Assembly: GCA_964651655.1 (NCBI GenBank)
Contig: CAZYVS010000001.1
Coordinates: 5,132 to 69,131 of the forward strand
Direction of reading: 5' to 3'
Source of the DNA: an uncultured Candidatus Saccharibacteria bacterium
GTDB taxonomy: Bacteria; Patescibacteriota; Minisyncoccia; Phycocordibacterales; Zambryskibacteraceae
Length of the DNA: 64,000 bases
Shown here: positions 1-64,000 of the stretch, in pieces
How the letters are laid out: the number at the start of each line of letters is the position of its first letter
Position numbering within the stretch: the stretch's first letter is position 1
Notes under the pieces: generated by a model
Database searches by the model: none
Seen by the model: only the letters and a program-made list of their open reading frames with translations
What the model was told of the DNA's origin: nothing
Program-made: the position numbers and the translations under genes

Positions 1-157
1 CCTCAATGGTAAAACCGGGTTTGGTATGGAGTTTAGTGAGTTTCCTTACACTTAATCACGGACCATTAGCGCTGGGCTTTTCTTTTTTTAATTTATTACC
101 GCATACGTTATAATTACGCGACCGCATTAAAGTAACGTATAACAATAAAACGCTATT

Positions 158-649
158 TTAGTAAACCTTCAAAAGTTTGAAGATGGGAGCAAGAAATGGG
201 TCAAAATGAGTGCCGTAAATGGTGGCGCCAAACAATCCGCCGGAGACAATGATAAAAAACAGACCTGTGATAACAAGAGGAATTAAGACGAATGGTTTCA
301 GGATAAAATGAAACCAAGTGGTCAAAGCTCGGCTTTGACCACTTTGATCGGAGTTTGGGTCGGTAAATTTGAAAACATAGGCAAAAGCAAGCATGCCGAA
401 TATTAACGCCGTAATAATAATAAAAAGCTTATATCTGTCCACTAGCATGTTTCCTCCCCTCAATTCAGTACTGAATTGGGCAGTGATAACTGTCGCTATT
501 GCTCCAAGTTCTCCAATAACAACAAGTGTCATCTTGATATGAAACCAATACGGCAAGGCTAAAATTTTCCTGATTCGCACAAGTTCAAAAACAACGTAAG
601 TCGTGAGAAAGGCGATAGGATAATGTATGACTAAGGGGTGAAGGTCCAT
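158..649 (-). CDS. hypothetical integral membrane protein
   Basis: 163-aa ORF that is hydrophobic throughout with several predicted TM helices. No recognisable motif. Confidence 0.4.
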   Translation of the reverse strand: MDLHPLVIHYPIAFLTTYVVFELVRIRKILALPYWFHIKMTLVVIGELGAIATVITAQFSTELRGGNMLVDRYKLFIIITALIFGMLAFAYVFKFTDPNSDQSGQSRALTTWFHFILKPFVLIPLVITGLFFIIVSGGLFGATIYGTHFDPFLAPIFKLLKVY

Positions 650-654
650 ATATT

Positions 655-2373
655 TTATTTTCTGATGCTTTCTAATTTTTCATGCTCTGCAAGACTTTGT
701 AAATGTCGAGTTTTTTCACCCTCAAACGCTTCCCTATCAAACCGATGATTGGCTATTAAAGAGGCGGCATGACTGGCGCCTAAGTAGTGAGGCATGATTA
801 CATAAGAAGCCCCCGCATGATAAAGCGCGTGTGTATCCGGAATATTGTGAGAAATTGTAACAAAGATACCTTCAGAGTTACGGCTTCGATAATGTGCGAG
901 CAAAGAAATATTGGTACGAAAATCCGGAATAGTGGACACAACCAGTTTGGCTTCGGAGAGATTTATTTCGTCCAGAAATTCGAGATCTTCCGCATCGCCG
1001 AAGCGGTATGGAACATGTTGCAATCTGGCGCGTTCAATGGCAGAAGGGTCATAATCTACCACCAGATAATTACCGGCGATCTGATTGGCTGTTTTGACGA
1101 AGTCATGCCCCACTCGATCGTAACCGAAAATAATAATCTCAAAATTTTCCCTTACATTATTTTCTGTCTTGCGTAATTTCCTAAACGTAATGAATTTCAG
1201 AACCGGTTTTAAGAAAGCATAAATATTGTCTGCATGTTGGATAAAGTAAGTCGAACCGATAATGGTAATCACCCCAACCAAGGTGACAAGAGAAACCGTC
1301 TCCAAATTAACGTGGCCGAGAGAAAACGCCAGCGCGATGAGAATAAGAGAAAACTCGCTGATTTGCGCCACCGTCAACCCGACCATGAAGGCGGTGCGGG
1401 TCCGATATCCAATGAGATTCATCAAAATAATTACAATCAAAGGATTACCAATCAAAACAAAGACGCTTAAGATTATGGCTGCGCCAAGGAGATTTGAAAA
1501 TTGGCCAAAAAGAATTTGTGAACCGAGTAAAACAAAGAAAAGCATAATAAAGAAATCTCGAAGCGGTTTCATCTTGGCGGCAATCTCGTAAGCGAAGGGA
1601 GAAGCCGCCAGAGTGATACCGGCCAGCAGCGCGCCAATTTCAACGGAAAAGCCTATGGTATAAAAAAGGGCCGACATACCCAATCCCCAAGCCAAAGAGA
1701 AAATAAACAGCACTTCCTGCGAACCGGCCACGAATCGGGAAAGGCCCGGTAAAACATATTTGCTGACAAGATAAAGAAAGACCGCCGCCAGCGCTCCCTT
1801 GCCCAAGAGCGTCGTTATTTCCATGAAAGCAAAGCGAGAAGGATCGCCTGTCGAGAGAGCGGCCGTGGCGCCCACAACCGTGATCATAAGGAGGAAAATG
1901 ACAGCCACAATGTCCTGGACAAGAAGAAGGCCGATGGATATCTTGCCATAAAGTTTGCCGAGGTCTCCCCTATCCGAAAGCAATTTAAGAACGATAATGG
2001 TGCTGGAAAAAGTAAGCGCGATGGCGATATAGATCGCCGAAAGTGTGTTAAAACCTAAAAATCGAACTAAGAAATAGCCAATGACGGAAGTGAAAATAAC
2101 TTGCCCGACTCCGGTAATAAAGGAGGGCTTTCCCACTTCTCGCATGACGTCTGGATTCAGAGTCAGTCCGACTATAAAGAGAAGCAGAGCAATGCCTATT
2201 TTAGAAAAAAATTCTATTTCTTCGCGAGAATAAAGAATATTTAACACGTATGGCCCCACAATAACGCCGGTAACGATATAACCGACAATCAGAGGCTGTT
2301 TAAAAAACTTTGTCACTAATGAAACAAGAGTGGCAATGATGATTATCAAAGAAATTTCGATAAAAATTACCAT
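655..2373 (-). CDS. monovalent cation:proton antiporter (CPA2/Kef-type) with C-terminal RCK/TrkA-N domain
   Basis: N-terminal roughly 400 aa is polytopic membrane sequence typical of Na+/H+ exchanger family. C-terminus has an 'IIIFGYDRVGHDFVK...VVDYDP...' Rossmann-like TrkA-N/RCK fold. Confidence 0.6.
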   Translation of the reverse strand: MVIFIEISLIIIIATLVSLVTKFFKQPLIVGYIVTGVIVGPYVLNILYSREEIEFFSKIGIALLLFIVGLTLNPDVMREVGKPSFITGVGQVIFTSVIGYFLVRFLGFNTLSAIYIAIALTFSSTIIVLKLLSDRGDLGKLYGKISIGLLLVQDIVAVIFLLMITVVGATAALSTGDPSRFAFMEITTLLGKGALAAVFLYLVSKYVLPGLSRFVAGSQEVLFIFSLAWGLGMSALFYTIGFSVEIGALLAGITLAASPFAYEIAAKMKPLRDFFIMLFFVLLGSQILFGQFSNLLGAAIILSVFVLIGNPLIVIILMNLIGYRTRTAFMVGLTVAQISEFSLILIALAFSLGHVNLETVSLVTLVGVITIIGSTYFIQHADNIYAFLKPVLKFITFRKLRKTENNVRENFEIIIFGYDRVGHDFVKTANQIAGNYLVVDYDPSAIERARLQHVPYRFGDAEDLEFLDEINLSEAKLVVSTIPDFRTNISLLAHYRSRNSEGIFVTISHNIPDTHALYHAGASYVIMPHYLGASHAASLIANHRFDREAFEGEKTRHLQSLAEHEKLESIRK

Positions 2374-4019
2374 TTCTTTTTCTTTATTACGACTTTAATA
2401 AAGGCGGTGAAGAGCGGATGCGGCGCCAGCGGTCGGGCCTTGAATTCCGGATGAAACTGTGTTGAAAGAAAGAAAGGATGAATATCTTTTGGTAATTCGG
2501 CTATTTCACAAAGACGCCCGTCCGGAGACAAACCGGAGAAAATCATCCCCGCTTTCTCAAGTCTTTCAACATAATTTGGATTAATTTCAAAGCGGTGCCT
2601 GTGCCTTTCGGAAATCTCGCGCCTCCCATAGGCTTCATAGGCAAGCGTTTTGAGCTTGAGCACTGCGGGATATGCGCCGAGACGCATGGTGCCGCCAAGT
2701 TTGCCGTCTTTTATTTTATTTTTTTGGTCCTCCATCACGTTGATAACGGGACAGGAAGTATTTTTATCTACTTCAGTGGTATGAGCGCCCTTAAGACCGG
2801 CGACCGAACGCGAATATTCAATCACTGCCAATTGCATACCATAACAAAGCCCGAGATACGGAATTTTATTTTCTCTGGCAAATTTAATGGTGCTGATAAT
2901 CCCTTCCACCCCATTGGCGCCAAAGCCGCCGGGCACTATCACTCCGTCAAATTTTTTAAGTTCGTTGATTTTGCGCTTACCTGTTTCGTATTCTTTGGCA
3001 TTGATCCATGTCAATTCAGGTTTAACATTTTGCCAATAGGCGGAAAATTTAACCGCCTCAATAACTGAAACGTAGGCATCGGAAAGCATAAAATCTCCGG
3101 TATCAAAATATTTACCTATCACTGCTATTTTGATTTTTTTCTTGGCAGATTCAGTTTTTGAGACAAATTTTTTCCAAGCAATCAAATCTTTTTTGCGCGG
3201 CCGCAAGTTAAAGTGGCTCAAAATTCTCTCACTCAAACCGTCACGTTCGAAGTTAATGGGCACGTCATAGATGCTTTCAATATCCGGAGCGGCAATAATA
3301 TCTTCGCTCAAGACTCCCGAAGCCAGGGCAATTTTTTCCTTTCGTTTCTGGTCAATGGAAACTTCTGACCGCGCGATAATCATATCTGGCTGAATACCGT
3401 ACGAATTAAGCTGGCGAATGGCGTTCTGGGTCAGTTTGGTTTTCATTTCACCGAGTTTGCCGGGAACCGGCAGATAAGAAACCATCACAAACATCACATT
3501 CTTAGGTTCACGAATTTTTAAAAGACGCGCCGCTTCCAAAAAAATCGAGTTTTGATACTCGCCCACCGTACCGCCTATCTCAACCACAGTAATATCGGCC
3601 TTGGTGTTTTTAACCGAGTGATGAAGACGGTTGAGAATTTCTTCGGTTACATGATAAACCGGCTCAACGCACTTGCCGTCGTAGCCTAGGGCGCGTTCTT
3701 TATCAATAACGTGTTTGAGTATCATACCGTTAGTAAGATAGTTATCCCCCGGCATGTCAGTATTAAGAAAGCGTTCATAATTACCCATGTCTTGATCTGT
3801 TTCTAAACCGGAGTCCAAGACAAAGACTTCTCCGTGTTCAACAGGGTTCATGGTGCCGGCATCGACATTTAAATAAGGGTCAGCTTTGATAAGACTGACC
3901 TTGAAACCTTTTGATTGAAGAATGACTCCGATAGAAGAGGTCGCGATACCCTTGCCGACTCCCGACATTACTCCTCCCACGACAAAGATATATTTATGTT
4001 CTCTCTTCCGTGTGTTCAT
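2367..4019 (-). CDS. pyrG: CTP synthase
   Basis: N-terminus 'KYIFVVGGVMSGVGKGIATSSIG...KADPYLNVDAGTMNP' is the canonical CTP synthase synthetase domain. C-terminal glutamine amidotransferase region has 'GLCYGMQ' with a Cys-His pair. 550 aa. Confidence 0.9.
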   Translation of the reverse strand: MNTRKREHKYIFVVGGVMSGVGKGIATSSIGVILQSKGFKVSLIKADPYLNVDAGTMNPVEHGEVFVLDSGLETDQDMGNYERFLNTDMPGDNYLTNGMILKHVIDKERALGYDGKCVEPVYHVTEEILNRLHHSVKNTKADITVVEIGGTVGEYQNSIFLEAARLLKIREPKNVMFVMVSYLPVPGKLGEMKTKLTQNAIRQLNSYGIQPDMIIARSEVSIDQKRKEKIALASGVLSEDIIAAPDIESIYDVPINFERDGLSERILSHFNLRPRKKDLIAWKKFVSKTESAKKKIKIAVIGKYFDTGDFMLSDAYVSVIEAVKFSAYWQNVKPELTWINAKEYETGKRKINELKKFDGVIVPGGFGANGVEGIISTIKFARENKIPYLGLCYGMQLAVIEYSRSVAGLKGAHTTEVDKNTSCPVINVMEDQKNKIKDGKLGGTMRLGAYPAVLKLKTLAYEAYGRREISERHRHRFEINPNYVERLEKAGMIFSGLSPDGRLCEIAELPKDIHPFFLSTQFHPEFKARPLAPHPLFTAFIKVVIKKKKW

Positions 4020-4079
4020 TGTTTTTATTATAACGGAAATATTGAAAAGCCTCCAACTTTCCTATATTGTGTAGTGCAT

Positions 4080-4150
4080 TGCCGGCTCGTCTAATGGTAG
4101 GACACATCCCTCTGGAGGATGTTATCGGGGTCCGAGTCCCTGGCCGGCAG
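4080..4150 (+). tRNA. tRNA-Gln (anticodon CTG)
   Basis: Hand-folded cloverleaf. Acceptor TGCCGGC/GCCGGCA. D-stem GTCT/GGAC. Anticodon stem CATCC/GGATG with loop CTCTGGA (anticodon CUG). T-stem CGGGG/CCCTG with loop TCCGAGT. No encoded CCA. Confidence 0.65.
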
Positions 4151-4166
4151 CCGGTAAAATAAATTT

Positions 4167-4631
4167 ATGACATCATACAAACACACCCAAATTGGGTATC
4201 TGATGCTCACAGTCTTACTAGCCGTACTGGTTTTTTTCGCATGGCTTCAAATTACAGCGAGGGCTGAACCCCCTTCGTACTACTCCGGCACGAATTTTGC
4301 CATTACTGCTATAATGGTATTAATCCTGTTTATCCTTGCATCGTTTGTTACGCTCTCAGTGTCGATTGATGAAAATTATCTTCGAATCAAATTTGGTTAT
4401 GGCATTTTTCGCAAACACTTTTTAATCAGTGAGATTGCCTCTGTCGAACAAGTAAAAAATCACTGGTACTACGGTTGGGGTATACGCGTGTGGTTCTGGC
4501 CATACATGTGGATTTATAATGTTTCCGGTTTTGACGCCGTTGAACTGGTTATGAAAAACGGAAGAGTGTATCGTATTGGAACAAATGTTCCCGGGGAATT
4601 GGAGGCCGCAATCAAGACTGCGTTAAAATAA
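4167..4631 (+). CDS. hypothetical small membrane protein
   Basis: 154-aa ORF with two or three hydrophobic helices. A strong hairpin follows it. Confidence 0.4.
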   Translation: MTSYKHTQIGYLMLTVLLAVLVFFAWLQITARAEPPSYYSGTNFAITAIMVLILFILASFVTLSVSIDENYLRIKFGYGIFRKHFLISEIASVEQVKNHWYYGWGIRVWFWPYMWIYNVSGFDAVELVMKNGRVYRIGTNVPGELEAAIKTALK

Positions 4632-4644
4632 CAATAACCAAAAA

Positions 4645-4677
4645 GGGACATCGGGTGTCTTTTACACCCGATGTCCC
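4645..4677. terminator. bidirectional intrinsic terminator hairpin between convergent genes
   Basis: Perfect 14-bp inverted repeat GGGACATCGGGTGT / ACACCCGATGTCCC with a 5-nt loop. A-run on the 5' side and T-rich on the 3' side. Sits between the convergent ORFs 4167..4631(+) and 4690..5202(-). Confidence 0.6.
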
Positions 4678-4689
4678 CTTGTAAGCCAA

Positions 4690-5202
4690 TTACTGAAGGC
4701 GCGGTAACAGAGAGTCTTCCTCATTATAGATGAGCTCGTCGCAGAAGAGGGATACGCCCCCTCTGTTAAAATTCCTCTTCCCGATATCAATCCTGATACC
4801 CCCATAATGTTGTGCGAGCATGAGAAACTCATCTATATCGTCCTTTCTGGAACTTGCCTCCGCAAGCATTCCAACCTCCACCCCACCTTCCAACCCTCTG
4901 ATTCTTGAAAGAGGCGGATAAAGGTTGAGTAGAAATCTTCTGTCGGTTTCGAGGTAAAAATAAATCTCTACCTCGACTATTCCGCGTGTTTCGTCAAAAA
5001 ACACATAGGGCGATTGGCCGAGCTCCCTCATTCTCCAGCACATAATCAACACTGGAGGAAGTTGGGGTAAGGGATATTCGATATCTATCACAGGAACAAC
5101 CTCTGTCGCCTCTTTTACGTGGCGCAAAAAGATTTTGTTGGCCTGACCCTCAAACCAAACCAGCGTTTTGCCGTCATTATCAAGAAAGCGAAACATAGAC
5201 AC
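4690..5202 (-). CDS. hypothetical protein
   Basis: 170-aa ORF, no recognisable motif. Lies immediately downstream of the glycogen gene cluster on the same strand. Confidence 0.35.
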   Translation of the reverse strand: MSMFRFLDNDGKTLVWFEGQANKIFLRHVKEATEVVPVIDIEYPLPQLPPVLIMCWRMRELGQSPYVFFDETRGIVEVEIYFYLETDRRFLLNLYPPLSRIRGLEGGVEVGMLAEASSRKDDIDEFLMLAQHYGGIRIDIGKRNFNRGGVSLFCDELIYNEEDSLLPRLQ

Positions 5203-5296
5203 CCCCTTGTTTAATTACCAACAATACCAGTGTTATTTCTATCTTAATACACCCTCTCATAATAATAAGTAAATTTCAAGAGAAATAAAAATATGT

Positions 5297-6796
5297 TCAA
5301 GTTCCCCTCTGTTCCGGTTGGCCGCCGCGCAGTTCGGCATATTTTTGTTTATATTGTGCTATCGTCTTCTCCACTTCTTCGTTAGGGATTTCTACTCGCA
5401 ATAAATCTATAGCATTAATAGTGTCATAAATATCAAGCTTGTTTTCCAATTTATACATGGCATCGCGCCAGAGTATGGCCTTTTCGTATTCACCTCGCCT
5501 AGCCGCTTCATGTTCAAGTTTTTTCATCATATCAATAAATGCGTCATACACACCTTGTTCTGCCCCGCCGCGGCCAATGGTGCGATCTTTGAACGGGATA
5601 CGCAGAATTGAGTGCTGCTCTTGCATCATGGTTCGGATACGTCCGGTGCGTTGCCAATTAAAGGCGGTTGATATTATTTTTTCATAAAGTTCGCGCGCTT
5701 CGTCAATAGTTTTTTCCGGCACATTGGGCACCATACGAATAGTTTCAAGAAGGCGGTAGGCCCCGTCCTCAATCATTTCCACGCTCCACCAAGGTTTGGC
5801 CGAGGCCCACCAGAAATGATCACTGGCTGTCGCGATGTCCATTTTCTTTTTTACTTCGGGGAAAATGATGTCGTTCTTATCCATCGCCTCCACTTCTCGG
5901 CGAACCAGATGAAAAAGTTTCCACTGCCATTTATGAATTTTATTTTCCGGATCATTCCAAGAAAGAAATTGGATACCGAGATCAATATCGTTTTTGCTTG
6001 AGGCCCAGGTGGAAGCGATGGGAAGAAGTTCCTCTATTTCGCGCTTATCTTCCAAAAGGTCGGAAATTTTAACTAAATTAAAATCTGTCGTATCAAGAAT
6101 ATTAAAAAGCATTTTTTCGAGTCCGGGTCTATGGTGCCCAAACGTCTCGCCGTCCATAGCGGTGATAATGTAGTGTAAACTCCCGGGCTCATTCTTCATC
6201 GCTTGATGGAGAGTTTCTTTGGAACGCACAACGGCGCTCATGATAAGATTGCTCAATCGCCGTTCACGGAAAAATACCAGAAGTTTTGAATCCTTAATTT
6301 TATAAATTTTCGTATAATTCACTCGGCCGGCTTCGCCCTTGGCGGCTATTTCATCAATAATAATCCATTCAAAGCCAAGCGATTCAATAATGGGAGTCAG
6401 GCGGTTGTCCCAGGCCATTTCGGGAGGAAAAAATCCGCGCGGGTGATACGCTTTGCCCCCGAGATAAAATAAACAAGCGCTATTATTAGTTTCAATCTGG
6501 CGACGGATATCTTCTTCTTCAAGCAACGGTAAAAAAGCGTGATACTTCGCGCTGCCGGTGAATTCAATTTTTCCTTCTTCGCCTCCTTTTTTGAGCATAC
6601 TTAAAAGGTCGTGATGCCGGTATTTATCAAACAGTTCCAGAAGCGCGCCATTGATATTTAAAGTGACGCGAGTCTTGGGAGATTCTGTCAGATGTGTCAG
6701 AATCGGCCGGTAACTCTGGACGACGATAGATTCAAGTATATCGGGTTGCTGATCAGCCGGTTGGTATATGTGTAAAAAATTGGCCCATTTCATCAA
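5297..6796 (-). CDS. glycoside hydrolase family 57-like alpha-glucan enzyme (branching enzyme / 4-alpha-glucanotransferase type)
   Basis: N-terminus 'ANFLHIYQP' resembles the GH57 'HxHQP' start. Length of about 500 aa fits. Co-oriented with glycogen synthase and alpha-glucan phosphorylase. Confidence 0.55.
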   Translation of the reverse strand: MMKWANFLHIYQPADQQPDILESIVVQSYRPILTHLTESPKTRVTLNINGALLELFDKYRHHDLLSMLKKGGEEGKIEFTGSAKYHAFLPLLEEEDIRRQIETNNSACLFYLGGKAYHPRGFFPPEMAWDNRLTPIIESLGFEWIIIDEIAAKGEAGRVNYTKIYKIKDSKLLVFFRERRLSNLIMSAVVRSKETLHQAMKNEPGSLHYIITAMDGETFGHHRPGLEKMLFNILDTTDFNLVKISDLLEDKREIEELLPIASTWASSKNDIDLGIQFLSWNDPENKIHKWQWKLFHLVRREVEAMDKNDIIFPEVKKKMDIATASDHFWWASAKPWWSVEMIEDGAYRLLETIRMVPNVPEKTIDEARELYEKIISTAFNWQRTGRIRTMMQEQHSILRIPFKDRTIGRGGAEQGVYDAFIDMMKKLEHEAARRGEYEKAILWRDAMYKLENKLDIYDTINAIDLLRVEIPNEEVEKTIAQYKQKYAELRGGQPEQRGT

Positions 6797-6804
6797 AATT
6801 TAAA

Positions 6805-8322
6805 TTAATACCGATTATGAATTTCAACGGCTCGTTGGAAAAGAGCGATATATTTTTTAGCCGAACTTATCCACGAAAAATCCGCTGCCATGGCTCGTTT
6901 TTGAAGCGCCCGCCAGTCTTTCTTGTCGCGGAAATTTTCAAAAGCGCGAACGAAAGAAATCATAAGCGATGAAGAGTCAAACCGTTCAAAAGTGAAGCCG
7001 GTACCGGTTTCTTTGTTGGGATTATAATCTTCAACGCTGTCGGCCAAACCGCCGGTTTTTCTGACAATCGGTATAGCGCCCATTCTCATTGCTTCCATCT
7101 GGACAAGTCCGCATGGTTCAAATTGCGACGGTACTAGTACCGCGTCAACCCCCGCAAAAACCAAATGAGGCAAGACATTATCAAACTTCAAGTGTGTTGC
7201 CACTTTTTCGGGATATTTGCTTTCAAGGTCATGAAAGAAACCCATAAACTCCCCCTCTCCCACCACGATAAGTTGTATCGGAAGTTCATTTAAAAGTGTT
7301 TCCATCACGTGAAGCAGTAGGTCCAGACCTTTTTGTTTAGTCAGACGACCGACGATACTTACAATAAACGCATTCTTGTCAATCGGCAGTCTAAAGCGTT
7401 CCTGCAGAGCGGTTCTATTTTTGCACCGCAGGTCAAGATGTTTGGAATCATAAGTCGATTCTATATTTGCATCGATTTCCGGATTCCAAAGGTCATAATC
7501 AATGCCATTCAGTATCCCGGACAAAACCGCGCGGCGTTCGCGCAAAAGATCGTCGAGAAGCTCGCCGTATTCTTCGGTCATAATTTCTTTGGCGTAGGTT
7601 GGCGACACGGTATTAATGACATCGGAATAAATAATTCCCCGGCGCATGCCATTTAAATGTTCAAGCCGAGGAGAATTAAACCCGGGTATGGACGAATGTC
7701 CGTCGTCAAAATCCATTTCCGAAACAAATTTATGGTCAAACATCGCCTGGAAATACAAATTATGAATGGTTAAAACGGAAGCGATTTTGGAAAGTACCGG
7801 ATCGTTTTTGTAAACGGTCTTGAGAAAATTGGCAACCAGTCCCGTCTGCCAATCGGAAGAAACGACAACATCCGGGGTCCAATTGGAATGCAATCGGACA
7901 AACTCTAGAGCACCCCGGCAAAGAAGAGCCCAGCGAACCGCGTCATCGGCGTAACCGTAAACATTGGCCCTTTGTTCGTAATATTCTTGATTTTCCAAAA
8001 AATAAGTGGTAACCGGGTCAGTATCTTTCTTCTTGGGATCATAACGCTTGACATTGCAAACAAGATGAGCCGGCTCGTTTTCATTTCCTGTCGGCACTTC
8101 AAGCCCCTTGAAATCAAGCTTTAATTTATATATGTTTTCGTCCACCGAAAGATACTTGGGAATTATTACTCGAGCGTCATGTCCCAGTTCGCGAAGAGCG
8201 CGCGGCAGAGAATAAATGACCGAACCGAGACCCCCCACTTTAACAAAAGGCGCCGCTTCGGTGGCAACAAAGAGGATTTTGAGACTTTTCTTGGTCTGGA
8301 AAATTCCCATTACACTTTTCAT
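6805..8322 (-). CDS. glgA: glycogen (starch) synthase, GT5 family
   Basis: N-terminal 'KILFVATEAAPFVKVGGLGSV' is the GlgA KxGGL motif region. C-terminal GT-B region 'QFEPCGLVQMEAMRMGAIPIVRKTGGLADSV' is present. Confidence 0.85.
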   Translation of the reverse strand: MKSVMGIFQTKKSLKILFVATEAAPFVKVGGLGSVIYSLPRALRELGHDARVIIPKYLSVDENIYKLKLDFKGLEVPTGNENEPAHLVCNVKRYDPKKKDTDPVTTYFLENQEYYEQRANVYGYADDAVRWALLCRGALEFVRLHSNWTPDVVVSSDWQTGLVANFLKTVYKNDPVLSKIASVLTIHNLYFQAMFDHKFVSEMDFDDGHSSIPGFNSPRLEHLNGMRRGIIYSDVINTVSPTYAKEIMTEEYGELLDDLLRERRAVLSGILNGIDYDLWNPEIDANIESTYDSKHLDLRCKNRTALQERFRLPIDKNAFIVSIVGRLTKQKGLDLLLHVMETLLNELPIQLIVVGEGEFMGFFHDLESKYPEKVATHLKFDNVLPHLVFAGVDAVLVPSQFEPCGLVQMEAMRMGAIPIVRKTGGLADSVEDYNPNKETGTGFTFERFDSSSLMISFVRAFENFRDKKDWRALQKRAMAADFSWISSAKKYIALFQRAVEIHNRY

Positions 8323-8337
8323 CGTATCACATGTTTA

Positions 8338-9993
8338 CTAAAGCACCAAGTAAGATTTCTTGAGATAATCATGAAGCATTCTCCCAGCGGTAAAGCTCGA
8401 TGCCACAATTTTTTGCGTGGCGCGCATTCGTTTGACCCACTCCGACGGCAACCCTTCAGTTCCTCTTTTATAAAAAAGAGGAATAATTTCTTTTTCAACG
8501 GTATCATAGATGGCCGTGGCTGTATCATCTCCGGGTAAAATAAAGCCGATATTCGACCAATTGACTTCATCTATCCAACCATCGGAAGTGCTGACTTGAA
8601 TCGCCCCATTTAAACCCGCTTTCATGCCGCTCGTCCCGCAAGCTTCAAAGCCCCTCTCCGGAGTGTTAAGCCAGACATCCGCTCCCAGCACCAATTCTTT
8701 GGCCACGGTTGTTGAATAATCTTCAAGATAAACGATTTTATTGTTAAAAACGGGATTTTTGATGATAGTTTTTATTTTTTCAATTGTTTTTAGCCCGGCT
8801 GTATCAGATTCATGCGCTTGACCGGAAATAATAAATTGCGCTTTGGAGTGACCGAAGCAGATTCGCTCCAAGCGAGCCAAGTCTGAGAAAAGCAATTCGG
8901 GACGCTTGTATCGAGCAAAGCGCCGGGACCATACTATAGTGCAAGCGTCCGCGTCAAGCGTCACTCCGGTCTTGGCGGCCACAAAATTTACCAGCCCTTC
9001 TCGTAAATCTCTTTTGATTTGCCAAATGGTTTCATCGGTCAATTGAGTTTTATCTTTGAGATTGATACGCCAAGCATCTGCCTGCCAACGCTTAACAAAC
9101 ACTCCATTGGTAATGGGAAAAAGGATGCTGTCCGGATGAGCCAGTTTCTCAAAGACCGTGTGTAAAATACTGACGCCATTTTGTCTTTGGGCGCAGTTCA
9201 ATAAAAACTGAGTCGTCGAAAAAATTTTTGCGATATTTTTATTTTCTCCAAGTTTGAAAATATCGTTAGCGGAAATGCCGTTCGCTTGACAATACGGTCC
9301 GACCAGCGCTCCGAATTTTTCTTCGCTCACGCTTAATCCCGACAAAGAAAAAATGGTGTGTTTGGTCGCCGCAATTTTTTCCTTGATAGAAGCGACGGCC
9401 GTCTTGATATCTTTCGTTTTATTGGCCGTTATTTTTTGCATTAGAAGTTCAAAAGCGGCAAAAGCGGTATGACCTTCGTTTAGATGATAAGCGCTTGGCG
9501 TTATACCGAGTTTGGAAAGAATTCTGACTCCTCCTATGCCCAACAATATTTCCTGTTTGGTTTGAATATTCGGATTTGAATCGTAAAGACGATTGGTAAT
9601 AGCTTTATTTTCCGGCGAATTTTCTGAAATATCCGTATCCAAAAGCAAAAGATACGCGCTTTTGCCGAAGCGGCGCGCCCAAACGCGCGCCCTGACAGTT
9701 TCCTCCCCATACGGCGCATCCGTTAAAACAGGCTTGCCGGCCCTTTCAATCACTGAAAAATCTTTTATACATTCGGTAGCCATTGAACCTTTATACTTGA
9801 GCCCAATAGCCACGAAAGGCAAACCTTCGTCAGCCGCTTCAAGAACAAAATCACCCGCCAGGACGCCCAGTCCGCCGGCATACATGGAAGAATCTTCGCC
9901 CAAGGCATATTCGGCGCAAAAAAACACCACCGGAGCGTTTTCCAAACGTTTGTACTCCGGCGCGGAGTTAAAAGTGATTGTTTTTACATCCAT
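8338..9993 (-). CDS. glgP: alpha-glucan phosphorylase (GT35, short form)
   Basis: 'AEYALGEDSSMYAGGLGVLAGDF' and 'HLNEGHTAFAAFELL' are glycogen phosphorylase signature stretches. The 551-aa short archaeal/CPR-type length fits. Confidence 0.8.
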   Translation of the reverse strand: MDVKTITFNSAPEYKRLENAPVVFFCAEYALGEDSSMYAGGLGVLAGDFVLEAADEGLPFVAIGLKYKGSMATECIKDFSVIERAGKPVLTDAPYGEETVRARVWARRFGKSAYLLLLDTDISENSPENKAITNRLYDSNPNIQTKQEILLGIGGVRILSKLGITPSAYHLNEGHTAFAAFELLMQKITANKTKDIKTAVASIKEKIAATKHTIFSLSGLSVSEEKFGALVGPYCQANGISANDIFKLGENKNIAKIFSTTQFLLNCAQRQNGVSILHTVFEKLAHPDSILFPITNGVFVKRWQADAWRINLKDKTQLTDETIWQIKRDLREGLVNFVAAKTGVTLDADACTIVWSRRFARYKRPELLFSDLARLERICFGHSKAQFIISGQAHESDTAGLKTIEKIKTIIKNPVFNNKIVYLEDYSTTVAKELVLGADVWLNTPERGFEACGTSGMKAGLNGAIQVSTSDGWIDEVNWSNIGFILPGDDTATAIYDTVEKEIIPLFYKRGTEGLPSEWVKRMRATQKIVASSFTAGRMLHDYLKKSYLVL

Positions 9994-10011
9994 CTTTGAG
10001 GATGGCGCGAA

Positions 10012-10482
10012 TCAGCGGACAATAAGACTTCCAACCATGCCCAGGGCGCGATGATTACCAATAGAACAGTAATACTCAAAAGTGCCAACTTTGTCTGCCA
10101 CAAAGGAAATCGTCTGTGTTTCTCCGACATTAAGCGTCCGAGTAGAAGCGTTAAATTCATCTATCTTCAAATTGTGCGTGCCCTTTGTATTCTTGACCGT
10201 AAGCTTGACAGTATCACCTCGGTTGACTGTGATAGTCGAGGGCGTAAAAGAGAAAGACGCGGCATCAATGCTGAATTCTTTAACATTATTGACGGCGCTT
10301 TCCTCCGTTACTTCTTCCACCACCTTCTCCGTGACCGGAGTTCCTCCTATCCCGCTTGTCGGGACCGGCATATTGTTATTGATCTCCGTCTCGGTCGGCG
10401 CTACCCCCTTGCTTTTAAACAAGAAAAAACCGCCCAGCACCAAAACGATGATAATAATAACTGTCACTAATGTGTTGTTCAT
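10012..10482 (-). CDS. membrane-anchored cupredoxin (plastocyanin/azurin-like blue copper protein)
   Basis: N-terminal TM helix. C-terminal domain has type-1 copper ligand spacing His ('GTHN') ... Cys-x2-His ('YCSIGNH') ... Met ('LGM'). Confidence 0.6.
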   Translation of the reverse strand: MNNTLVTVIIIIVLVLGGFFLFKSKGVAPTETEINNNMPVPTSGIGGTPVTEKVVEEVTEESAVNNVKEFSIDAASFSFTPSTITVNRGDTVKLTVKNTKGTHNLKIDEFNASTRTLNVGETQTISFVADKVGTFEYYCSIGNHRALGMVGSLIVR

Positions 10483-10520
10483 ATTGTTTAAAATTATGAT
10501 TTTATGTTTTATGCCGTTAA

Positions 10521-11462
10521 TTATACTTTAAGGTACTTTCGAATAGCAAGAGCGCTCGAAAGCGCGCCAATAAATATTCCCGAAGCTATAATGATGAAAG
10601 CAATTTCTAAAAAATGACGCAGATAATAAGAAAAGAGATTGAAGCCGACAAAAAAATCTTTAGTCGCGCCGCCCAGCCAATAAGTAATGGGCAGCAGGAG
10701 AAGTAGAGTCAGAATGCCCGCCACTACTCCGTAAATCACACCCACCACCACGAAGGGCCCCCGAATATAAGTGGTTGAGGCGCCCACTAGGCGCATGACG
10801 CTAATCTCATCTCTGGCCAGATAAATTGTCAGGCGGATAGTATTGAAAGCGATTAGCACGGAGATTACCGCCAGGAAAAACATGGCCACAAAACCAAGCC
10901 AGTCGGCGGACGCAATCACTTTGGTTAACCTGTCAATGGCAGTTTTGTTTTGAAAATAATTAATCCGATCAATGATAGAAAAACCGGCAGAGGAAAGCGC
11001 ATTATCACTTTCTAGGAATTCAGCCACCGAGGCATATTGTGAAGGATCTCTGGCTTTGATATTTAGGACGCCGCCTAAAGGATTCTCGCCAAGTTCGTCC
11101 AGGGCCGAGAGGATGGCCTGGTCGTTTGAATGTCTTTCTTTAAAGAGAGTCAGCGCTTCATCGCGAGAAACATAAGTGACCAAAAGGACTGCCGGTAAAG
11201 ATTCAACGGAATGTTTGATATTTAAAATGTCCTCCTCTTTAGCCGAAGTGATGAAAGTGACATTGATGTCTATCTTATTTTTTAATTCGGCCAGAGTGGT
11301 ATCTAAAATAGCACTGGAAAAGGAAATCAGACCGATAACCAGAAGCGTTACCATCATGATCAAAACAGAAGCCAGAGTGACCGTCGTGTCTCTCCAGAAA
11401 TTAAAAAAACCGGTGCGCAGAATTCTCTTTAAGTTTGTCCAGAACATTTGCTTTTTACTCAT
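10521..11462 (-). CDS. ftsX: cell division ABC transporter permease FtsX
   Basis: 313 aa with four TM segments, a large first periplasmic loop and a C-terminal FtsX-like permease fold. Immediately downstream of ftsE. Confidence 0.75.
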   Translation of the reverse strand: MSKKQMFWTNLKRILRTGFFNFWRDTTVTLASVLIMMVTLLVIGLISFSSAILDTTLAELKNKIDINVTFITSAKEEDILNIKHSVESLPAVLLVTYVSRDEALTLFKERHSNDQAILSALDELGENPLGGVLNIKARDPSQYASVAEFLESDNALSSAGFSIIDRINYFQNKTAIDRLTKVIASADWLGFVAMFFLAVISVLIAFNTIRLTIYLARDEISVMRLVGASTTYIRGPFVVVGVIYGVVAGILTLLLLLPITYWLGGATKDFFVGFNLFSYYLRHFLEIAFIIIASGIFIGALSSALAIRKYLKV

Positions 11463-11471
11463 AAAATTTAA

Positions 11472-12152
11472 CTAGACGAAATATTTTCCGGCTCTATCGT
11501 CACGCACTACCCGGCCGCGCTCCATGGCCACCACCCGCCGTTTCAACAAATCAATTATACCCTTATTATGGGTAGCCAGTATCACCGTGGTCCCCAAGTC
11601 GTTAATTTTTTTTAATATTTGAACTATGTCGTAAGTATTGGCCGGGTCAAGATTACCGGTCGGCTCATCGGCGATAATAATATCCGGCTCATTGACCAAG
11701 GCGCGAGCGATAGCCACCCGCTGTTTCTCTCCGCCGGACAACTCGCGGGGAAAATTCCAAACCTTCGGCGTTAAATCCACCAATTCAAGCACGTGCGGCA
11801 CATCGGATTCTATTTCTTCATCCGCTCGTCCGGCCGCTTCCATGGTGAAAGCGATATTTTCATACACGGTCTTATTGGGAAGCAGACGAAAGTCTTGGAA
11901 AACCATGCCCACCTTCCGACGAAAAACATCCGTTTCTTTTTTAGTTAGCTTGTGAATATCGGTGGATTCGTAATAAATCGCGCCTTCCGTCGGCTCTTCT
12001 TCTCCGAGAAAAAGTTTCAAAAGAGTGGTTTTGCCGGCGCCGGAGGGTCCAACAATAGAAACAAATTCTCTCGGCTCGATAGAGAGCGTCACTTCATCTA
12101 GGGCGACGGAACTGTCCGGATAAATTTTTGAAACGCGGTCAAAAACAATCAT
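11472..12152 (-). CDS. ftsE: cell division ATP-binding protein FtsE
   Basis: Walker A 'GPSGAGKTT', ABC signature '[15 protein letters not shown]' and Walker B '[12 protein letters not shown]'. 226 aa. Confidence 0.85.
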
Positions 12153-12268
12153 ATCGCATTATTTTAACACGCAATGATTTCCACAACAAGATGACGGGTT
12201 GTAAAAAAACAAAAAACATCATTAAGCGTTTTCTAGTATTTTTTAGCATTGCAATATACTACACACCC

Positions 12269-12286
12269 GGTATGATATATCATACC
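12269..12286. promoter_or_regulatory. 18-bp perfect palindrome GGTATGATATATCATACC (candidate operator), copy 1
   Basis: Self-complementary 18-mer overlapping the start of the YerC-like gene. An identical copy lies 465 bp downstream. Confidence 0.5.
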
Positions 12287-12703
12287 TTTATGAAGGTACG
12301 GGCAAAATCATTAACTAAAGAGCAGCGGATAGAAACGCTTGACACACTCTACACAGCTGCCGCCTCGGTACAAGGAAGGACGGCAGTGAAGCTTTTTTTA
12401 CGAGACTTGCTTACCGAGAGTGAACGTATTATGTTGGGACGTCGAATCATTATTGCCCGCAAACTCATTAGAGGAACCAGCCGTGACGATATAGCCGCGG
12501 AACTGCGGGTCGGTTACGATACTATCCACCGCGTTCATCGATGGCTTCACGACCAATTTCCCGGTTACGAACAAGCTGTCAAAGGGATGGAGAAAGAATT
12601 TGAAAAGCGTCGCGGAAAAAAATTGGGCGCAACAAGCGCGCTCTATCGTCTTAAGAAAAAGTATCCATTGCACTTTCTATTATTCCCTTGGCCGAAACAC
12701 TAG
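12272..12703 (+). CDS. TrpR-like / YerC-YecD family DNA-binding protein
   Basis: 'TESERIMLGRRIIIARKLIRGTSRDDIAAELRVGYDTIHRV' matches the Trp-repressor-like YerC/YecD helix-turn-helix core. The start is uncertain: ATG at 12272 or 12290. The ORF-track start at 12128 overlaps ftsE and is unlikely. The start region overlaps an 18-bp perfect palindrome. Confidence 0.55.
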   Translation: MIYHTFMKVRAKSLTKEQRIETLDTLYTAAASVQGRTAVKLFLRDLLTESERIMLGRRIIIARKLIRGTSRDDIAAELRVGYDTIHRVHRWLHDQFPGYEQAVKGMEKEFEKRRGKKLGATSALYRLKKKYPLHFLLFPWPKH

Positions 12704-12733
12704 CGTATACATTTCGTGTCTAGTTTTATTTGA

Positions 12734-12751
12734 GGTATGATATATCATACC
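12734..12751. promoter_or_regulatory. 18-bp perfect palindrome GGTATGATATATCATACC (candidate operator), copy 2
   Basis: Identical palindrome, here 20 bp including the flanking A/T. Lies 48 nt upstream of the ATG of ORF 12800..13363. Confidence 0.5.
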
Positions 12752-12799
12752 TCTGGACTATCTTGACTCAAACTTAATACTTTGTGGTATATTTAAATT

Positions 12800-13363
12800 A
12801 TGGACGGAAGCAAACAAATCGCCGTTGTTCTCGCCATCTTAGCAGCCGGAAGTATACTCTTCGTCGGCAACCGGGATATCTCTTCTTATTTCCCGTCATT
12901 CTCCTTCTCACTCCCCTCTTTAGAAATTTCCCGGAATAGTACCGACGCGACCCTATCGGTCGAGGCATGGAATATCTTTCAGAATTACCTAAAATTTGCT
13001 AAAAATCACGATCTTATCGGTATCCGCAGTCTCTCGCACCAAATCTCCGCGACCTGTAACGACCCTGCGAAAGAAAACGACTGTTTCGCTCTGATGGATA
13101 GCGTCTACTCCTTTGCCAGCCCTCTTAAATTGAGCGATTTTAACCATATCCAATCGGATGAACGCCAAATAGTTATGTACACGGACGGTCCCACGGTGGC
13201 TACCTTATATTTCACTAGAAATGCAGACGACACAAAAGTGCTCGGCATGAGATTTTGTTTCGAAGATGAAACAACTATCGGAACTTGTGTAATGATTGAC
13301 TCTCTTAAACAGGATTCAAACAACAACGGCTGGTGGGACAGCGTTGAATCCCTCTTCTATTAA
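12800..13363 (+). CDS. hypothetical membrane-anchored protein
   Basis: 187 aa with an N-terminal TM helix, then Cys-containing soluble domain. A candidate operator palindrome lies upstream. Confidence 0.4.
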   Translation: MDGSKQIAVVLAILAAGSILFVGNRDISSYFPSFSFSLPSLEISRNSTDATLSVEAWNIFQNYLKFAKNHDLIGIRSLSHQISATCNDPAKENDCFALMDSVYSFASPLKLSDFNHIQSDERQIVMYTDGPTVATLYFTRNADDTKVLGMRFCFEDETTIGTCVMIDSLKQDSNNNGWWDSVESLFY

Positions 13364-13381
13364 TTAACAAGGGCCACAGTT

Positions 13382-14338
13382 TTAGTTTCCTAACGTGATA
13401 AACGAATGTTCTGTAGTTGTAGCGCTGTTGTTTGCCTTATCGGAAACTTTCACCAAATAGTAATAAGTTGTGGAAGCCGTTAATTCAGAGAGATTGTAGG
13501 AATGGAAAGTCTTCCGGGTACCATTGTCCAATCTATTTGCCGAGGATACGTTCAGAGGTGTCGTCGTGCTGTACCAAAGTGTGGAAATGGCATTCTCATT
13601 AGTAAACCATGTTACGGAAGCCGTAGTGCTTGCTGTGCTGGTAGCCGAGAGGTCTCTTATAATTGGAGCCAACACATCAGGCGTAGTCGTCCCTAGCTTC
13701 CAGTCATCACCCTTCTTCTCTATACCTTTTGGTAATTTCTGACATTCGGGAACAATCGGTTTTACCCCATCATGTTTTCTTAGCCATCCTGGAGCAATTA
13801 AGTGTCCCGGAGGCACAGCGGCACATAGACGATGTTTCTTTTTGTCATTATCATTATCATTATCATCGTCCTCATCGTCATCTTCGAAAGCAATCTGATT
13901 ATCTTTTAAGAGTCTGTTCAATAACATTCGGGTCCTGGGACCAACCCAGCCCACTTGCTCAAGACCATTTTCCTTCTGAAGACGCTTGAGTGCCCTCTCT
14001 GTTGCCTTTCCAAAGTATCCTGTTATTAATCCTTCAGGATAAATATCCGGGTTCGCAGCAAGAAGCGCCTGTAAGGCTTCTACGGCCTCTCCCCGCGACC
14101 CAAGGCTTAAACTAATAAGAAAATCGTTAAACTGTGTAGTCACTTGAGTTTGTAGAGTCATTTGACTAGTTACTAGGGCGTCAATTTGTTTCTGTAGAGC
14201 TTGTATTTGCTGAAGGAGCACCGATATTGCATTAATCTGCGTCGTGCTGGTAGCAGACTGGGCCATACTAATAGAAGGTATGAACATGGCGCCCGCTGTA
14301 AGCAGACCGACTAAGGGGATAAGCGACTTTCGTTTCAT
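13382..14338 (-). CDS. secreted protein with peptidoglycan-binding domain and acidic low-complexity tract
   Basis: Signal peptide. PG_binding_1-like stretch 'GSRGEAVEALQALLAANPDIYPEGLITGYFGKATERALKRLQKENGL'. 'EDDDEDDDNDNDNDKKK' acidic run. Thr/Ser-rich C-terminus. Confidence 0.5.
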   Translation of the reverse strand: MKRKSLIPLVGLLTAGAMFIPSISMAQSATSTTQINAISVLLQQIQALQKQIDALVTSQMTLQTQVTTQFNDFLISLSLGSRGEAVEALQALLAANPDIYPEGLITGYFGKATERALKRLQKENGLEQVGWVGPRTRMLLNRLLKDNQIAFEDDDEDDDNDNDNDKKKHRLCAAVPPGHLIAPGWLRKHDGVKPIVPECQKLPKGIEKKGDDWKLGTTTPDVLAPIIRDLSATSTASTTASVTWFTNENAISTLWYSTTTPLNVSSANRLDNGTRKTFHSYNLSELTASTTYYYLVKVSDKANNSATTTEHSFITLGN

Positions 14339-14517
14339 TTGTGTAATTAATTTATAACTAATAAACCTGATACCATAGACGATTATACTGCTATATCCTT
14401 ACAGACTACTTTCTACTTTGAAAATATACGGACAAACCAGCCCAAGAGGCTCAACTTGCTTTCGTTCGCATCAACAAACACTTGTATATCCGCGGAAACT
14501 TTTTCTAAAGCTTGAAT

Positions 14518-15066
14518 CTACACCTCTAGATCCGCCTTAACACTGGCGCTGGCCGTCTTTTGCTCGGCCTTCTTTAGCCTGGCAATATGATTTTGGGTAG
14601 TGACTATAGCAGAACGCAGTTCTCCAAGATTTTTGTAATCAGGACCAAACAGAAATACTTTTACTTTGTTCTCGGAGATAACTTTTGCCATGCTATTATT
14701 TACTTGCGCAGTTGTCGAAGCCTGTTCTTGGGCTACCAACCTGATATCCGCGCCAATTCCACTATCTCTATCTGCGATAGCCAGAAGAGATTTAACTACC
14801 AAGGAAACTTTACTTTTCTGTTCATCTCCCTGGTGTCCCTCCGCTCGTGATGAAGAGGTGGCGTTCCCTTGAGTTGAGGTGGCAGGCTTGTTTTGAGACT
14901 GCGCGCTTCCTGTCGCACTGGCACTTACGGAAGTTTGTGACCCTCCTCCATATACATTGACCCCGGCACCAACATTGACTTCTACAGCTGAAGCTGTGGC
15001 TCCCCCAGCCAATAATACTGCCAAGGTGGCTACCGCTAAGCTAAACCTTTTGTGTTCTTTTTTCAT
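14518..15066 (-). CDS. hypothetical secreted protein
   Basis: Signal peptide, Ser/Thr/Gly-rich N-terminal half, then conserved C-terminal region. 182 aa. Confidence 0.4.
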   Translation of the reverse strand: MKKEHKRFSLAVATLAVLLAGGATASAVEVNVGAGVNVYGGGSQTSVSASATGSAQSQNKPATSTQGNATSSSRAEGHQGDEQKSKVSLVVKSLLAIADRDSGIGADIRLVAQEQASTTAQVNNSMAKVISENKVKVFLFGPDYKNLGELRSAIVTTQNHIARLKKAEQKTASASVKADLEV

Positions 15067-15180
15067 ATATTTATTAAGACGAATAAAAACTGATTTCCTT
15101 TCAGCTAATCAATACTCTATCATAATGTATTCCTTTACTAAACTGCGTGGCTAATTCTTCTAGATTCTCCTTATTTTCAT

Positions 15181-15897
15181 TCAAGGTTGAACCTTGATAA
15201 TCCGTTTTATAATTGTATGGATAAATTTTAATACCACGTTCTCCGTATCTATATAGTCATCATTTTGAACAGCAATAAACATTTTTTCTTCAGCGAGCAC
15301 TTTCACATTTGTACTTTCAACAGTGGCACCGGAAATAATACTTGGGCTAGATTCTGTCGCCACCGCCATAGGTCTTGATGTTTTAGGTTGAGGAATAGGC
15401 CGACCAAAAAGCTGAACAATATAAATGCTCTCTTGGCCATTATAGACACCGGGCGCAAGAGCTATGCCAATCTCGGTGAATTTATCGTTAAGAATATTGG
15501 CGCGATGTCCTTGAGAATTCATCCAGGCGCGCACCACATCTTCCGAATCTATAAAGTTAATTGCTAAATTTTCACCCGCATAGAGAAAATCATAACCGCC
15601 TTGGGAAAACCAGTACCAGGGAGATTTGCCTTCGGGACTAGTGTGAGCAAAGTAATTCTTCTGCGCCATATCATTGGCCTTTAATTGAGCGGCGGCGGTC
15701 AGAATGGGACTAAACTCCAGCGGATTCAAATTTTGAGAGAAACGATTTGAATTAGTCAGGTCGAATAAGACTCCGGTGATAACAGCTGAAAGTAAATTAG
15801 GACGATTTGCAATGAGAGATTTGGTGGAGAAGACCAATCCAAAAAGAACAACTGCTAGAAAAGCGATGCCTATGAGATTTCTAAGTCTCTTTCTCAT
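15181..15897 (-). CDS. CAP-domain (SCP/PR-1/YkwD-like) secreted protein
   Basis: N-terminal TM/signal. 'AHTSPEGKSPW...WMNSQGHRANILNDKFTEIGIA' matches CAP-domain His/Glu signature positions. Confidence 0.55.
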   Translation of the reverse strand: MRKRLRNLIGIAFLAVVLFGLVFSTKSLIANRPNLLSAVITGVLFDLTNSNRFSQNLNPLEFSPILTAAAQLKANDMAQKNYFAHTSPEGKSPWYWFSQGGYDFLYAGENLAINFIDSEDVVRAWMNSQGHRANILNDKFTEIGIALAPGVYNGQESIYIVQLFGRPIPQPKTSRPMAVATESSPSIISGATVESTNVKVLAEEKMFIAVQNDDYIDTENVVLKFIHTIIKRIIKVQP

Positions 15898-15921
15898 CCC
15901 TCTGATTGTACTTGAATATAA

Positions 15922-18708
15922 CTATCTTCCAAAGGGTCTCACGATCTGGGAAATACGTTTTTGTTTAAAAATATTTTTCAGCAGATCAATAAGTCCCTCT
16001 CTCGGCGGCGGGGGCGGATTGATTGGAGTATCGTCGATATTGTCAAGGTTAGTATGGATATCGTTATCGTCTAGTTTGGCTGGAGGAATTTTATTTCGCG
16101 CCGGAGTTTTGTCAATTGCGACAATGATAGCCGGGGCATTTGGATTCTTGGACCACGGAACCAGAGGCGGTATTTGGAGCGCGAGTGCCGGACATTCCAG
16201 CATATTTATCCAACGTAAAGTCGTCTGATACGCGATGCCGGTGGATGTATTCAGACCCCATGGAGCGAGAATTTCACGCGGATATTTCTCTTGAAAGGTC
16301 TTAAGCGCATTGTACGTAAGAGGACCATAGACGCCAGTTACCGGTAAACCGGCGCCCATTTCCCCGTTCAAGAACTCTTGTAATTTCATAACTTGTTCCA
16401 CGTCATTATCAGCGCCATGGCGGATAAATTTATCCATATAAAGACCGCAGCTTACCCCAAGAACTTCGCCCTTACTTTCCACCGTGACACGAGAAGAAGC
16501 GACACCCGAAGAAGCATCGGTGCTTAAGTCAGGGTCTTGAAGGTAATCTCCTCCCAAGGCCTCAACCCAAGCGGTATTCGTATAAACACCCGGAGTGGTG
16601 CTGGCATTAAAGATTGCCGTGTAGGTAATAGTAATCTCTTCATTCGGAAAAATTTCACCAAGTTCCCAATTATTTTTGGTTATAATCTTGCCGTTTTCAT
16701 CTTTAAGAACATCATAGAGAATTCCTTCAAAAGCGGAACCGCCTTTATTTTCAATCACAATCGTGTAGTCCACGGTGCTCGAAGCGGTAATATCTGTGCC
16801 GGTGGCGGAATTTGTTTTGGTTATATAAAGAGAGGGATAGGTGCTCGCTTTCGTAACGCTTTCGTAAGAAATTGATCTGCCGAATGACCGTAAGCGACGA
16901 GCCAAAAGAGAAACTGTATCGGAATTATCGGCCGGGTTACCGTCGGTTTCATTGGCTGAAACTTCAAACGCATGGTCAATCAGAGTATCTCCATATGGCA
17001 AACCGCCATTCACTTTTGCCCGATACGAAAATTCTTTTATCTCGCCGGGCAAAAGGTCTCCTACTTCCAGGGAGTATATTTCATTTTGGTCCCCGCCTTC
17101 AAAACTGATGTGTGGTGAGTCGAAACTTCCATTAAATCGTACATTATGAGCCGAGGCATCACCACGATTGGCGACTGTAGTATGGAAGATGGGTTCCGAG
17201 CCCGGGCCAAGAATCTCTGGTCCTTCCACTTGCGAAGCCACCCAGATGTCAGGTTGGCCGAATGAGACATTACCCGACCAATCTCCAAAGATGTTAATGA
17301 GCGCGATAATCCAGTTGGAACTTATAACATTGGTATTGGCAACATTCAAAACGTTTGCTCCGGCATAAGCATTACCGGTGTTGATAGAAGCCGTACCACC
17401 CGCGCTCGTTGCCTTGTTTTCTCCCGTGAGAGCGAATACTTTGACGTTATTTCCGATGTTAGCGGTATTATTAGTTTTCACGTCAATACCTCCCCCACCT
17501 CCGGCACCATCTTCGTTCGCCCCATCATTAGAAAAGAGTTCAATACCGGATGGCGTCTCGGTCCAACTTATTCCCTCCGGCGCATTGAAGACCGAACCGT
17601 TCCAGTTGCCGAAGATTCTAAAGACAACAAAGAATGTGGGAGCGTTGACAAGATTGGTGTTGATAATATTTGCGACGTTACTGCCAGCCACAGCATTGCC
17701 GGTTTCAATTAAACTTCCATCGCCTTCCGTTTCGTTATCTCCGGTGTTGGCCGAGGTTTCCACTTCATTTTCAACATTAGCTGAATTGGTATTGGAAATA
17801 TTTGCTCCGCCGACCGTAGAAAACGGGGTGAAGAAATTGGAGAAAAAGTCCGAGTTCGGGAAGATGAGGTCGCCGTTCCACCCGCCGAAGTTGTTGAAAG
17901 CGAAGAGTAGATAATTTGAGTTGATAATATTGGTATTGGCAACATTGACCACATTGGCGCCAGCGTAAGCGTTACCGGTGTTGATCGAAGCGCCATTACC
18001 ACCCAAAGCAAAGTTCTGCCCGGTTGAAGAACGCACGATAACCACGTTTGAAATTGTGGCATCATTTTCCGTCTCTACTTTAAGAGTGGAAGCAAGGCCG
18101 TCGCAAGTTGGAGTGCCGCAGGGATTGTCGGAATTTGGAGGTGCTTCAGAAGAAGTTATGGGCCGGAGATCAATATGTCCAAGTGACTGGAGAAAATTAT
18201 TAAGAAGATACAAGAAACCGTTTGATTCAACCAGATTAAGATTGACCACCGAGACCACATTGGCAGAAGCATAGGCGTCGCCTGTCGTAATTAGAGTCTC
18301 GTTCGTTGAGGAAGCGTTATTCTCTCCCGTCGCGGCAGTAGTGGTGGCCTCATTTTCTACCACGCCTTCGTTGTTAATTAAAACATTCTCGTTCTCCGCC
18401 GGCAGAGTCTCAACTTCAACTACATTTACGTTGACACTGCTCTCCGTGTCAGTTTCCGCCACAGCATCGCCAGTATCTATAATTACTTCTCCGTTTGAGA
18501 TAGCTTGCTCCTCTTCAAGTACTGGCTCTGGCACCGTCTCCTCTACTACTACCGGCGCCTCTTCAACACTTGGCGTCTCTTCTACAATATCCTCGGCCTG
18601 AACTTGTAAGGGATACACCGGCGCTAGAATTAACGACCAGATAACTACTCCGGCGGTTAAACGTTTAGCTGTCTCCCAAGTATTAGACTGTAAAGATTGA
18701 AAAAACAT
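15922..18708 (-). CDS. large secreted surface protein (928 aa) with repeated 'TGNAYAGANVxNVANTNxI' modules and C-terminal peptidoglycan-binding-like domain
   Basis: Signal peptide. At least four copies of an approximately 35-aa motif: 'TTGDAYASANVVSVVNLNLV', 'NTGNAYAGANVVNVANTNII', 'ETGNAVAGSNVANIINTNLV', 'NTGNAYAGANVLNVANTNVI'. C-terminal 'GVYGPLTYNALKTFQ' is a PG-binding-like stretch. Pro-rich tail. Confidence 0.6.
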   Translation of the reverse strand: MFFQSLQSNTWETAKRLTAGVVIWSLILAPVYPLQVQAEDIVEETPSVEEAPVVVEETVPEPVLEEEQAISNGEVIIDTGDAVAETDTESSVNVNVVEVETLPAENENVLINNEGVVENEATTTAATGENNASSTNETLITTGDAYASANVVSVVNLNLVESNGFLYLLNNFLQSLGHIDLRPITSSEAPPNSDNPCGTPTCDGLASTLKVETENDATISNVVIVRSSTGQNFALGGNGASINTGNAYAGANVVNVANTNIINSNYLLFAFNNFGGWNGDLIFPNSDFFSNFFTPFSTVGGANISNTNSANVENEVETSANTGDNETEGDGSLIETGNAVAGSNVANIINTNLVNAPTFFVVFRIFGNWNGSVFNAPEGISWTETPSGIELFSNDGANEDGAGGGGGIDVKTNNTANIGNNVKVFALTGENKATSAGGTASINTGNAYAGANVLNVANTNVISSNWIIALINIFGDWSGNVSFGQPDIWVASQVEGPEILGPGSEPIFHTTVANRGDASAHNVRFNGSFDSPHISFEGGDQNEIYSLEVGDLLPGEIKEFSYRAKVNGGLPYGDTLIDHAFEVSANETDGNPADNSDTVSLLARRLRSFGRSISYESVTKASTYPSLYITKTNSATGTDITASSTVDYTIVIENKGGSAFEGILYDVLKDENGKIITKNNWELGEIFPNEEITITYTAIFNASTTPGVYTNTAWVEALGGDYLQDPDLSTDASSGVASSRVTVESKGEVLGVSCGLYMDKFIRHGADNDVEQVMKLQEFLNGEMGAGLPVTGVYGPLTYNALKTFQEKYPREILAPWGLNTSTGIAYQTTLRWINMLECPALALQIPPLVPWSKNPNAPAIIVAIDKTPARNKIPPAKLDDNDIHTNLDNIDDTPINPPPPPREGLIDLLKNIFKQKRISQIVRPFGR

Positions 18709-19111
18709 ATTTGAAAATTTTATTTATAAACGCTAGTACAGGACTCACCACCGTGTGCAAAATCGAACTTTGCACACTACTGGTTTCTTCCCCGCTGACC
18801 TGCGCTTCGACGCTTGTCGAGGATTTAACGTTGGACAGATTTACTTCAACATTTTTTTCTATTACCGCATCCTCGCCGGCAGGCGCTGTTACAGTTTCAT
18901 CAATGTCGGTAACAACTTCCCCGTCAATTTCAGTGTAAATCTTTACATTGGCTTTACTCTCGCCTTGGATAATTTCTCCCCCCGAATTAACCAAATTACT
19001 ACCCGTAGAAGCTGATGATGAGACATTATTTATAATCTCCACGGCATAAAGCGGCCAGGCTATACCTAGCCCGAGAGCGACCGCAATAATTTTTGTAGAT
19101 AGACTTAACAT
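18683..19111 (-). CDS. hypothetical secreted protein
   Basis: Likely start 'MLSLSTKIIAVALGLGIAWPLYA' (signal/TM). Upstream extension in the ORF track overlaps a REP element and is unlikely to be coding. Confidence 0.4.
   Translation of the reverse strand: MLSLSTKIIAVALGLGIAWPLYAVEIINNVSSSASTGSNLVNSGGEIIQGESKANVKIYTEIDGEVVTDIDETVTAPAGEDAVIEKNVEVNLSNVKSSTSVEAQVSGEETSSVQSSILHTVVSPVLAFINKIFKYVFSIFTV
18753..18777. repeat. REP-like palindromic element (TGTGCAAAG...CTTTGCACA family), copy 1
   Basis: GTGTGCAAA-ATCGAAC-TTTGCACAC: 9-bp perfect arms. Intergenic. Confidence 0.6.
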
Positions 19112-19117
19112 CACTTG

Positions 19118-19140
19118 TGTGCAAAGCTCGGCTTTGCACA
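19118..19140. repeat. REP-like palindromic element, copy 2
   Basis: GTGTGCAAAGC-TCG-GCTTTGCACA, 10-bp arms. Directly upstream of ORF 18683..19111. Confidence 0.6.
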
Positions 19141-19267
19141 AACTTATTTCCCTCGAATTCCGCTCCATTTTGTTTCCCAAGGTTCGACCTTCAGAATTCC
19201 TAAGGTCGAACCTTTGATAATGGGGCGGCACCCGAAGGTCCCGTAGGACGGGACACTTCGAAAAAAA

Positions 19268-19858
19268 CTATCTTCGAACGCGAACGATGTTCGTGTTGAC
19301 AACATTTACAACTTCCGACCAAGCGCTTGCGTCACCTGTTTTAATTGACCCACCATTTCCGCCGTTGGCATCGCTGTCAGCGTCAGAGTGCCAGCCCTTG
19401 GCTTTGGCTTTGCTTTTAGCATCGCCCCCACTGGAAATGTTTCCTCCTGTCGATGCATTAGTTGTGACGGTGTTAGTCACATATGTGTCGTCATTATTCA
19501 CGTCAACATCAATGTCACCCTTGCACCCGCAAGGAGATTTAACCTTGACATCATTAGAGTTGACAACATTTGTCACATACGAATCTGCCCATGCATCACC
19601 AGTTGTGATTGAGCCGCCATTTCCACCGTTAGCGTCACTATCAGCGTCACCACCCCATTTGGCTTTGGCTTTGCTTTTAGCATCGCCCCCACTGGAAATG
19701 TTTCCTCCTGTCGATGCATTAGTTGTGACGGTGTTAGTCACATATGTGTCGTCATTATTCACGTCAACATCAATGTCACCGCTCTGGTGGGAGGCCAGTG
19801 CTGGTGAGGTAAAGCTCAAGAGAGCCACGATAGCAAAGATTGCTGTAATTTTCTTCAT
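19268..19858 (-). CDS. small secreted repeat protein (196 aa), paralog of the 15922..18708 module family, with internal tandem duplication
   Basis: Signal peptide. Two near-identical ~80-aa internal repeats: a 122-nt stretch at about 19394-19515 is repeated exactly at 19646-19767 (period 252 nt), beginning 'CTTGGCTTTGGCTTTGCTTTTAGCATCGCCCCCACTGGAAATG' in the first copy. C-terminal '...GGNGGSIKTGDASAWSEVVNVVNTNIVRVRR' is shared with neighbours. Confidence 0.55.
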   Translation of the reverse strand: MKKITAIFAIVALLSFTSPALASHQSGDIDVDVNNDDTYVTNTVTTNASTGGNISSGGDAKSKAKAKWGGDADSDANGGNGGSITTGDAWADSYVTNVVNSNDVKVKSPCGCKGDIDVDVNNDDTYVTNTVTTNASTGGNISSGGDAKSKAKAKGWHSDADSDANGGNGGSIKTGDASAWSEVVNVVNTNIVRVRR

Positions 19859-20051
19859 TTGTTTTCTTTACTTAATTAACTTGTAATTAATCAAAATTTT
19901 TCTTCGGTCCCTTAAGGGCTAACTGAAGAAAAATTTTGTTTTATCAACCTTGTCCCGCTAAAGGCGGGGCTTCTTGGATTCTTGGAACCCAAGAAGCAAG
20001 GGATGTTTCCCTCTCCCTCATTTCTTGGGTTCCAAGCAGATTTTTGAAGAA

Positions 20052-20882
20052 CTATCTTCGAACGCGAACGATATTGGTATTCACTGTGTTTGATACACCT
20101 GAATAGGCACTCGCGTTGCCGGTAACGACCGTGCCACCGTTGCCACCGTTAGCGGTACTGTTAGCATCACCACCATTTTTGGTTTTGGCCTTGCTCTTGG
20201 CATTGCCGCCTTGAGAGGCATTGTTGCCAGTTGAAGCCGAAGTGCTGACATTGTTGATGACAGTGGTGTTCTTGTTCTTGATGTCCACGTGAACATCACC
20301 GCCACAACATTTAGGCGGACAAGTCTTGACTTCAAATTTATATAAGAGTCCAGCTGGATTTGTACTTACGTTGTAAGTACCGACATTTTTTACTTCAATC
20401 CGTAGCGTATGATTCCCCGGTGTTACATTTGCCGTGAGATTATAAGGATCCTGTGTGGCGAGTGTGAAGTTCACGCTATTTATATCTCCCGCAACCGGCA
20501 CACCATCAATGAAGACCTCGTAGCTATTATCGGTGGCAATATCTAACTGCGCGGACAGTACCGTGCCAGAGACTGTAAAGTTCTGTTCGAACGCCACTAC
20601 TTCATTAGCCGCAGTCGCGCCGGATTTCCAAATCCAAGTCGCTCCCGGAATTGATGCCGTCCAAGCCGGGTGAACAGCCACCGCTGCTGGACTGCCTCCT
20701 ACAACAGTCGTGGTCAAGTCACTCACAGAAGTTTCAGTGACTGGGTTTGTGCATTCACAGGGAGGTGGAACAGGGTCGGCAAAAGCTGTTTTAATACCGA
20801 CTAGCAACATGGCGGACATGGCAATGATCGCCGCCATAATAATTATTTTGTGTAAATAATTATTTGTTTTATATGAATCCAT
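20052..20882 (-). CDS. small secreted repeat protein (276 aa), paralog of the same module family
   Basis: TM/signal. Cys-containing Ig-like middle region. C-terminal 'ASTGNNASQGGNAKSKAKTKNGGDANSTANGGNGGTVVTGNASAYSGVSNTVNTNIVRVRR' is nearly the same module and the same terminal RVRR as 19268..19858. Confidence 0.55.
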   Translation of the reverse strand: MDSYKTNNYLHKIIIMAAIIAMSAMLLVGIKTAFADPVPPPCECTNPVTETSVSDLTTTVVGGSPAAVAVHPAWTASIPGATWIWKSGATAANEVVAFEQNFTVSGTVLSAQLDIATDNSYEVFIDGVPVAGDINSVNFTLATQDPYNLTANVTPGNHTLRIEVKNVGTYNVSTNPAGLLYKFEVKTCPPKCCGGDVHVDIKNKNTTVINNVSTSASTGNNASQGGNAKSKAKTKNGGDANSTANGGNGGTVVTGNASAYSGVSNTVNTNIVRVRR

Positions 20883-20939
20883 ATTTTTAAGTTTATTAAT
20901 TATTAATTTTTATGATTATTAATATCTACATACGCAAAA

Positions 20940-20962
20940 GCCACACGAGAAAACCGTGTGGC
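20940..20962. terminator. hairpin with T-run (terminator-like)
   Basis: GCCACACG-agaaaac-CGTGTGGC followed by TTTTATTT on the + strand. Lies between mini-gene units. Confidence 0.35.
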
Positions 20963-21168
20963 TTTTATTTCTAACTTTTCTTTTGTGTGGGAAACTCGTT
21001 GCATATCGCAAACTCACATATCTTCCGGTTTCCCCTCGAAAGATATCGTCTCTGAATACCCCTGTATTTTATATTCAACCGTTTCCCTGTGTCAAACCTA
21101 CTTATCCACATTACGGACATCAGATTTTCATAATTGCGATATAATAGAAATGACTTAATTCTGTAAAG

Positions 21169-21248
21169 AAAAACTCCCAGAAGGGACGCTAGATGGGAAA
21201 CTGACCCCTTTCAGGGTAAGTAATCTAACGTCCCTTCTGGGAGTTTTT
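21169..21248. repeat. 80-nt structured element: 20-bp perfect inverted repeat with 40-nt internal hairpin-containing spacer
   Basis: AAAAACTCCCAGAAGGGACG ... CGTCCCTTCTGGGAGTTTTT. The spacer contains CTAGAT/ATCTAA and an ACCC-CTTTCA-GGGT inner stem. Located in an approximately 600-bp non-coding stretch. Confidence 0.5.
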
Positions 21249-21436
21249 GCATATATAATTCGTATGTATTTGGAAAGGGCTGATTTTTCTGTCAGAAGAA
21301 TACACTTATGACCTTTAGATGTCAAGGACTTTTCCAATCTGCATATTTTGACCCTTCAAAAATAACTCTGCATAATTTAAAAATAATCTGTCCTTTATCT
21401 TCTTACCCATACCCCCACACAAGACTTTTATAAAAA

Positions 21437-21466
21437 CGAAACGGGGGCGCGATTGGCCCCCGTTCG
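21437..21466 (-). terminator. intrinsic terminator of ORF 21480..21797
   Basis: ACGGGGGC / GCCCCCGT stem, extendable to 12 bp. Followed on the minus strand by TTTCGTTTTTAT. Confidence 0.5.
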
Positions 21467-21479
21467 AACCAGACACCAC

Positions 21480-21797
21480 TCATGTTCTCTCCCCTCTTTG
21501 GTAGAGAACGATTAATTTTCCATTTACCTTTCTGGAAATTAACTCGATATCGTTATCCCGAAAGGTCCAATAATTCACTTCCACCATACGAATCTTAGTC
21601 ACAACCCAAAGATCCGCTTTGGTGAAATGAAGTATTGCTACCGCAAGAAAAGGAGCGAGTAGAATGGTCTCACGTTGTTCCGGTTGTTCCGCCTTCATCT
21701 CTTCCTTCAGATCTTGCGGTATTTGAGAAACTTGCGCTGACACTACCGTTATGTCACCAATGGCGAGAAACAAGGCAATTATCACCATTTTTCTCAT
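21480..21797 (-). CDS. hypothetical small secreted protein
   Basis: 105 aa with an N-terminal signal peptide. Has its own downstream terminator. Confidence 0.35.
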   Translation of the reverse strand: MRKMVIIALFLAIGDITVVSAQVSQIPQDLKEEMKAEQPEQRETILLAPFLAVAILHFTKADLWVVTKIRMVEVNYWTFRDNDIELISRKVNGKLIVLYQRGERT

Positions 21798-21874
21798 ATG
21801 ACCTCCTTCCTTCTTTCTACCAATCTAAAACAAATAATACACTCGTATTTTATATTTACCACAAACAAAAAAGA

Positions 21875-21908
21875 GGGCCGAGGGCTGATAATCGCCAGCC
21901 CTCGGCCC
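21875..21908 (-). terminator. intrinsic terminator of ORF 21924..22226
   Basis: 13-bp perfect stem GGGCCGAGGGCTG / CAGCCCTCGGCCC. On the minus strand it is followed by TCTTTTTTGTTTG. Confidence 0.5.
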
Positions 21909-21923
21909 GTTCCCCATCCTCAT

Positions 21924-22226
21924 TCACACCTCCCCGAAATTAAGAGCTAACTGGACATGTACACTCTGTTTGGCGAGCGATTCCTCTTCCAAACAAGAAA
22001 TGTGATATAACCCACCCTTGTGACTTATGGCATTTCTGCCGGTTATGTCCACAAACTTCCGACACCATATGCATGGCGAGCTCTTAATGAAAAGCTCGTA
22101 GCAGTCGGGGTGCATCACCCCAATCGCCACTTCGACATGCCAATCAGACTCATCCACCTCCCTTATACATCTCGCGTAAGCGCAACAAGCCATAATATTA
22201 GCCTCCTTCCATTTTTGCTGAACCAA
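21924..22226 (-). CDS. hypothetical Cys/His-rich small protein
   Basis: 100 aa. Multiple Cys and His ('MACCAYARC', 'HPDCYE', 'CIWCRKF', 'HISC') suggest a metal-binding fold. Confidence 0.35.
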   Translation of the reverse strand: MVQQKWKEANIMACCAYARCIREVDESDWHVEVAIGVMHPDCYELFIKSSPCIWCRKFVDITGRNAISHKGGLYHISCLEEESLAKQSVHVQLALNFGEV

Positions 22227-22323
22227 TTTGAACTAAAATGTCTATTTTCATTATATACTTTATTATATAAAAGATTAAGCGGAGACAATATTGTCTCCGC
22301 TAGACCACCTCCTTTCTAACTCG

Positions 22324-22569
22324 TTAATACACGCTACCGGAGCGTCGCCGGGCCAACCTAGTCTGCGTAGACTTAAAGCGTTGCAGGATATCGCGGCGCC
22401 GGGTAAGCTTAACCTCTGAAATCTCAAGCCGTCTTGTTTCGAGCTTAAAATACCCGTTGTATCCGGAGTATCCTATGTTCGTATTCGGCACCGTTTGTCT
22501 GGCCTCATAAACTTTCCCATCTTTAACAAAAAAGATCTTGCATCCCAAGGGCCAATTCTGACGTTTCAT
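22324..22569 (-). CDS. hypothetical small protein, 'DGKVYE...RRRDILQRF' family, paralog A
   Basis: 81 aa. Strong SD 'GGAGGAAAAATG' and an upstream TATAAT. Shares motifs with ORF 22817..23059. Confidence 0.4.
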   Translation of the reverse strand: MKRQNWPLGCKIFFVKDGKVYEARQTVPNTNIGYSGYNGYFKLETRRLEISEVKLTRRRDILQRFKSTQTRLARRRSGSVY

Positions 22570-22670
22570 TTTTCCTCCGATCTTAACTTAAAAACCAAAA
22601 GTCTATTTTAATTATACACATATTGATTATACAAAAAAGAGACCGGATGGCCTCCGTATTGGATGGGGAA

Positions 22671-22697
22671 CCGAGAACCGGCATTGTCGGTTCTCGG
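22671..22697 (+). terminator. hairpin with T-run on plus strand
   Basis: CCGAGAACCG-gcattgt-CGGTTCTCGG followed by CTCCATTTTTTA. Confidence 0.35.
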
Positions 22698-22816
22698 CTC
22701 CATTTTTTAGGTAGGAAGGGGCTGGGATTCCCCCTGGCAAGGAGGTAGATATGAATCACCTCCTCTCTTAGCAAGTTCCGATACCCATTCCAACACCCAT
22801 GGGGTCGTCCATAAAT

Positions 22817-23059
22817 TCATCGTACCAACTTTCGTCGGTGCTTCCCAACCCCAAAGCGTTGCAGAATATCGCCACGTCTCGCTGGCTTAATCCGTTCTGT
22901 TTTGGGTTGTCTTTCAACTCGAACGGAGAAATCAGTGACACTCCAGTGATATAAAACGGAGAATTTGTGCTCATACACCCTCCCATCTGTTCCCTTACGA
23001 AACTCCTTACAGGGAGATGCCTCACTTTTTTCTTCTTCGTCATCCTTCTCCTCCTTCAC
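22817..23059 (-). CDS. hypothetical small protein, 'DGRVYE...RRGDILQRF' family, paralog B
   Basis: 80 aa. Shares 'DG[KR]VYE' and 'RRxDILQRF' with 22324..22569. The overlapping alternative frame 22768..23043 is not conserved at the paralogous locus. Confidence 0.35.
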   Translation of the reverse strand: MKEEKDDEEEKSEASPCKEFRKGTDGRVYEHKFSVLYHWSVTDFSVRVERQPKTERIKPARRGDILQRFGVGKHRRKLVR

Positions 23060-23261
23060 TTTCTATATTTCCTCCCCTCTTTTTTCCCATTCCACCAGTA
23101 TGCAACATCCAGCCAATACCACTGGATGTTGGCGCGCAGAACCCTCCAGAGCGCTCTCATGTTTCCTCCTCCTTTCCCTATATAATCCTTCATCTACGGC
23201 AGTCTAACCCCATAATACACCTGCACTTTCTTATCTGCTACTAGAGTTGAAGTGGGTTGAT

Positions 23262-23582
23262 TTATTTAACACGCAGACGAGCTGCGATAGCAAAGTGTAT
23301 AAAATATCTCTCAAGGTCTGACAGACTCGTCTTGTATTTGTTCTCTCCCCAAATAATATCGCAGAAAATTTCTCTAGCTCTTCCCACCTCTCGCAACCGA
23401 CCAAGCCATCTTCTATCTCTAAGAGTTAAGTCAAAGAGTTCTAAGGCTCTATTGGCCGCACTGAAAAAACCATTAGAATCCTTACCATCAAGTTTAGCCA
23501 CTCTCCCAACTTCACTACCGATGTTACCCATTTGCTCAATAAGAGAAAATTTGTCCCAACTTTCCTTAAGACTTTCTCGCAT
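23262..23582 (-). CDS. hypothetical all-alpha small protein (possibly MazG-like NTP pyrophosphohydrolase fold)
   Basis: 106 aa. Second gene of a two-gene minus-strand cassette with a 5-bp spacing. 'IEQMGNIGSEVGRVAK' and 'ALELFDLTL' loosely resemble MazG-like EExxE/ExxD helices. Confidence 0.3.
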   Translation of the reverse strand: MRESLKESWDKFSLIEQMGNIGSEVGRVAKLDGKDSNGFFSAANRALELFDLTLRDRRWLGRLREVGRAREIFCDIIWGENKYKTSLSDLERYFIHFAIAARLRVK

Positions 23583-23587
23583 AAAAC

Positions 23588-23953
23588 TTACTGTTTTACT
23601 CTAGTATTTACAATTGATATTATTTTTTTTCGTACGGCTTCATCTTCTACTCCACGGCTAGTATTACCCGAAAGTGGTTTCAGATTTATCATGGAGTCAA
23701 ACTCAATACATTGATTTCCAGTTTTATCAAGATTTAAATTGATACCCCAAGTATTGTCTCTTTTAGAACCCTTCGTTTCAAGTAATAAAGTCTCGAGGTC
23801 AGAGTGGAATTCTCCCCCCAAAGCCATAATTTCCTGTTCTACATCAATGACTGCTTTGATAATAGTGATAAATTGTTCATGAGCGAGAGTTTTGAGCGTT
23901 TCAAGAGTAATGCTATCCTCAACAATTTTAATCCTAGTTTTATCGTTATCCAT
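23588..23953 (-). CDS. hypothetical protein
   Basis: 121 aa. First gene of the two-gene cassette. No recognisable motif. Confidence 0.35.
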   Translation of the reverse strand: MDNDKTRIKIVEDSITLETLKTLAHEQFITIIKAVIDVEQEIMALGGEFHSDLETLLLETKGSKRDNTWGINLNLDKTGNQCIEFDSMINLKPLSGNTSRGVEDEAVRKKIISIVNTRVKQ

Positions 23954-23968
23954 GATTGATATTATACC

Positions 23969-25333
23969 TCACGATTTAAGTATTTTAATTTTCGCGCCAA
24001 TTTTGTTTAATCGCCCCACGATATCCTCATAACCGCGCTTGATGGCATAAACGTTTCGTAAGATTGACTTCCCTTCCGCCCCAAGCATGGCCACCATAAG
24101 CATCACCGCCGGCCGAAGCGCCGGAGGACAAACAATCTGCGCGCCCTTGAGACGAGACGGCCCGTCAACAAAAACGCGATGAGGGTCAGCCAAGCGAACG
24201 GTCGCTCCAAGGCGATTAAGCTCGATAAAGAAAACGGCTCTGTCCTCCCACATCCAATCATGTATCAGCGTGCTACCCTCAGCTTGCGTGGCGATCGGGA
24301 CAAAAAAGGGGAGGTTGTCGGTATTGATGCCCGGGTACGGCTGGGCGTGAATCTTGTCGTGAAGCGCTGTTAATTTGGAAGGTTTGATGATCAGATCAAT
24401 AAGTTTGGTCCGGCCATTGGCGGCTAAATATGTTTTGGATATATCGTAACGCAATCCCATTTTTTCAAGCTTAAGAAGTTCCAGTTTAAGAAAATCAATG
24501 GGCGCTCTTTTAATCACAAGTTTAGAATGGGTCACGATGGCCGCGGTGATAAAAAGCATGGCCTCTATAGGGTCCTCGCTGTTGGAATATTCAATATCCT
24601 TTTTGATATTTGGATTACCCTCTATCACAAGCCTCTTTGTCCCGATACCATCTATTTTTATTCCCAATTTCTGTAAAAAATAACATACCTCAAGCACCAT
24701 ATAATTCTGTTGGGCGAAATCTATAGTGGTTTGCTGCGGCCCGCCTGTCGGCGAGGCAGGCAGAACAGCCGCCCGCAAGATGGCGTTGGTGGTGCCGGTA
24801 TCAGACGCTTCATACATCACCACCTCTTTTTTCGCCCGCCCATTTTGTGTTTGTGAGATGTGGTAGAAGTTTTCCTTGGTTACGATTTTTAACCCCAAAT
24901 CTTCAAGCGCGTAGCGGTGAGCGGCGATAGTTCTCTCTCCCATTTGACAGCCACCGATGTGAGGTAATTTGAAAGATTTTAACCTGTTAGAAAGCGGTCC
25001 GATAAGCATCAGAGCAGAACGAATTTTGCCAGTGGAATGACTGTTGATTTGTGAGATAGAAAAGGTTTTCGGCGGTTCAATGGTGAGAGTATTTTTGTCA
25101 ATCCATACCACTCTGATACTCAAACTCTTGAAAATTTCTATAAATCGGTTGACTTCCTCGATTCGGGGAATATTTTTTAAAGTAGTTTGGCCGCGATTCA
25201 CAAGAGCGGCGGCAAAGAGATGGGTGGCGCCGTTTTTGGAAGCGTTAGTGGTAATAGAACCGGAAAGTTTGTGTCCGCCCTCTATTTCAAAGTCGTCTTT
25301 TTCATCCCGCCAATTAATCGAAGTGGGGGCCAT
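23969..25333 (-). CDS. murA: UDP-N-acetylglucosamine 1-carboxyvinyltransferase
   Basis: 454 aa. 'ITTNASKNGATHLFAAALVNRGQTTLKNIPRIEEVNRFIEIFKSLSI' and 'PHIGGCQMGERTIAAHRYALEDLG' (active-site Cys loop) match the MurA/EPSP-synthase fold. Confidence 0.85.
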   Translation of the reverse strand: MAPTSINWRDEKDDFEIEGGHKLSGSITTNASKNGATHLFAAALVNRGQTTLKNIPRIEEVNRFIEIFKSLSIRVVWIDKNTLTIEPPKTFSISQINSHSTGKIRSALMLIGPLSNRLKSFKLPHIGGCQMGERTIAAHRYALEDLGLKIVTKENFYHISQTQNGRAKKEVVMYEASDTGTTNAILRAAVLPASPTGGPQQTTIDFAQQNYMVLEVCYFLQKLGIKIDGIGTKRLVIEGNPNIKKDIEYSNSEDPIEAMLFITAAIVTHSKLVIKRAPIDFLKLELLKLEKMGLRYDISKTYLAANGRTKLIDLIIKPSKLTALHDKIHAQPYPGINTDNLPFFVPIATQAEGSTLIHDWMWEDRAVFFIELNRLGATVRLADPHRVFVDGPSRLKGAQIVCPPALRPAVMLMVAMLGAEGKSILRNVYAIKRGYEDIVGRLNKIGAKIKILKS

Positions 25334-25375
25334 CGTCCGTACAATATATCATACGGCGGGCAGATTTAAGGAGTC

Positions 25376-25795
25376 TTATGACCGACGCGAACCTTTGAGG
25401 GCCAGTAAGATTAAGACTAGGATGTAAATTAAATGGTCGTCTATCAGAGGATTATTTTCTGGTGGCAGAACGGCCAAATACATCAGGAAGAGCATGACAC
25501 TGCCGGCGACAGCGCCCCAAAAAACAAACCGATTAAATAACAAAGTCAAACCAACGAAGAGAAGTCCCGTCATAAACAGCCAGTCAACAGCCGCCACCCC
25601 GGCCAATCCCTTAAAAAGAGGTTCCAACGGCCCGCGGGTGGCATTCAAGAGAAACCCGGATGTCGGCGAACCTCCGCTCAACCAAGCATTCTCCGATTTG
25701 GTGGCAAATCCGAGCCCTAGTAACTTATCAACAAAAGCCCAAAGAAAAATCAAACCCATCGCCAGACGCAAAACTAACCAAGTGATTTTTTTCAT
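25376..25795 (-). CDS. DoxX-family membrane protein
   Basis: 139 aa with four TM helices. 'LRLAMGLIFLWAFVDKL' is the typical DoxX N-terminus. Confidence 0.55.
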   Translation of the reverse strand: MKKITWLVLRLAMGLIFLWAFVDKLLGLGFATKSENAWLSGGSPTSGFLLNATRGPLEPLFKGLAGVAAVDWLFMTGLLFVGLTLLFNRFVFWGAVAGSVMLFLMYLAVLPPENNPLIDDHLIYILVLILLALKGSRRS

Positions 25796-25807
25796 ACCCC
25801 TATCCTA

Positions 25808-26620
25808 TTACTGAACCCAAGTGACGAAGGTGAAAACTTTTTCTCCCCTACCTAAATCACGAACATGGAGCGAGTTTCTGCCTCGCGCGTCTTGTCTGAT
25901 TGCCCTTCCCCAGGCCGACGGATTATCAAGATTAATATCTTGGAGGTCCACTCCGTTAATACCCATAATGCCTGCGAACCTGCCCGGACCGGAAGTTGTT
26001 TGCCCTATGGTAGTGGTACCGTCAAGATGGGCATAAATAGTTTCTATCTGTTCGAAATCGTGCTCGTTGGGATGTTCATTAGAAGGCGGGCCGTCCGGGT
26101 TGCTGGTATAGTCCATGCAACTGCCTAAATTAGCGTTGTCGAAGTTCTCGTCTTGATGGTCAAGACCAAAGTCGTGAGCTATTTCTTGACACATAACCAA
26201 CCTGCGCCAGGCGGGAGTATTATAGGTACTTGTGTTGAAGTAAGTATCATTAACCTTGGAAATAGCTTTGGTAATGTGCAAACCGGAAACCCAAATTTGA
26301 GCGAGACCCAGCCAGCCGGTATTACCATAACGCTCCGAACAAACTTCAATTTGTCCGGTTTTCGCCTTACAAGTGCGCGGCCTGGTGCTGCCGGTAACTT
26401 TCGTTAAATCAAGTATCGAGGATGCGCTCCAATCGCTGATAGCTTCATCTAAATACGAGTCCCACGTAGAAGAAACGTTATCCCCAACCTTTAGGGTAAA
26501 TGGGTTACTCGTCCGCGCCCAGTGATAACCTCCCCATGAATGGTTTGCCGAGGCGGTTGATGGTAAACCGCTGAAAGAAAGCGCTAAAACCGCGAAAATT
26601 GCTATTTTTTTCAACTGCAT
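25808..26620 (-). CDS. secreted zinc metalloprotease (metzincin-type HExxHxxGxxH)
   Basis: Signal peptide. 'CQEIAHDFGLDHQDE' gives HEIAHDFGLDH, the HExxHxxGxxH motif plus Asp. Confidence 0.55.
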   Translation of the reverse strand: MQLKKIAIFAVLALSFSGLPSTASANHSWGGYHWARTSNPFTLKVGDNVSSTWDSYLDEAISDWSASSILDLTKVTGSTRPRTCKAKTGQIEVCSERYGNTGWLGLAQIWVSGLHITKAISKVNDTYFNTSTYNTPAWRRLVMCQEIAHDFGLDHQDENFDNANLGSCMDYTSNPDGPPSNEHPNEHDFEQIETIYAHLDGTTTIGQTTSGPGRFAGIMGINGVDLQDINLDNPSAWGRAIRQDARGRNSLHVRDLGRGEKVFTFVTWVQ

Positions 26621-26836
26621 ATTCGTAATTATTTTAATTGAATCTTAATACTTAATAATATACAGTATACACCATATCTCAATCGGCGCTAGGCTTGGAA
26701 TTAGTCAGTCTCTTTTACCGATTACGTTATTTCTTGCCTATAGGCATAAGATAACGTATTGACATTTATACCAAGCGAACTGGAAGCGGGATGCGGTATA
26801 TAACTTTTTGTTATAACACGTGGTAGAATTAACATT

Positions 26837-27253
26837 ATGTGGATAGGTTATGCCCTTTTATCAGCCGTCTTCGCCGCCGCTGTCGCCATTTTAGGCAAAA
26901 TCGGTTTGAAAAATATTGATTCAACTCTGGCCACCACTATCAGAGCGGCGGTAATGGCAATTTTCCTTCTTGGCGCATCGGTCGTATTGCAAAAATTTTC
27001 ACTCATCAAAACGGTCGGCAGCGAGACTCTGACATTTATCATTTTCTCCGGTGTGGCCGGAGCACTCTCGTGGCTTTTCTATTTTCTAGCGCTTAAGAAC
27101 GGCCCGGCTACCGCCGTCGCCGCCCTTGACAGATTAAGTGTTGTCTTTGTGGTTATCCTGGCCGCAATGTTTCTCGGTGAAGCTCTGACTCTGAAATCCG
27201 TCTCCGGCCTAATTTTACTTGTTCTTGGAGCAATCTTGCTGGTTTGGAAGTAA
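26837..27253 (+). CDS. EamA-like / small DMT-superfamily transporter
   Basis: 138 aa with four TM helices and Gly/Ala-rich helix packing typical of single EamA domain proteins. Confidence 0.45.
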   Translation: MWIGYALLSAVFAAAVAILGKIGLKNIDSTLATTIRAAVMAIFLLGASVVLQKFSLIKTVGSETLTFIIFSGVAGALSWLFYFLALKNGPATAVAALDRLSVVFVVILAAMFLGEALTLKSVSGLILLVLGAILLVWK

Positions 27254-27255
27254 TT

Positions 27256-28092
27256 TTAATTTTTCAAATTTTCCTCGAGAAAAATCAATACCTTGGCCCA
27301 GGCATCTTTGGTTTCATTCGGCGCATGATTCACGCCCGACGGATTGGCAAAGGCGTGTCCGACTCCCGGGTAAATATAAATTTCGTTCTTAACACCCAAA
27401 GTGTTGAGGGACGACTCAAAGGAATGCACCGTTTCAACCGGTATTGATTGATCCTGGTCCCCAAAGATGCCGAGCACCGGCCATTTGATAGGTTTAAGTT
27501 TGTCCGTTGCCGTGGCTAGACCACTGCCATAATAGACAACCGTTGCGTCAAGTTTGGCACCGGAAATCGCCAGTTCCACAGACTGCTTTCCGCCAAAACA
27601 CCAACCGAGCGAAGCCACCTTGAGAGCGCCCGCTTGGCGCAGAAAACTTACCGCCGCTTTCAAATTCTCCAAAGCCTTGACTTGATCAAGTTCAGCTGTT
27701 TGAGTTCGCGCTTCGTCCGGAGTGGTCGCCACCTTACCAAAGAGATCCACGGCAAGCACTCTATAACCTTCTTTTGCCAACTCTTTGGCCATATCTTTTA
27801 TCTGGTCATTAAGACCCCACCACTCGTGGATCATTACCACTCCGGGATATTCACCTTCTTTTTCCGGATAAACATAGAATCCTTGCGTGTTAGTAAAATA
27901 GGTAACATCTTCTTCAACGGTCGCTATGCCGTCCTTTGAAAGCATTTCCACATTTTTCATTTCTCCTGTATCTTTTTTCATATAAATTAAGACCGCTACA
28001 CCGACAATAATAATGAGTATTATAATATTTTTTATCATAACTATTATTTTATCATTCCTAACACGGCTTTGAGAGCTGAGGGTAACTCCCAC
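27256..28092 (-). CDS. dienelactone hydrolase family protein (membrane-anchored)
   Basis: N-terminal TM. 'PGVVMIHEWWGLNDQIKDMAKELAKEGYRVLAVDLFGK' and 'LGWCFGG' (nucleophile elbow) match the DLH fold. The true start is probably an internal Met, because of the overlap with the next gene. Confidence 0.65.
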   Translation of the reverse strand: MGVTLSSQSRVRNDKIIVMIKNIIILIIIVGVAVLIYMKKDTGEMKNVEMLSKDGIATVEEDVTYFTNTQGFYVYPEKEGEYPGVVMIHEWWGLNDQIKDMAKELAKEGYRVLAVDLFGKVATTPDEARTQTAELDQVKALENLKAAVSFLRQAGALKVASLGWCFGGKQSVELAISGAKLDATVVYYGSGLATATDKLKPIKWPVLGIFGDQDQSIPVETVHSFESSLNTLGVKNEIYIYPGVGHAFANPSGVNHAPNETKDAWAKVLIFLEENLKN

Positions 28093-28619
28093 ACAGCAGG
28101 GTCTTCTTCGTTGAAATGTCCTTTGTTATGTTCCACAATTATCTTGGCACCAACTCTGTTTTTCCAAGATTCTTGATTTTCCGGTAAAACATATGGGTCA
28201 TTATCTGAAAAAATTGCTACTGCTTTATTGACAGCATTTCGTATCTTGTCATCATTGAGTGGGGTATTCACCCACGGCCCAGCGATTCGTTCTTCCTCCT
28301 CAGTTTCTAGATTACGAAGATTATAAAATCCGGCCACAAAGACAGCTCCACCGATCTTAACACCCTCCGGCAAAGTTTCGAGATATCTAATGATAGTTTG
28401 ACAACCGATACTATGTCCGACAAAAAATGTATTGGAATCAGGCATACCAACTACTTGTTTTAGAAATGATACCCAAGTTTCTATTTTGGGCTCTGCTGTA
28501 TTGGGCATCGCTGGCACAAAAACCTCAAATCCCTTTGCTTCCAGCTCTTTTTTGATCCATGGAAACCACGCCTCATCCGGACGTCCTCCCCAACCGTGTA
28601 CTATAAAAACTCTTTTCAT
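28044..28619 (-). CDS. alpha/beta hydrolase (YdeN / RBBP9-like serine hydrolase)
   Basis: 'RVFIVHGWGGRPDEAWFPW' and 'FVGHSIGCQTI' (GHSxG nucleophile elbow). 191 aa. Confidence 0.6.
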   Translation of the reverse strand: MKRVFIVHGWGGRPDEAWFPWIKKELEAKGFEVFVPAMPNTAEPKIETWVSFLKQVVGMPDSNTFFVGHSIGCQTIIRYLETLPEGVKIGGAVFVAGFYNLRNLETEEEERIAGPWVNTPLNDDKIRNAVNKAVAIFSDNDPYVLPENQESWKNRVGAKIIVEHNKGHFNEEDPAVWELPSALKAVLGMIK

Positions 28620-29053
28620 AAATCTAAGCTCTTCTTATCATAACCATAGTTCTCTTCATCTACCAGATCAATTTTAGTTGTTCGGAGTATATACCAGGAA
28701 TCTCCTTGCAAAATATCTTCATTTTCTTTTGGTTCTGGATAATCCCTTTTGGTTAAATGTTTGATAGCTAGATCATGTCTTGCTCCATCAATCTTTTCTG
28801 CTTTACCGGAAAATTGTATACCTAAATTTGGCTCCTTACTCTTGTTACTCACAGTAATAGTCCCCGCTACCTGACTATTTTCAATCAAAGCCTTCGAGTG
28901 TCGCACATCCGGATCAGACATCCAGTAGATATTTAAATCTTCATCGTAAACATAGACTAGATCGGCTACCCATAAACCACTCTCGTCTTGCGTCGCCAAA
29001 CTCATCAAGTGTCCCTTATCTAAAACTTCTAATATTTTAGTTTTTATATCCAT
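28616..29053 (-). CDS. pyridoxamine 5'-phosphate oxidase-like FMN-binding split-barrel protein
   Basis: 145 aa. 'GHLMSLATQDESGLWVADLVYVYDEDLNIYWMS' pattern is typical of the PNPOx-like family. Confidence 0.55.
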   Translation of the reverse strand: MDIKTKILEVLDKGHLMSLATQDESGLWVADLVYVYDEDLNIYWMSDPDVRHSKALIENSQVAGTITVSNKSKEPNLGIQFSGKAEKIDGARHDLAIKHLTKRDYPEPKENEDILQGDSWYILRTTKIDLVDEENYGYDKKSLDL

Positions 29054-29383
29054 TTAATTATCTTTCAAGGAAATTACTTGTATTCCTTTATCATCAATAT
29101 CTTCTCTGGGCCAAAACTTTGTCAAATCATCAATCTTCCACTTGCCGATATATCCAACTTTTTTCTCCAATTGTCTGCCTGTATAATTTTTTGTCCCAGG
29201 ATCCCATTCTCTAAGCACTAAAATATCTCCTTCAGCAATATCGAAGTCATTTAAACGCCACTCAAATGTCTTCCTGCCATCAAGGATGGCTTGAAAATAT
29301 TCCGGCCAAACTTTTTTTTCTATTTTTAACATATTATTTGGGCTGACCTCCTCGGTCTCATAAATTATACCGTTAAGCTTCAT
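29054..29383 (-). CDS. ASCH / DUF3850-like domain protein
   Basis: 109 aa. 'KVWPEYFQAILDGRKTFEWRLNDFDIAEGDILVLRE' matches the ASCH beta-barrel consensus (K-x-W-x-x-F-x-x-I-x-x-G-x-K-x-x-E-x-R-x-N-D). Confidence 0.5.
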   Translation of the reverse strand: MKLNGIIYETEEVSPNNMLKIEKKVWPEYFQAILDGRKTFEWRLNDFDIAEGDILVLREWDPGTKNYTGRQLEKKVGYIGKWKIDDLTKFWPREDIDDKGIQVISLKDN

Positions 29384-29430
29384 AAGGATTTTTGATTACT
29401 TTTATTCTACCGTTTTGACGTTCCTTGGAA

Positions 29431-30072
29431 TCATTTATTTTTATACTTTTCGGGTAAGAAACTGTACTCAAGGAAAGTTGTACTTAATAAGTCAGATCCA
29501 TTTCTGGGTGACGCTAAACGTGCAATGTAAAACCTCATCCCATCTACAATCTCTTTGAAGGAATAAATCTGCTCATCTAACGTTTTCTGGTCGACTATTT
29601 TTTTTGCTTCTGATTTCTTTATTGTGTTATTAGTAATATTTTGAACCCTCATCACAGCATGACCGTGCAGCAGAAGGTTTCGCATTTTCCGAAAGTTTTT
29701 TAACCGAGAGATGAGATTTTTATACTTTTCTCTTTCCTGCAAATCCTCTTCTTTGAAGTCAAAATTAAAAGTGTAAAGAAAGACTGACGTCTTATCAATA
29801 AAGTTTATGCTGTCTAGGTGCTTGAATATGTCTAGATCCGGGCTGAACGAATGATCGCGCACTAACTCACGGAAAAAGGCATTCATGCCACTTTCTAAAA
29901 TCAAGTGGAGTGAGATTAGTGAATCGACGATATCTTCTTCGGTAAGTTCAGTGTTATTAAGAAGAGGTACGATCCTTTTCACATTCACAGACCAAACTAT
30001 ATGTTGCTCATCAGTGATGGATATAAGTGTTCCGTATTGTAGGTTTGCACCTTCTGAATCTTGTGTGTACAT
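29431..30072 (-). CDS. hypothetical protein with HEPN-like R-x4-HGH motif (Abi-like?)
   Basis: 213 aa. 'FRKMRNLLLHGHAV' fits the HEPN Rx4-6H consensus seen in Abi/Swt1-type RNases. Otherwise unrecognised. Confidence 0.3.
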   Translation of the reverse strand: MYTQDSEGANLQYGTLISITDEQHIVWSVNVKRIVPLLNNTELTEEDIVDSLISLHLILESGMNAFFRELVRDHSFSPDLDIFKHLDSINFIDKTSVFLYTFNFDFKEEDLQEREKYKNLISRLKNFRKMRNLLLHGHAVMRVQNITNNTIKKSEAKKIVDQKTLDEQIYSFKEIVDGMRFYIARLASPRNGSDLLSTTFLEYSFLPEKYKNK

Positions 30073-30117
30073 AACGATGGTTGTTTATGAGGATTCAATG
30101 TTTCTCGGACTCCGAAC

Positions 30118-30366
30118 CTATCTCAAGATGAATAAAGCAAATTTCTTTTCTCGCCTCCATCCTTTAATCTCCGCTTCTCTTTGCCGTGCCTCTTTCAATG
30201 TCTTAAAAGCTTCTTGGTACTTCAATATAACTGGTCTACGCAGTTTTGTGTAATGTGCACCCCACTTCGAATCATTATGTTGTTCTACTCTCCTAACAAG
30301 ATTATTCGTACAACCGACATAGAGAGATTTATCTGCACATTCTAAGATATAGACGAAATACGACAT
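30118..30366 (-). CDS. GIY-YIG nuclease superfamily small protein (UPF0213/YhbQ-like), copy 1
   Basis: 82 aa. 'YFVYILECADKSLYVGCTNNLVRRVEQHN' matches the GIY-(10)-YVG-x-T-x-N-x-x-RR-x-x-H GIY-YIG core. Confidence 0.75.
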   Translation of the reverse strand: MSYFVYILECADKSLYVGCTNNLVRRVEQHNDSKWGAHYTKLRRPVILKYQEAFKTLKEARQREAEIKGWRREKKFALFILR

Positions 30367-30467
30367 GAGAACTTTAGGCCCTTCACTTTCGTTCAGGGAC
30401 TTCTTCTCTCCTGTATATGCTGGCCGCAGGCACTGATGAGCCTTCGTCCAGCGAAGGTGAAGAAGTG

Positions 30468-30538
30468 CTGCGGGGGTAGGAGTCGGACCTACATACGCAG
30501 CTTCAAAGGCTGCTGTCCTGCCGTTAGACGACCCCGCA
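30468..30538 (-). tRNA. tRNA-Gln (anticodon TTG)
   Basis: Hand-folded on the minus strand. Acceptor TGCGGGG/CCCCGCA. D-stem GTCT/GGAC. Anticodon stem GCAGC/GCTGC with loop CTTTGAA (anticodon UUG). T-stem GTAGG/CCTAC with loop TCCGACT. Lies between two GIY-YIG genes. Confidence 0.7.
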
Positions 30539-30540
30539 AA

Positions 30541-30786
30541 TTATTGCAGAAATAGGGTTTTGAGAAACTTTCTACCATTTGCTGTCTTAAGCTGTTTTTC
30601 CCTTTTTCTAGCTTCAGTAAGGTTATCATATTGCTCATGGTAAATCATTACCCATGGTTTATGTCTCTTGGTATAGAAATGCTTACCAGAATTATGTTCA
30701 GCAAGTCTTCTGTCTAAGTTATTGGTCATTCCCACATAACTCTTTTGAACTGAACAACTCTTTAAAACATAAATGTAATAAACCAT
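30541..30786 (-). CDS. GIY-YIG nuclease superfamily small protein (UPF0213/YhbQ-like), copy 2
   Basis: 81 aa. 'YYIYVLKSCSVQKSYVGMTNNLDRRLAEHN' GIY-YIG core. Stop codon is 2 nt before the 5' end of tRNA-Gln(TTG). Confidence 0.75.
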   Translation of the reverse strand: MVYYIYVLKSCSVQKSYVGMTNNLDRRLAEHNSGKHFYTKRHKPWVMIYHEQYDNLTEARKREKQLKTANGRKFLKTLFLQ

Positions 30787-30798
30787 AATAAAAAGGCG

Positions 30799-30920
30799 TG
30801 TCCTACCCGCCTCGCGTCGACTCGCCCTGAATTGGGCGAAGTGAGCAAGTCCCCGCGAGTCGAGGCGGGCCGTTAGACCAGCTTCGACTAGATGTCGAAT
30901 CTAGGCGAGCGACCCCGCAA
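30799..30920 (-). pseudogene. disrupted partial copy of tRNA-Gln(TTG) 5' region carrying two palindromic-element insertions
   Basis: Minus strand reads TTGCGGGGTCG-[31-nt insert with CTAGAT/ATCTAG stem]-GTCTAACGGC-[approx 62-nt GC-rich palindromic insert CCGCCTCGACTCGCGGGG...GCGAGTCGACGCGAGGCGG]-GTAGGACA. Compare with the intact tRNA TGCGGGGTCGTCTAACGGCAGGACA. Sits immediately upstream of GIY-YIG copy 2. Confidence 0.5.
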
Positions 30921-31005
30921 ATTACACCTTGATAGTACGAATTATTTCCACTTTTAGCAAATTTAATTGATGATTTTAGAATTCAGATTCTGATATAATA
31001 GAATT

Positions 31006-31221
31006 ATGGATGATAACGTCCATTATAAATTCTCAAGTCATTTGTGCGGTCATTGTGGCGGACCGGCGCCGGATTGGAAGTGCCCGAAGTGCGGTCTGAC
31101 TTCTTACGTCTTTGACCCCGACCATTTTAAAAAATGTAAGCGCACGGGAAAAATGGAAGCTCTCTGTCAAAAATGCGATGAAGCCGAATCCCAATGTGTC
31201 TGTCCGATACAAAATAATTAA
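31006..31221 (+). CDS. small Cys-rich zinc-ribbon protein
   Basis: 71 aa with CxxC pairs ('CGHCGG', 'CPKCG', 'CQKCD', 'CVCP'). Confidence 0.4.
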   Translation: MDDNVHYKFSSHLCGHCGGPAPDWKCPKCGLTSYVFDPDHFKKCKRTGKMEALCQKCDEAESQCVCPIQNN

Positions 31222-32267
31222 ACGGATTTAATACAATCGGCCAACGCAATCTCCAGAGCCAATTCCGGAATAGAGGTGCGGCCGGAATCTTCATAGGCAG
31301 TAATAAATGACAGTAGAACTTCGGCGGTCAGATCTGAACCGGCTTTTGCCGCTAATTTCTGAAGGAAGACGAAATCATCTTCGGAAACTTGTTTTTTAAT
31401 ATAATCATCCATACCCGCTTTAAGCCGAAGCAAGAAAAGAAAGCGCAGCCGTTCAAGGATAAGCTTGGCAAAAAGCTTCATCTCGGCATTGGCCGCTACG
31501 GCGTTCTGGATTGCCCTCATCCCCTTTTCGATATCTTTGTCAATAATTGATTCAAGTATATTTCTAACCAACTCCGCTTTCGGTGCGCCTGTCACTATTT
31601 CCACTTCTTCGCGAGTAATTTTTTTATTGTTTGTTGAGGAAAACACTTTTTCCAAAATTCCATGTGCATCACGAAAGGAACCGTCACCCAAAATAGCCAC
31701 TAGCTCCGCCGCCGCCGGCTCCAGAGTAAAGCCTTCCTTTTTCGCCACCGAGAGAGCAAAAGTTTTGAGCATCACTTGATTTGGTTGTCTGAAAGAAAAA
31801 GTCTGACAACGAGAAACTACCGTCTCCGGCACCTTTTCTAATTCGGTTGTCGCCAACACAAACACGACATGTTGCGGCGGTTCCTCAAGAGTTTTGAGAA
31901 AAGCGTTCCAGGCATCCTTGGTAAGCATATGCACCTCATCAATAATATAAACCTTGTAATGTGAATCAAAGGGCAGAGTGTTGACGGATTCTCGAATCTC
32001 GCGGACATCATCAATACCACGATTAGAGGCGGCGTCCATCTCGACCAAATCGTTGGCTGAAGTGCCAATCTCTCGTGATAAGATTCTCGCCATCGAAGTC
32101 TTGCCGGTACCGCGCGAACCGGAGAAGAGATAAGCGTGCGAAATATTACCGAGTTTGATTGCTCCTTCCAAAACTCTGACGATATGATCTTGACCGATAA
32201 CATCCTTAAAATGTTGCGGACGATATTTGCGATACAGCACGCCTCCGGTTTTAGTATCTTTCTTCAT
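31218..32267 (-). CDS. dnaX: DNA polymerase III subunit gamma/tau (short form)
   Basis: 'YRKYRPQHFKDVIGQDHIV...HAYLFSGSRGTGKTSMARIL' clamp-loader AAA+ N-terminus. 'IIDEVHMLT' Walker B. SRC motif 'TVVSRCQ'. Confidence 0.85.
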   Translation of the reverse strand: MKKDTKTGGVLYRKYRPQHFKDVIGQDHIVRVLEGAIKLGNISHAYLFSGSRGTGKTSMARILSREIGTSANDLVEMDAASNRGIDDVREIRESVNTLPFDSHYKVYIIDEVHMLTKDAWNAFLKTLEEPPQHVVFVLATTELEKVPETVVSRCQTFSFRQPNQVMLKTFALSVAKKEGFTLEPAAAELVAILGDGSFRDAHGILEKVFSSTNNKKITREEVEIVTGAPKAELVRNILESIIDKDIEKGMRAIQNAVAANAEMKLFAKLILERLRFLFLLRLKAGMDDYIKKQVSEDDFVFLQKLAAKAGSDLTAEVLLSFITAYEDSGRTSIPELALEIALADCIKSV

Positions 32268-33280
32268 ACCGGTATTATACGATTTTTTATGAATTCGGAT
32301 ATAATTGCCTCTACCTCACTCGCGTTATTGGTATTCATTAGTTTAACGCGCAAATCTCCTATTCCATCAATGCCAGATAAATAGGCCTTAAAATGTTTTT
32401 TCATCACAGCAAAACTTTTATGCTCGCCGAGTAATTCTTCAAACAATTTTATATGCTTCACCAACACTCGTAACTTTTCTTCTATAGAAGGGGGTTTGTC
32501 CAAGTCGGCAAACAACCACGGATTACCGAAGATGGCGCGTCCAAACATTATTCCGTTACAACCCGTTTCTTCAATCCGCATTCTTGCTTCTTTTAAATTT
32601 CTTACATCACCATTACCCAAGATTAAAGTTTCTTTGCCGGAAGCATTTCGAATCTCGACGGCGCGTTTGACAAATTCCCACCGGGCCGATACCTTGGACA
32701 TCTCTTTCCTAGTGCGAGCATGGATAGTCACTACGGCCACATCTTCTTCAAGAATTTCTGGTAACCAATTTTCAAGCTCTGGTTTGTTATAGCCGATACG
32801 AGTCTTCACAGATACCGGTAGTGAGCCCGCGCCTTCTTTGGCTGCGTTGATAAGTTCTCTAGCCAGCAACACATTCTTCATAAGCGAAGCTCCGGCGCCT
32901 TGTTTCTCCACATTTTTGTCCGGGCAACCCATATTGATGTCAACTCCGTCAAAGCCGAGCTCGCGTGCGAGCTCGGCGGCTTTCTTCATATTTTCGGGCA
33001 CAGAGGTAAAAAATTGCGCTACTATTGGTCGTTCCGCTTCACTATATTCAAGACTTTTCAAAAGCTTTTTTCTGCCTGCTTCAGGCGCTAATGCTAAACC
33101 ATCAGCGGAAACAAACTCTGTCCACATCACATCGGGCCCGCCTCGCCTCGGCTCGCCATCGCGAGTCGAGGCGGACTTACTCACTTCTGCAATAATACGT
33201 CGAAAAGCCGCGTCCGTCACATCGGCCATGGGCGCCAGTACAAAAATTGGTTTACTTAATTTTCCCCAAAATCCAAGCAT
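32264..33280 (-). CDS. dus: tRNA-dihydrouridine synthase
   Basis: 'FVLAPMADVTDAAFRRI', 'NMGCPDKNV' (catalytic Cys) and 'VSVKTRIGYN' match the Dus TIM-barrel. Contains an in-frame insertion 'SKSASTRDGEPRRGGP' encoded by a GC-rich palindromic element. Confidence 0.85.
   Translation of the reverse strand: MLGFWGKLSKPIFVLAPMADVTDAAFRRIIAEVSKSASTRDGEPRRGGPDVMWTEFVSADGLALAPEAGRKKLLKSLEYSEAERPIVAQFFTSVPENMKKAAELARELGFDGVDINMGCPDKNVEKQGAGASLMKNVLLARELINAAKEGAGSLPVSVKTRIGYNKPELENWLPEILEEDVAVVTIHARTRKEMSKVSARWEFVKRAVEIRNASGKETLILGNGDVRNLKEARMRIEETGCNGIMFGRAIFGNPWLFADLDKPPSIEEKLRVLVKHIKLFEELLGEHKSFAVMKKHFKAYLSGIDGIGDLRVKLMNTNNASEVEAIISEFIKNRIIPV
33137..33195. repeat. GC-rich palindromic element (CGCCTCG...GCGAGTCGAGGCGG family) inserted in-frame in dus
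   Basis: CGCCTCGCCTCGGCTCGCC-atc-GCGAGTCGAGGCGG, followed by GGACTTACTCACTTC. A related copy lies at 30805..30880 (CCGCCTCGCGTCGACTCGCC...GGCGAAGTGAGCAAGTCC...GCGAGTCGAGGCGGG). Confidence 0.55.
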
Positions 33281-33318
33281 ATATCCACTCTCTACTATTT
33301 ACTGTTTACTGTCTACTA

Positions 33319-34134
33319 TTATTTAAACTTGTAGAATACTTTATTTGTCGTGCGCAAGTCCAGATACAAAACTTTTTTAAGAAAATCCTTCTGAGCTTTG
33401 ATAGAATCATCAGAGAGAAAAGCCTCTAGATTCGAGTGCAACAAAACAGGATCATCCCCTCTTCTCCATATCAATTGTCCGCCATTAGGCAAAAGCAAAT
33501 TATAATCGTCCGCGGTTATCTTCATAGCCGTTGGCTGAAGATTTAATGTTGGCAAAATTTTTATAAATCCCAAAAGCGACTCAAAGTTCTCCGCAGGAAT
33601 AAGTTGCTTGCCTATAGGATTGCCGATCGGCTCTTCCGTACTATAGACAAAGTAAACTCCGTTTGAAAAAGAGGGGGCGGGCGCAAAGATAAATCCTCCC
33701 TTATCCACAAAGAAACATTCATCTTCAATACAATACAGAGCGAAGGGCATACGCTCTTCAACATTTATGACAAGAGTTTGAAATTTGTCTAGGTTTAAAT
33801 CAACAGATCGAAGTCTTGGAAATTTTTCAATGAGACTTTGCTTAATAGCGCGCCGCGGATAGATAAACGCATTGGCGCGAGGAATCATCCAAAGATAATG
33901 ATTGTCAATCAAACTTTGAACAGCTTGGGTCATCTCTTCCCTATCTGCTACATTTTCTCCAGTTATCATTACCGCTGTAATCAGAAATTTTTCCAAACGA
34001 GAAAGATAAATCAGCGTAAAAACTATAGTCAAGACGCCAATTAGAACAAGGGCAAATTTTATACGCCTTCTTTTTTTCTTTTTCTGATAAAATCCGGCCG
34101 AATTTATAACCCTGCCGCTCGAAACTATTTTCAT
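33319..34134 (-). CDS. ftsQ: cell division protein FtsQ/DivIB-like (POTRA domain)
   Basis: Basic N-terminus then TM ('IKFALVLIGVLTIVFTLIYL'). POTRA-like stretch 'LRSVDLNLDKFQTLVINVEERMPFALY...FVDKGGFIFA'. Confidence 0.55.
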   Translation of the reverse strand: MKIVSSGRVINSAGFYQKKKKRRRIKFALVLIGVLTIVFTLIYLSRLEKFLITAVMITGENVADREEMTQAVQSLIDNHYLWMIPRANAFIYPRRAIKQSLIEKFPRLRSVDLNLDKFQTLVINVEERMPFALYCIEDECFFVDKGGFIFAPAPSFSNGVYFVYSTEEPIGNPIGKQLIPAENFESLLGFIKILPTLNLQPTAMKITADDYNLLLPNGGQLIWRRGDDPVLLHSNLEAFLSDDSIKAQKDFLKKVLYLDLRTTNKVFYKFK

Positions 34135-34180
34135 AAAGAAAGTATATCAAACCTCTCAATAGACCATACAAGCCCTCTTA

Positions 34181-34205
34181 CTGTGCAAAGCTCGACTTTG
34201 CACAG
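34181..34205. repeat. REP-like palindromic element, copy 3
   Basis: CTGTGCAAAG-CTCGA-CTTTGCACAG, 10-bp perfect arms. Immediately 3' of the REP-associated transposase gene. Confidence 0.65.
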
Positions 34206-34868
34206 TTATGGCAATAGTTCTTTGGTAATTTCCTTAGCTGGACTACTGGAAACAAATTTTTTATACGACGAAATGCTTTTTTCTTTAGTATAACGATCCG
34301 TTATAATATCCGTTACTAATAATCCTTCAAACCTATTTTTATCAATACAATCTTGATAACTTGACCATGGATAGAGATGCTCTTTTCCCGTCCATCCTTT
34401 TATTTCGCATGGATGTTTATGAATGTATGCCGAGGTATGCATTAATTGTCTGTCTTCGCCAATATGGACACTTTTATACGGACCTTGAAATAAGTGCCCG
34501 CTTTTTTCATGTCTAGTATTAAAATACTTTGTATATGCAGTCAAAACCCTGTGCATATATTTAGAAATGCCATTATCAACTAATTCACGAATAATTATAT
34601 GAAAATGGTTTGGCGCTAAACAGAAAACTACTAGTTCCACAATCCTCTTTTTTAGGATATCATTCTTTAACTCATCCGTAATGTGCAAAGTCGATCTTTG
34701 CACATTTTGGCGTATTTCTCTGCTTATATTTTTTATAACCACTTCTCCTTGAAAAGCCATGAGGAGAAATAAAAATCTTAAGCGATCTTGATCTGTTTCA
34801 AAGATTGGTTGTTTTTGCATTCCCCTGTTAAAGACATGCAAATATTCTCCGGGCGCATGAAATCGCAT
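34206..34868 (-). mobile_element. IS200/IS605-family Y1 transposase, REP-associated tyrosine transposase (RAYT)-like
   Basis: 220 aa. 'YLHVFNRGMQKQPIF' N-terminus. HUH motif 'NHFHIIIRE'. Catalytic-Tyr region 'TAYTKYFNTRHEKSGHLFQGPYKSVHI'. Flanked on both sides by REP-like palindromes of one family and carries one copy in-frame. Confidence 0.7.
34680..34706. repeat. REP-like palindromic element, copy 4 (inside the RAYT ORF, in frame)
   Basis: AATGTGCAAAG-TCGAT-CTTTGCACATT, 11-bp perfect arms. It encodes 'NVQRSTLHI' within the transposase. Confidence 0.6.
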
Positions 34869-34894
34869 ACCTCTATTGTATACCTATATTTATT

Positions 34895-34917
34895 TGTGCA
34901 AAGTCGAGCTTTGCACA
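34895..34917. repeat. REP-like palindromic element, copy 5
   Basis: TGTGCAAAG-TCGAG-CTTTGCACA. Immediately upstream of the RAYT start. Confidence 0.65.
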
Positions 34918-34989
34918 GTTTTAACAAAGAAGTCCCGCACAGAGTTTGTACATTTCTGTACGAGACTTCTGTGTGGGACCACGATGCAA

Positions 34990-35268
34990 TTAAGGACCTT
35001 TCCATGTTTTCAACATTATCCCTGAGATGGATGCTCTGACATCGTCAGCCTTTCTGCGTCCATTCTGATACGAATATTCCTGGTCCGACGCGAGACGAGT
35101 TACAACGCGATCAAGTGCTTCCTCGGTTCCTTCGGGGAACGCCTTGCGATCGACGTGAGCTAACTCTTCATTAATGACCTCGCGCACTCTTCGTTCATAC
35201 GGTTTCTCTTTCGTTTCCTGGTCTGCCATGACCGTTCTCCTTTCGTTACTTCGATAGAATCCCAACAC
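34990..35268 (-). CDS. hypothetical small protein
   Basis: About 80-92 aa and charged. Overlaps the next small ORF by 23 nt (operon-like). Confidence 0.3.
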   Translation of the reverse strand: MLGFYRSNERRTVMADQETKEKPYERRVREVINEELAHVDRKAFPEGTEEALDRVVTRLASDQEYSYQNGRRKADDVRASISGIMLKTWKGP

Positions 35269-35482
35269 TTTGCATGATTGCTAAAGTTTCTTCTGCCCCT
35301 TCTTCGCGGAGCTTCTGTTTTACAATCTCCTCCGCCGTCACCGTCGGTTCTTTCCAGACTTTTCGGTCCTCGAGAAAAGTACTAATCAGTCTCACGACTC
35401 GTTTCCTATCTTTCGCCGACAGTCGCACCTCCAAACTATGTAAAAGATCCTTCAAGAACAATGAGTCAGATTCATTGAGCAT
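35246..35482 (-). CDS. hypothetical small protein
   Basis: 78 aa and helical/charged. Upstream partner of 34990..35268. Confidence 0.3.
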   Translation of the reverse strand: MLNESDSLFLKDLLHSLEVRLSAKDRKRVVRLISTFLEDRKVWKEPTVTAEEIVKQKLREEGAEETLAIMQSVGILSK

Positions 35483-35564
35483 ATTTACCTCCCCTAATAA
35501 ACAGTTTTTTACTTTCTGGATGTGATTATATATTAAATAAAAAATATGTCAAATAAAAATTACT

Positions 35565-36830
35565 TTACTTTTTTATCTCCGACAGACCGTTCATGTATGG
35601 TACTAGTACTTCCGGAAGTTTTATGGAACCGTCGGCTTGTTGAAAATTTTCTACCAGAGAAACAAGGAGACGCGGAGTGGGAGCGGCAGTGGCATTGAGA
35701 GAGTGGGCATATTGAAGTCTTCCCTCACCATCTTTATATCGAGTATTTAAACGCCTGGTTTGAAAGTCGTGGAAATAAGAAGCGGAGCCAATTTCTCTAT
35801 AAGTGTTCTCGCCCGGCACCCAGAGTTCGATATCATATTTTTTAACCTGACCGAGACCCAGGTCCCCCCCGCAATTTATAACTGTGCGGTACGGAATTTG
35901 AAGAGATTCAATAAATTCTTCAGTATTGCGATTTAATTCTTCATGATATTTTACCGACTCGTCGTGATTCGCTTCGCAAAGAATCACTTGCTCAAATTTG
36001 AAAAATTCATGCACTCGAACCAAACCCTTTACATCTTTGGAATGACTGCCGATTTCCCGGCGAAAGCAGGACGAGAAAGCCAGAATTTTTTTCGGTAATT
36101 CTTCTTTAGAAATCGTTTCGTCTTGGAAAAGCCCCATAATCGCCACTTCCGCCGTACCGGCCAAATATTTTTCATCTTGAACTTTATAAAGGTCGTCCTC
36201 ACTTTGTGGCAACCAACCAGTACCCAGAAGCGGTTCGCGGCGAACCAAGGAGGGAGCAAAGTAGAGAGAAAAACCACGCGAGACGAAAAAGTCAAGCGCA
36301 TAGCGCCAAACGGCAAAGGAAAGCATGGCCCCCGAACCTTTGAGAAAATATCCTCGAAAACCGGCCACTTTCGTTCCCCGTTCGAAATCAGCCATACCAA
36401 GAGCGGTCATAAGTTCCATGTGACTCTTAAGTTCAAAATCAAATTTAGGAATGTTACCCCATCTTCTTATTTCTTCATTATCGGCATCGCTATCACCTTC
36501 CGGCACCGACCTGTCGGGAATGTTCGGCACCTTAAGCATCAGTGCCCGCCATTCGCGCATTATTTCTTTTAATTCTTCTTCATCTCGTTCTAGTTCGCTT
36601 TTGAGCGTCTTCATTTTTCCAAGAATGGCCTCACGCTCTTCGGAACTAGCTTTTACTATCTTATTGTTGGCTACATTTTGATCAGCGCGTTTCTCTTCCA
36701 CCCGCCCGAGAAAAACCTTCCGTTTATTGTCAATTTCAACAAGTCTATCAAGGTCAATCTCCACTCGCTTAGATTTTGCCGCTTTGGCTATCAACTTTTT
36801 ATTTTCCCTGATAAATTTAATATCGAGCAT
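35565..36830 (-). CDS. serS: seryl-tRNA synthetase
   Basis: N-terminal coiled-coil 'MLDIKFIRENKKL...'. Class II motifs 'FRREIGSHSKDVKGLVRVHEF' (motif 2) and 'GSASYFHDFQTRRL' (motif 3 region). Confidence 0.9.
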   Translation of the reverse strand: MLDIKFIRENKKLIAKAAKSKRVEIDLDRLVEIDNKRKVFLGRVEEKRADQNVANNKIVKASSEEREAILGKMKTLKSELERDEEELKEIMREWRALMLKVPNIPDRSVPEGDSDADNEEIRRWGNIPKFDFELKSHMELMTALGMADFERGTKVAGFRGYFLKGSGAMLSFAVWRYALDFFVSRGFSLYFAPSLVRREPLLGTGWLPQSEDDLYKVQDEKYLAGTAEVAIMGLFQDETISKEELPKKILAFSSCFRREIGSHSKDVKGLVRVHEFFKFEQVILCEANHDESVKYHEELNRNTEEFIESLQIPYRTVINCGGDLGLGQVKKYDIELWVPGENTYREIGSASYFHDFQTRRLNTRYKDGEGRLQYAHSLNATAAPTPRLLVSLVENFQQADGSIKLPEVLVPYMNGLSEIKK

Positions 36831-36902
36831 AAATTAGCTTTTTGCTTCTAGCTATTAGCTATTAGCTTAAATACATAATACAAGAATGCTATTATAAATG
36901 AA

Positions 36903-37760
36903 ATGATACAAAATCTGTCACCCAGAGACTTTCCGGAACTTCTCAAAGAAATACCGGATCCTCCCGCGCGATTGCGCTATGAAGGCGCATTGCCAAAAGC
37001 TGGCAACAAACTCCTGGCCATAGTCGGTTCAAGAAAATATACAAGCTATGGAAGAGAGGTGTGCGAATCCATAATCTCCGGGCTTGCCGGTTCTCCTATT
37101 ACAATCGTTTCCGGCCTGGCCCTCGGCATTGATTCCATCGCTCACCGCGCCAGTCTGCGCGCCGGACTTCAAACTATCGCCATCCCGGGTTCCGGTCTTG
37201 ATAGAAAAGTCCTGCATCCCCACTCTCATGTCAATCTCGCTAATGAAATTGTAGAAAGTGGCGGAGGATTGATTTCGGAATATGACGACACCATGCCTTC
37301 GGGCGCCTGGGCCTTCCCGAGGAGAAACAGAATCATGGCGGGAATGTGTCATACCACTTTGGTTATTGAGGCCGAGAGAAAATCCGGGACACTCATCACT
37401 TCGCGACTGGCTACCGAATACAATCGAGAGGTTGGCTGTGTCCCCGGTCCGGTAAATTCTCCCACCTCGGACGGAGCGCATATGCTTATCCGCCTCGGCG
37501 CGGCGCTGATACGCGACGCCAATGATGTGCGAGAACTTCTGGGATTAAAAAGAATGGATGAAAATCCAACTCTTGTAGATATTGAAGAATTGAGTGATGA
37601 AGAAAAAATTTTTATACAAATTTTGGAAAAGTCATGTCCGCGAGATGAACTTATTCGCCAATCAAAACTCGACATAGGCACCGCCAGCGCCACCCTCTCA
37701 CTTCTAGAAATCAAAGGTTTGATTATCGAAGAACTAGGCGAGGTTAGAAGAACGTTTTAA
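36903..37760 (+). CDS. dprA: DNA processing protein A
   Basis: 'KLLAIVGSRKYTSYGREV...IVSGLALGIDSIAHRASL...IAIPGSGLD' matches the DprA/Smf Rossmann domain. C-terminal winged-helix-like tail. Confidence 0.85.
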   Translation: MIQNLSPRDFPELLKEIPDPPARLRYEGALPKAGNKLLAIVGSRKYTSYGREVCESIISGLAGSPITIVSGLALGIDSIAHRASLRAGLQTIAIPGSGLDRKVLHPHSHVNLANEIVESGGGLISEYDDTMPSGAWAFPRRNRIMAGMCHTTLVIEAERKSGTLITSRLATEYNREVGCVPGPVNSPTSDGAHMLIRLGAALIRDANDVRELLGLKRMDENPTLVDIEELSDEEKIFIQILEKSCPRDELIRQSKLDIGTASATLSLLEIKGLIIEELGEVRRTF

Positions 37761-37845
37761 CTCTATTTATACAAAAAACCGCCCATACCTCCCAATAGAC
37801 GGTTCATAATTTGCTACTCGTATATTCTTGCCTTTTTCAAAAATT

Positions 37846-37998
37846 TTTCTTTTTCCTTGGAGTTAATTCTGGATCTGGGCCAACGAGGTGCCGCCATTTG
37901 GGATTAAGATAACAAATCCCCATTACCACAAGGGCAAGAACACCTATAGCTAGTGCTGGTAAAACTACAACCGATAACAATTCCCTTAGAGTATCCAT
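37846..37998 (-). CDS. possible 50-aa membrane peptide (not in ORF track)
   Basis: Hand translation gives MDTLRELLSVVVLPALAIGVLALVVMGICYLNPKWRHLVGPDPELTPRKKKNF, with a single TM helix. Short and unsupported by other evidence. Confidence 0.2.
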
Positions 37999-38100
37999 AC
38001 TTGGAAATCCTCCTCTATCTGGTTCTTGTCGATTTACATTCTAATATCAATTTACGCTAATTTCTACAAGTAATCAAATCTATGTTTAATCAAAGAAAAA

Positions 38101-38128
38101 GGGGCGAGTCAAAAGTTCGACTCGCCCC
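38101..38128 (-). terminator. intrinsic terminator of ORF 38151..38804
   Basis: GGGGCGAGTC / GACTCGCCCC 10-bp perfect stem. On the minus strand it is followed by TTTTTCTTTG. Confidence 0.55.
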
Positions 38129-38150
38129 ATCTGGGGCTCGCAACGAGCAC

Positions 38151-38804
38151 TCAGTCTGCCAAGCGCGGTTCGTAGAGATTTCGCGCCTGAACGATCAAGT
38201 GCACTTGCTCGAGCTTGAGCGGAGAATGATCCGGTGCCTTAAGAACGCCCTCACCGAGCGTATGGTTGTCGCCGAAGATCCGAGCCCTCTCGGTGTAGAG
38301 ACCGTTGAGCTTGTGTCGCGTCCCGAACATCGGTTGGGACTTCACGTTCTTCGGCTCCTGCTTTGTACCGAGACAGAGCAAGCTTGCTTGTTGAATCTCG
38401 TCCCATGTATGCGGGATCGGAACAGCGAAGATGTCGCCCTGTCGTTTCGAGGCCACTCGGAAAGCTTGCTCGAATTTCGTGATGACCTCCGGCTTCAGCG
38501 CGGCGTAGAACGAATCGTCGCCTTCTCGCTGAAAAGCACGAAACGGCTCGTCTCGCAAACGGACCAGGAACGGACGTTCGTCGGTGCCTCCAAACCAGTA
38601 CTGCGTTTCGGACCCACCGCTTATGATACGGAGCAGAAACTGCTCGCCGTTCATGAGAGGGAAGAACTCCGACTCGGGGTTGTCTGGCAGAACGATGTCT
38701 GTACTTTCTCGGAAAGGCGGAGCGTGTGCACCCCCCTTGTAGCCGAACTGGAGCTTAGCCATTCCGGCTTTCTTCGGAACAGTTCTCATCTTGAAGAGTT
38801 TCAT
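38151..38804 (-). CDS. hypothetical protein (in GC-rich island)
   Basis: 217 aa. Local GC is clearly higher than the surroundings. No recognisable motif. The overlapping 370-aa plus-strand ORF is Arg-rich and looks like an antisense artefact. Confidence 0.45.
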   Translation of the reverse strand: MKLFKMRTVPKKAGMAKLQFGYKGGAHAPPFRESTDIVLPDNPESEFFPLMNGEQFLLRIISGGSETQYWFGGTDERPFLVRLRDEPFRAFQREGDDSFYAALKPEVITKFEQAFRVASKRQGDIFAVPIPHTWDEIQQASLLCLGTKQEPKNVKSQPMFGTRHKLNGLYTERARIFGDNHTLGEGVLKAPDHSPLKLEQVHLIVQARNLYEPRLAD

Positions 38805-38819
38805 CTCATGCCTCCTTTC

Positions 38820-39053
38820 TTAGGCGTGGAGTTGGGGAGCGATCGGGAAGAACAGTTTCGTCCTGCACGCAGGACAGAAGACATAATCACCCGGACCGCT
38901 CGGGTCGGTCTTGTAACAATGACTGCAAAAAGCAACACCGCACGAAGGACAGTTGTAGTCGCAATTCTGCTCTCCTACTTTCGCCCCACAATTAGGGCAA
39001 TCGCGAGGAGAAACAACAACCAGCTCTTTCTGCATCGGTTTCTCCTTTCTCAA
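38820..39053 (-). CDS. small zinc-ribbon protein (in GC-rich island)
   Basis: 77 aa. 'CPNCGAKVGEQNCDYNCPSCGVAFCSHCYKTDPSGPGDYVFCPACRTKL' has multiple CxxC pairs. Confidence 0.45.
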   Translation of the reverse strand: MRKEKPMQKELVVVSPRDCPNCGAKVGEQNCDYNCPSCGVAFCSHCYKTDPSGPGDYVFCPACRTKLFFPIAPQLHA

Positions 39054-39415
39054 AGGACTGTTTTACCGCAATTTTCTAATCGCAGAGCCTACCGGACACC
39101 ATGTCCGATATTGCCGCTTATCGTAGCATGTATTGGTTATGCAGTCAAGGTTCATCGCGTACACTTTTGGCGGGTTTTCGTTTATAAAAAATAATACCAA
39201 ATACTTGCGATCGCAAATAAATGGTAGGACCGGAGTCCCAAAAGACGATCTTTTGGGACATAAAATTTTGCTCTCAATAAATCAAATTTAACGACTACGT
39301 TATAATCTCACGACCGTGAATTAATAACGTATTAATTTATTACACAACTTAAAATCAGAAAAACTTTTTAATAATAAATTTGCAAATAGAAAGTTTCTGT
39401 AGTATCTGTTAAGCA

Positions 39416-41656
39416 ATGCGTTTACTTATAGTAGAGTCGCCGTCGAAGGCCAAGACTATCGAAAAATATCTTGGTAAAGATTTTCGCGTGGTGGCTTCTA
39501 TCGGTCATATCAGAGACCTTCCTAAATCAAATAGAGCCGCCATTGATATACCGGCCGGCTTCGTGCCGCATTACGAAGTGGTGAAAGGAAAGGAGAAAGT
39601 AATTTCCGAAATTAAATCACTGGTAAAAAAGGCCGACGAAGTCTTGCTTGCCACCGACCCAGACCGCGAGGGTGAGGCCATTGCCTGGCACGTAGAAGAA
39701 ACGGTTGGGCTCAAGAATCCAAAACGCGTTGTTTTTTACGAAATTACCAAAGAAGCCGTGGAGGAAGCTATTGAACACCCGAGAGAAATCGATACCAATT
39801 TGAGAGAAGCGCAAGAAGCCAGAAGAGTGCTGGATCGCCTAGTAGGCTACGATCTCTCTGGACTTATCTGGAAAAAAGTGCGTTACGGTCTGTCGGCCGG
39901 CAGAGTGCAATCCCCCGCCCTTAGAATTATCATGGAACGCGAAAGAGAAATTCGCGCGTTTGAGTCAATCACTTTCTGGAAAATTTTTGCAAATTTGGAA
40001 TCCAAAGTCAGACCTTTAAAAGATTCTCAAGGTCTGACCTTTGAATGTTCGGTTGAGCCTACAGACCAGAAAGAAGTGGAAAACATTCTTGAAGCAGGCA
40101 GAAATGGTTCGTGGCAAATAACAGATATTAAAGAAACGAAGGTGGCGCGCGCTCCGCGCGCGCCCTTCATCACCTCAACTCTGCAACAGGCGGCCAGCTC
40201 CCGACTTGGCCTCGCACCGTCTCGCACCATGTACTTTGCCCAAAGACTCTATGAAGCTGGACATATTACTTATATGCGCACAGATTCTACAAATCTTGGA
40301 GCAGCCGCGCGCAAGGAGGTTGAAGAATTGATAAAGAAAAAATACGGAGAAAGTTATTTTGAATCGCATGTTTTTACTAAAAAATCAAAAAACGCCCAAG
40401 AAGCCCACGAAGCCATCAGACCTACGCACATGAAAGTGGAAATGGCCGGAGTGAGCGACGGGGAGAAGAAACTCTACGGTTTAATCTGGCAAAGAACCAT
40501 ATCCAGCCAGATGAAATCAGCGGAAATTATGCGCACGAAGGTGGTGGCGAATATACAAGAAGTTGAGCTTCCACTTGGAAGCTCAACTTCCAAGCGAGAT
40601 TTAATACCTGATTTCTGGCTCAATGGTTCGCGCATCATCTTCGACGGCTGGCTTAAGGCGGACCGCCTATCGGCCGGCGAAGATATTGTCTTACCGAAAC
40701 TTGATATCGGCGAACCATTAAAACTGATAGACATGAATGTTGAGCAAAAAGAAACCCAACCGCCAGCCAGATACTCGGAAGCGGGTCTGGTTAAGGAACT
40801 TGAGAAACGCGGTATCGGTCGACCTTCCACTTATGCTTCTATTATCAAAACTTTGGATGATCGCGGATATGTAGAAAAAAGGGCTAAAGCGCTCTATCCA
40901 ACTGATACCGGCGAGGTAGTCAGCACTTTTCTCGAAGAACATTTTCCTACTTATATCAGCGACTCCTTCACCGCCGAAATGGAAGACGAATTGGATGATA
41001 TTGCCAACGGCGCACGTACCTATAGGAAAACCCTGTCAGACTTTTATACACCATTTCTAAAAGCGGTGGTAGAAAAAGAAAAAGTTCCAAAAGTCACCAA
41101 TCTTGGCCAGGCGCCAGAGGACTTGAAGTGTCCTGTCTGTGGAGCTAACATGATTATCAAGCTTGGCCGAGGCGGCAAGTTCCTGTCATGTGAAAAGTAT
41201 CCGGAGTGTCAGGGAGCCCGCACCATGGAAGGTAAAGAGCTTGAGGGGCCTAAAGATACCGGAGAAATCTGTCCAAAATGTGGCAAGGGAAATCTGACCA
41301 CTCGCGAGGGTAAGTTTGGAATGTTCACCACCTGTTCGCGTTTTCCAAAATGCAAATTTGTTAAAAAGGATAAAGAACAAGAAAAGGCGAACTCCACCGG
41401 AGTAGAATGTCCGATTTGTAAAAATGCCCTGCCTGCCGGCAGGCAGGGCTTCATATCGGAAAGACGCGGACGGTTCGGAGTTTTCTACAGCTGTTCAAAT
41501 TATCCCGATTGCAAATATGCCATCAAGGCCAAGCCCACCGGGGAAGTTTGTAAACTCTGCGATAGTTTAATGATGGAAGGCACTAAAACTATTCCAGAAA
41601 GATGCTCAAATAAAAAATGCCCAAATCACAATCCGCACAAAACCAGCCAGATGTAA
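39416..41656 (+). CDS. topA: DNA topoisomerase I
   Basis: TOPRIM 'MRLLIVESPSKAKTIEKYLG'. Active-site region 'GHITYMRTDS'. C-terminal tandem C4 zinc ribbons ('CPVCGANM...CEKYPEC', 'CPKCGKGNL...CSRFPKC', 'CPICKN...CSNYPDC'). Contains an in-frame 32-nt perfect palindrome. Confidence 0.9.
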   Translation: MRLLIVESPSKAKTIEKYLGKDFRVVASIGHIRDLPKSNRAAIDIPAGFVPHYEVVKGKEKVISEIKSLVKKADEVLLATDPDREGEAIAWHVEETVGLKNPKRVVFYEITKEAVEEAIEHPREIDTNLREAQEARRVLDRLVGYDLSGLIWKKVRYGLSAGRVQSPALRIIMEREREIRAFESITFWKIFANLESKVRPLKDSQGLTFECSVEPTDQKEVENILEAGRNGSWQITDIKETKVARAPRAPFITSTLQQAASSRLGLAPSRTMYFAQRLYEAGHITYMRTDSTNLGAAARKEVEELIKKKYGESYFESHVFTKKSKNAQEAHEAIRPTHMKVEMAGVSDGEKKLYGLIWQRTISSQMKSAEIMRTKVVANIQEVELPLGSSTSKRDLIPDFWLNGSRIIFDGWLKADRLSAGEDIVLPKLDIGEPLKLIDMNVEQKETQPPARYSEAGLVKELEKRGIGRPSTYASIIKTLDDRGYVEKRAKALYPTDTGEVVSTFLEEHFPTYISDSFTAEMEDELDDIANGARTYRKTLSDFYTPFLKAVVEKEKVPKVTNLGQAPEDLKCPVCGANMIIKLGRGGKFLSCEKYPECQGARTMEGKELEGPKDTGEICPKCGKGNLTTREGKFGMFTTCSRFPKCKFVKKDKEQEKANSTGVECPICKNALPAGRQGFISERRGRFGVFYSCSNYPDCKYAIKAKPTGEVCKLCDSLMMEGTKTIPERCSNKKCPNHNPHKTSQM
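40559..40594. repeat. perfect 15+15-bp palindrome (GAAGTTGAGCTTCCA-CT-TGGAAGCTCAACTTC), extended by CAAG to complete an overlapping CTTGGAAG/CTTCCAAG hairpin, inside topA in frame
   Basis: Encodes 'EVELPLGSSTSK'. A related core CACTTGGAAGCTCAAC(C/T)TCCAAG recurs inside miaA (47481..47503), which also encodes 'PLGSSTSK'. Confidence 0.6.
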
Positions 41657-43161
41657 ACATCCTCGACAAAATCGTGAGAAGCATGTCGGGTTCTTCCGCC
41701 GAGGAGATAGCAATGGTAAAGAAAGCTTTTGCCTTCGTCGAGCGGGCGCACCTTGAACACAAAAGACTTTCGGGTGAACCGTATCTCAAACATTTATCGG
41801 AAACGGCCCAAATCTTGACGGATCTGGGAGCGGGAGGAGCCACGATAGCGGCCGGATTACTCCACGATACCATCGAGGACGTCGGTATAAAAAGAGAAGA
41901 AATCGTCAAAGAATTTGGGGAAGAAATTGCTTTTCTCGTCGAAGGCGTAACCAAACTCGGACATCTCAAGTACAGGGGCATCGATCGTCACAACGAGAGT
42001 CTGCGAAAACTTTTCGTCGCCATGTCGGAGGACATCAGGGTGCTTCTTATTAAACTTGCAGACCGCCTGCACAACATGAGAACGCTCTCTTATGTGCCAA
42101 AAGATAAACAAAGACGAATAGCGGCTGAAACGCTTGAAATTTATGCGCCTATCGCCTACCGGTTAGGCATTAGGAAAATTAATCGCGAACTTGAGGACCT
42201 TTCTTTCCCCTATGTTTATCCCAAGGCCTATGAAGAAATGACGAAGGCGCTCAAAGAGCGGCATCAAGATAGAATTGAAAGTTTAGAGAAATTCTCCCAC
42301 TCTGTTATCAAAACACTCGTGAAAGAAGGACTGACTACGGCTAAGACAGAGTATCGAGTGAAGGGTCTTTATAGTCTCTACAAAAAATATCTTAGGTATG
42401 ACAAAGACTTGGAAAAAATTTACGATGTTAATGCCATACGCATTATGGTAGATTCCGTTGCCGATTGTTATCAAGCGCTGGGAGCCATACACGGACGTTG
42501 GAGACCCCTGCCTCATCGCATTAAAGATTATATCGCTTTCCCAAAACCGAACGGCTATCAAGCTCTGCATACGACCGTCTTTGTCGGCGATGGCAATATT
42601 GTGGAAGTTCAAATCAAGACCCACGAAATGTACCGGTATTCCGAATACGGTGTGGCTTCCCACCTTTTGTACAAAGCAGACAAGCAGGGCAAAAAAATTT
42701 TGGATTGGATATACGCTCTCTTGCCCAAACTAAGAAGAACCGGCAACCCAAGCGCTCTTCAGGAAAAAGATGTGCCCAAATGGATTTCGGAATTGGCATC
42801 ATACCGAGGACCGGCAAAAAATCAACGCCTCTTCCGCGAACGATTGGCCAGCGATTTTTTCAATTATCGCATATTTGTTTTTTCGCCCAAGGGCGACGTG
42901 GTAGACCTGCCGATCGGCTCAACACCCATTGACTTCGCCTATTCGATACACTCCAATATCGGCGACCACATGACAGGCGCTAAGGTCAATGGCAAATTAG
43001 TCGCGCTAGATACGGAGCTTCACAACGGAGATATTGTCTTTATCATGACAAGCGAAACCGCCAAGCCCAATCGCAAATGGCTCGATATGACCAAAACCTC
43101 AATGGCGCGCCGCCATATCCGTCGCGAACTTATCAAGCTAAGAGAATCGGAAAACTCTTAA
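41617..43161 (+). CDS. rel: bifunctional (p)ppGpp synthetase/hydrolase, RelA/SpoT family (short, no ACT domain)
   Basis: HD domain 'HLEHKRLSGEPYLKHLSETAQIL...GLLHDTIEDV'. Synthetase 'GLYSLYKKY...NAIRIMVDSVADCYQALGAIHGRWRP...DYIAFPKPNGYQALHTTV'. TGS 'GDVVDLPIGSTPIDFAYSIHSNIG'. The start may be an internal Met, since 41617 overlaps the topA end. Confidence 0.85.
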   Translation: MPKSQSAQNQPDVNILDKIVRSMSGSSAEEIAMVKKAFAFVERAHLEHKRLSGEPYLKHLSETAQILTDLGAGGATIAAGLLHDTIEDVGIKREEIVKEFGEEIAFLVEGVTKLGHLKYRGIDRHNESLRKLFVAMSEDIRVLLIKLADRLHNMRTLSYVPKDKQRRIAAETLEIYAPIAYRLGIRKINRELEDLSFPYVYPKAYEEMTKALKERHQDRIESLEKFSHSVIKTLVKEGLTTAKTEYRVKGLYSLYKKYLRYDKDLEKIYDVNAIRIMVDSVADCYQALGAIHGRWRPLPHRIKDYIAFPKPNGYQALHTTVFVGDGNIVEVQIKTHEMYRYSEYGVASHLLYKADKQGKKILDWIYALLPKLRRTGNPSALQEKDVPKWISELASYRGPAKNQRLFRERLASDFFNYRIFVFSPKGDVVDLPIGSTPIDFAYSIHSNIGDHMTGAKVNGKLVALDTELHNGDIVFIMTSETAKPNRKWLDMTKTSMARRHIRRELIKLRESENS

Positions 43162-44084
43162 AGGCTAAAATTGGCGACCGAATAGAGAGATTCGTCGTCT
43201 CCGCTACCAGTCAGAGACGGCGCCTCCGCTGTCGAAAAGTTTTGTTCCGGTTGATTCTTGATTTTCTCGTCAGAAATAATTCTATCCAACAAGGCGCGCA
43301 GATCGTCTTTGTTGAAGAAATCAATCGTCACCCGGCCGCCTTCTTCCTTTTTTTCTATCCGCACCCGAGTGCCAAGTTTTTCTTTGAATTGATCTTCAAT
43401 GTCTATCAGTTCCTGGTCAATAAGTTTGCGAGCGCGCTCCACCGCAATATGGCGAGCAATACCTTCGGCTTCCCTGACATTGAGTTTTTTAAAAATAATT
43501 TCTTTGAAAAGAGTCTCCTGCTCCTGCGGTCGGTCTATCAGCATCATCAGCGGACGGGTGTGGCCTTCGGTAATCTTGTTTTCCGAGAGCGCATTAATAA
43601 TGTAATCCGGAAGCGTAAGAATGCGCAAAGAATTTGAAACATATTCGCGGCTCTTGCCGACTTTCTTGCCTATCTCATGGTGTTTGAAATTAAATTCTTT
43701 TACCAATCGATCAAAGGCTCGCGCCCGGTCCACCGGACTAAGATCCTCGCGTTGGATATTCTCGATGATAGCGAGCTCAAGTTTCATCAAATCCGTTTCT
43801 TCACCGGTGCGGATAAGTACCGGCACTTGCGCGAGACCGGCTAGGCGAGCGGCGCGAAGGCGCCGCTCGCCGGCTACCAATTCGTACTCTACGCCGATAC
43901 CGCCGTCTTCTTTTATTATTTCATTACGCGTCACGACCAGAGCCTGAAGCACGCCATATTGGCGAATTGAATCCGCGAGACTTCTTAATTGAACCTCGTC
44001 AAATCCGCGGCGCGGTTGAAATGGGTTTGGTTTGATTTTATCCACCTCTATCCAGAAAATGGAATCGTTATAGAATCGTGACAT
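43158..44084 (-). CDS. parB: ParB/Spo0J-family partition protein
   Basis: 'KPNPFQPRRGFDEVQLRSLADSIRQYGVLQALVV' is the ParB N-terminal CTPase/nuclease-like box. 'GLAQVPVL' follows. HTH region present. Confidence 0.8.
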   Translation of the reverse strand: MSRFYNDSIFWIEVDKIKPNPFQPRRGFDEVQLRSLADSIRQYGVLQALVVTRNEIIKEDGGIGVEYELVAGERRLRAARLAGLAQVPVLIRTGEETDLMKLELAIIENIQREDLSPVDRARAFDRLVKEFNFKHHEIGKKVGKSREYVSNSLRILTLPDYIINALSENKITEGHTRPLMMLIDRPQEQETLFKEIIFKKLNVREAEGIARHIAVERARKLIDQELIDIEDQFKEKLGTRVRIEKKEEGGRVTIDFFNKDDLRALLDRIISDEKIKNQPEQNFSTAEAPSLTGSGDDESLYSVANFSL

Positions 44085-44191
44085 GAAGTTATTATAACCT
44101 ACAACTCACAACCTACAACAAACAACGGATTAGATTGTCTAAGCTTAAATTCTATTGTATGTTGTAAGTCGTTGGTTGTTAGTTAATATTT

Positions 44192-44276
44192 GCCGGGATG
44201 GCGGAATTGGTAGACGCACACGACTCAAAATCGTGCGGAGCAATCCATGAGAGTTCAATTCTCTCTCCCGGCACCA
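44192..44276 (+). tRNA. tRNA-Leu (anticodon CAA)
   Basis: Type II tRNA. Acceptor GCCGGGA/TCCCGGC plus A-CCA. Anticodon stem CACGA/TCGTG with loop CTCAAAA. Long variable arm. T-stem GAGAG/CTCTC with loop TTCAATT. Confidence 0.8.
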
Positions 44277-44297
44277 AAAATATGTATAATTAGATGA

Positions 44298-47021
44298 ATG
44301 GGTTCTGCAACAGAAATTGCGTGGCACACAAAACCGGTCTCAAAAGTTTTAGAGATATTAAAATCGAGTGAACACGGACTCTCAAGCATTGAGGTAAAAC
44401 ATAGGCTTGAAGAGAATGGGCCAAATGTTTTGCCGGAGTCAAGGCCGGATAATGTTGCTCTTATCTTTCTGCGGCAATTTCAGAGTCCATTAATTTATAT
44501 TCTCCTGGCCGCAGCTTTGGCGGTATTTTTTATAGGAGAGAAAACCGATGGTATTGTTATTATCACAGTTCTCATTTTGAATGCCGTTGTCGGCTCTATT
44601 CAAGAAGGTCGGGCCAGAAATACTCTCCTGGCCTTAAAGCAATACGTGGAAACAAAGGCGGTAGTTTTGCGGGACGACAAAGAAATTATTATTGCCGATT
44701 CGCAGGTGGTGGTAGGAGACATTATCTTACTCCAAGGAGGCGAAAAAATAGCGGCCGATGCAAGAATCATATCCGCACAAAATCTCAAGATTGACGAATC
44801 TTCTCTTACCGGAGAATCAGGGGCGGTGCATAAAACGTCTGACACCTTGGATAATCCAAATCTGACTGCGCAAGAAGAACGCAACATGCTATTCAAAGGC
44901 ACTCACGTGGTCGCCGGCAATGGCAAGGCCATAGTGGTAAGAACCGGGGTGGAAACAATTATCGGTAAAATAGCCAAGGAAGTATCTTTAATTGAGAAAG
45001 AGATCCCGCTTAAAACCAACATTCGCAACCTCTCAAGAATAATTATTCTAATTACGGTGGGTGTCAGCGCTCTTTTATTTATCGTCGGTATTATCTCCGG
45101 CAAATCTATAATTGAGATGCTTGTCTTTGTTATTTCAATTTCGGTTTCCATCATTCCAGAGGGCCTGCCAGTTGCTATTACCGTCATATTGGCCACCGGA
45201 GTTTGGAGGATGAGTAAGAGAAACGCCCTAATTAAACGTCTGCAAGCGGTAGAAGCGCTCGGACAAGCAAAAGTCATCGCAGTCGATAAGACGGGAACCA
45301 TTACCAAAAATGAAATGGTGGTTCAAACCATTCATGTGGACGGTCAGATGTTTGAGATTGACGGAGTCGGATATGAACCGAAGGGTGATATAAGAATCAA
45401 CAAACAAATTATAAATCCGCCCAATCACCCGGAACTTCTACTTTGTGGTAAAATCGCCGCTCTCTCGGCCAGCGCCAGAGTCATGCTTCAAGAAAAAACT
45501 ACGGAATGGAAAATCTCCGGCGACCCAACGGAAGCGGCCATGGTGGTGCTCGCCAGAAAGTTGGGTTTCAATAGAGATGATCTGGAACACGAATCACCGC
45601 TCATGGCAGAGATACCTTTCGACTACAACACTAAATATCATGCGACTCTACATAAAGATAAGGAAACAAATTTCTTAGCAGTAGCCGGCGCGCCCGAAGT
45701 AATTTTAGAAAATTCAAATAAAATTTGGCAAGATAACAAAGAAATAGGCCTCTCTCCCGAACGCAAAGAAGAATTGATATCTATATTCTTCGACATTTCA
45801 AGAAGAGGGCTTAGAGTTCTGGCACTGGCTTCAAGTTCGCGCGGCTCTGACGATTTAAATCAGGAAGATGTAATGAATCTGACCTTTACCGGATTCTGCG
45901 GTCTCAAGGATGCCTTGCGTCTCGAAGTTAAGGAAGCCACCAAACGCGCCATAGCGGCCGGCATGAGAGTGGTGATGATCACCGGCGACCATCAAACCAC
46001 GGCAGAAGCCATAGCCAAGGAAGCGGGTATTTATAAAACCGGTGATACCAGCCTGACCGGTGTTGAGATAGATAAATTTTCGGACGGCGTGCTTAAAGAA
46101 TACTTGACCAAGACTTCGGTATTTGCCAGAGTCACACCGGAACACAAACTCCGCATTATCAATGCTTATAAAGCCAGAGGAGAAATTATTGCTATGACCG
46201 GCGACGGAGTAAATGACGCGCCATCTCTGGTGGCGGCAGATCTTGGAGTGGCAATGGGTAAGATTGGTACAGAAGTGGCTAAGGAAGCTTCTGATATTGT
46301 CCTCTTGGATGATAATTTCGGCAGTATCGTTTCGGCAATAGAGGAAGGCAGAAACATTTACAAAACAATCACAAAAGTAGTTCTTTATCTTCTGTCTACC
46401 AGTCTGGGTGAACTGCTGGTGATTACGGGAGCCATTTTTGTAGGTCTGCCCTTACCACTTTTACCGGCACAGATCATATGGTTAAACTTCGTCACGGACG
46501 GATTCTTCACTGTCGCTCTTGCCATGGAGCCGAAGGAGCACGGCTTGTTGAGCAAAACATTTAAGAAGCCGGGGAGATATCTGGTGGATACTTTGATGGG
46601 GCAGAGAATATTGCTTATGGCGTTACCAATGCTTGTGATAACTCTTGTGTTGTTTCAAAATTATTTTGAAACAGATTTGGCCAAGGCGTGGACAATCTCT
46701 CTCACTGTCCTCGCCGTCTTTCAATGGTTTAATGCTTGGAATTGCCGTTCCGAAAATAAGTCAATCTTTCAGGCAAATATTTTCGAAAACAGATTTATGG
46801 CGGGCGCTACCTTGGCGGCTTTATCGTTCCAGATACTCGCCGTCTATAATCCCTTGTTCCAAAGATTTTTGCATACCGTACCACTTGCTCTTTCCGATTG
46901 GTTGGTTATTATTGCCCTGGCAACTTCTATTATCTGGGTAGAAGAAGTTAGAAAATTTTTATGGCGCAACAAAAAATCCTCGTTATCGTTGGTCCCACCG
47001 CTTCAGGTAAGTCAAGCCTAG
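44298..47021 (+). CDS. cation-transporting P-type ATPase (type IIA/IIB-like)
   Basis: 'DKTGTITKN' phosphorylation motif. 'MITGDHQTTAEAIA' and 'MTGDGVNDAPSLVAADLGVAMG' hinge motifs. Ten TM helices. 907 aa. Confidence 0.85.
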   Translation: MGSATEIAWHTKPVSKVLEILKSSEHGLSSIEVKHRLEENGPNVLPESRPDNVALIFLRQFQSPLIYILLAAALAVFFIGEKTDGIVIITVLILNAVVGSIQEGRARNTLLALKQYVETKAVVLRDDKEIIIADSQVVVGDIILLQGGEKIAADARIISAQNLKIDESSLTGESGAVHKTSDTLDNPNLTAQEERNMLFKGTHVVAGNGKAIVVRTGVETIIGKIAKEVSLIEKEIPLKTNIRNLSRIIILITVGVSALLFIVGIISGKSIIEMLVFVISISVSIIPEGLPVAITVILATGVWRMSKRNALIKRLQAVEALGQAKVIAVDKTGTITKNEMVVQTIHVDGQMFEIDGVGYEPKGDIRINKQIINPPNHPELLLCGKIAALSASARVMLQEKTTEWKISGDPTEAAMVVLARKLGFNRDDLEHESPLMAEIPFDYNTKYHATLHKDKETNFLAVAGAPEVILENSNKIWQDNKEIGLSPERKEELISIFFDISRRGLRVLALASSSRGSDDLNQEDVMNLTFTGFCGLKDALRLEVKEATKRAIAAGMRVVMITGDHQTTAEAIAKEAGIYKTGDTSLTGVEIDKFSDGVLKEYLTKTSVFARVTPEHKLRIINAYKARGEIIAMTGDGVNDAPSLVAADLGVAMGKIGTEVAKEASDIVLLDDNFGSIVSAIEEGRNIYKTITKVVLYLLSTSLGELLVITGAIFVGLPLPLLPAQIIWLNFVTDGFFTVALAMEPKEHGLLSKTFKKPGRYLVDTLMGQRILLMALPMLVITLVLFQNYFETDLAKAWTISLTVLAVFQWFNAWNCRSENKSIFQANIFENRFMAGATLAALSFQILAVYNPLFQRFLHTVPLALSDWLVIIALATSIIWVEEVRKFLWRNKKSSLSLVPPLQVSQA

Positions 47022-47875
47022 CTGTTCGATTAGCAAAAAAATTCAACGGAGAGATAATTTCCGCCGACTCGCGACAAGTCTATAAAGGTCTCGATATTGG
47101 TACGGGTAAAATCACTAAACAAGAGATGCGGGGCGTGCCACATCACCTGCTCAACGTTGCCAATCCTAAAAAACAATTCTCGGTGTCAGAATACAAAACT
47201 CTGGCTGAAAATAACTTACGATATATCGTAAGTTGTGGAAAATTGCCTATAGTTGTTGGGGGAACGGGTTTTTACATAGATACCCTTACCGGAAGAATTA
47301 ACTTTCCTAACGTGCCGCCGGACAAGAAACTTCGAGAGAAACTTTCTCAAAAATCTATTGAGACACTTTTTGAAATGTTGATGAAAAAAGATCCGACTAG
47401 AGCCAAAACAATCGACAAATATAACAAGGTTCGTCTGATCCGCGCTCTAGAGATTATCAAGAAAATTGGCTCCATTCCCCCACTTGGAAGCTCAACCTCC
47501 AAGTCTCGGTACCGCTTCATATTTATCGGATTAAAGCCAGATGACCTCGACAAAAGAATTTACAAAAGATTACTTATAAGATTTAACGGTATAATTCGTG
47601 AAGGCAAAAAACTGCATAAACAAGGACTGTCATACAAACGTATGTATGAACTTGGGCTTGAATACCGATATATTGGTATGTATTTGCAAAATAAAATCTC
47701 TAAAAAAGAAACAATGGATAAACTTTATTTGGCAATCAAACACTACGCCAAGCGGCAAATGACCTGGTTTAAGCGAAATAAAGAAATTAGATGGTTTACC
47801 ATGAGCTCTGTCGAAGGGTTCAAACCGGAAACATACAAAGAGATAGAAAAATATACTGGACGTATGCTAGGATGA
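46961..47875 (+). CDS. miaA: tRNA dimethylallyltransferase
   Basis: '[45 protein letters not shown]' P-loop N-terminus, typical of MiaA. Contains an in-frame 'PLGSSTSK' element. Confidence 0.85.
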   Translation: [304 protein letters not shown]

Positions 47876-47882
47876 CGTCACT

Positions 47883-47955
47883 GGGCGATTAGTTAAGTGG
47901 TATAACTTCGGTCTCCACCCCGTCGCTCGCGAGCGACGGGGTCCAAAACCGATAT
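47883..47955 (+). pseudogene. partial tRNA-Trp copy (5' portion, nt 1 to about 45) with 28-nt insertion in the anticodon loop
   Basis: GGGCGATTAGTTAAGTGGTATAACTTCGGTCTCC is identical to the 5' half of the intact tRNA-Trp at 48209. A perfect 24-nt palindrome CCCCGTCGCTCGCGAGCGACGGGG (47908..47931) follows. Then comes ...AAAACCGATAT, abutting the ATG of GIY-YIG copy 3. Confidence 0.55.
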
Positions 47956-47957
47956 AT

Positions 47958-48218
47958 ATGTATTACGTATATATTCTAAAAAATCTCAAAACAAAGAATT
48001 TGTATATAGGATACACCCGAAATTTAAGACGTAGAATAAATGAGCATCAGAGCGGAAAGGTATACACAACAAAACGATTAGGACGTGATGTGGACCTCGT
48101 TTACTACGAAGCTTATAAAAATGAGGATGATGCAAGAGATAGGGAGAAAAGTTTTAAAAATTCTGGTTCCGTGTACAATGGACTAGTTAAACGAATAAAA
48201 CGCAGTAGGGGCGATTAG
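47958..48218 (+). CDS. GIY-YIG nuclease superfamily small protein (UPF0213/YhbQ-like), copy 3
   Basis: 86 aa. 'YYVYILKNLKTKNLYIGYTRNLRRRINEHQ' GIY-YIG core. The 3' end overlaps the first 10 nt of the intact tRNA-Trp. Confidence 0.75.
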   Translation: MYYVYILKNLKTKNLYIGYTRNLRRRINEHQSGKVYTTKRLGRDVDLVYYEAYKNEDDARDREKSFKNSGSVYNGLVKRIKRSRGD

Positions 48219-48282
48219 TTAAGTGGTATAACTTCGGTCTCCAAAACCGATATCGGGGGTTCGATTCCCTCATCGCCCGCCA
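48209..48282 (+). tRNA. tRNA-Trp (anticodon CCA)
   Basis: Acceptor GGGCGAT/ATCGCCC plus G-CCA. D-stem GTTA/TAAC. Anticodon stem TCGGT/ACCGA with loop CTCCAAA. T-stem GGGGG/CCCTC with loop TTCGATT. Confidence 0.8.
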
Positions 48283-48283
48283 A

Positions 48284-48457
48284 TCAGATTTTCTTTTCCT
48301 TGTAGATGGTGTGCTTGCGCGCTATGGGGTTGTATTTTTTGAACTCAAGTTTGCGCTCGACGGATTTTCGATTTTTGCGCGAATAATAAGTGTGGCCTTT
48401 ACCGACCCCTTTTTCGTCTCCCACCGAGACTAGTTTTATGAGATGCAATTGCGACAT
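48284..48457 (-). CDS. rpmG: 50S ribosomal protein L33
   Basis: Hand translation (minus strand): MSQLHLIKLVSVGDEKGVGKGHTYYSRKNRKSVERKLEFKKYNPIARKHTIYKEKKI. It matches the L33 pattern (...KNxR...KLELKKYDP..RKH..YKE.K). 57 aa and not in the ORF track. Confidence 0.7.
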   Translation of the reverse strand: MSQLHLIKLVSVGDEKGVGKGHTYYSRKNRKSVERKLEFKKYNPIARKHTIYKEKKI

Positions 48458-48469
48458 GGAAAGAAATGG

Positions 48470-48724
48470 TTACTTAGCGGCATAAATCTCAGCTCCTTCC
48501 TTCACCGGCTGAGAAACCTTTATAGCCACTTCTTCACCTTTCTTGCCAGACTTGACAGATTTGTGATCAAGTTGCATAGAAGCAACCGTGTCCGTAAATT
48601 CTTGATCCCCGCGTCTTATATTGACCTGGCTCCCAACTTTGAGAGCCTTATTCAATCTAACCACCGCCACGCCAAGCTTGTCGTAGAAATGCACCACCTT
48701 GCCGATTGGTTTTTCCTTTAACAT
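48470..48724 (-). CDS. small stand-alone beta-barrel protein resembling the C-terminal domain of translation factors (IF2 C2 / EF-Tu domain 2-like)
   Basis: 84 aa. 'GKVVHFYDKLGVAVVRLNKALKVGSQVNIRRGDQEFTDTVASMQLDHKSVKSGKKGEEVAIKV' resembles in pattern the C-terminus of this window's own IF2 ('GKQIVGGRVLSGQIKHGANVKIIRRG...VKELQQSKIAIDSVNEDVEFGAMIE'). Confidence 0.35.
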   Translation of the reverse strand: MLKEKPIGKVVHFYDKLGVAVVRLNKALKVGSQVNIRRGDQEFTDTVASMQLDHKSVKSGKKGEEVAIKVSQPVKEGAEIYAAK

Positions 48725-48840
48725 GACATAAATGCTACACAGTCTATTAAATTTTGCAAGTCACTAGAAAGTGAACGTGTAGAGAAGGATGCCCAGAAAA
48801 AGTGACGCAAAACAAGCAAAAAAACCGATAGTTTCTATCG

Positions 48841-50349
48841 TCATATGCAGCAACTTAATTGGGAAATGTCTTTGGTGAATGACAGCGCGACAATTTTTAT
48901 GGATTCCGACAGCGTCGGGAACATCGGCAAGGAATTTGTTACATCGTCAATCGTGTTTTTGTTCTTGACCAGTATCATGGCTTCGGCGATAAGCTCGCCA
49001 GCATTCGGCGCGAGAATATGCACGCCAAGAATTTGTTTCGTTTTCGGATGAATCGCCATTTTTATCATTCCCTCGGTACGGTGCATGATAATCGCTTTTG
49101 GCACATCCTCGAACGAAACCGTGCGGCAGGCACATACCCCCATTTGCTTCATCTGCTCGTCCTCGGTAAAACCGACACCGGCAAGCTGGGGGTCGGTAAA
49201 AATAGTGTAGGGCACGGTATTATAGTCAATCGATTTGAGCGTTTGCCCTGAGCGAGCGTCAGCGAGTCGAAGGGCGTTTTCCGCGGCCAGCGTTCCTTCT
49301 CGTCCGGCGGTCGGTTCAAGACGCAAGGGTCCGCTCGTAACATCGCCGACTGCAAAAATATGCGGTTGCGAAGTTTGGAAGTGCTGATTGACTACAACAG
49401 CTTTCTTTGCATCAATGTTAACCCCGGCTTTATCTAATCCAAGGCCGCCAGTATTCGGGGTTTTACCTGCGGCAAGAAGAATCTCGTCAGCAGATGTTTC
49501 TTCTGGTTTGCCGCCAACGGTGTAAGAAACGACTTTTTTATCTTTTTCCTTTCGGGCACTTTTTACTTCGACATTTGTTTTTATGATTATGCCCTCCTTC
49601 TGTAGTAATTCCTGAAGGCGGTCTGTGAATGCCTTTTCGGCGGGCGGAAATAATGAGGGCCCGCGCTGGAGAATCGTTACTTTTGTGCCGAAACGCGAGA
49701 ACATTTGCCCGAATTCAAGTCCCAGAGGGCCCGCACCAACCACGATCAATTCTTTCGGCTGATTTTGCAGACGCAATGCTTCAATATGAGTGATAAATCC
49801 AACTTCGCGAATACCCTCAATCGGCGGAACATTAGCAGTTGAACCAGCGGCGATAATAAATTTTTCCGCACTCAGTTTTTCCTTGCCCGCCGAAGCTTTA
49901 GCGAAGGAGGGTCCGTTGACTTCAATTTTGTTTTGAGAAACAAATTTTGCCTTTCCTTCGATAACGGTGACATTCTCAAGATACTTTAAAACTTTTTCAT
50001 ATTTTTCAACCCGCAACTTTTCAACCAGCGATAATTCATCTTGCACAACTTTCTGAAAATCAAAATTTTTCACTTCAAGCTCAACACCGGCAACACCGTG
50101 ATGTTTGGCATAATGCAAAATTTCGCCAGCGTAAAGAAGCGTCTTTGACGGCACACACCCGACATTGACGCAAGTGCCACCAAGCGGCAGTCCGGAGTTA
50201 ATGAGTGCCGTTTTTGCTTTAAGTTCGTTGGCGCGGATGGCGGCGGCAAATGCCCCCGCCCCGCCGCCGATAATTATAAGGTCAAATTTTTTCACCCCGT
50301 TAGAAATTTGGGCTCTCTCATCTTTAAATTTTGTCTCGTTTTTCGCCAT
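48841..50349 (-). CDS. merA: class I pyridine nucleotide-disulfide oxidoreductase, mercuric reductase (MerA core)-like
   Basis: FAD motif 'DLIIIGGGAGAFAAA'. Redox-active 'GGTCVNVGCVPSK' (the MerA-type CVNVGC rather than the LpdA CLNVGC). C-terminal vicinal 'SCCI' Cys pair is characteristic of MerA. No NmerA metal-binding domain. Confidence 0.55.
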   Translation of the reverse strand: MAKNETKFKDERAQISNGVKKFDLIIIGGGAGAFAAAIRANELKAKTALINSGLPLGGTCVNVGCVPSKTLLYAGEILHYAKHHGVAGVELEVKNFDFQKVVQDELSLVEKLRVEKYEKVLKYLENVTVIEGKAKFVSQNKIEVNGPSFAKASAGKEKLSAEKFIIAAGSTANVPPIEGIREVGFITHIEALRLQNQPKELIVVGAGPLGLEFGQMFSRFGTKVTILQRGPSLFPPAEKAFTDRLQELLQKEGIIIKTNVEVKSARKEKDKKVVSYTVGGKPEETSADEILLAAGKTPNTGGLGLDKAGVNIDAKKAVVVNQHFQTSQPHIFAVGDVTSGPLRLEPTAGREGTLAAENALRLADARSGQTLKSIDYNTVPYTIFTDPQLAGVGFTEDEQMKQMGVCACRTVSFEDVPKAIIMHRTEGMIKMAIHPKTKQILGVHILAPNAGELIAEAMILVKNKNTIDDVTNSLPMFPTLSESIKIVALSFTKDISQLSCCI

Positions 50350-50479
50350 AACTTTATTGTTAGATTATTTTTTTGAGCTTGTCTGTATCCATACTTGAAT
50401 TCATATTCAAATGATAGCAAAATAAGAATCAATCTGAAATAACCAGTGTTTACACTGAGCGAGCCTTAGCGAGTCGAAG

Positions 50480-50563
50480 TGCGCCGGGCAGGATTCGAAC
50501 CTGCGTAGGCCTAAGGCCGACAGATTTACAGTCTGTTGCGATTGACCGCTCCGCCACCGACGC
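50480..50563 (-). tRNA. tRNA-Tyr (anticodon GTA)
   Basis: Minus-strand type II tRNA. Acceptor GCGTCGG/CCGGCGC with one G-U pair. Anticodon stem ACAGA/TCTGT with loop CTGTAAA. Long variable arm. T-loop TTCGAAT. Confidence 0.75.
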
Positions 50564-50599
50564 AATTTAACCATCCTAATTGAAATTAACGCAATTTGC

Positions 50600-50735
50600 A
50601 AAAATCCAACATTGTGCTAACGTTAGGAGCGGATCCATTGGCGAGGGTGAATTCCCGTCACACGTCATCCTTGCCTCTCCCGGGGGTGCACCAGAGGGGG
50701 GTCGCCGCGATACGCCTCCAGCGGTGGCCCCTCTT
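50600..50735 (-). ncRNA. candidate small structured RNA, possibly SRP (4.5S-like) RNA
   Basis: Minus-strand transcript would read ...CUCUGGUGCACCCCCGGGAGAGGCAAGGAUGACGUGUGACGGGAAUUCACC... It resembles the E. coli 4.5S 3'-strand core ...AAGGCAGAUGACGCGUGUGCCGGGAUG... and the 5' CUCUG. A GC stem plus U7 on the plus strand (50686..50750) suggests an RNA end. I could not identify a clean GNRA-capped helix 8 by eye. Confidence 0.25.
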
Positions 50736-50738
50736 TTT

Positions 50739-53414
50739 TTATTTTAGGACCGGTTCTTTTTTCGTGATTATCGCGCCCACATGACCCGAGTATCTGCTCC
50801 TTTTAACATCGAAAGTAAATTGACCGTCTTTAACATTAACCAAAACCATACCCCCAGAAAGCACTTTATTTGAAATCATCATGGAGGCTACGGGATTTAG
50901 AATTTTGTCTTGAATCAGACGCTTTAATGGTCTGGCTCCGTATTGTGGATCATATCCTTCTTTGGCCAATAATTCCGAAACTGATTCCGTGGTAGAAAGA
51001 TCGATTTCCTTATCCTTCAGGCGTTTCTTAATAATATCAATTTGAATATTGACTATCTCTTGGACTGCTTCTTTTGAAAGAATGTCGAAGATAATAATAT
51101 CGTCAAGACGATTAAGAAATTCGGGTCGGAAATGTTCCTTAAGGGTTGAGAGCACTTTTTCCTTCACGTCTTCATAAGTTTCCTTCTCACCATTACTGAA
51201 TCCGATGGTTTGCATCTTGTCTATATATTGGGCTCCGACATTGGAAGTCATAATAATAACCGTATTTTTGAAATTAATGACTCTGCCCTTGGCATCGGTC
51301 AAACGACCGTTATCAAGAATCTGCAATAAAATGTTGAACACTTCTGGGTGAGCTTTTTCTATCTCATCAAAGAGAATCACAGAATATGGTCTGTGTCTCA
51401 CCGATTCGGCGAAACTCGAACCTTCTTCAAAGCCGACATACCCCGGCGGTGCGCCGATTAATTTTGAGACGGAATGTTTTTCCATAAACTCCGACATATC
51501 CACGCGGATGAGCGCTCGTTCGTCATCAAACATAAATTCGGTTAGAGCTTTGGTCAATTCTGTCTTCCCCACTCCGGTCGGACCGAGAAAAATGAAAGAA
51601 CCGATAGGACGATTGGGGTCGGAAATACCGGCGCGCGAACGTTTGATAGTATCGGAAATTTTTCTGACTACCTCATTTTGACCCACAATGCGCCTTTTGA
51701 GAAATTCTTCCATTCTGGAAAGTTTGATGGCTTCCTCTTCAAGCATTCTGGCCACCGGAACGCCGGTCCAACGGCTAACCACCAAAGCGATGTCCGAGGC
51801 GGTAATTTCCTCTTTCAAGATCCGTCGCGAACTCTGTAGTTTTTTGAGACGTTTGTTTTTCAAATCTAACTCCTTTTCTAAAGAAGGAATTCTGCCATAA
51901 CGAAGTTCGGCCGCTTGAGATAAATCGGCGCGCGCTTCCGCCGCTTCCGCTTCAATTCGCAAGGCTTCAAGAGATTTTTTAATCTCTTTTATTTCTCCCA
52001 CAGTCTCCTTCTCATTTTTCCATTTGAGTTCAATTTCGCCCGTATCCTCTTTCAAATCGGCAATCTCTGTGTTGATAGTCTTGAGCCGAGTTTTAACCTT
52101 AAAATTTTTGGTTTCTTTTTTAAGCGCCTCTTTCTCTATTTCAAGCTTCATAATTTTTGATTGCGCGTCTTGAAGAACCGGGGGCATATTTTCAAGAGAA
52201 ATTTTTAAAAACGACGCCGCTTCATCAATCAAATCAACCGCTTTATCCGGTAAGAATCGATCGGTAATATAACGCGAGGACAAGGCGACAGCCGCTTGGA
52301 TAGCGTCATCGGTAATATGCACTCCATGATAAAGCTCGTAGCGCTCTTTGAGGCCGCGTAAAATTGTCATAGCATCCTCAAGAGACGGTTCCTGAACGTA
52401 AACCGGCTGGAAACGACGGGTCAGAGCCGGATCTTTCTCAATATGTTTTTGATATTCGCGCAGAGTGGTCGCGCCAATGGCTCGCAGTTCACCCCGAGCC
52501 AGGGAAGGTTTGAGCATATTGGAAGCATCCATTGATCCTTCCGCGGCTCCCGCGCCGACAATGGTATGAATTTCATCAATAAAAAGGATTATCTTGCCGT
52601 CAGACTTCTCGATTTCTTTGATAATATTTTTTAGCCGCTCCTCAAATTCTCCGCGATATTTGGTGCCGGCGATCAAGAGACCGATATCAAGAGAAACCAA
52701 TTCCTTATCCTTCAAAGACTCCGGTACGTTGCTACTTGCCATGCGTAAAGCGAGACCTTCGGCAATAGCCGTTTTACCGACTCCGGCTTCACCTATAAGA
52801 ATAGGATTATTCTTGGTACGACGGGAAAGAATCTGAATGATTCGCGAAACTTCATCGTCCCGACCGATGACCGGGTCAAGTTTGTTGGCTTTGGCCAGTT
52901 GAGTCAAAGAGCGAGTATATTTGGAAAGCGATTTGAATTTTTTGGTTTCTTTCGGTTCGACGGGACCGGCTTTTTTTAGCTCCTCCAACACCTTCAGAAC
53001 CGTTTGCCTGTCAATTTTAAATTTAAGCAACAGCTCGCGCGCCTCGCCCGGGACGTCCAAGACGGCAATAAAGAGATGCTCGGTTGAAACAAATTCATCT
53101 CCCAAAGATTGCGCCACCTTGCTCGACGACTCAATAGTATGGGCCAGTTCCGGAGTCAGATAAATTTGATAAGAAGGAGAAATAGTTTGGCTGGTTTCCG
53201 GACTTTCTATCACATCAAGCACCGAATCTGTCAGGAGAATCGTATCAATATTCATTTTGTCCAAAATCGAGATAGCCATGCTTTCCTCTTGCAATAAAAG
53301 CGCGGCCAAAAGATGCATGGGATTAACGTGATTTTGCCCGCGCTCAATGGCCAGCTCATGCGCCCGGCGGATGACATCTTTGGCTTTGGTAGTGAAATGA
53401 TTAAATGGTTGCAT
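50739..53414 (-). CDS. clpB: ATP-dependent chaperone ClpB
   Basis: Clp N-domain. Two AAA+ modules ('[15 protein letters not shown]', '[17 protein letters not shown]'). Long middle coiled-coil. 891 aa. Confidence 0.9.
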
Positions 53415-53439
53415 AGTTATTTATCACACACTCGCTTCG

Positions 53440-54432
53440 CTATTTTACCATAGGCTTGCAAATTTTACAAAATATTTTGACAGCCTGTTTGATATCGTCT
53501 AGAGAAGTAAAGCGGCCGAAGGAGAAACGTACCGGCGTGCTTGGCGGTTCAGGCTTGTTTGAGTTGCACGCGGGTCCAGCGGAGACTAGGATACCAGCCC
53601 GATCAAGAGCAAGGACAAGAAATTCTGGAAGAATACCTGGCACTAAGATATGAACAACATTGGGTAGACTTCTGGTAATGAGTGCTTGGGGTAAGGACTG
53701 CTGAATCAACTCCACAAATTCAACACTCAACAAATCTAGACGTTTACGCTCTAATGTTCTATCGCGGACAGCTATTTCGAGCGCTTTGGCAAATCCTGCA
53801 ATTAACGGCACGACTGGAGTACCTAGCGGCGGAAGATCGAGCTTAACACCTTTTTTAACGACTAACGCTCCGATACCTTTCGGTCCATAAAGTTTCGCCG
53901 AGTCGAGAGTCAAAAGATCACACGAGAGAGCCTCAAGTCCGACGTTAAAATACGCCGCAGTCTGTGAGGCATCAATGTGTAGAAGTGGGAACTCGGTATT
54001 GCCCTTCTTCCTTTCCTGACGTATTTTGCGACCGAGCTTATTATCTGTCGTAACACTTGAGATAAGGGTAGTCTCCGCACCTGCCTTGCCGGCAGGCAGG
54101 CCCGTAATACCTTTGGCGGCCTCCGATACCGATGGGTGAGAATCTTGTCCAACAACAATGCGTCCTGGTTTTACTCCCCTTACCGCCCAGGTATTGGCCT
54201 CTGTCCCACCAGAAGTAAAGATGATTGCCTCTTTTGCTACGCCCAAGATTCGAGCAATTTTCGTGCGGTACTCATCTACGTCTTTTTTAATCCTCACCCC
54301 CTCCTCGTAAATAGCGTTGGGATTATAAAAATCTTTCGACCAATATTTCTCCATAACTTTTTTCACTTCGGGCAAGACCGGCGTAGCAGAAGCGTAATCA
54401 AGAAAAATTCTATTTTTGTCGGATTGATTCAT
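53440..54432 (-). CDS. class V aminotransferase / cysteine desulfurase-like protein (short)
   Basis: 'IFTSGGTEANTWAV', 'HIDASQTAAYFNV' and PLP-Lys region 'DSAKLYGPKGIGALVVKKG'. 330 aa. Confidence 0.65.
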   Translation of the reverse strand: MNQSDKNRIFLDYASATPVLPEVKKVMEKYWSKDFYNPNAIYEEGVRIKKDVDEYRTKIARILGVAKEAIIFTSGGTEANTWAVRGVKPGRIVVGQDSHPSVSEAAKGITGLPAGKAGAETTLISSVTTDNKLGRKIRQERKKGNTEFPLLHIDASQTAAYFNVGLEALSCDLLTLDSAKLYGPKGIGALVVKKGVKLDLPPLGTPVVPLIAGFAKALEIAVRDRTLERKRLDLLSVEFVELIQQSLPQALITRSLPNVVHILVPGILPEFLVLALDRAGILVSAGPACNSNKPEPPSTPVRFSFGRFTSLDDIKQAVKIFCKICKPMVK

Positions 54433-54498
54433 TATGCCGACATTTTATAGATACAGGCTGTTTTTGCAACATTTTTATGATATGGTTAGAACTTAATT

Positions 54499-56031
54499 AT
54501 GATTAAATCTAGACAAACAAGAGAAAAAGAAACCCGTCCGCCGGTAGTGGCCATCTTAGGACACATTGACCATGGCAAATCAACGCTCATCGACTATATT
54601 AGAAAAACCAGCGTGACCGGGACAGAGGTCGGAGGCATTACTCAACACATTAGCGCTTATGAGATTACGCGCACCACAAACGATGGACGGGAGAAACACA
54701 TAACATTTCTTGACACTCCCGGTCATGAGGCCTTCAGCAGTATTCGCGCTCGTTGTACAAATGTGGCGGATATGGCGGCGCTCATAGTCAGCGCCGAAGA
54801 TGGTGTCAAACCCCAAACGCTTGAAGTCTTCAAACAAATCAAGGAATGCGCTTTGCCCTATTTGGTGGTCATTACAAAAATTGACAAATCTTCGGCCGAT
54901 GTTCCACGCACTAAACAAAATTTAGCTGAAAATGAAATCTATGTGGAAGGTTACGGCGGCGATACGCCAGTGGTGGCGTTGTCGGTTAAAACCGGAGAGG
55001 GAGTGGATGAATTTTTAGAAATGATCGGCCTCATTTCCGAACTTGAAGAAAAGACGGCCGATCGAGATATGTTGGGTTCCGGAATTATTATAGAAAGCAA
55101 GCATGATGCTAAAAGAGGCATAGTCGCGGTAGGTATTATAAAAAATGGCACAATACGCCCGGGCTTATTTGCCGCCGCTAAAGCGGGACAAGCCGCCAGT
55201 ATCGGTACTATAGCTCCGATACGTTTTCTTCTTGACGCGGAAGGAAAGATGGCTGATGAACTCTCGTTCTCCAGTCCCGTACAAATTGCCGGCTGGGATA
55301 AAATGCCGACGATAGGAGAAGAATTTAAAACATTTCTTAAGAAAGACGAAGCGCTCGCCTTTGCCACGACAATCTCTAAAAAAACCATTTCACCAAACCG
55401 GACACAATTTGAGACCGACAAAAATATTTTTGCCCTGCCATTGATAATTAAGGCAGACACTACCGGCAGCTTAGAAGCCATAACCGGAGAACTTAGAAAA
55501 CTTTCAAGAGAACGGATCGCGCCGCAAATTATCCTTTCCAATGTCGGCAGTATTAACGAAAACGATGTCAAATCCGCTATGGCCACTGCCGGCGCGGTCA
55601 TAATCGGCTTTAATGCTAAAGTGGAATCTAGAGTCGCTCTCTTGGCCGAACGTTCCGGCATTACTATTCTGACATTTAATATTATTTATGAACTTACAGA
55701 TAAGGTGAAGGAATTACTATCTTTAAGGGAGCCGAGAGTTGAGATAGAAACAATCATCGGCACTTCTAAAGTGCTAAAACTATTCGGCATCACTAAAGGC
55801 AAACAAATTGTGGGCGGGCGCGTGTTGTCGGGTCAAATCAAACACGGCGCTAATGTTAAAATTATCAGACGCGGAACGGAACTTGGCGCCGGTAAAGTTA
55901 AAGAACTCCAGCAGTCTAAAATCGCCATCGATTCGGTAAACGAGGATGTTGAATTCGGCGCAATGATTGAATCTAAAATAGAAATTGCCACAGGCGACAT
56001 CCTGAAAGCAGTCGCTACCTCCATAAAATAA
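54499..56031 (+). CDS. infB: translation initiation factor IF-2 (short form, G domain onward)
   Basis: 'RPPVVAILGHIDHGKSTLIDYIR', 'DTPGHEAF' and 'VITKIDK' GTPase motifs. C-terminal beta-barrels. Followed by rbfA. Confidence 0.85.
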   Translation: MIKSRQTREKETRPPVVAILGHIDHGKSTLIDYIRKTSVTGTEVGGITQHISAYEITRTTNDGREKHITFLDTPGHEAFSSIRARCTNVADMAALIVSAEDGVKPQTLEVFKQIKECALPYLVVITKIDKSSADVPRTKQNLAENEIYVEGYGGDTPVVALSVKTGEGVDEFLEMIGLISELEEKTADRDMLGSGIIIESKHDAKRGIVAVGIIKNGTIRPGLFAAAKAGQAASIGTIAPIRFLLDAEGKMADELSFSSPVQIAGWDKMPTIGEEFKTFLKKDEALAFATTISKKTISPNRTQFETDKNIFALPLIIKADTTGSLEAITGELRKLSRERIAPQIILSNVGSINENDVKSAMATAGAVIIGFNAKVESRVALLAERSGITILTFNIIYELTDKVKELLSLREPRVEIETIIGTSKVLKLFGITKGKQIVGGRVLSGQIKHGANVKIIRRGTELGAGKVKELQQSKIAIDSVNEDVEFGAMIESKIEIATGDILKAVATSIK

Positions 56032-56357
56032 TGAGAGAGATCAAGAGAGAGAAAATGAGAGAAATAATCCATCGCTTAGCGGCGGAGTTTGTCAGAAACG
56101 AAGCCGGCGATACTTCGCTTCTGACTATCACCAGAGTGGAAATTTCGCCCACCGGGAAAGAGTCAAAAATATATTTTACCACCCTTCCGGAAAACCTAGA
56201 AAACACTGCTTTAAAATTTTTAATAAGAAAAACTCCAGAGTTTAATGTATACGTGAGAAATAAATCTCGTCTCGGTATGGTGCCGCATATTGATTTTAAA
56301 ATCGACTACGGCGAACGCCATCGCCAGAAACTCGACGAATTAAGCGAGGAACATTAA
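56031..56357 (+). CDS. rbfA: ribosome-binding factor A
   Basis: 108 aa. 'RLAAEFVRNEAGDTSLLTITRVEISPTGKESKIYFT' matches the RbfA KH-like fold. Canonical infB-rbfA order. Confidence 0.8.
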   Translation: MREIKREKMREIIHRLAAEFVRNEAGDTSLLTITRVEISPTGKESKIYFTTLPENLENTALKFLIRKTPEFNVYVRNKSRLGMVPHIDFKIDYGERHRQKLDELSEEH

Positions 56358-56369
56358 TATATCACTGTC

Positions 56370-56440
56370 GCGAGTATGGTCTAACGGTATGACACGACCT
56401 TCCCAAGGTTGAAACCGGGGTCCGACTCCCCGTACTCGCA
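56370..56440 (+). tRNA. tRNA-Gly (anticodon CCC)
   Basis: Acceptor GCGAGTA/TACTCGC. Anticodon stem CGACC/GGTTG with loop TTCCCAA. T-stem CGGGG/CCCCG with loop TCCGACT. Confidence 0.75.
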
Positions 56441-56461
56441 CAAAAATCACGAAGTCCAATT

Positions 56462-56537
56462 TGGTGCGCCCTGAAGGGATCGAACCTTCGACCTTATCCT
56501 TAAGAGGGATCTGCTCTACCAGCTGAGCTAAGGGCGC
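56462..56537 (-). tRNA. tRNA-Lys (anticodon CTT)
   Basis: Minus strand. GCGCCCT...AGGGCGC-A-CCA. D-arm GCTC/GAGC. Anticodon loop CTCTTAA. T-arm GAAGG-TTCGATC-CCTTC. One G-A mismatch at 27-43. Confidence 0.75.
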
Positions 56538-56601
56538 ATATAAATCAAAGTATCACAAAAAAGCGATAATTTTTCAATTATGATAAAGTGATATCCGCTA
56601 T

Positions 56602-56673
56602 GGCCTAGTGGCGAAGGGGTAACGCGGCTGTCTGCAAAACAGCTACACGCCGGTTCGAGTCCGACCTAGGCCT
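56602..56673 (+). tRNA. tRNA-Cys (anticodon GCA)
   Basis: Acceptor GGCCTAG/CTAGGCC. Anticodon stem GCTGT/ACAGC with loop CTGCAAA. T-loop TTCGAGT. One mismatch in the T-stem. Confidence 0.65.
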
Positions 56674-56697
56674 CAAGCTATGATGATGTAGCTTTAT

Positions 56698-56779
56698 GCC
56701 CGGGTGGCGTAATTGGCAGCCGCGTCCGACTTAAGATCGGATACCGAAAGGTGTGTGGGTCCAAATCCCACCCCGGGCA
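56698..56779 (+). tRNA. tRNA-Leu (anticodon TAA)
   Basis: Type II. Acceptor GCCCGGG/CCCGGGC. Anticodon stem TCCGA/TCGGA with loop CTTAAGA. Long variable arm. T-stem GTGGG/CCCAC. Confidence 0.75.
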
Positions 56780-56781
56780 CT

Positions 56782-56866
56782 GCCGAGGTGGCGAAATTGG
56801 TAGACGTACTTGCCTTAGGAGCAAGCGGGGTAACCCATGGGAGTTCAAATCTCCCCCTCGGCACCA
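56782..56866 (+). tRNA. tRNA-Leu (anticodon TAG)
   Basis: Type II. Acceptor GCCGAGG/CCTCGGC plus A-CCA. Anticodon stem CTTGC/GCAAG with loop CTTAGGA. T-loop TTCAAAT. Confidence 0.8.
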
Positions 56867-56888
56867 AACCTGATATAGTATGCGATAA

Positions 56889-58811
56889 ATGAAAAAGGAA
56901 GAAAATAAAATATTCGAGGGTAATATCCGCGTCACAAGCAAAGGCGTCGGCTACTTCCCTATCTCGGATGATTCAGAAGATTATGAAATTCAGCCGGACA
57001 ACTTAAAAACTGCTCTTGATCACGATAGGGTTAAAATCGCGCTTTTAGACAAAGAAGTTTTTGGACGCAAACAAGCCGAAGTACTGGAGATAACGGAGCG
57101 GCACAAAACAAAATTTGTCGGCACTCTTGAGAAAGATGGAGACATATTTTTCCTCGTACCTGATGACAAAAGAATGTATAGAGATATAGTTGTGCCCCTT
57201 GACTCCGCTCGGGGCGCCTACGACGGAGATAAAGTCCAGGTCAAGATTACAGAATGGCTCGACCCGGCCAAAAGCCCACAAGGAGAAGTGGTTCGAGTCA
57301 TTGGACGCGCCGGAGAACATAACGCCGAGATGCTAGGCATTGTTTACGAAAGCGGCTTTGAAGTGGACTTTCCTCCTGAAGTGGAAAAGGAGGCACAGGA
57401 GTGGAAAAAGAAATATAAAAAGGAAGACTTACTCAAAGATCGAAAAGACTTCCGCGAAACCACGACCTTTACCATCGACCCGGCGGATGCCAAGGACTTC
57501 GACGATGCCCTGTCTTTCAAAGAACTGCCAAACGGTAATTATGAAATCGGTATTCATATCGCTGATGTCTCACATTTTGTGGTAGAAAAGACAGCACTGG
57601 ACAAAGAAGCACTCAAGCGCGGCACGTCTATCTATCTTGTGGACCGCACTATTCCAATGCTTCCGGAAGTGCTTTCCAACGATCTATGCTCTCTTAATGC
57701 CAACGAACCCAAATACGCTTTTTCAGTTGTCTTCGTGGTAGACAAATCGGCCAAAGTTAAAGAACGTTGGTTTGGTAAGACGCTTATAACATCTGATAAA
57801 CGATTTACCTACGAAGAAGCACAGGAGATTATGGACCAAGGGACAGGAATATTTGTTGATGAACTTAAAACTTTGAATGAACTTGCTAAAATACTTCGAG
57901 AAGAAAGATTTAAAAACGGCGCGATTGATTTTGAAACCGAGGAAGTGAAATTTGAACTTGACCACTTGGGCAAACCGATTCGAGTATATAGAAAAGAGCG
58001 TAAAGATACCCATAAACTAATCGAGGAATTCATGCTTCTGGCTAATCGCGAAGTGGCAACCTTTATGCACACTATCAATGGTAAAAATAGTCATGCGGCG
58101 TTCGTTTATCGCATCCACGATGCTCCGGATAGGGAAAAAATTGTAAATCTTGCTACCTTCGTCAAAGCACTCGGTTTCGAACTCAAAAACAAGGATGGAG
58201 AAACCACCGCGGAAGATATCTCCAGGATGCTTCGTTCAGTTGATGGCAGTCCGGCAGAAATGCTTATAAAGACAGCGGCCATCAGAGCCATGTCCAAAGC
58301 CATTTATTCAACTTCGAATATTGGCCATTTCGGACTGGCTTTTGAATATTACACCCACTTCACTTCTCCCATTCGCCGTTATCCGGATTTGATGGTTCAC
58401 AGATTGCTTCTGCGTTTCTTGACCAAGGGTAAAATTGAGCAGGATGAAATCATTAAGTATCAAAAGCTTTGCGCTGATTCAAGCGAGCGTGAACTTGAAG
58501 CGGCTCAAGCTGAACGAGCCTCTATCAAATACAAACAGGTGGAATACATGCAGGAACATATCGGCGAAGAATTCGACGCCATTATTTCCGGCGTTTCGGA
58601 ATGGGGTATTTATGTTGAGGAGATTAATACCAAAGCGGAAGGCATGGTCAAACTGCGAGACTTGAAGGATGATTTTTACGAACTGAACGAGAAACTCTAT
58701 GCTATAGTGGGTAAAAACACCGGCAAAAAATATTCTCTCGGTGATAAAGTCCGTGTTAAACTCATCGCCTCCGACCCAGAACGAAAAACTCTTGACTTTA
58801 TATTTGTTTAA
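56889..58811 (+). CDS. rnr: ribonuclease R (RNase II family 3'-5' exoribonuclease)
   Basis: RNB catalytic motif 'FTIDPADAKDFDDALS'. Cold-shock/OB N-terminus. C-terminal S1 domain 'GEEFDAIISGVSEWGIYVE'. 640 aa. Confidence 0.9.
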   Translation: MKKEENKIFEGNIRVTSKGVGYFPISDDSEDYEIQPDNLKTALDHDRVKIALLDKEVFGRKQAEVLEITERHKTKFVGTLEKDGDIFFLVPDDKRMYRDIVVPLDSARGAYDGDKVQVKITEWLDPAKSPQGEVVRVIGRAGEHNAEMLGIVYESGFEVDFPPEVEKEAQEWKKKYKKEDLLKDRKDFRETTTFTIDPADAKDFDDALSFKELPNGNYEIGIHIADVSHFVVEKTALDKEALKRGTSIYLVDRTIPMLPEVLSNDLCSLNANEPKYAFSVVFVVDKSAKVKERWFGKTLITSDKRFTYEEAQEIMDQGTGIFVDELKTLNELAKILREERFKNGAIDFETEEVKFELDHLGKPIRVYRKERKDTHKLIEEFMLLANREVATFMHTINGKNSHAAFVYRIHDAPDREKIVNLATFVKALGFELKNKDGETTAEDISRMLRSVDGSPAEMLIKTAAIRAMSKAIYSTSNIGHFGLAFEYYTHFTSPIRRYPDLMVHRLLLRFLTKGKIEQDEIIKYQKLCADSSERELEAAQAERASIKYKQVEYMQEHIGEEFDAIISGVSEWGIYVEEINTKAEGMVKLRDLKDDFYELNEKLYAIVGKNTGKKYSLGDKVRVKLIASDPERKTLDFIFV

Positions 58812-58856
58812 GTATACAACACTGTATCGGCGGTGGGTTTTTCTTTTTATATAAAT

Positions 58857-58884
58857 GCTAACATACGATATATCGTATGTTAGC
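58857..58884. terminator. 28-bp perfect palindrome between convergent rnr and smc (bidirectional terminator candidate), related to the YerC-operator palindrome
   Basis: GCTAACATACGATA|TATCGTATGTTAGC. The central ACGATATATCGT resembles the GATATATC core of the palindromes at 12269 and 12734. Confidence 0.45.
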
Positions 58885-59000
58885 TAGACACGGAGCAAAT
58901 GTAGGACAGAAAAACGTCACGGACGCCGACGGGCGGAGTGGAGTGTGCGTTTTGAGCACAAAACGATAGCGCGTTTTTCTGAACTATATTTGCGGAGTAT

Positions 59001-61103
59001 TTATTTCGCCACTTCAACAGCCTGGTCAAAAGAAATGGAAAGCAATTTAGAAATGCCGTCTGAACCCATAGTGACACCATAGATCACACCGGCGCGAGAC
59101 ATCGTCTCTCGATTATGAGTAATGAGAATAAGTTGCGAATGTTTCGACAAAGTTTCAACCAAGTCTCCGTATTTTTTAGAATTAGATTCATCGAGTGCCG
59201 CATCTGTCTCATCAAGGATAATGAACGGCGGCGGATTGACTTGAGAAACCGCGAAGATAAGAGCGATGGAAGTCAAGGCCCGCTCCCCGCCCGAGAGCAT
59301 GACGAGCCCGCGGATTTTTTTCTTAGGCAAGCTGACTTTAATGTCAAGACCCTCCTCAATTTCTTTTTCGACCTCCTCAAGGTCAGACCTTTCTAAATCC
59401 TCGAGGTTTGACCTTTTCCCGGTCTCTTTCGTCAAAACGAGACAAGCCTCTCCCCCGCCAAACATTGAAACAAAAAAGTTGCCGAATTCTTGGTTGATTT
59501 TTTCCAATCCGGAACTAAATTCAGATGCCAGACGCGTTTCCAATTCTTTAATAAGTTCGGCAAGAGTATCGGCCGATTTTTCCAGATCAAGTAATTCGCG
59601 CGCCAGAAACGCATCGCGTTCGGAAGTTTCTTTGTATTCCTTGTGAATATCGTCCATACCGGAAACATTGAAATCCTCAAGTCGAATTTTAAGCTTCTCA
59701 ATAATGCGTTTAGTGGCTTCCTGTTCTTCGCGGTTAACAGGCACGGAGACATCGCCTCCGCGTTCGTATTTGGACACGACAGGACCAACAAGATGGCCGA
59801 TCTCCTGAAGTTCTCTTCTGCACTCATCCTCAATCAGATTTAGGGAATCCTCGCGCAATTTCAGAAGGTTGAGTTTTGAACCAAGCTCATTTTCAAGAGA
59901 TTTAGTACGAAAAACTGCTTTCTCCGCCTCAGAAATTTTATGCTCTTTCTTTTTGATTATTATAAGTTTTTCTTCGAACTCTATTTGCTCTTTCTTAAGC
60001 TCTTTGATTCTCGCATGGGTTTTAGAAATAAATTTAGAATCTGTGGCATGTTTTCTTTCTGTTATGAAACTCCCTATTTTATCCTTGACTACACTAAGGT
60101 CTTGAAGGTGTTTTATATCTTCGTACAATTCTTCAACCTCTTTCAGTCTTACAGTCTTTAGCTCATCTGAAACAGAAAGTTTTTTCTCATTCTCGATCAG
60201 ACGTTCTTCGGCGATGATAAAACCGTCTATCTTGCCAATCTCCCGAGTCAATTCATCCTTCTCTTTTTGTATAGTGCTTAGTCCTGATTCTAATTCTATC
60301 AATTTCTTTGCTTCCTTCGACTCTTTAGAAAGATTTTCAAGTTCTATCTTCAGCGGCTCTTTCTCTTCTATTAACTTTTTTCTTGCAACGGAAATATAAT
60401 GCTCTTCATTTTGAAAATATTTTCTAGCTACCGAAAGAAGTTCTTGACGTTGGACTTCTGTTTTCTCTATTTTCTCTACTTGTTTTTTCAGAAACTTAAG
60501 GTGCGGCGCAATTTCCTTTCGCAAAGCTTCCACTTGCTGGATATTTTCAAAAGTCTTCTTGAGTTTGCGTTCGCTCTCCAGACGTTTGTATTGATAAAGT
60601 CTCAATCCCAAGGCGTCTTCTATCATCTCTTTCCGGTCCTTAGGACTGGCGCTAAGAATTTTGTCAGCTTCGCCTTGAGAAATAATATGATGGCCGGAGG
60701 CGCCGATATGAGTTCGAGCCAAAAGTTCCAAAATATCCCTAAGACGAACCTGACTGCCGTTGATACGATATTCGTTGAGTCCGTCTCTGTGAACTATGCG
60801 TTCAATTATCACTTCCAAAAAATCTACATCAAAGATTTTTTGAGTGTTATCAAAAGTGACCTTGACAGAGGCCCGATGGGCGCGCGGCTCGCTCACCGCC
60901 CCATTCCAGATCAAATCTTCCCCGCGTTTGCCGCGCATACTTTTGATAGATTGTTCTCCAAGCGCAAAACGAAAAGCCTCGGCCACGTTGGATTTGCCGG
61001 AACCGTTCGGGCCGACTATGGCCGCGATGGGCGAATCAAATTCAAAAACATTCTTTCTGGCAAAAGATTTAAATCCCGTAAGTTCTATACTTTTTAAATA
61101 CAT
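59001..61103 (-). CDS. smc: SMC-family chromosome segregation ATPase (short, 700 aa)
   Basis: N-terminal Walker A 'IVGPNGSGKSNVAEAFRFALGE'. Long coiled-coil (Glu/Lys/Leu heptads). C-terminal signature and Walker B 'LSGGERALTSIALIFAVSQVNPPPFIILDETDAALD'. No obvious hinge of canonical length. Confidence 0.75.
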   Translation of the reverse strand: MYLKSIELTGFKSFARKNVFEFDSPIAAIVGPNGSGKSNVAEAFRFALGEQSIKSMRGKRGEDLIWNGAVSEPRAHRASVKVTFDNTQKIFDVDFLEVIIERIVHRDGLNEYRINGSQVRLRDILELLARTHIGASGHHIISQGEADKILSASPKDRKEMIEDALGLRLYQYKRLESERKLKKTFENIQQVEALRKEIAPHLKFLKKQVEKIEKTEVQRQELLSVARKYFQNEEHYISVARKKLIEEKEPLKIELENLSKESKEAKKLIELESGLSTIQKEKDELTREIGKIDGFIIAEERLIENEKKLSVSDELKTVRLKEVEELYEDIKHLQDLSVVKDKIGSFITERKHATDSKFISKTHARIKELKKEQIEFEEKLIIIKKKEHKISEAEKAVFRTKSLENELGSKLNLLKLREDSLNLIEDECRRELQEIGHLVGPVVSKYERGGDVSVPVNREEQEATKRIIEKLKIRLEDFNVSGMDDIHKEYKETSERDAFLARELLDLEKSADTLAELIKELETRLASEFSSGLEKINQEFGNFFVSMFGGGEACLVLTKETGKRSNLEDLERSDLEEVEKEIEEGLDIKVSLPKKKIRGLVMLSGGERALTSIALIFAVSQVNPPPFIILDETDAALDESNSKKYGDLVETLSKHSQLILITHNRETMSRAGVIYGVTMGSDGISKLLSISFDQAVEVAK

Positions 61104-61147
61104 ATTACTTGTGGTGAGCTTGCCCCGCCGTGGCGGGGCGAGTCGAA

Positions 61148-61837
61148 CTACTTCCAGCCTTTGGCCTCAAGGGCCTGGCGAGCGGCTTCTTGCTCTGCGT
61201 CTTGTTTGGATTTGCCTTCTCCTTTGCCATAGACTTCCTCGTTTACATAGACTCCGACCACAAAGCGTTTGTCGTGGTCGGGGCCCGATTCGCGTATAGT
61301 TTTGTAGATAGGAGTCATACTCATATACTCTTGGGCTTTTTCTTGGAAACGACTTTTGGCGTCTATCCAATCGCCGGTAGCAAGAATATTCTCCACAAGT
61401 GGCGCGATATGGGTCAGAATGAAATTCTTGGCGATATCATACCCCCGGTCAAGATAGATGGCGCCGATAATGGCTTCCAAAGTGTTAGCCAGAATATACT
61501 GTCGCGCTCGGCCGGTGTCTTTTAATTCTCCTTTTGAGAGCAGAAGAAATTCGTTGGCGCCGAGAGTTTGGGCTACTTGGCTGCAAGTATCGGCATTGAC
61601 CAGCGCCGATCGCAAGGCGGTCAACTCCCCCTCATCTGAATGTTTAAGGCGTTCGTACAAATATCCGGTAATGGCCAATTCCAAAACCGCATCTCCCAGA
61701 AATTCCAGTCGTTCATTATGTTCCAGAGCCAGATCGCGATTTTCATTGATATATGAACGATGAGTAAAAGCTTGCTTTAACAAATTTTTGTCTTTAAATA
61801 CCACTCCGGCTCTTTTTTCAAATTTATCGAAATTCAT
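61148..61837 (-). CDS. rnc: ribonuclease III
   Basis: 'FTHRSYINENRDLALEHNERLEFLGDAVLELAITGYLYERL' RNase III signature. C-terminal dsRBD 'RFVVGVYVNEEVYGKGEGKSKQDAEQEAARQALE'. Confidence 0.9.
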   Translation of the reverse strand: MNFDKFEKRAGVVFKDKNLLKQAFTHRSYINENRDLALEHNERLEFLGDAVLELAITGYLYERLKHSDEGELTALRSALVNADTCSQVAQTLGANEFLLLSKGELKDTGRARQYILANTLEAIIGAIYLDRGYDIAKNFILTHIAPLVENILATGDWIDAKSRFQEKAQEYMSMTPIYKTIRESGPDHDKRFVVGVYVNEEVYGKGEGKSKQDAEQEAARQALEAKGWK

Positions 61838-61887
61838 ATAATTTATGGTGAGTTTATTTATGGTGAGCTTGTCGAATTATCGAACCA

Positions 61888-62808
61888 CTATTTAGATTCG
61901 GCTAATTTTGTTATGGCTTTGGTTACTATAGGCAGAATATCATCATAAAAATTTAAATCCAAGATGTCCGCAAGCTTAAACCAGCGCACATCATCCAAAC
62001 CGCCTTGCTCCTCTTTTTTCTCAAGCGTCAGTTCTTGGTACGACGCTTCAGCCAGAAAGTAGGCAACGTGTTTCAAGATCTTACCCTTCTCTGGATGATA
62101 GGTCGAATACGCGTTCTCTCCAAGCCGTTCAAGAATATCGATGGGTATGCCGAGTTCTTCTTGCGCCTCGCGACGAAGACCTTCTTCCTCGCTTTCTTGG
62201 CCCTCAAGTTTGCCTTTGGTCAGGGTCCAGTGACCGAAGACATCATGCACCAGCGCCATATAAATATTATTCTCATGGCGAGCAAAGACCACCGCGCCGG
62301 CTAAACGCTCAACTGGTAATTTGTCGAGCGGCACATTGCCGTATTTCTTTTTTGGTTTCGGCTGGTCGAATTTGCCAGGCTCTCCCATCTCTTTGTAAAC
62401 GGCTCCGAGCACTCCATTGATAAACTTGCCGGAAGTGTCGCCGCCAAAAGTTTTGGCCAGTTCAATAGCTTCGTTGATAGCTACTTTCGGCGGCACTTCC
62501 TTGCGGTCCGCGAACAAAAGTTCGGCCAAACCGATGCGTAAAATATTTCTGTCAACAACGGAGATTTTATTAATCGGCCAATCCGGCGCCGCTTTTTCTA
62601 TCAAAACATCGAGGTTTTTCTTTTTCTCCAACACTAGTTTCAAAAGATTGTTCATAAACGGCCTATCGTTCGTGCCCGGCGCAAATTCTTGAACCGTGCG
62701 CTCAAAGATCGGAAAAATATCTCCAGTTTTAGCGCCTTCAAAATCCCATTCAAAGAGAGTCTGGAGAACAATTGACCTAGATAAATGTCGGTTGGACATA
62801 AAGAACAA
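61888..62808 (-). CDS. nusB: NusB-like N-terminal domain fused to C-terminal NUDIX hydrolase domain
   Basis: Residues about 1-140 'LSRSIVLQTLFEWDF...ISVVDRNILRIGLAELLF...EAIELAKTFGGDTSGKFINGVLG' match the NusB fold. Residues about 170-300 carry a Nudix box 'GKLEGQESEEEGLRREAQEELGI'. Confidence 0.7.
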   Translation of the reverse strand: MFFMSNRHLSRSIVLQTLFEWDFEGAKTGDIFPIFERTVQEFAPGTNDRPFMNNLLKLVLEKKKNLDVLIEKAAPDWPINKISVVDRNILRIGLAELLFADRKEVPPKVAINEAIELAKTFGGDTSGKFINGVLGAVYKEMGEPGKFDQPKPKKKYGNVPLDKLPVERLAGAVVFARHENNIYMALVHDVFGHWTLTKGKLEGQESEEEGLRREAQEELGIPIDILERLGENAYSTYHPEKGKILKHVAYFLAEASYQELTLEKKEEQGGLDDVRWFKLADILDLNFYDDILPIVTKAITKLAESK

Positions 62809-62822
62809 AAGAACTTAAAAAA

Positions 62823-63026
62823 CTACTTGACTTTTTTCGCCTGTTTTTCCAGTTTAGCCGTTAAATCAATAACTTTTCTACCGCGATAAGTGCCGGTCGC
62901 TTTCGAAAGCCGATGCCGTAAATGAAAATTGCCCGACTCATCCTTGGATAAAGCGGGTTTTGAGAGCGCGTGATGAGAACGCCTGTTTCTGGTATGAGAC
63001 CTCGTATGCCTCATTCGTACTGTCAT
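62823..63026 (-). CDS. rpmF: 50S ribosomal protein L32
   Basis: 'TRNRRSHHALSKPALSKDESGNFHLRHRLSKATGTYRGRKVI' matches the L32 pattern (RRSH.AL....L..C..CG..HL.H.....G.YRGR.V). Confidence 0.8.
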   Translation of the reverse strand: MTVRMRHTRSHTRNRRSHHALSKPALSKDESGNFHLRHRLSKATGTYRGRKVIDLTAKLEKQAKKVK

Positions 63027-63114
63027 AACCCCACTCTATCACCAACTTTTCCAAAAGAAAAGCCCCGCACTCGCTGCGCGTCAGGTCAACGCGAAACGAG
63101 TGAGGGAACTTTGG

Positions 63115-63708
63115 TCACCATCTCTTCGGATAGGCGGCAACGGCGGCCCTCTGCTCATCCGTGAGCTCTTTTGGCTTCCACCCACGAATGATGTCGAAGT
63201 AGCGTTCGCAGACTTTAGGATTATCGACAGCGGCCCATGTTAACACCGCCTTGGTCGCTAGGAGATGGAAAGGTACCGTGCCCTTCTCCTCAATCTCGCA
63301 CAGCCAATCTTCAGCGGTAACCATTTTGAGAGGGCCAAGAACCTCGTCCGGATCATCCCTGTCTACAGTCTCAAAAGTCCTCAGGCACTGTTCCGGCACA
63401 TACACCGGAAAAGCAACCTTGAGATGAATACCGCCCGGGTGGTACTCATCAGGCCCACACCTGACAAGTATAGGCGTCGGCGACAGTATCTTCATCGCAA
63501 ACACCCTGCCACCCCGCGCCTCACTGAAGACACCGTTGAGAAGGGTCTCCAGAATGGATTGACCATTTTTTCCACCTTCCGTGATATGCCGGATGGAAGT
63601 CTTACCTTCACTTTCTATCAGATAAGTCATCCGAGCAATCTCCAGTAAGCCGCTCTTACCATCAATCTTCACGATCGGGGTAGAGACACTATGACTCGTA
63701 ATCTCCAT
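63115..63708 (-). CDS. hypothetical protein
   Basis: 197 aa. No recognisable motif. Not DUF177/YceD-like despite sitting upstream of rpmF. Confidence 0.35.
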   Translation of the reverse strand: MEITSHSVSTPIVKIDGKSGLLEIARMTYLIESEGKTSIRHITEGGKNGQSILETLLNGVFSEARGGRVFAMKILSPTPILVRCGPDEYHPGGIHLKVAFPVYVPEQCLRTFETVDRDDPDEVLGPLKMVTAEDWLCEIEEKGTVPFHLLATKAVLTWAAVDNPKVCERYFDIIRGWKPKELTDEQRAAVAAYPKRW

Positions 63709-63750
63709 GATAATTCTCCCTTCTGTAGTCTACCCAAGATTATACTACAT

Positions 63751-64000
63751 TTATTTACCTTTTGTCAACCGCGTTAAAAAACTCCGACGATGAATAATTG
63801 TCGGGCCGAATTTTCGAATGGCTTGTCGATGCTCGAGGGTGCCATAACCCTTGTGTTTCTGAAAATTAAATTCCGGAAATTTCTTTGAAAGTTTGACCAT
63901 CTTTTTGTCTCGGATCACTTTAGCCACGATGGAGGCCAGAGACACAATCGGGATTTTCTCATCCCCTCTTACCACTGTAAGTTGATGAATAAATTCTTCC
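63751..64000 (-). CDS. rnhB: ribonuclease HII, C-terminal part (gene runs off the window end)
   Basis: 'HKGYGTLEHRQAIRKFGPTIIHRRSF' is the RNase HII C-terminal signature. The N-terminus lies beyond position 64000. Confidence 0.6.
   Translation of the reverse strand, partial: EEFIHQLTVVRGDEKIPIVSLASIVAKVIRDKKMVKLSKKFPEFNFQKHKGYGTLEHRQAIRKFGPTIIHRRSFLTRLTKGK

What the first reader, a model, noticed from the sequence alone, without database searches (positions are those of the whole stretch)
33137..47503. Short palindromic elements inserted in-frame inside essential genes (dus, topA, miaA, and the RAYT itself)
Four coding sequences contain perfect or near-perfect palindromes that translate as extra peptide. 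In dus, a GC-rich element at 33137-33195 encodes 'SKSASTRDGEPRRGGP' next to the conserved 'PMADVTD' box. In topA, a 15+15-bp perfect palindrome at 40559-40590 encodes '[12 protein letters not shown]'. In miaA, the related core CACTTGGAAGCTCAACCTCCAAG at 47481-47503 also encodes 'PLGSSTSK'. In the RAYT gene, a REP-like copy at 34680-34706 encodes 'NVQRSTLHI'. Two different proteins acquiring the same 'PLGSSTSK' octapeptide from the same nucleotide element is hard to explain except by element insertion. The precedent is the Rickettsia palindromic elements that insert in-frame into ORFs.
Basis: partly seen in the sequence, partly recalled or inferred. Interest (0 to 1): 0.7.

Follow-up and report, generated by a model that had tools for sequence, protein, structure and literature searches.

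The report
Coding palindromic repeats in a CPR bacterium
Short hairpin-forming DNA repeats of the REP type sit in frame inside housekeeping genes of this tiny-genome groundwater bacterium (Candidatus Zambryskibacteria) and its relatives and appear to be translated as extra protein loops, which resembles the palindromic elements of Rickettsia but has not, as far as I could find, been described in this phylum.

Summary
The window comes from a Candidatus Zambryskibacteria MAG (Parcubacteria, CPR).

- **Dus:** it carries a 39-nt GC-rich hairpin that 116 of 120 closest homologues lack.
- **TopA:** it carries three palindromic inserts, not one. They lie at indel hot spots that switch between empty and filled among about 41 related lineages. 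One pair of relatives differs by exactly 21 nt with identical flanks.
- **Shared 24-nt PLGSSTSK core (topA and miaA):** it belongs to a family, ACTTGG-n-CCAAGT. Its variable inner stem is genome-specific in two genomes, and this shared variant points to spread or homogenisation within a genome.
- **RAYT:** it is a genuine Y1 transposase, flanked by REPs and carrying one internal REP.
- **Caveats:** the miaA and RAYT copies are not length insertions. They overlie native segments and covary at the same position in orthologues.
- **Doublets:** many long hairpins are inverted REP doublets, like REPINs.
- **Pairing:** stem pairing is strictly Watson-Crick with no wobble excess. The conserved entity is therefore DNA, not RNA or peptide.

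Best explanation: REP/RPE-like palindromic elements inserted in frame and then kept as hairpins. Whether RAYT mobilises them, and how the arms stay matched, is inferred. This is a new variant of a known kind and is of moderate to high interest.

The parts
32264..33280 (-). dus (tRNA-dihydrouridine synthase) host gene
   Evidence: Pfam Dus 197 bits. PDB match to 1vhn. 100% identical to an NCBI Zambryskibacteria protein.
33143..33181 (-). GC-rich hairpin insert in dus (family F5). It encodes SKSASTRDGEPRR, and the stem is at 33144-33173.
   Evidence: Absent from 116 of 120 closest homologues. It is a 14-aa gap against Thermotoga Dus. DNA fold z -3.4. Low-pLDDT loop in the AF2 model.
30808..30872 (+). 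Intergenic GC-rich hairpin related to the dus insert (shares CGCGAGTCGAGGCGG). It lies upstream of a GIY-YIG ORF.
34206..34868 (-). RAYT-like Y1 (HUH) transposase gene
   Evidence: Pfam Y1_Tnp 39.1 bits, cut-off 23. NCBIfam REP_Tyr_transpos 30.4 bits, below its cut-off of 80. Syntenic orthologues in L099 and L107.
34896..34916 (+). REP (family F1, GTGCAAAG-5nt-CTTTGCAC) about 30 nt upstream of the RAYT start
   Evidence: Conserved in 3 genomes.
34183..34203 (-). REP (F1) immediately after the RAYT stop codon
34680..34706 (-). Internal REP (F1) in frame in RAYT, encoding NVQRSTLHI
   Evidence: Perfect 11-bp stem, z -5.9. Conserved in the L099 and L107 orthologues. No length difference from homologues, and close homologues covary as VQ[HSR][SR][TMK]LH.
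18755..18775 (-). REP (F1) in frame near the C-terminus of the ORF ending at 18683; it encodes VQSSILH
19119..19139 (-). REP (F1) just upstream of the likely start of the same ORF
39416..41656 (+). topA host gene (746 aa)
40001..40044 (+). topA site 2: inverted doublet of AAGGTCnGACCTT units (family F2), encoding SKVRPLKDSQGLTF
   Evidence: Empty in many relatives. The same family is read in other frames in Dus of L082 and L088.
19177..19216 (+). F2 doublet, probably intergenic (5' UTR)
59379..59415 (-). F2 doublet in frame in an SMC-like ORF, encoding KRSNLEDLERSDL
40559..40594 (+). topA site 3: family F3 element (ACTTGGnnnn-loop-nnnnCCAAGT plus an inverted partial copy), encoding [12 protein letters not shown]
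   Evidence: Perfect 15+15 palindrome, z -7.4. 15 related loci have only 6 aa here.
47480..47503 (+). miaA copy of the F3 unit, encoding PLGSSTSK. The hairpin is degraded.
   Evidence: 23 of 24 nt identical to the topA copy. F3-type hairpins occupy this same loop in L097, L119, L123 and L126.
41426..41449 (+). topA site 4: family F4 palindrome GCCCTGCCTGCC|GGCAGGCAGGGC. The 21-nt insert encodes ALPAGRQ.
   Evidence: L088 and L106 differ from L097, L099 and L149 by exactly 21 nt, with identical flanks.
54080..54100 (-). Second F4 copy, in frame in a nifS-like gene, encoding GLPAGKA
   Evidence: 7-aa insertion relative to the L119 and L136 orthologues.
47211..47236 (+). miaA palindrome with a GATATATC centre (family F6), encoding NNLRYIVSC. 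It is in situ, with no indel.
   Evidence: z -6.6. No gap against PDB MiaA proteins. Peptides covary in homologues: NLRYIVS, SLQYIVT, VTMIYHS.
58857..58884 (+). Intergenic F6 palindrome that shares TACGATATATCGTA with the miaA copy
46961..47875 (+). miaA host gene
   Evidence: Pfam IPPT 205 bits.

Best explanation
These are REP-type palindromic repeats, occurring as single units of about 18-25 nt and as inverted doublets of about 35-55 nt, like REPINs. They behave as non-autonomous mobile or copy-paste DNA in Zambryskibacteria genomes, which are about 92% coding.

Copies land everywhere. Inside genes, only copies that are a multiple of three, free of stop codons and placed in tolerant surface loops survive. 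The survivors are then translated as short extra loops, as with the Rickettsia palindromic elements.

Once resident, a hairpin persists. Its arms stay Watson-Crick complementary while the sequence drifts, and copies at different loci of one genome stay alike.

Shown here:
- the inserts are lineage-specific;
- both arms are absent from empty alleles;
- the elements form families that occur in several genes and in intergenic DNA;
- one DNA family is read in different frames in different genes;
- a RAYT gene flanked by REPs is present.

Inferred, not shown:
- that a RAYT/HUH single-strand transposase moves the elements;
- that resident hairpins attract new copies, which would explain the hot spots and the doublets;
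- that arm-to-arm templated correction maintains the stems.
For: Lineage-specific inserts
- Dus: 116 of 120 homologues are empty at the site.
- TopA: four hot spots flip independently among about 41 non-redundant lineages.
- Filled and empty alleles with 100% identical flanks differ by exactly 21 nt and show no target duplication longer than 1 nt.
- L088 and L097 TopA are 90.8% identical at the nucleotide level yet differ at 3 of the 4 sites.

Families in several genes
- F4 lies in topA and in a nifS-like gene of the window, both as 7-aa inserts. It also lies at another topA site in L096 and in Nomurabacteria TopA.
- F2 is read as SKVRP..QGLT, LRSDL..QGPTL, KGQTL..QGLTL or SRSDL..LRSDP in different genes.
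- F3 occurs in topA and in miaA. The inner 11 nt differ by 1 within WIN and within L123, against a mean of 6.0 between genomes; only 1 of 43 between-genome pairs differs by 1 or less.

RAYT
- It is flanked on both sides by REPs in three syntenic genomes.

Structure of the elements
- 26% of hairpins with stems of at least 14 bp have arms that are themselves palindromic, against 0.6% in the null.
- In F3, 97.3% of cells are paired, 6 of 10 pairs change on both sides, and there is only one G-U.
- Stem mismatches are A-C 25 against G-T 12, so wobble pairs are not enriched.

Controls and context
- Coding hairpins of at least 14 bp occur at 0.075 per kb here and 0.012 per kb in topA loci of other bacteria.
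- The inserts map to low-confidence loops between beta strands in the AF2 models.
- The host proteins recur in independent assemblies.
- Precedents are intragenic REPs and RPEs (PMC3733652).
Against: - No transposition has been observed, and no enzyme is tied to families F2 to F6. The only RAYT in reach is flanked by F1 alone.
- Copy numbers seen are low, 2 to 5 per family in 64 kb, and the full genome was not available.
- Several palindromes add no length and overlie conserved protein motifs: miaA RYIV, RAYT VQ..LH, ParB GERRLRAARL and nifS-like KDIIFTxGG. Simple insertion does not explain these.
- Only one clean filled/empty pair was found. At the other sites the flanks have also changed.
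- The elements lack the GTAG and CGTC tags of the two large REP superfamilies.
- The TopA structure model is poor, with mean pLDDT 67.
Confidence: 0.68

Rival explanations
1. There is no mobile element. The palindromes are made and kept in place by replication template switching, which perfects quasipalindromes and creates inverted duplications. This lineage may lack the nucleases that normally suppress such events. Shared sequences between loci would then come from ectopic conversion.
For: - In-situ palindromes with no length change overlie conserved motifs. The ParB box is a perfect 12-14 bp stem in 16 loci, and there are also the nifS-like KDIIFTxGG, miaA NLRYIVS and RAYT VQ..LH cases.
- Covariation is strictly Watson-Crick with almost no G-U.
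- A-C mismatches outnumber G-T.
- At topA site 1 the left arm, VAEA, is native sequence.
- Template switching is known to create and maintain hairpins (PMC8794818). It was also proposed for the Nematomorpha mitochondrial coding palindromes (PMC6649704).
Against: - At the clean filled/empty pair, and in Dus, both arms are absent from the empty allele, so the insert is not a copy of flanking sequence.
- Near-identical units of 20 nt or more occur at unlinked loci in different genes and in intergenic DNA.
- A REP-flanked RAYT is present.

This process probably contributes to maintenance. It is unlikely to be the sole origin.
Confidence: 0.2
2. The hairpins are selected functional nucleic-acid structures inside genes. 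They could be protein-binding sites, transcription pause or attenuation signals, mRNA stability or processing signals, or DNA uptake signals. On this reading their persistence at fixed sites reflects function.
For: - Hairpins persist at the same position in orthologues with compensatory changes, in the miaA loop and in RAYT.
- The stems at topA site 2 and the REPs at RAYT are conserved well above the surrounding coding DNA.
- An internal REP in the RAYT gene could be an autoregulatory target. This is speculation.
Against: - Occupancy is patchy. Each site is empty in many close relatives, so no individual copy is needed.
- Different families occupy the same site.
- There is no excess of G-U pairs and no strand asymmetry of the kind expected for RNA structures.
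- No Rfam family matches.
- Copy numbers and sequence diversity do not fit uptake signals.
Confidence: 0.08
3. The peptides are adaptive or ancestral protein features, and the DNA palindromy is incidental. Alternatively, the inserts are assembly artefacts.
For: The inserts lie in surface loops, where variation is common.
Against: - The same DNA family is translated in different frames in different proteins.
- Stems are perfect at synonymous positions.
- Most orthologues lack the peptides.
- Identical proteins recur in independent assemblies and sources, and dozens of metagenomes show the same pattern.
Confidence: 0.03

Closest known systems
Rickettsia palindromic elements (RPE; Ogata et al. 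2000 and 2002, Claverie & Ogata 2003, cited from PMC3733652)
   Same: Families of palindromic repeats are inserted in frame in housekeeping ORFs of a small genome. They are compatible with protein function, encode extra surface peptides, and also occur in intergenic DNA.
   Different: - The phylum is different, and sequence similarity to RPEs was not tested.
- The units here are much shorter, 18-55 nt. From memory, RPE-1 is about 100-150 bp.
- RPEs are reported to decay (PMC6649704 discussion). Many stems here stay perfect and covary.
- The same loop is reused by different variants.
- A REP-flanked RAYT is present here.
REP/REPIN-RAYT systems (REPtrons) of Proteobacteria
   Same: - A Y1/HUH transposase gene is flanked by its own REPs.
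- REP hairpins are 20-40 nt and occur as singlets and as inverted doublets that fold into a longer hairpin.
- The RAYT is single-copy and syntenic among relatives.
   Different: - Classical REPs are extragenic and number in the hundreds per genome.
- Most carry a GTAG or CGTC tag (PMC3733652). No such tag is present here.
- Most long copies here are inside genes.
- One REP lies inside the RAYT coding sequence itself.
- The NCBIfam RAYT model scores below its cut-off.
Intragenic GTAG/CGTC REPs in Opitutus terrae, Rickettsia conorii, Thauera and others (Di Nocera et al. 2013, PMC3733652)
   Same: REP monomers and dimers interrupt ORFs in frame and encode about 20-30 aa. They often lie in DNA replication and repair genes, and some genes are hit twice.
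   Different: The sequence families and the lineage (CPR) are different. There are no tags. This work documents hot-spot turnover, covariation and genome-specific variants, which that survey did not describe.
Coding palindromes in Nematomorpha mitochondrial genes (Mikhailov et al. 2019, PMC6649704)
   Same: Perfect inverted repeats overlie conserved coding sequence without changing its length. They are gained and lost between species. The authors argue that arm identity is actively maintained, possibly by template switching. This matches the in-situ cases here: ParB, the nifS-like gene, miaA RYIV and the RAYT REP.
   Different: That system is mitochondrial, with repeats up to 284 bp and no dispersed multi-copy families or transposase. 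Here most long hairpins are true insertions.
Bacterial MITEs made by DDE transposases (such as Correia and other TIR/TSD elements; PMC10969869)
   Same: They are small non-autonomous repeats that can sit in frame in genes.
   Different: MITEs have terminal inverted repeats around an internal region and make target-site duplications. The clean 21-nt insertion here is a bare palindrome with no duplication longer than 1 nt.

Membership tests
REP-RAYT system (REPtron) | Gene for a Y1/HUH tyrosine transposase of the RAYT type | tested here: met
   Pfam Y1_Tnp scores 39.1 bits against a cut-off of 23. The NHFH (HUH) motif and the conserved Tyr (SAYIH) are visible in alignment A4. The NCBIfam REP_Tyr_transpos equivalog scores only 30.4 against a cut-off of 80, so this is a divergent subfamily.
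REP-RAYT system (REPtron) | The RAYT gene is flanked by copies of the palindromic repeat | tested here: met
   GTGCAAAG-5nt-CTTTGCAC lies on both sides of the gene in WIN, L099 and L107.
REP-RAYT system (REPtron) | The same repeat is dispersed at many other loci in the genome | tested here: inconclusive
   The 64-kb window holds 5 copies, 2 of them away from the RAYT. The whole genome was not available.
REP-RAYT system (REPtron) | The RAYT is single-copy and vertically inherited | tested here: inconclusive
   There is one copy in the window, at a syntenic position in 3 of the related loci. It is absent from the syntenic locus L001.
GTAG / CGTC REP superfamilies | A conserved GTAG or CGTC tetranucleotide at one end of the hairpin | tested here: not met
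   The flanks of the F1 copies read A(C/A)TGTGCAAAG...CTTTGCACA(G/A/T)T, with no GTAG or CGTC. The F3 flanks are CCAC/GT.
REPIN (REP doublet forming a hairpin) | Two REP units in inverted orientation, separated by a short spacer and folding into one long hairpin | tested here: met
   26% of hairpins with stems of at least 14 bp have arms with an internal stem of at least 6 bp, against 0.6% in the null. Examples are L137, L123, L093, L124 and L139, and the window elements at 19177 and 40001.
Rickettsia palindromic elements | A palindromic repeat family inserted in frame in ORFs, with orthologues that lack the insert | tested here: met
   Dus, three TopA sites and the nifS-like gene. This is met as a mode of behaviour.
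Rickettsia palindromic elements | Sequence homology to RPE-1 to RPE-8, and occurrence in Rickettsia | not tested
   No RPE sequences were at hand. The host is a CPR bacterium, so membership by descent is not expected.
MITE (DDE type) | Terminal inverted repeats plus a target-site duplication | tested here: not met
   The 21-nt insert is a bare palindrome with identical flanks and at most 1 nt of ambiguity.
Known structured RNA families (Rfam 15) | A match at the gathering score | tested here: not met
   Only 10 tRNAs were found in the window.

The most novel reading that the evidence does not exclude
Zambryskibacteria, and to a lesser degree other Paceibacteria, may have a genome-wide process that creates, perfects and homogenises DNA palindromes even inside essential coding sequence. 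It would combine arm-to-arm conversion with copying between loci. Hairpins would then behave as self-perpetuating structural parasites that reshape protein loops. They would recur at the same hot spots and would overwrite conserved motifs such as the ParB box, the nifS-like motif, miaA RYIV, and the RAYT gene's own internal REP. This would be a bacterial counterpart of the Nematomorpha mitochondrial coding palindromes, coupled to a REP/RAYT system.
Probability: 0.3. Interest if true: 0.78.

Novelty: new variant of a known kind. Interest (0 to 1): 0.62.

Why it matters
**Annotation and phylogenomics.** CPR bacteria make up a large part of bacterial diversity and have tiny, gene-dense genomes. 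If REP-like hairpins routinely sit inside their housekeeping genes, this explains many lineage-specific indels in their proteins. These indels bear on alignment, phylogenomics and structure prediction.

**Mobile DNA.** The finding extends the "selfish DNA in proteins" phenomenon from Rickettsia to a distant, uncultivated phylum.

**Mechanism.** The dense presence/absence turnover at four TopA sites, and the strictly Watson-Crick covariation, give a natural data set for a long-standing question. That question is whether hairpin stems are kept by selection or by a templated mutational process.

**Translation test.** The predicted tryptic peptide [18 protein letters not shown] makes translation of the insert directly testable in groundwater metaproteomes.

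Tried and rejected
- **Genome-contig scan.** I ran it with the full TopA alignment. The scan was wasted apart from L001 and a set of control loci. The metagenome scan was then run with a clade-specific 41-aa TopA segment and worked.
- **Dispersed exact 13-mers within loci.** The result was dominated by chance matches. It was useful only for spotting the second F4 copy and the tRNA duplications.
- **PDB sequence search for the RAYT.** No hit.
- **Rfam.** Only tRNAs.
- **AF2 model of TopA.** Quality was low (pTM 0.37), so I used it only to note that the three inserts fall in stretches with pLDDT below 50. No fold search was attempted.
- **Considered and rejected:** inteins or introns (far too short, in frame, no splicing motifs), CRISPR or TIGR arrays (no arrays), DNA uptake sequences (too diverse, too few copies), terminators (they lie inside long ORFs), assembly artefact (the same alleles recur in independent assemblies).
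- **Literature searches** for CPR or Patescibacteria together with palindromes, REP or RAYT found nothing relevant.
Full report
**Source and genes**

The window's TopA, Dus and MiaA are 100% identical to proteins of an NCBI MAG named Candidatus Zambryskibacteria (Parcubacteria, candidate phyla radiation). Each also occurs in an independent Logan assembly. The region holds these genes:
- dus, 32264-33280 (-);
- a Y1/HUH transposase gene, 34206-34868 (-);
- topA, 39416-41656 (+);
- miaA, 46961-47875 (+).

**Step 1: is the observation real?**

Yes.

| Element | Coordinates | Stem | DNA fold z |
|---|---|---|---|
| topA | 40559-40590 | perfect 15+15 | -7.4 |
| RAYT internal copy | 34680-34706 | 11 bp | -5.9 |
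| dus | 33144-33173 | 13 bp, 1 mismatch | -3.4 |
| miaA core | 47480-47503 | 7 bp | -1.9 (10 of 200 shuffles fold as well) |

- The 24-nt core shared by topA and miaA differs at one base. No match is expected by chance.
- The repeat GTGCAAAG-5nt-CTTTGCAC has five copies in the window, against 0 expected.
- Across the window, 20 hairpins (stem at least 10 bp, at most 1 mismatch) lie in coding sequence. Codon shuffles give 5.1 on average and at most 10 in 30 shuffles.

**Step 2: are they insertions? Dus and TopA**

Dus:
- SKSASTRDGEPRR (33143-33181) is a gap against Thermotoga Dus.
- It is missing from 116 of the 120 closest homologues, which are 68-78% identical. Four homologues carry other short inserts at the same point.
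- The syntenic relative L001 has a different GC-rich hairpin there.

TopA:
- An alignment of 46 Zambryskibacteria proteins shows four indel hot spots. The window fills three of them with palindromes:
  - 40001-40044, [14 protein letters not shown];
  - 40559-40594, [12 protein letters not shown];
  - 41426-41449, ALPAGRQ.
- A clade-specific metagenome scan gave about 69 related loci, 732 kb in total.
- In these loci each site flips independently between a short empty state and filled states. The filled states are near-perfect hairpins with stems of 12-24 bp and many different sequences.
- At site 3, 15 loci have only six residues.
- At site 4, 62 of 69 loci are empty.
- The cleanest event is at site 4. 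L088 and L106 differ from L097, L099 and L149 by exactly 21 nt, CCCTGCCTGCCGGCAGGCAGG. Fourteen flanking codons are identical, and there is no target duplication beyond one ambiguous G.
- L088 and L097 TopA are 90.8% identical in nucleotides yet differ at three of the four sites. Turnover is therefore fast relative to point substitution.

**Step 2, continued: miaA and the RAYT**

These two do not behave as simple insertions.
- The miaA core lies in a loop that is no longer than in Bacillus or E. coli MiaA. This loop is hypervariable in 120 homologues.
- Many homologues carry L-G-[S/N/H]-x-[T/V/M/A]-S-K in that loop. DNA from the loci confirms hairpins of the form CTTGGAnnn-loop-nnnTCCAAG at that same position, with stems up to 21 bp.
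- The RAYT segment NVQRSTLHI adds no length relative to homologues. The two orthologues keep the REP nearly unchanged. Close homologues show VQHSMLH, VQSSTLH and VQSRTLH, which implies covarying stems.

**Families and anatomy**

The elements fall into families with conserved and variable parts.

| Family | Sequence pattern | Where found |
|---|---|---|
| F1 | GTGCAAAG-5nt-CTTTGCAC | both sides of the RAYT, inside it, and at 18755 and 19119 |
| F2 | AAGGTCnGACCTT, singlets and doublets | topA site 2, 19177, 59379; Dus of L082 and L088 |
| F3 | CCAC-TTGGnnnn-loop-nnnnCCAA-GT | topA site 3 and the miaA loop |
| F4 | CCTGCCTGCC\|GGCAGGCAGG | topA site 4; nifS-like gene at 54080-54100 (a 7-aa insert against orthologues); topA site 2 of L096; Nomurabacteria TopA |
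| F5 | GC-rich, CCCGCC...GGCGGG | dus, 30808, ParB of L082 |
| F6 | GATATATC centre | miaA 47211, 58857, 12732, miaA of L141 |

- The arms of many long hairpins are themselves palindromes. An internal stem of at least 6 bp occurs in 26% of cases, against 0.6% in shuffled arms. These are therefore inverted doublets of REP units, the REPIN architecture.
- F2 is translated in at least four frame and orientation combinations in different proteins. What is conserved is the DNA, not a peptide.

**Within-genome identity**

In the two genomes where F3 occupies both topA and miaA, the variable inner 11 nt differ by one base:
- WIN: AAGCTCAACTT against AAGCTCAACCT;
- L123: AAACCGAGTTT against AAACCGGGTTT.

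topA/miaA pairs from different genomes differ by 6.0 on average, and only 1 of 43 differs by one or less. This is the signature of recent copying or homogenisation between loci of one genome.

**DNA or RNA?**
- Over 15 F3 units, 97.3% of stem cells pair and 6 of 10 pairs show changes on both sides. No shuffle out of 500 reaches this. Only one G-U pair occurs.
- Among all stem mismatches, A-C (25) outnumbers G-T (12).
- A selected RNA structure would tolerate wobble pairs. The pattern instead fits a DNA palindrome or a templated copying process.
- No Rfam family matches the hairpins.

**Controls**
- Coding hairpins of at least 12 bp occur at 0.145 per kb in Zambryskibacteria loci. The figure is 0.086 in other Paceibacteria and 0.053 in topA-centred loci of unrelated bacteria. 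For stems of at least 14 bp the figures are 0.075 against 0.012.
- Hairpins are still about seven times denser in intergenic DNA. This is what selection against genic copies would produce.

**Protein context**
- In the Dus model (pLDDT 87.8), the insert is a low-confidence excursion between helix 24-37 and strand 51-53.
- The TopA model is poor (pLDDT 67). Its stretches below pLDDT 50 include 199-204, 384-394 and 671-675, which are the three inserts. Each lies between beta strands.
- All 50 complete topA genes recovered keep an open frame.

**The transposase**
- The ORF passes Pfam Y1_Tnp but not the NCBIfam RAYT equivalog.
- It is syntenic in WIN, L099 (88.6% identical) and L107 (80.8%).
- In all three it has a REP upstream, a REP just after the stop codon and the internal REP. 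All are far better conserved than the surrounding sequence.
- This is the canonical REPtron layout. The GTAG and CGTC tags of the large REP superfamilies are absent.

**Mechanism**

I commit to this account. REP-type palindromic elements spread by a copy-paste route. Genic copies survive only when they are in frame, free of stop codons and in tolerant loops. Resident hairpins are then maintained.

Shown:
- insertion of both arms together;
- multi-locus families;
- frame-independent reuse of one DNA family;
- genome-specific variants;
- a REP-flanked RAYT.

Inferred:
- mobilisation by an HUH enzyme acting on single-stranded hairpins. This is consistent with the lack of a target duplication;
- preferential insertion next to or into resident hairpins. 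This would explain hot spots, doublets and replacement;
- arm-to-arm templated correction that keeps stems perfect.

The in-situ palindromes over conserved motifs show that insertion is not the whole story. These are the ParB GERRLRAARL box in 16 loci, the nifS-like KDIIFTxGG, miaA NLRYIVS and the RAYT REP. A template-switching process of the kind proposed for Nematomorpha mitochondria (PMC6649704; PMC8794818) probably acts as well.

**Comparison with known systems**
- In behaviour this matches the Rickettsia palindromic elements, and the intragenic REPs that Di Nocera et al. catalogued in Opitutus terrae, Rickettsia conorii and Thauera (PMC3733652). In-frame REP insertion is therefore a known kind.
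- The new points are:
  - the host lineage, for which I found no report in the held literature;
  - the very short units;
  - repeated use of the same loops;
  - maintained, strictly Watson-Crick stems;
  - genome-specific variants shared between genes;
  - a REP inside the RAYT gene;
  - the coexistence of inserted and in-situ coding palindromes.

**Verdict**

The finding is real and mostly interpreted correctly. It is a new variant of a known kind, with interest about 0.6.

Noticed in passing
window 43844-43871 (parB, 43158-44084, minus strand); also L001, L096, L097, L099, L101, L107, L112, L120, L124, L134, L137, L142, L144: The conserved ParB motif GERRLRAARL is encoded by a perfect 12-14 bp-stem palindrome, GGCGAGCGGCGC-4nt-GCGCCGCTCGCC, in 16 loci. 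It uses GC-rich Arg and Ala codons in a genome of 44% GC. This means nucleotide-level conservation at synonymous sites. It could be a maintained coding palindrome or a protein-binding site of the parS kind.
   Followed up: partly
L119 19111-19145 and L136 17538-17568 (orthologues of window 53440-54432): In a nifS-like cysteine desulfurase, a 15-17 bp perfect palindrome overlies the conserved KDIIFTxGG motif with no change in length. One arm is the conserved motif. The other arm is the variable sequence just upstream.
   Followed up: partly
window 47883-48282: A small GIY-YIG ORF (47958-48218) is preceded by a 35-nt copy of the 5' half of tRNA-Trp (47883-47917) and a perfect 13+13 palindrome (47917-47942). 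The intact tRNA-Trp (48209-48282) overlaps the ORF's end. This looks like a mobile GIY-YIG cassette inserted in or beside the tRNA gene.
   Followed up: partly
window 30118-30930: Two more GIY-YIG ORFs (30118-30366 and 30541-30786) flank tRNA-Gln (30467-30538). Upstream of the second there is a 15-nt copy of the tRNA 5' end (about 30910-30925) and the GC-rich hairpin 30808-30872, whose arms match the dus insert. This may link family F5 to the GIY-YIG cassettes.
   Followed up: partly
window 37760-39377: A 1.6-kb segment between dprA and topA is absent from the syntenic locus L001. It carries a 217-aa ORF (38151-38804, minus strand) with no Pfam match. Several palindromes border it (38099-38130, 39195-39226, 39235-39259, 39296-39331).
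   Followed up: no
topA site 1, for example L097 597-650, L107, L124, L137, L139 (empty in the window at 39695-39724): A fourth TopA hot spot carries SDGERKSNH-type or SKSEASN-type inserts. Here the hairpin's left arm (GTCGCTGAAGC, VAEA) is native coding sequence. This fits local inverted duplication better than insertion of a complete element.
   Followed up: partly
L123 1131-2088; also L001, L119, L126, L131, L139: There are intergenic clusters of another palindrome family built around GTTCTTGAGAAC, for example CATTCTAATGTTCTTGAGAACATTAGAATG. L123 has four copies within 1 kb.
   Followed up: no
L011 11122-11154; L054 11176-11218; L004 and L054 TopA Zn-finger region: Family F3 (ACTTGGAAGC-CGA-GCTTCCAAGT), a nested doublet, and the F4 peptide LPAQAG also occur in coding sequence of other Paceibacteria and Nomurabacteria. 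The phenomenon therefore extends beyond Zambryskibacteria.
   Followed up: partly
window 19268-19858 and 15922-18708: Secreted or repeat proteins carry long internal direct repeats. A 261-nt unit recurs at 19406 and 19667, and a 600-nt unit recurs at 17329 and 17929. These are unrelated to the palindromes.
   Followed up: no
window 32954-32977 (dus), 56091-56125 (rbfA-like), 314-346 (ORF 158-649): Three further coding palindromes lie in the window. AELARELG in Dus shows no indel against PDB homologues. The 314-346 hairpin shares the inner CAAAGCTCGGCTTTG with the F1 REP at 19119.
   Followed up: no

What the first reader, a model, noticed from the sequence alone, without database searches (positions are those of the whole stretch)
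38090..39230. Compositionally distinct GC-rich island encoding a 217-aa unknown protein and a multi-CxxC zinc-ribbon protein
The roughly 1.1-kb block between dprA and topA is visibly more GC-rich than the surrounding sequence. It carries two co-oriented genes (38820..39053 and 38151..38804) ending in a strong GC-clamp terminator (GGGGCGAGTC/GACTCGCCCC plus a T-run). Its Arg-rich 370-aa antisense ORF is typical of high-GC coding DNA read backwards. A compositional jump of this kind usually marks recent horizontal acquisition. The 217-aa protein has no motif I recognise.
Basis: seen in the sequence. Interest (0 to 1): 0.5.

Follow-up and report, generated by a model that had tools for sequence, protein, structure and literature searches.

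The report
Imported two-gene cassette, unknown enzyme-like protein
A 1-kb GC-rich stretch between two housekeeping genes of an ultra-small groundwater bacterium is a horizontally imported, self-contained two-gene unit. Its main protein belongs to an uncharacterised family shared by ultra-small bacteria, ultra-small archaea and phages, and its function is still unknown.

Summary
Window 38100-39060 has 0.55 GC against 0.44 for the window, making it the strongest 1-kb GC and tetranucleotide outlier in 64 kb. The 217-aa gene has GC3 0.67 (z = 3.7).

It is an insertion. In every close relative (dprA 72-90% identical), dprA and topA abut, separated by 37-190 bp, and the block is absent.

The inserted unit runs from about 38091 to 39150 on the minus strand. 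It is self-contained: a sigma-70-type promoter, a 71-aa protein with four CxxC pairs, the 217-aa protein, and a 12-bp-stem terminator. No recombinase or terminal repeats were found. Copies at 69-82% nucleotide identity sit in unrelated genomic contexts elsewhere. Both genes are under purifying selection (dN/dS 0.05 and 0.10).

Zinc-binding modules accompany the domain in three different arrangements. Invariant Asp, Glu, His, Arg and Gln residues, together with recurrent Nudix, NadR-like kinase and ThyX neighbours, suggest a nucleotide-related enzyme. That step is inference only.

As an island it is ordinary. Its cargo is uncharacterised.

The parts
38091..38128 (-). Intrinsic terminator of the cassette: stem GGGGCGAGTCGA/TTGACTCGCCCC at 38101-38128, followed by a T-run at 38091-38100.
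   Evidence: One search finds a 12-bp stem with 8 G-C pairs and the tail TTTTTCTTTG. The hairpin is conserved after the homologous gene in L049/L050 and L051-L053, which lie in other genomic contexts. In L051-53, blastn homology runs through it to position 38096.
38151..38804 (-). Gene for the 217-aa protein (p217), a member of an uncharacterised family. Conserved motifs: WFGGTDE.PFL, RQGDIF, GTRH, APDH, Q206, and a C-terminal Asp.
   Evidence: ORF listed. 122 homologues found and 570 representatives at 50% identity. Invariant residues. AlphaFold model pLDDT 95.1. No Pfam, NCBIfam, PADLOC or PDB match. dN/dS 0.047 against the L048 copy.
38805..38819 (-). 15-nt spacer between the two genes, carrying the p217 ribosome-binding site (GAAAGGAGG).
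   Evidence: Read directly from the sequence. The same 15-nt gap is present in L048-L050.
38820..39035 (-). Gene for the 71-aa protein with four CxxC pairs (two predicted zinc sites). The mechanical ORF begins at a TTG at 39053.
   Evidence: called as 71 aa. Pfam zinc-ribbon, IBR and DZR matches are all sub-threshold. Only 6 homologues were found. Homologues lie upstream of p217 in L006/7, L048-50 and L057. dN/dS 0.105.
39036..39119 (-). 5' leader of the cassette, with the ribosome-binding site for the zinc-ribbon gene and two small hairpins. It is partly conserved with L049.
   Evidence: GGCTCTGCGATTAGAAAAT(T/C)G(C/T)GG is shared with L049/L050. No Rfam match.
39120..39148 (-). Sigma-70-type promoter of the cassette: TTGACT, 17 nt, TACGAT, with a TG extension.
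   Evidence: The equivalent TTGACT-17-TATAAT is found in L049 and TTGACT-17-TACTAT in L006, at the same relative position.
38082..39194 (+). 370-aa antisense ORF. It is spurious, a by-product of GC-rich coding DNA on the other strand.
   Evidence: Arg is 12.7% against 5.0% in the window's proteins. The two minus-strand genes, not this frame, are the ones conserved under purifying selection.
38067..38082 (.). Left copy of an imperfect 16-nt direct repeat (CAAGTAATCAAATCTA). The partner lies at 39275-39290. It may be junction microhomology or may be chance.
   Evidence: family D2: 13 of 16 positions match in AT-rich DNA. This is weak evidence.
39275..39290 (.). Right copy of the imperfect direct repeat (CAATAAATCAAATTTA).
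   Evidence: family D2.
37837..37998 (-). Host-side landmark, not part of the cassette: a 53-aa single-pass membrane protein gene (tm53).
   Evidence: A 75%-identical homologue, with 81% nucleotide identity over 37835-38077, lies in relative L011 without the cassette. This fixes the left border between 38078 and 38096.
39378..39418 (+). Host-side landmark: the conserved topA leader and promoter (TTTGCAAATAGAAAGTTTCTGTAGTATCTGTTAAGCAATG).
   Evidence: It is present directly after dprA in L017 and within 40-190 bp of dprA in L010, L012, L013, L016, L018, L019 and L046. Everything from 37761 to about 39377 is therefore extra relative to the minimal relatives.

Best explanation
The island is a horizontally acquired, self-contained expression cassette of about 1.06 kb (about 38091-39150, minus strand). 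It lies in the variable dprA-topA spacer of a Candidatus Zambryskibacteria (Patescibacteria) genome.

Shown:
- It carries its own promoter, leader, two translationally close genes and a terminator.
- It is absent from all relatives examined.
- Related copies lie in unrelated contexts in other genomes.
- Both genes are under purifying selection.
- It encodes no recombinase, and no convincing terminal repeats were found.

Its anatomy is that of a phage 'moron', but in a cellular genome.

Inferred: integration was by illegitimate or flank-homology recombination at a spacer that tolerates insertions.

Inferred, moderate confidence: the cargo is a two-subunit protein. A 71-aa two-zinc module works together with the 217-aa protein. 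The basis is that zinc-binding modules accompany this domain in three independent arrangements: a separate upstream gene, an insertion into the domain, and an N-terminal DnaJ-type CxxCxGxG finger in the phage homologues.

Inferred, low confidence (about 0.3): the 217-aa protein is an enzyme. Its active site would be built from the invariant Asp75/Glu76, Arg121-Gln122-Gly123-Asp124, Thr162/His164, Asp192/His193 and Gln206, and it would act on a nucleotide-derived substrate (NAD, ADP-ribose, or the dNMP/dNTP pool). It would be an accessory gene exchanged among ultra-small symbionts and their phages.
For: Composition outlier.

Empty site: ten relatives with dprA 72-90% identical have a dprA-topA spacer of 37-190 bp, and none of the 37 dprA loci fetched contains p217.

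Independent assemblies show the same junctions.

Cassette borders and shared promoter and terminator: 81.7% nucleotide identity over 966 bp to L048-50, which lie beside PilO-like genes. L051-53 lie between TrmB-like and Ddl genes, L005 between rplS/tRNA-Leu and nusA, and L006 after a GH53-like gene.

Purifying selection: dN/dS 0.047 for p217 and 0.105 for the zinc-ribbon gene.

Family: 570 representative clusters, nearly all single-domain proteins of 200-260 aa. Named members come from Patescibacteria lineages and from Nanoarchaeia, Pacearchaeota and Woesearchaeota.

Phage carriage: L054 encodes a DNA polymerase, a Sak4-like protein, SSB and ThyX, with p217 ending 1 nt before thyX. L055 encodes an endolysin.

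Structure and conservation: 17 invariant columns in 38 diverse sequences. Confident model, pLDDT 95.1, pTM 0.88.

Remote homology to the actinophage phrog_29643 C-terminal domain: hhalign 98.2%, E = 5e-14. It shares D/E, LKP, RQGD, T.H, PDH and H.

Zinc association: upstream gene; insertion in P0092, P0093, P0098 and P0109; DnaJ-type finger before the domain in 11 of 27 phage proteins.

Nucleotide-related neighbours: a divergent wHTH-Nudix gene in 8 of 72 groups; an AAA_28 (NadR-kinase-like) gene upstream in 5 groups, overlapping p217 in 3 of them; ThyX, dCMP deaminase, MazG-like and OMP decarboxylase genes in several.
Against: - No neighbour is universal, and most contexts are plain housekeeping genes. 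The nucleotide link rests on a minority of loci: 8 and 5 of 72 groups, of which only 42 have at least 1 kb of upstream flank.
- No biochemical precedent exists for the motifs.
- The fold has no solved neighbour, so nothing anchors the active-site proposal. I could not inspect coordinates to check that the invariant residues cluster.
- The zinc-ribbon partner is absent from many copies (L005, L008). In about 8 groups it is replaced by an unrelated small SH3-like protein, so an obligate two-subunit enzyme is not established.
- No integration mechanism was identified.
- dS to the nearest copy is about 1.3, so neither the donor nor the date is known.
- Synonymous-codon likelihood is not an outlier (z = -1.3).
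- All genomes involved are metagenome-assembled.
Confidence: 0.7

Rival explanations
1. The pair is a toxin-antitoxin-like or abortive-infection/defence module. The 217-aa protein would be a toxic effector, held in check or triggered by the small upstream zinc-ribbon protein, or in other copies by the SH3-like protein. Its patchy spread would reflect selfish addiction or selection by phages.
For: - A small upstream gene lies 15 nt from a larger downstream gene, under one promoter and one terminator.
- Partner families swap while the core stays constant: zinc ribbon, SH3-like, p82, p84, Cys-rich 158 aa.
- Distribution is patchy and the insertion sites are intergenic.
- The family occurs in phages.
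- There are invariant catalytic-looking residues.
Against: - PADLOC gives no match for p217, its partner or eight recurrent neighbours.
- No known toxin or antitoxin domain is found.
- Intact solo copies retain all invariant residues (L005, L008).
- In some members the zinc ribbon is fused inside the protein, which is atypical for an antitoxin.
- In phage L054 the gene sits in the replication/nucleotide module, coupled to thyX.
- GC of the gene tracks host GC in most loci, so the family is long-resident rather than constantly turning over.
Confidence: 0.15
2. The 217-aa protein is a novel site-specific nuclease or recombinase-like selfish gene. It would promote its own insertion, like a free-standing homing endonuclease, with the zinc ribbon providing DNA binding.
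For: - The cassette moves without any recognisable integrase or transposase and lands between conserved housekeeping genes.
- A zinc ribbon would fit nucleic-acid binding.
- Acidic and His invariant residues could bind a metal.
- An imperfect 16-nt direct repeat flanks 38083-39274.
Against: - No match to any nuclease family by sequence or fold.
- Insertion sites share no common target gene or sequence.
- tRNA adjacency is not enriched: 4 of 72 groups.
- No terminal inverted repeats.
- Many copies look long-resident, with ameliorated GC.
- The direct repeat matches at 13 of 16 positions in AT-rich DNA and may be chance.
Confidence: 0.1
3. There was no transfer. The block is either a native gene pair whose GC reflects amino-acid content or expression level, or a mis-assembled or mis-binned fragment.
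For: - GC in parts of the neighbouring dprA reaches 0.55-0.57 in 200-bp windows.
- Synonymous-codon likelihood of p217 is within the host range (z = -1.3).
- The genome is a MAG.
Against: - The excess is largest at third codon positions: GC3 0.67 against 0.44.
- The block is absent from every relative at this locus.
- Identical junctions occur in four assemblies from separate runs.
- The conserved topA leader and the tm53 region bracket the block exactly where relatives are contiguous or carry other cargo.
Confidence: 0.03

Closest known systems
Phage 'morons' (autonomous promoter-gene-terminator units of atypical composition inserted between conserved genes of lambdoid phages; from my own knowledge of the Hendrix/Juhala description)
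   Same: It has the same anatomy: its own sigma-70 promoter, one or two genes and a strong intrinsic terminator. Its base composition differs from both neighbours. It sits precisely in a spacer between two conserved genes that abut in relatives, and it carries no mobility gene of its own.
   Different: It sits in a cellular (Patescibacteria) chromosome with no prophage around it; the neighbours are serS, dprA, topA and relA/spoT. The cargo family also occurs as an apparently long-resident gene in many genomes.
Actinophage phrog_29643 proteins (e.g. Microbacterium phage RubyRalph gp90, 487 aa, function unknown)
   Same: The C-terminal domain of about 135 aa is homologous to p217 residues 65-205 (hhalign 98.2%, E = 5e-14; Foldseek BFVD hit E = 2e-6). 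It has the same invariant D/E, LKP, RQGD, T.H and PDH motifs, and a zinc-binding motif lies next to the domain.
   Different: The phage proteins have about 330 extra N-terminal residues. They lack p217's N-terminal beta region of about 65 aa and its invariant C-terminal Asp. Sequence identity is only about 31% over the core. Neither family has a known function.
Type II toxin-antitoxin or two-gene defence cassettes
   Same: A compact, mobile two-gene operon with a small upstream partner. Partners swap between copies, and the phyletic pattern is patchy.
   Different: No homology to any catalogued toxin, antitoxin or defence protein. Solo and fused forms exist, and no DNA-binding antitoxin domain is present.
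NrtR/NadR-type NAD-salvage gene neighbourhoods (Nudix-related regulators, ribosylnicotinamide kinase; from my own knowledge)
   Same: In a minority of loci p217 is divergently paired with a wHTH-Nudix gene. The closest solved relatives of that gene are ADP-ribose pyrophosphatases. In other loci p217 is translationally coupled to an AAA_28 kinase whose only PDB match is a NadR-type NMN adenylyltransferase/kinase.
   Different: The domain order of the Nudix protein (wHTH then Nudix) is the reverse of NrtR. No other NAD-salvage gene was seen. The window's own copy has none of these neighbours. The link is a lead, not a test.

Membership tests
Horizontally acquired genomic islet | Base composition outside the host's range | tested here: met
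   1-kb GC z = 4.0; gene GC3 0.67 against 0.443 +/- 0.062 (z = 3.7); top tetranucleotide outlier.
Horizontally acquired genomic islet | Absent from the orthologous site in close relatives | tested here: met
   Ten relatives with dprA 72-90% identical have dprA-topA spacers of 37-190 bp. No p217 in any of the 37 dprA loci fetched.
Horizontally acquired genomic islet | Homologous DNA in unrelated genomic contexts elsewhere | tested here: met
   69-82% nucleotide identity to cassettes beside PilO-like, TrmB/Ddl, rplS/nusA and GH53-like genes.
Integrative mobile element (IS, transposon, integrative island, integron cassette) | Encodes or adjoins a transposase/integrase and has terminal repeats, att sites or attC | tested here: not met
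   Only two ORFs, neither recombinase-like. No terminal inverted repeats. No tRNA nearby; the nearest is at 44192. tRNA adjacency is not enriched across the family. It has its own promoter, unlike integron cassettes. The only candidate duplication is a 13/16 imperfect repeat.
Type II toxin-antitoxin module | Toxin and antitoxin belong to recognised families, and the pairing is obligate | tested here: not met
   No Pfam, NCBIfam or PADLOC family for either gene. Intact solo p217 copies exist in L005 and L008, and fused forms exist.
Known anti-phage defence systems (PADLOC 2.0) | Match to a system protein model | tested here: not met
   Zero matches for p217 and the zinc-ribbon protein. Only a generic weak Nudix hit among ten recurrent neighbours.
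Zinc-ribbon / double zinc-ribbon proteins (Pfam DZR, Zn_Ribbon_1 and relatives) | Paired CxxC knuckles, and a score above the family's gathering threshold | tested here: inconclusive
   Four CxxC pairs are visible in the sequence. All 22 Pfam matches are below their cut-offs: best are Siva at 23.5 against 26.2 and DZR_2 at 16.5 against 27. Metal binding was not tested.
phrog_29643 (actinophage about 500-aa proteins) | Full-length match to the family profile | tested here: not met
   p217 against phrog_29643 gives only E = 0.16 over 40 residues. The homology is limited to the C-terminal domain and is seen only by profile-profile and fold comparison. The two share a domain but are not the same family.

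The most novel reading that the evidence does not exclude
The 217-aa protein would define a previously undescribed enzyme fold that works with a zinc-binding module. It would be traded among Patescibacteria, DPANN archaea and phages as a small autonomous cassette. It would act on the nucleotide or NAD/ADP-ribose pool, and so be a new player in the metabolism of, or virus-host conflict in, ultra-small symbionts that depend on salvaged nucleotides.
Probability: 0.25. Interest if true: 0.65.

Novelty: new member of a known kind. Interest (0 to 1): 0.4.

Why it matters
As a genomic event it is routine. Horizontal transfer is already documented as common in Patescibacteria, with up to 13% of genome length attributed to it (PMC12455944).

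The value lies in the cargo. It is a compact, strongly conserved protein family that no database has curated. Its predicted structure is confident yet has no solved relative. The family is shared by the two radiations of ultra-small symbionts and by phages. Castelle et al. [quoted passage not shown]

The family is small (about 217 aa), soluble-looking, and has a clear set of invariant polar residues and a defined partner. That makes it a tractable target for structure determination and enzymology.

The clean promoter-to-terminator unit also gives a concrete example of moron-like gene flow into streamlined genomes that lack obvious mobile-element machinery.

Tried and rejected
Function searches that found nothing:
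- Pfam, NCBIfam, PHROGs and PADLOC on p217 gave nothing significant. Scanning all 38 aligned members gave only zinc-ribbon hits in the four fused members.
- PDB sequence searches with p217, the family profile and the phage-family profile gave only chance-level hits.
- The afdb50 library was not available.
- PADLOC on ten recurrent neighbours found nothing.
- A full-text search for the motifs RQGDIF and FGGTDE found no paper.

Searches for other carriers or elements:
- Plasmid collection: no match.
- The first viral-contig scan with the 38-sequence alignment failed because it was too diverse. It was repeated with a 14-sequence alignment.
- Rfam on 37000-40000: nothing.

Mobility signatures:
- tRNA-adjacent integration was rejected. 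No tRNA lies near the island, and only 4 of 72 family groups have a tRNA within 800 bp, which is about the chance expectation.
- Terminal inverted repeats or a MITE-like repeat were not found. The hairpin at 39235-39259 is unique in the window.

Context and composition:
- No conserved gene neighbourhood exists. The most frequent Pfam neighbour, NUDIX, covers 6 of 150 neighbouring proteins.
- The idea that the gene is always GC-richer than its host, which would mark a constantly mobile gene, was rejected. The mean excess is only +0.036, and GC tracks the host over 0.34-0.64.
- A possible shared terminator remnant with L015 (TTGGCGGGTTTTCGTTT) is too short to interpret.
Full report
OBSERVATION

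The block is real and sits at the stated place. 200-bp windows between 38100 and 38900 have 0.54-0.585 GC. The flanks have 0.35-0.39 and 0.30-0.38. The highest 1-kb GC value in the whole 64-kb window is 0.549, starting at 38101. The window mean is 0.442 (sd 0.027, z = 4.0), and the best value outside the island is 0.493.

Against 53 long ORFs of the window (GC3 0.443 +/- 0.062, maximum 0.576), the 217-aa gene has GC3 0.670 (z = 3.7) and GC 0.558 (z = 3.1). The zinc-ribbon gene is less extreme, with GC3 0.54. The same kilobase is the top tetranucleotide outlier. Synonymous-codon likelihood is not an outlier (z = -1.3).

Both minus-strand ORFs, the terminator and the 370-aa antisense ORF are as described. 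The antisense ORF is 12.7% Arg against 5.0% in the window's proteins. It is a by-product of GC-rich coding DNA on the other strand.

There are two corrections. The GC-rich part ends near 39060. The zinc-ribbon gene most likely starts at the ATG at 39035, giving 71 aa, as it is called in independent assemblies.

WHERE THE WINDOW COMES FROM

The 217-aa protein is identical to a hypothetical protein of a Candidatus Zambryskibacteria MAG (GCA_016185455.1, contig JACPNM010000001.1). The same serS-dprA-tm53-p217-Zn-topA arrangement is found, with all gene products 100% identical, in three Logan assemblies of separate sequencing runs. The junctions are therefore not an assembly artefact.

ANATOMY

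On the minus strand the unit reads as follows.
- A promoter: TTGACT, 17 nt, TACGAT with a TG extension, at 39148-39120.
- A leader of about 80 nt.
- The 71-aa gene with four CxxC pairs (39035-38820).
- A 15-nt spacer with the ribosome-binding site GAAAGGAGG.
- The 217-aa gene (38804-38151).
- A 12-bp-stem terminator with a T-run (38128-38091).

There is no recombinase gene and no terminal inverted repeat. No tRNA lies nearby; the nearest is at 44192. There is no Rfam match.

IT IS AN INSERTION

I fetched 37 dprA loci from species-representative genomes and located serS, dprA, topA and relA in them. The serS-dprA-topA-relA order is conserved. In ten relatives with dprA 72-90% identical (L010, L012, L013, L016-L019, L021, L022, L046), the dprA stop and the topA start are 37-190 bp apart. 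In L017 the dprA stop codon is followed at once by a roughly 40-nt topA leader, TTGCAAATAAAAAGTTTCTGTAGTATCTGTTAAGCAATG. That leader is nearly invariant in the group and lies at 39378-39418 in the window. None of the 37 loci contains a p217 homologue.

Everything from 37761 to about 39377 is therefore extra. Part of it, the 53-aa membrane-protein gene and its promoter (37835-38077), is shared with relative L011, which lacks the cassette. That fixes the left border of the cassette between 38078 and 38096.

The dprA-topA spacer is a recurrently variable site. Other lineages carry 0.4-2.9 kb of unrelated cargo there: an IS with an rve transposase, small membrane proteins, a prepilin-like gene, ferric-reductase-like genes, and an ABC transporter.

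THE SAME CASSETTE IS FOUND ELSEWHERE

The nearest copy (87% amino-acid and 81.7% nucleotide identity over 966 bp, L048-L050) lies beside PilO-like genes. Other copies lie between rplS/tRNA-Leu and nusA (L005, 70% amino-acid identity), after a GH53-like gene (L006/7, 62%), and between a TrmB-like gene and ddl (L051-53, 63%).

The alignments begin just upstream of the -35 hexamer: TTGACT-17-TATAAT in L049 and TTGACT-17-TACTAT in L006. They end just after the conserved GGGGCGAG...CTCGCCCC terminator. The transferred unit therefore runs from promoter to terminator.

Both genes are under purifying selection: dN/dS is 0.047 for p217 and 0.105 for the zinc-ribbon gene against L048/49. dS is about 1.3, however, so the donor is not identified. 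L006 has the same gene pair in a host of 0.57 GC, so a GC-richer Patescibacteria donor is plausible.

Across 53 loci with adequate flanks, the gene's GC (0.34-0.64) tracks the host's. The mean excess is only +0.036, and excesses above 0.1 occur in a few loci only, including this one. The family is thus old and mostly resident, with occasional recent transfers.

THE 217-AA PROTEIN

It has no Pfam, NCBIfam, PADLOC or significant PHROG match, and no PDB sequence match, either alone or as a family profile.

The word-indexed search gave 122 homologues. An exhaustive profile search gave 570 representatives at 50% identity, 324 of them at E <= 1e-30. Nearly all are single-domain proteins of 200-260 aa.

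Named members come from Zambryski-, Sung-, Colwell-, Berkel- and Parcubacteria, and from Nanoarchaeia, Pacearchaeota and Woesearchaeota. Two IMG/VR contigs also carry full-length members. In L054, p217 ends 1 nt before thyX, in a module with a DNA polymerase, a Sak4-like annealase and SSB. L055 carries an endolysin and a methyltransferase.

Thirty-eight diverse members share 17 invariant columns: F71 G72 G73 E76 F79 L80 P105 R121 Q122 G123 D124 T162 H164 G186 H193 Q206, and the C-terminal residue D217.

The only structural hit is one BFVD phage protein (E = 2e-6). tblastn against phage genomes gives weak hits to Microbacterium phage proteins. Profile-profile comparison confirms that p217 residues 65-205 are homologous to the C-terminal domain of these roughly 500-aa proteins (phrog_29643). 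Probability is 97% against one sequence. It rises to 98.2% (E = 5e-14) against a 27-sequence alignment. The shared motifs are D/E, LKP, RQGDIFA, T.H, PDH and H. That phage family (396 or more members) is also unannotated.

ZINC MODULES GO WITH THE DOMAIN

The 71-aa protein has only six detectable homologues. It precedes p217 in four separate lineages: the window, L006/7, L048-50 and L057. In P0092, P0093, P0098 and P0109 a CxxC...CxxC ribbon is inserted inside p217, after residue about 40. In the phage homologues a DnaJ-type CxxCxGxG finger lies immediately before the domain. Three independent architectures argue for a functional, probably physical, partnership.

In about eight other lineages the adjacent small gene is instead an unrelated SH3-like protein (QVCVFTN...DGKRC.IVRLK...EW.QGEPEYV). 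Other lineages have different small partners, or none.

NEIGHBOURS

I grouped the loci into 72 groups by p217 identity; 42 of them have at least 1 kb of upstream flank. No neighbour is universal.

Recurrent neighbours are:
- a divergently transcribed wHTH-Nudix gene in 8 groups, whose closest solved relatives are ADP-ribose pyrophosphatase and MutT;
- an AAA_28 P-loop kinase upstream in 5 groups, overlapping p217 in 3, whose only PDB match is a NadR-type NMN adenylyltransferase/kinase;
- ThyX, dCMP deaminase, MazG-like and OMP-decarboxylase genes in a few loci

.

None of ten recurrent neighbours matches a defence model. tRNA adjacency is at chance level.

MOST LIKELY EXPLANATION

Shown: this is a horizontally acquired, autonomous promoter-to-terminator cassette in a spacer that tolerates insertions. 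Its anatomy is that of a phage moron, in a cellular genome.

Inferred, moderate confidence: the two products act together.

Inferred, low confidence (about 0.3): p217 is an enzyme. It would use the invariant acidic, His, Arg and Gln residues, and it would act on a nucleotide-derived substrate. Its exchange among ultra-small symbionts and phages would then reflect nucleotide or NAD economy, or conflict over it.

I could not identify the integration mechanism. An imperfect 16-nt direct repeat (13 of 16 positions) at 38067-38082 and 39275-39290 may be junction microhomology or may be chance.

RIVALS

- A toxin-antitoxin or defence module (0.15). This fits the small swappable partner and the patchy spread. 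It does not fit the intact solo and fused forms, the absence of any catalogued domain, or the position in a phage replication module.
- A self-mobilising nuclease (0.10). This fits the lack of other mobility genes, but nothing positive supports it.
- A native gene or an artefact (0.03). This is contradicted by GC3, by the empty sites in relatives and by four concordant assemblies.

COMPARISON AND NOVELTY

Horizontal transfer into Patescibacteria genomes is well documented: hundreds of islands and transferred genes, amounting to up to 13% of genome length (PMC12455944). The island itself is therefore ordinary.

The cargo is not catalogued. It is a conserved family with a confident model that has no solved relative. 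It is shared by Patescibacteria, DPANN archaea and phages. [quoted passage not shown] No paper in the library contains its motifs.

I rate the finding a new member of a known kind (a small acquired gene cassette), with interest 0.4. If the enzyme and new-fold reading holds (probability about 0.25), it would deserve about 0.65.

Noticed in passing
window 37761-39377; loci L011, L014, L015, L020, L024, L029, L031-L033, L035: The dprA-topA adjacency is conserved far beyond this group, even in Peptoniphilus and Rickettsiales loci. In about ten lineages, however, the spacer holds 0.4-2.9 kb of unrelated cargo: an IS with an rve transposase plus a retropepsin-like pair, small membrane proteins, a prepilin-like gene, ferric-reductase-like plus cytochrome-b5-like genes, and an ABC transporter. 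It behaves as a recurrent insertion spot.
   Followed up: partly
window 39378-39418 and the equivalent position in L010-L020, L046: A roughly 40-nt sequence just upstream of the topA start codon (TTTGCAAATAAAAAGTTTCTGTAGTATCTGTTAAGCAATG) is nearly invariant across relatives whose proteins are only 75-90% identical. It contains a short inverted repeat (AGAAAGTTTCT). It may be an autoregulatory leader or promoter.
   Followed up: no
window 39190-39340: The AT-rich stretch between the cassette and the topA leader holds three consecutive palindromes or hairpins: 39195-39226, a perfect 11-bp stem at 39235-39259, and 39296-39331. It has no homologue in any fetched locus and no second copy in the window. 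Origin and role are unknown.
   Followed up: partly
window 30118..30366 (-), 30541..30786 (-), 47958..48218 (+): Three stand-alone GIY-YIG ORFs of 81-86 aa. Two flank tRNA-Gln (30467-30538), and one overlaps tRNA-Trp (48209-48282) by 10 nt. They may be remnants or miniature homing-endonuclease-like genes.
   Followed up: no
window 33319..34868 (-): A low-GC block (0.34-0.38) holds an IS200/IS605-type Y1 transposase (220 aa, 34206..34868) and an adjacent 271-aa gene. It is a second compositional island, of the opposite sign.
   Followed up: no
window 63115..63708 (-): A 197-aa ORF with GC 0.524 and GC3 0.576. After p217 it is the most GC-rich gene in the window and may be another acquired gene.
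   Followed up: no
window 23257-23953 and 28616-30072: Further low-GC gene runs (GC 0.34-0.40, GC3 0.28-0.40), including small ORFs. The ORF at 23257..23604 has the worst synonymous-codon fit in the window.
   Followed up: no
L014 6597-8094: In this relative's dprA-topA spacer, the peptide tail GFRLYVIKILYTSNSYDREL is encoded twice. This implies a direct repeat of roughly 60-100 nt flanking a 174-aa ORF, and so a possible duplication made by an insertion.
   Followed up: no
L051-53, L056, L058, L061, L067, L070, L074, L079, L084 (upstream of p217); L006 8670-8888 (downstream): A small unannotated SH3-like protein family (about 70-100 aa; QVCVFTN..DGKRC.IVRLK..EW.QGEPEYV..F) is an alternative tight partner of p217, with 10-21-nt gaps. 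A loosely similar 99-aa ORF lies in L011's dprA-topA spacer.
   Followed up: partly
L096, L063/64, L080, L114: A conserved three-gene arrangement: a divergent wHTH-Nudix gene, then p217, then an unannotated 77-82-aa protein (..W.ETF.T..ELR.F.RG.QAG). A second arrangement, AAA_28 kinase then p217 then an unannotated 257-aa protein, occurs in low-GC loci L108, L113 and L119; L117 and L130 have the p217 and 257-aa pair without a detected AAA_28 gene.
   Followed up: partly
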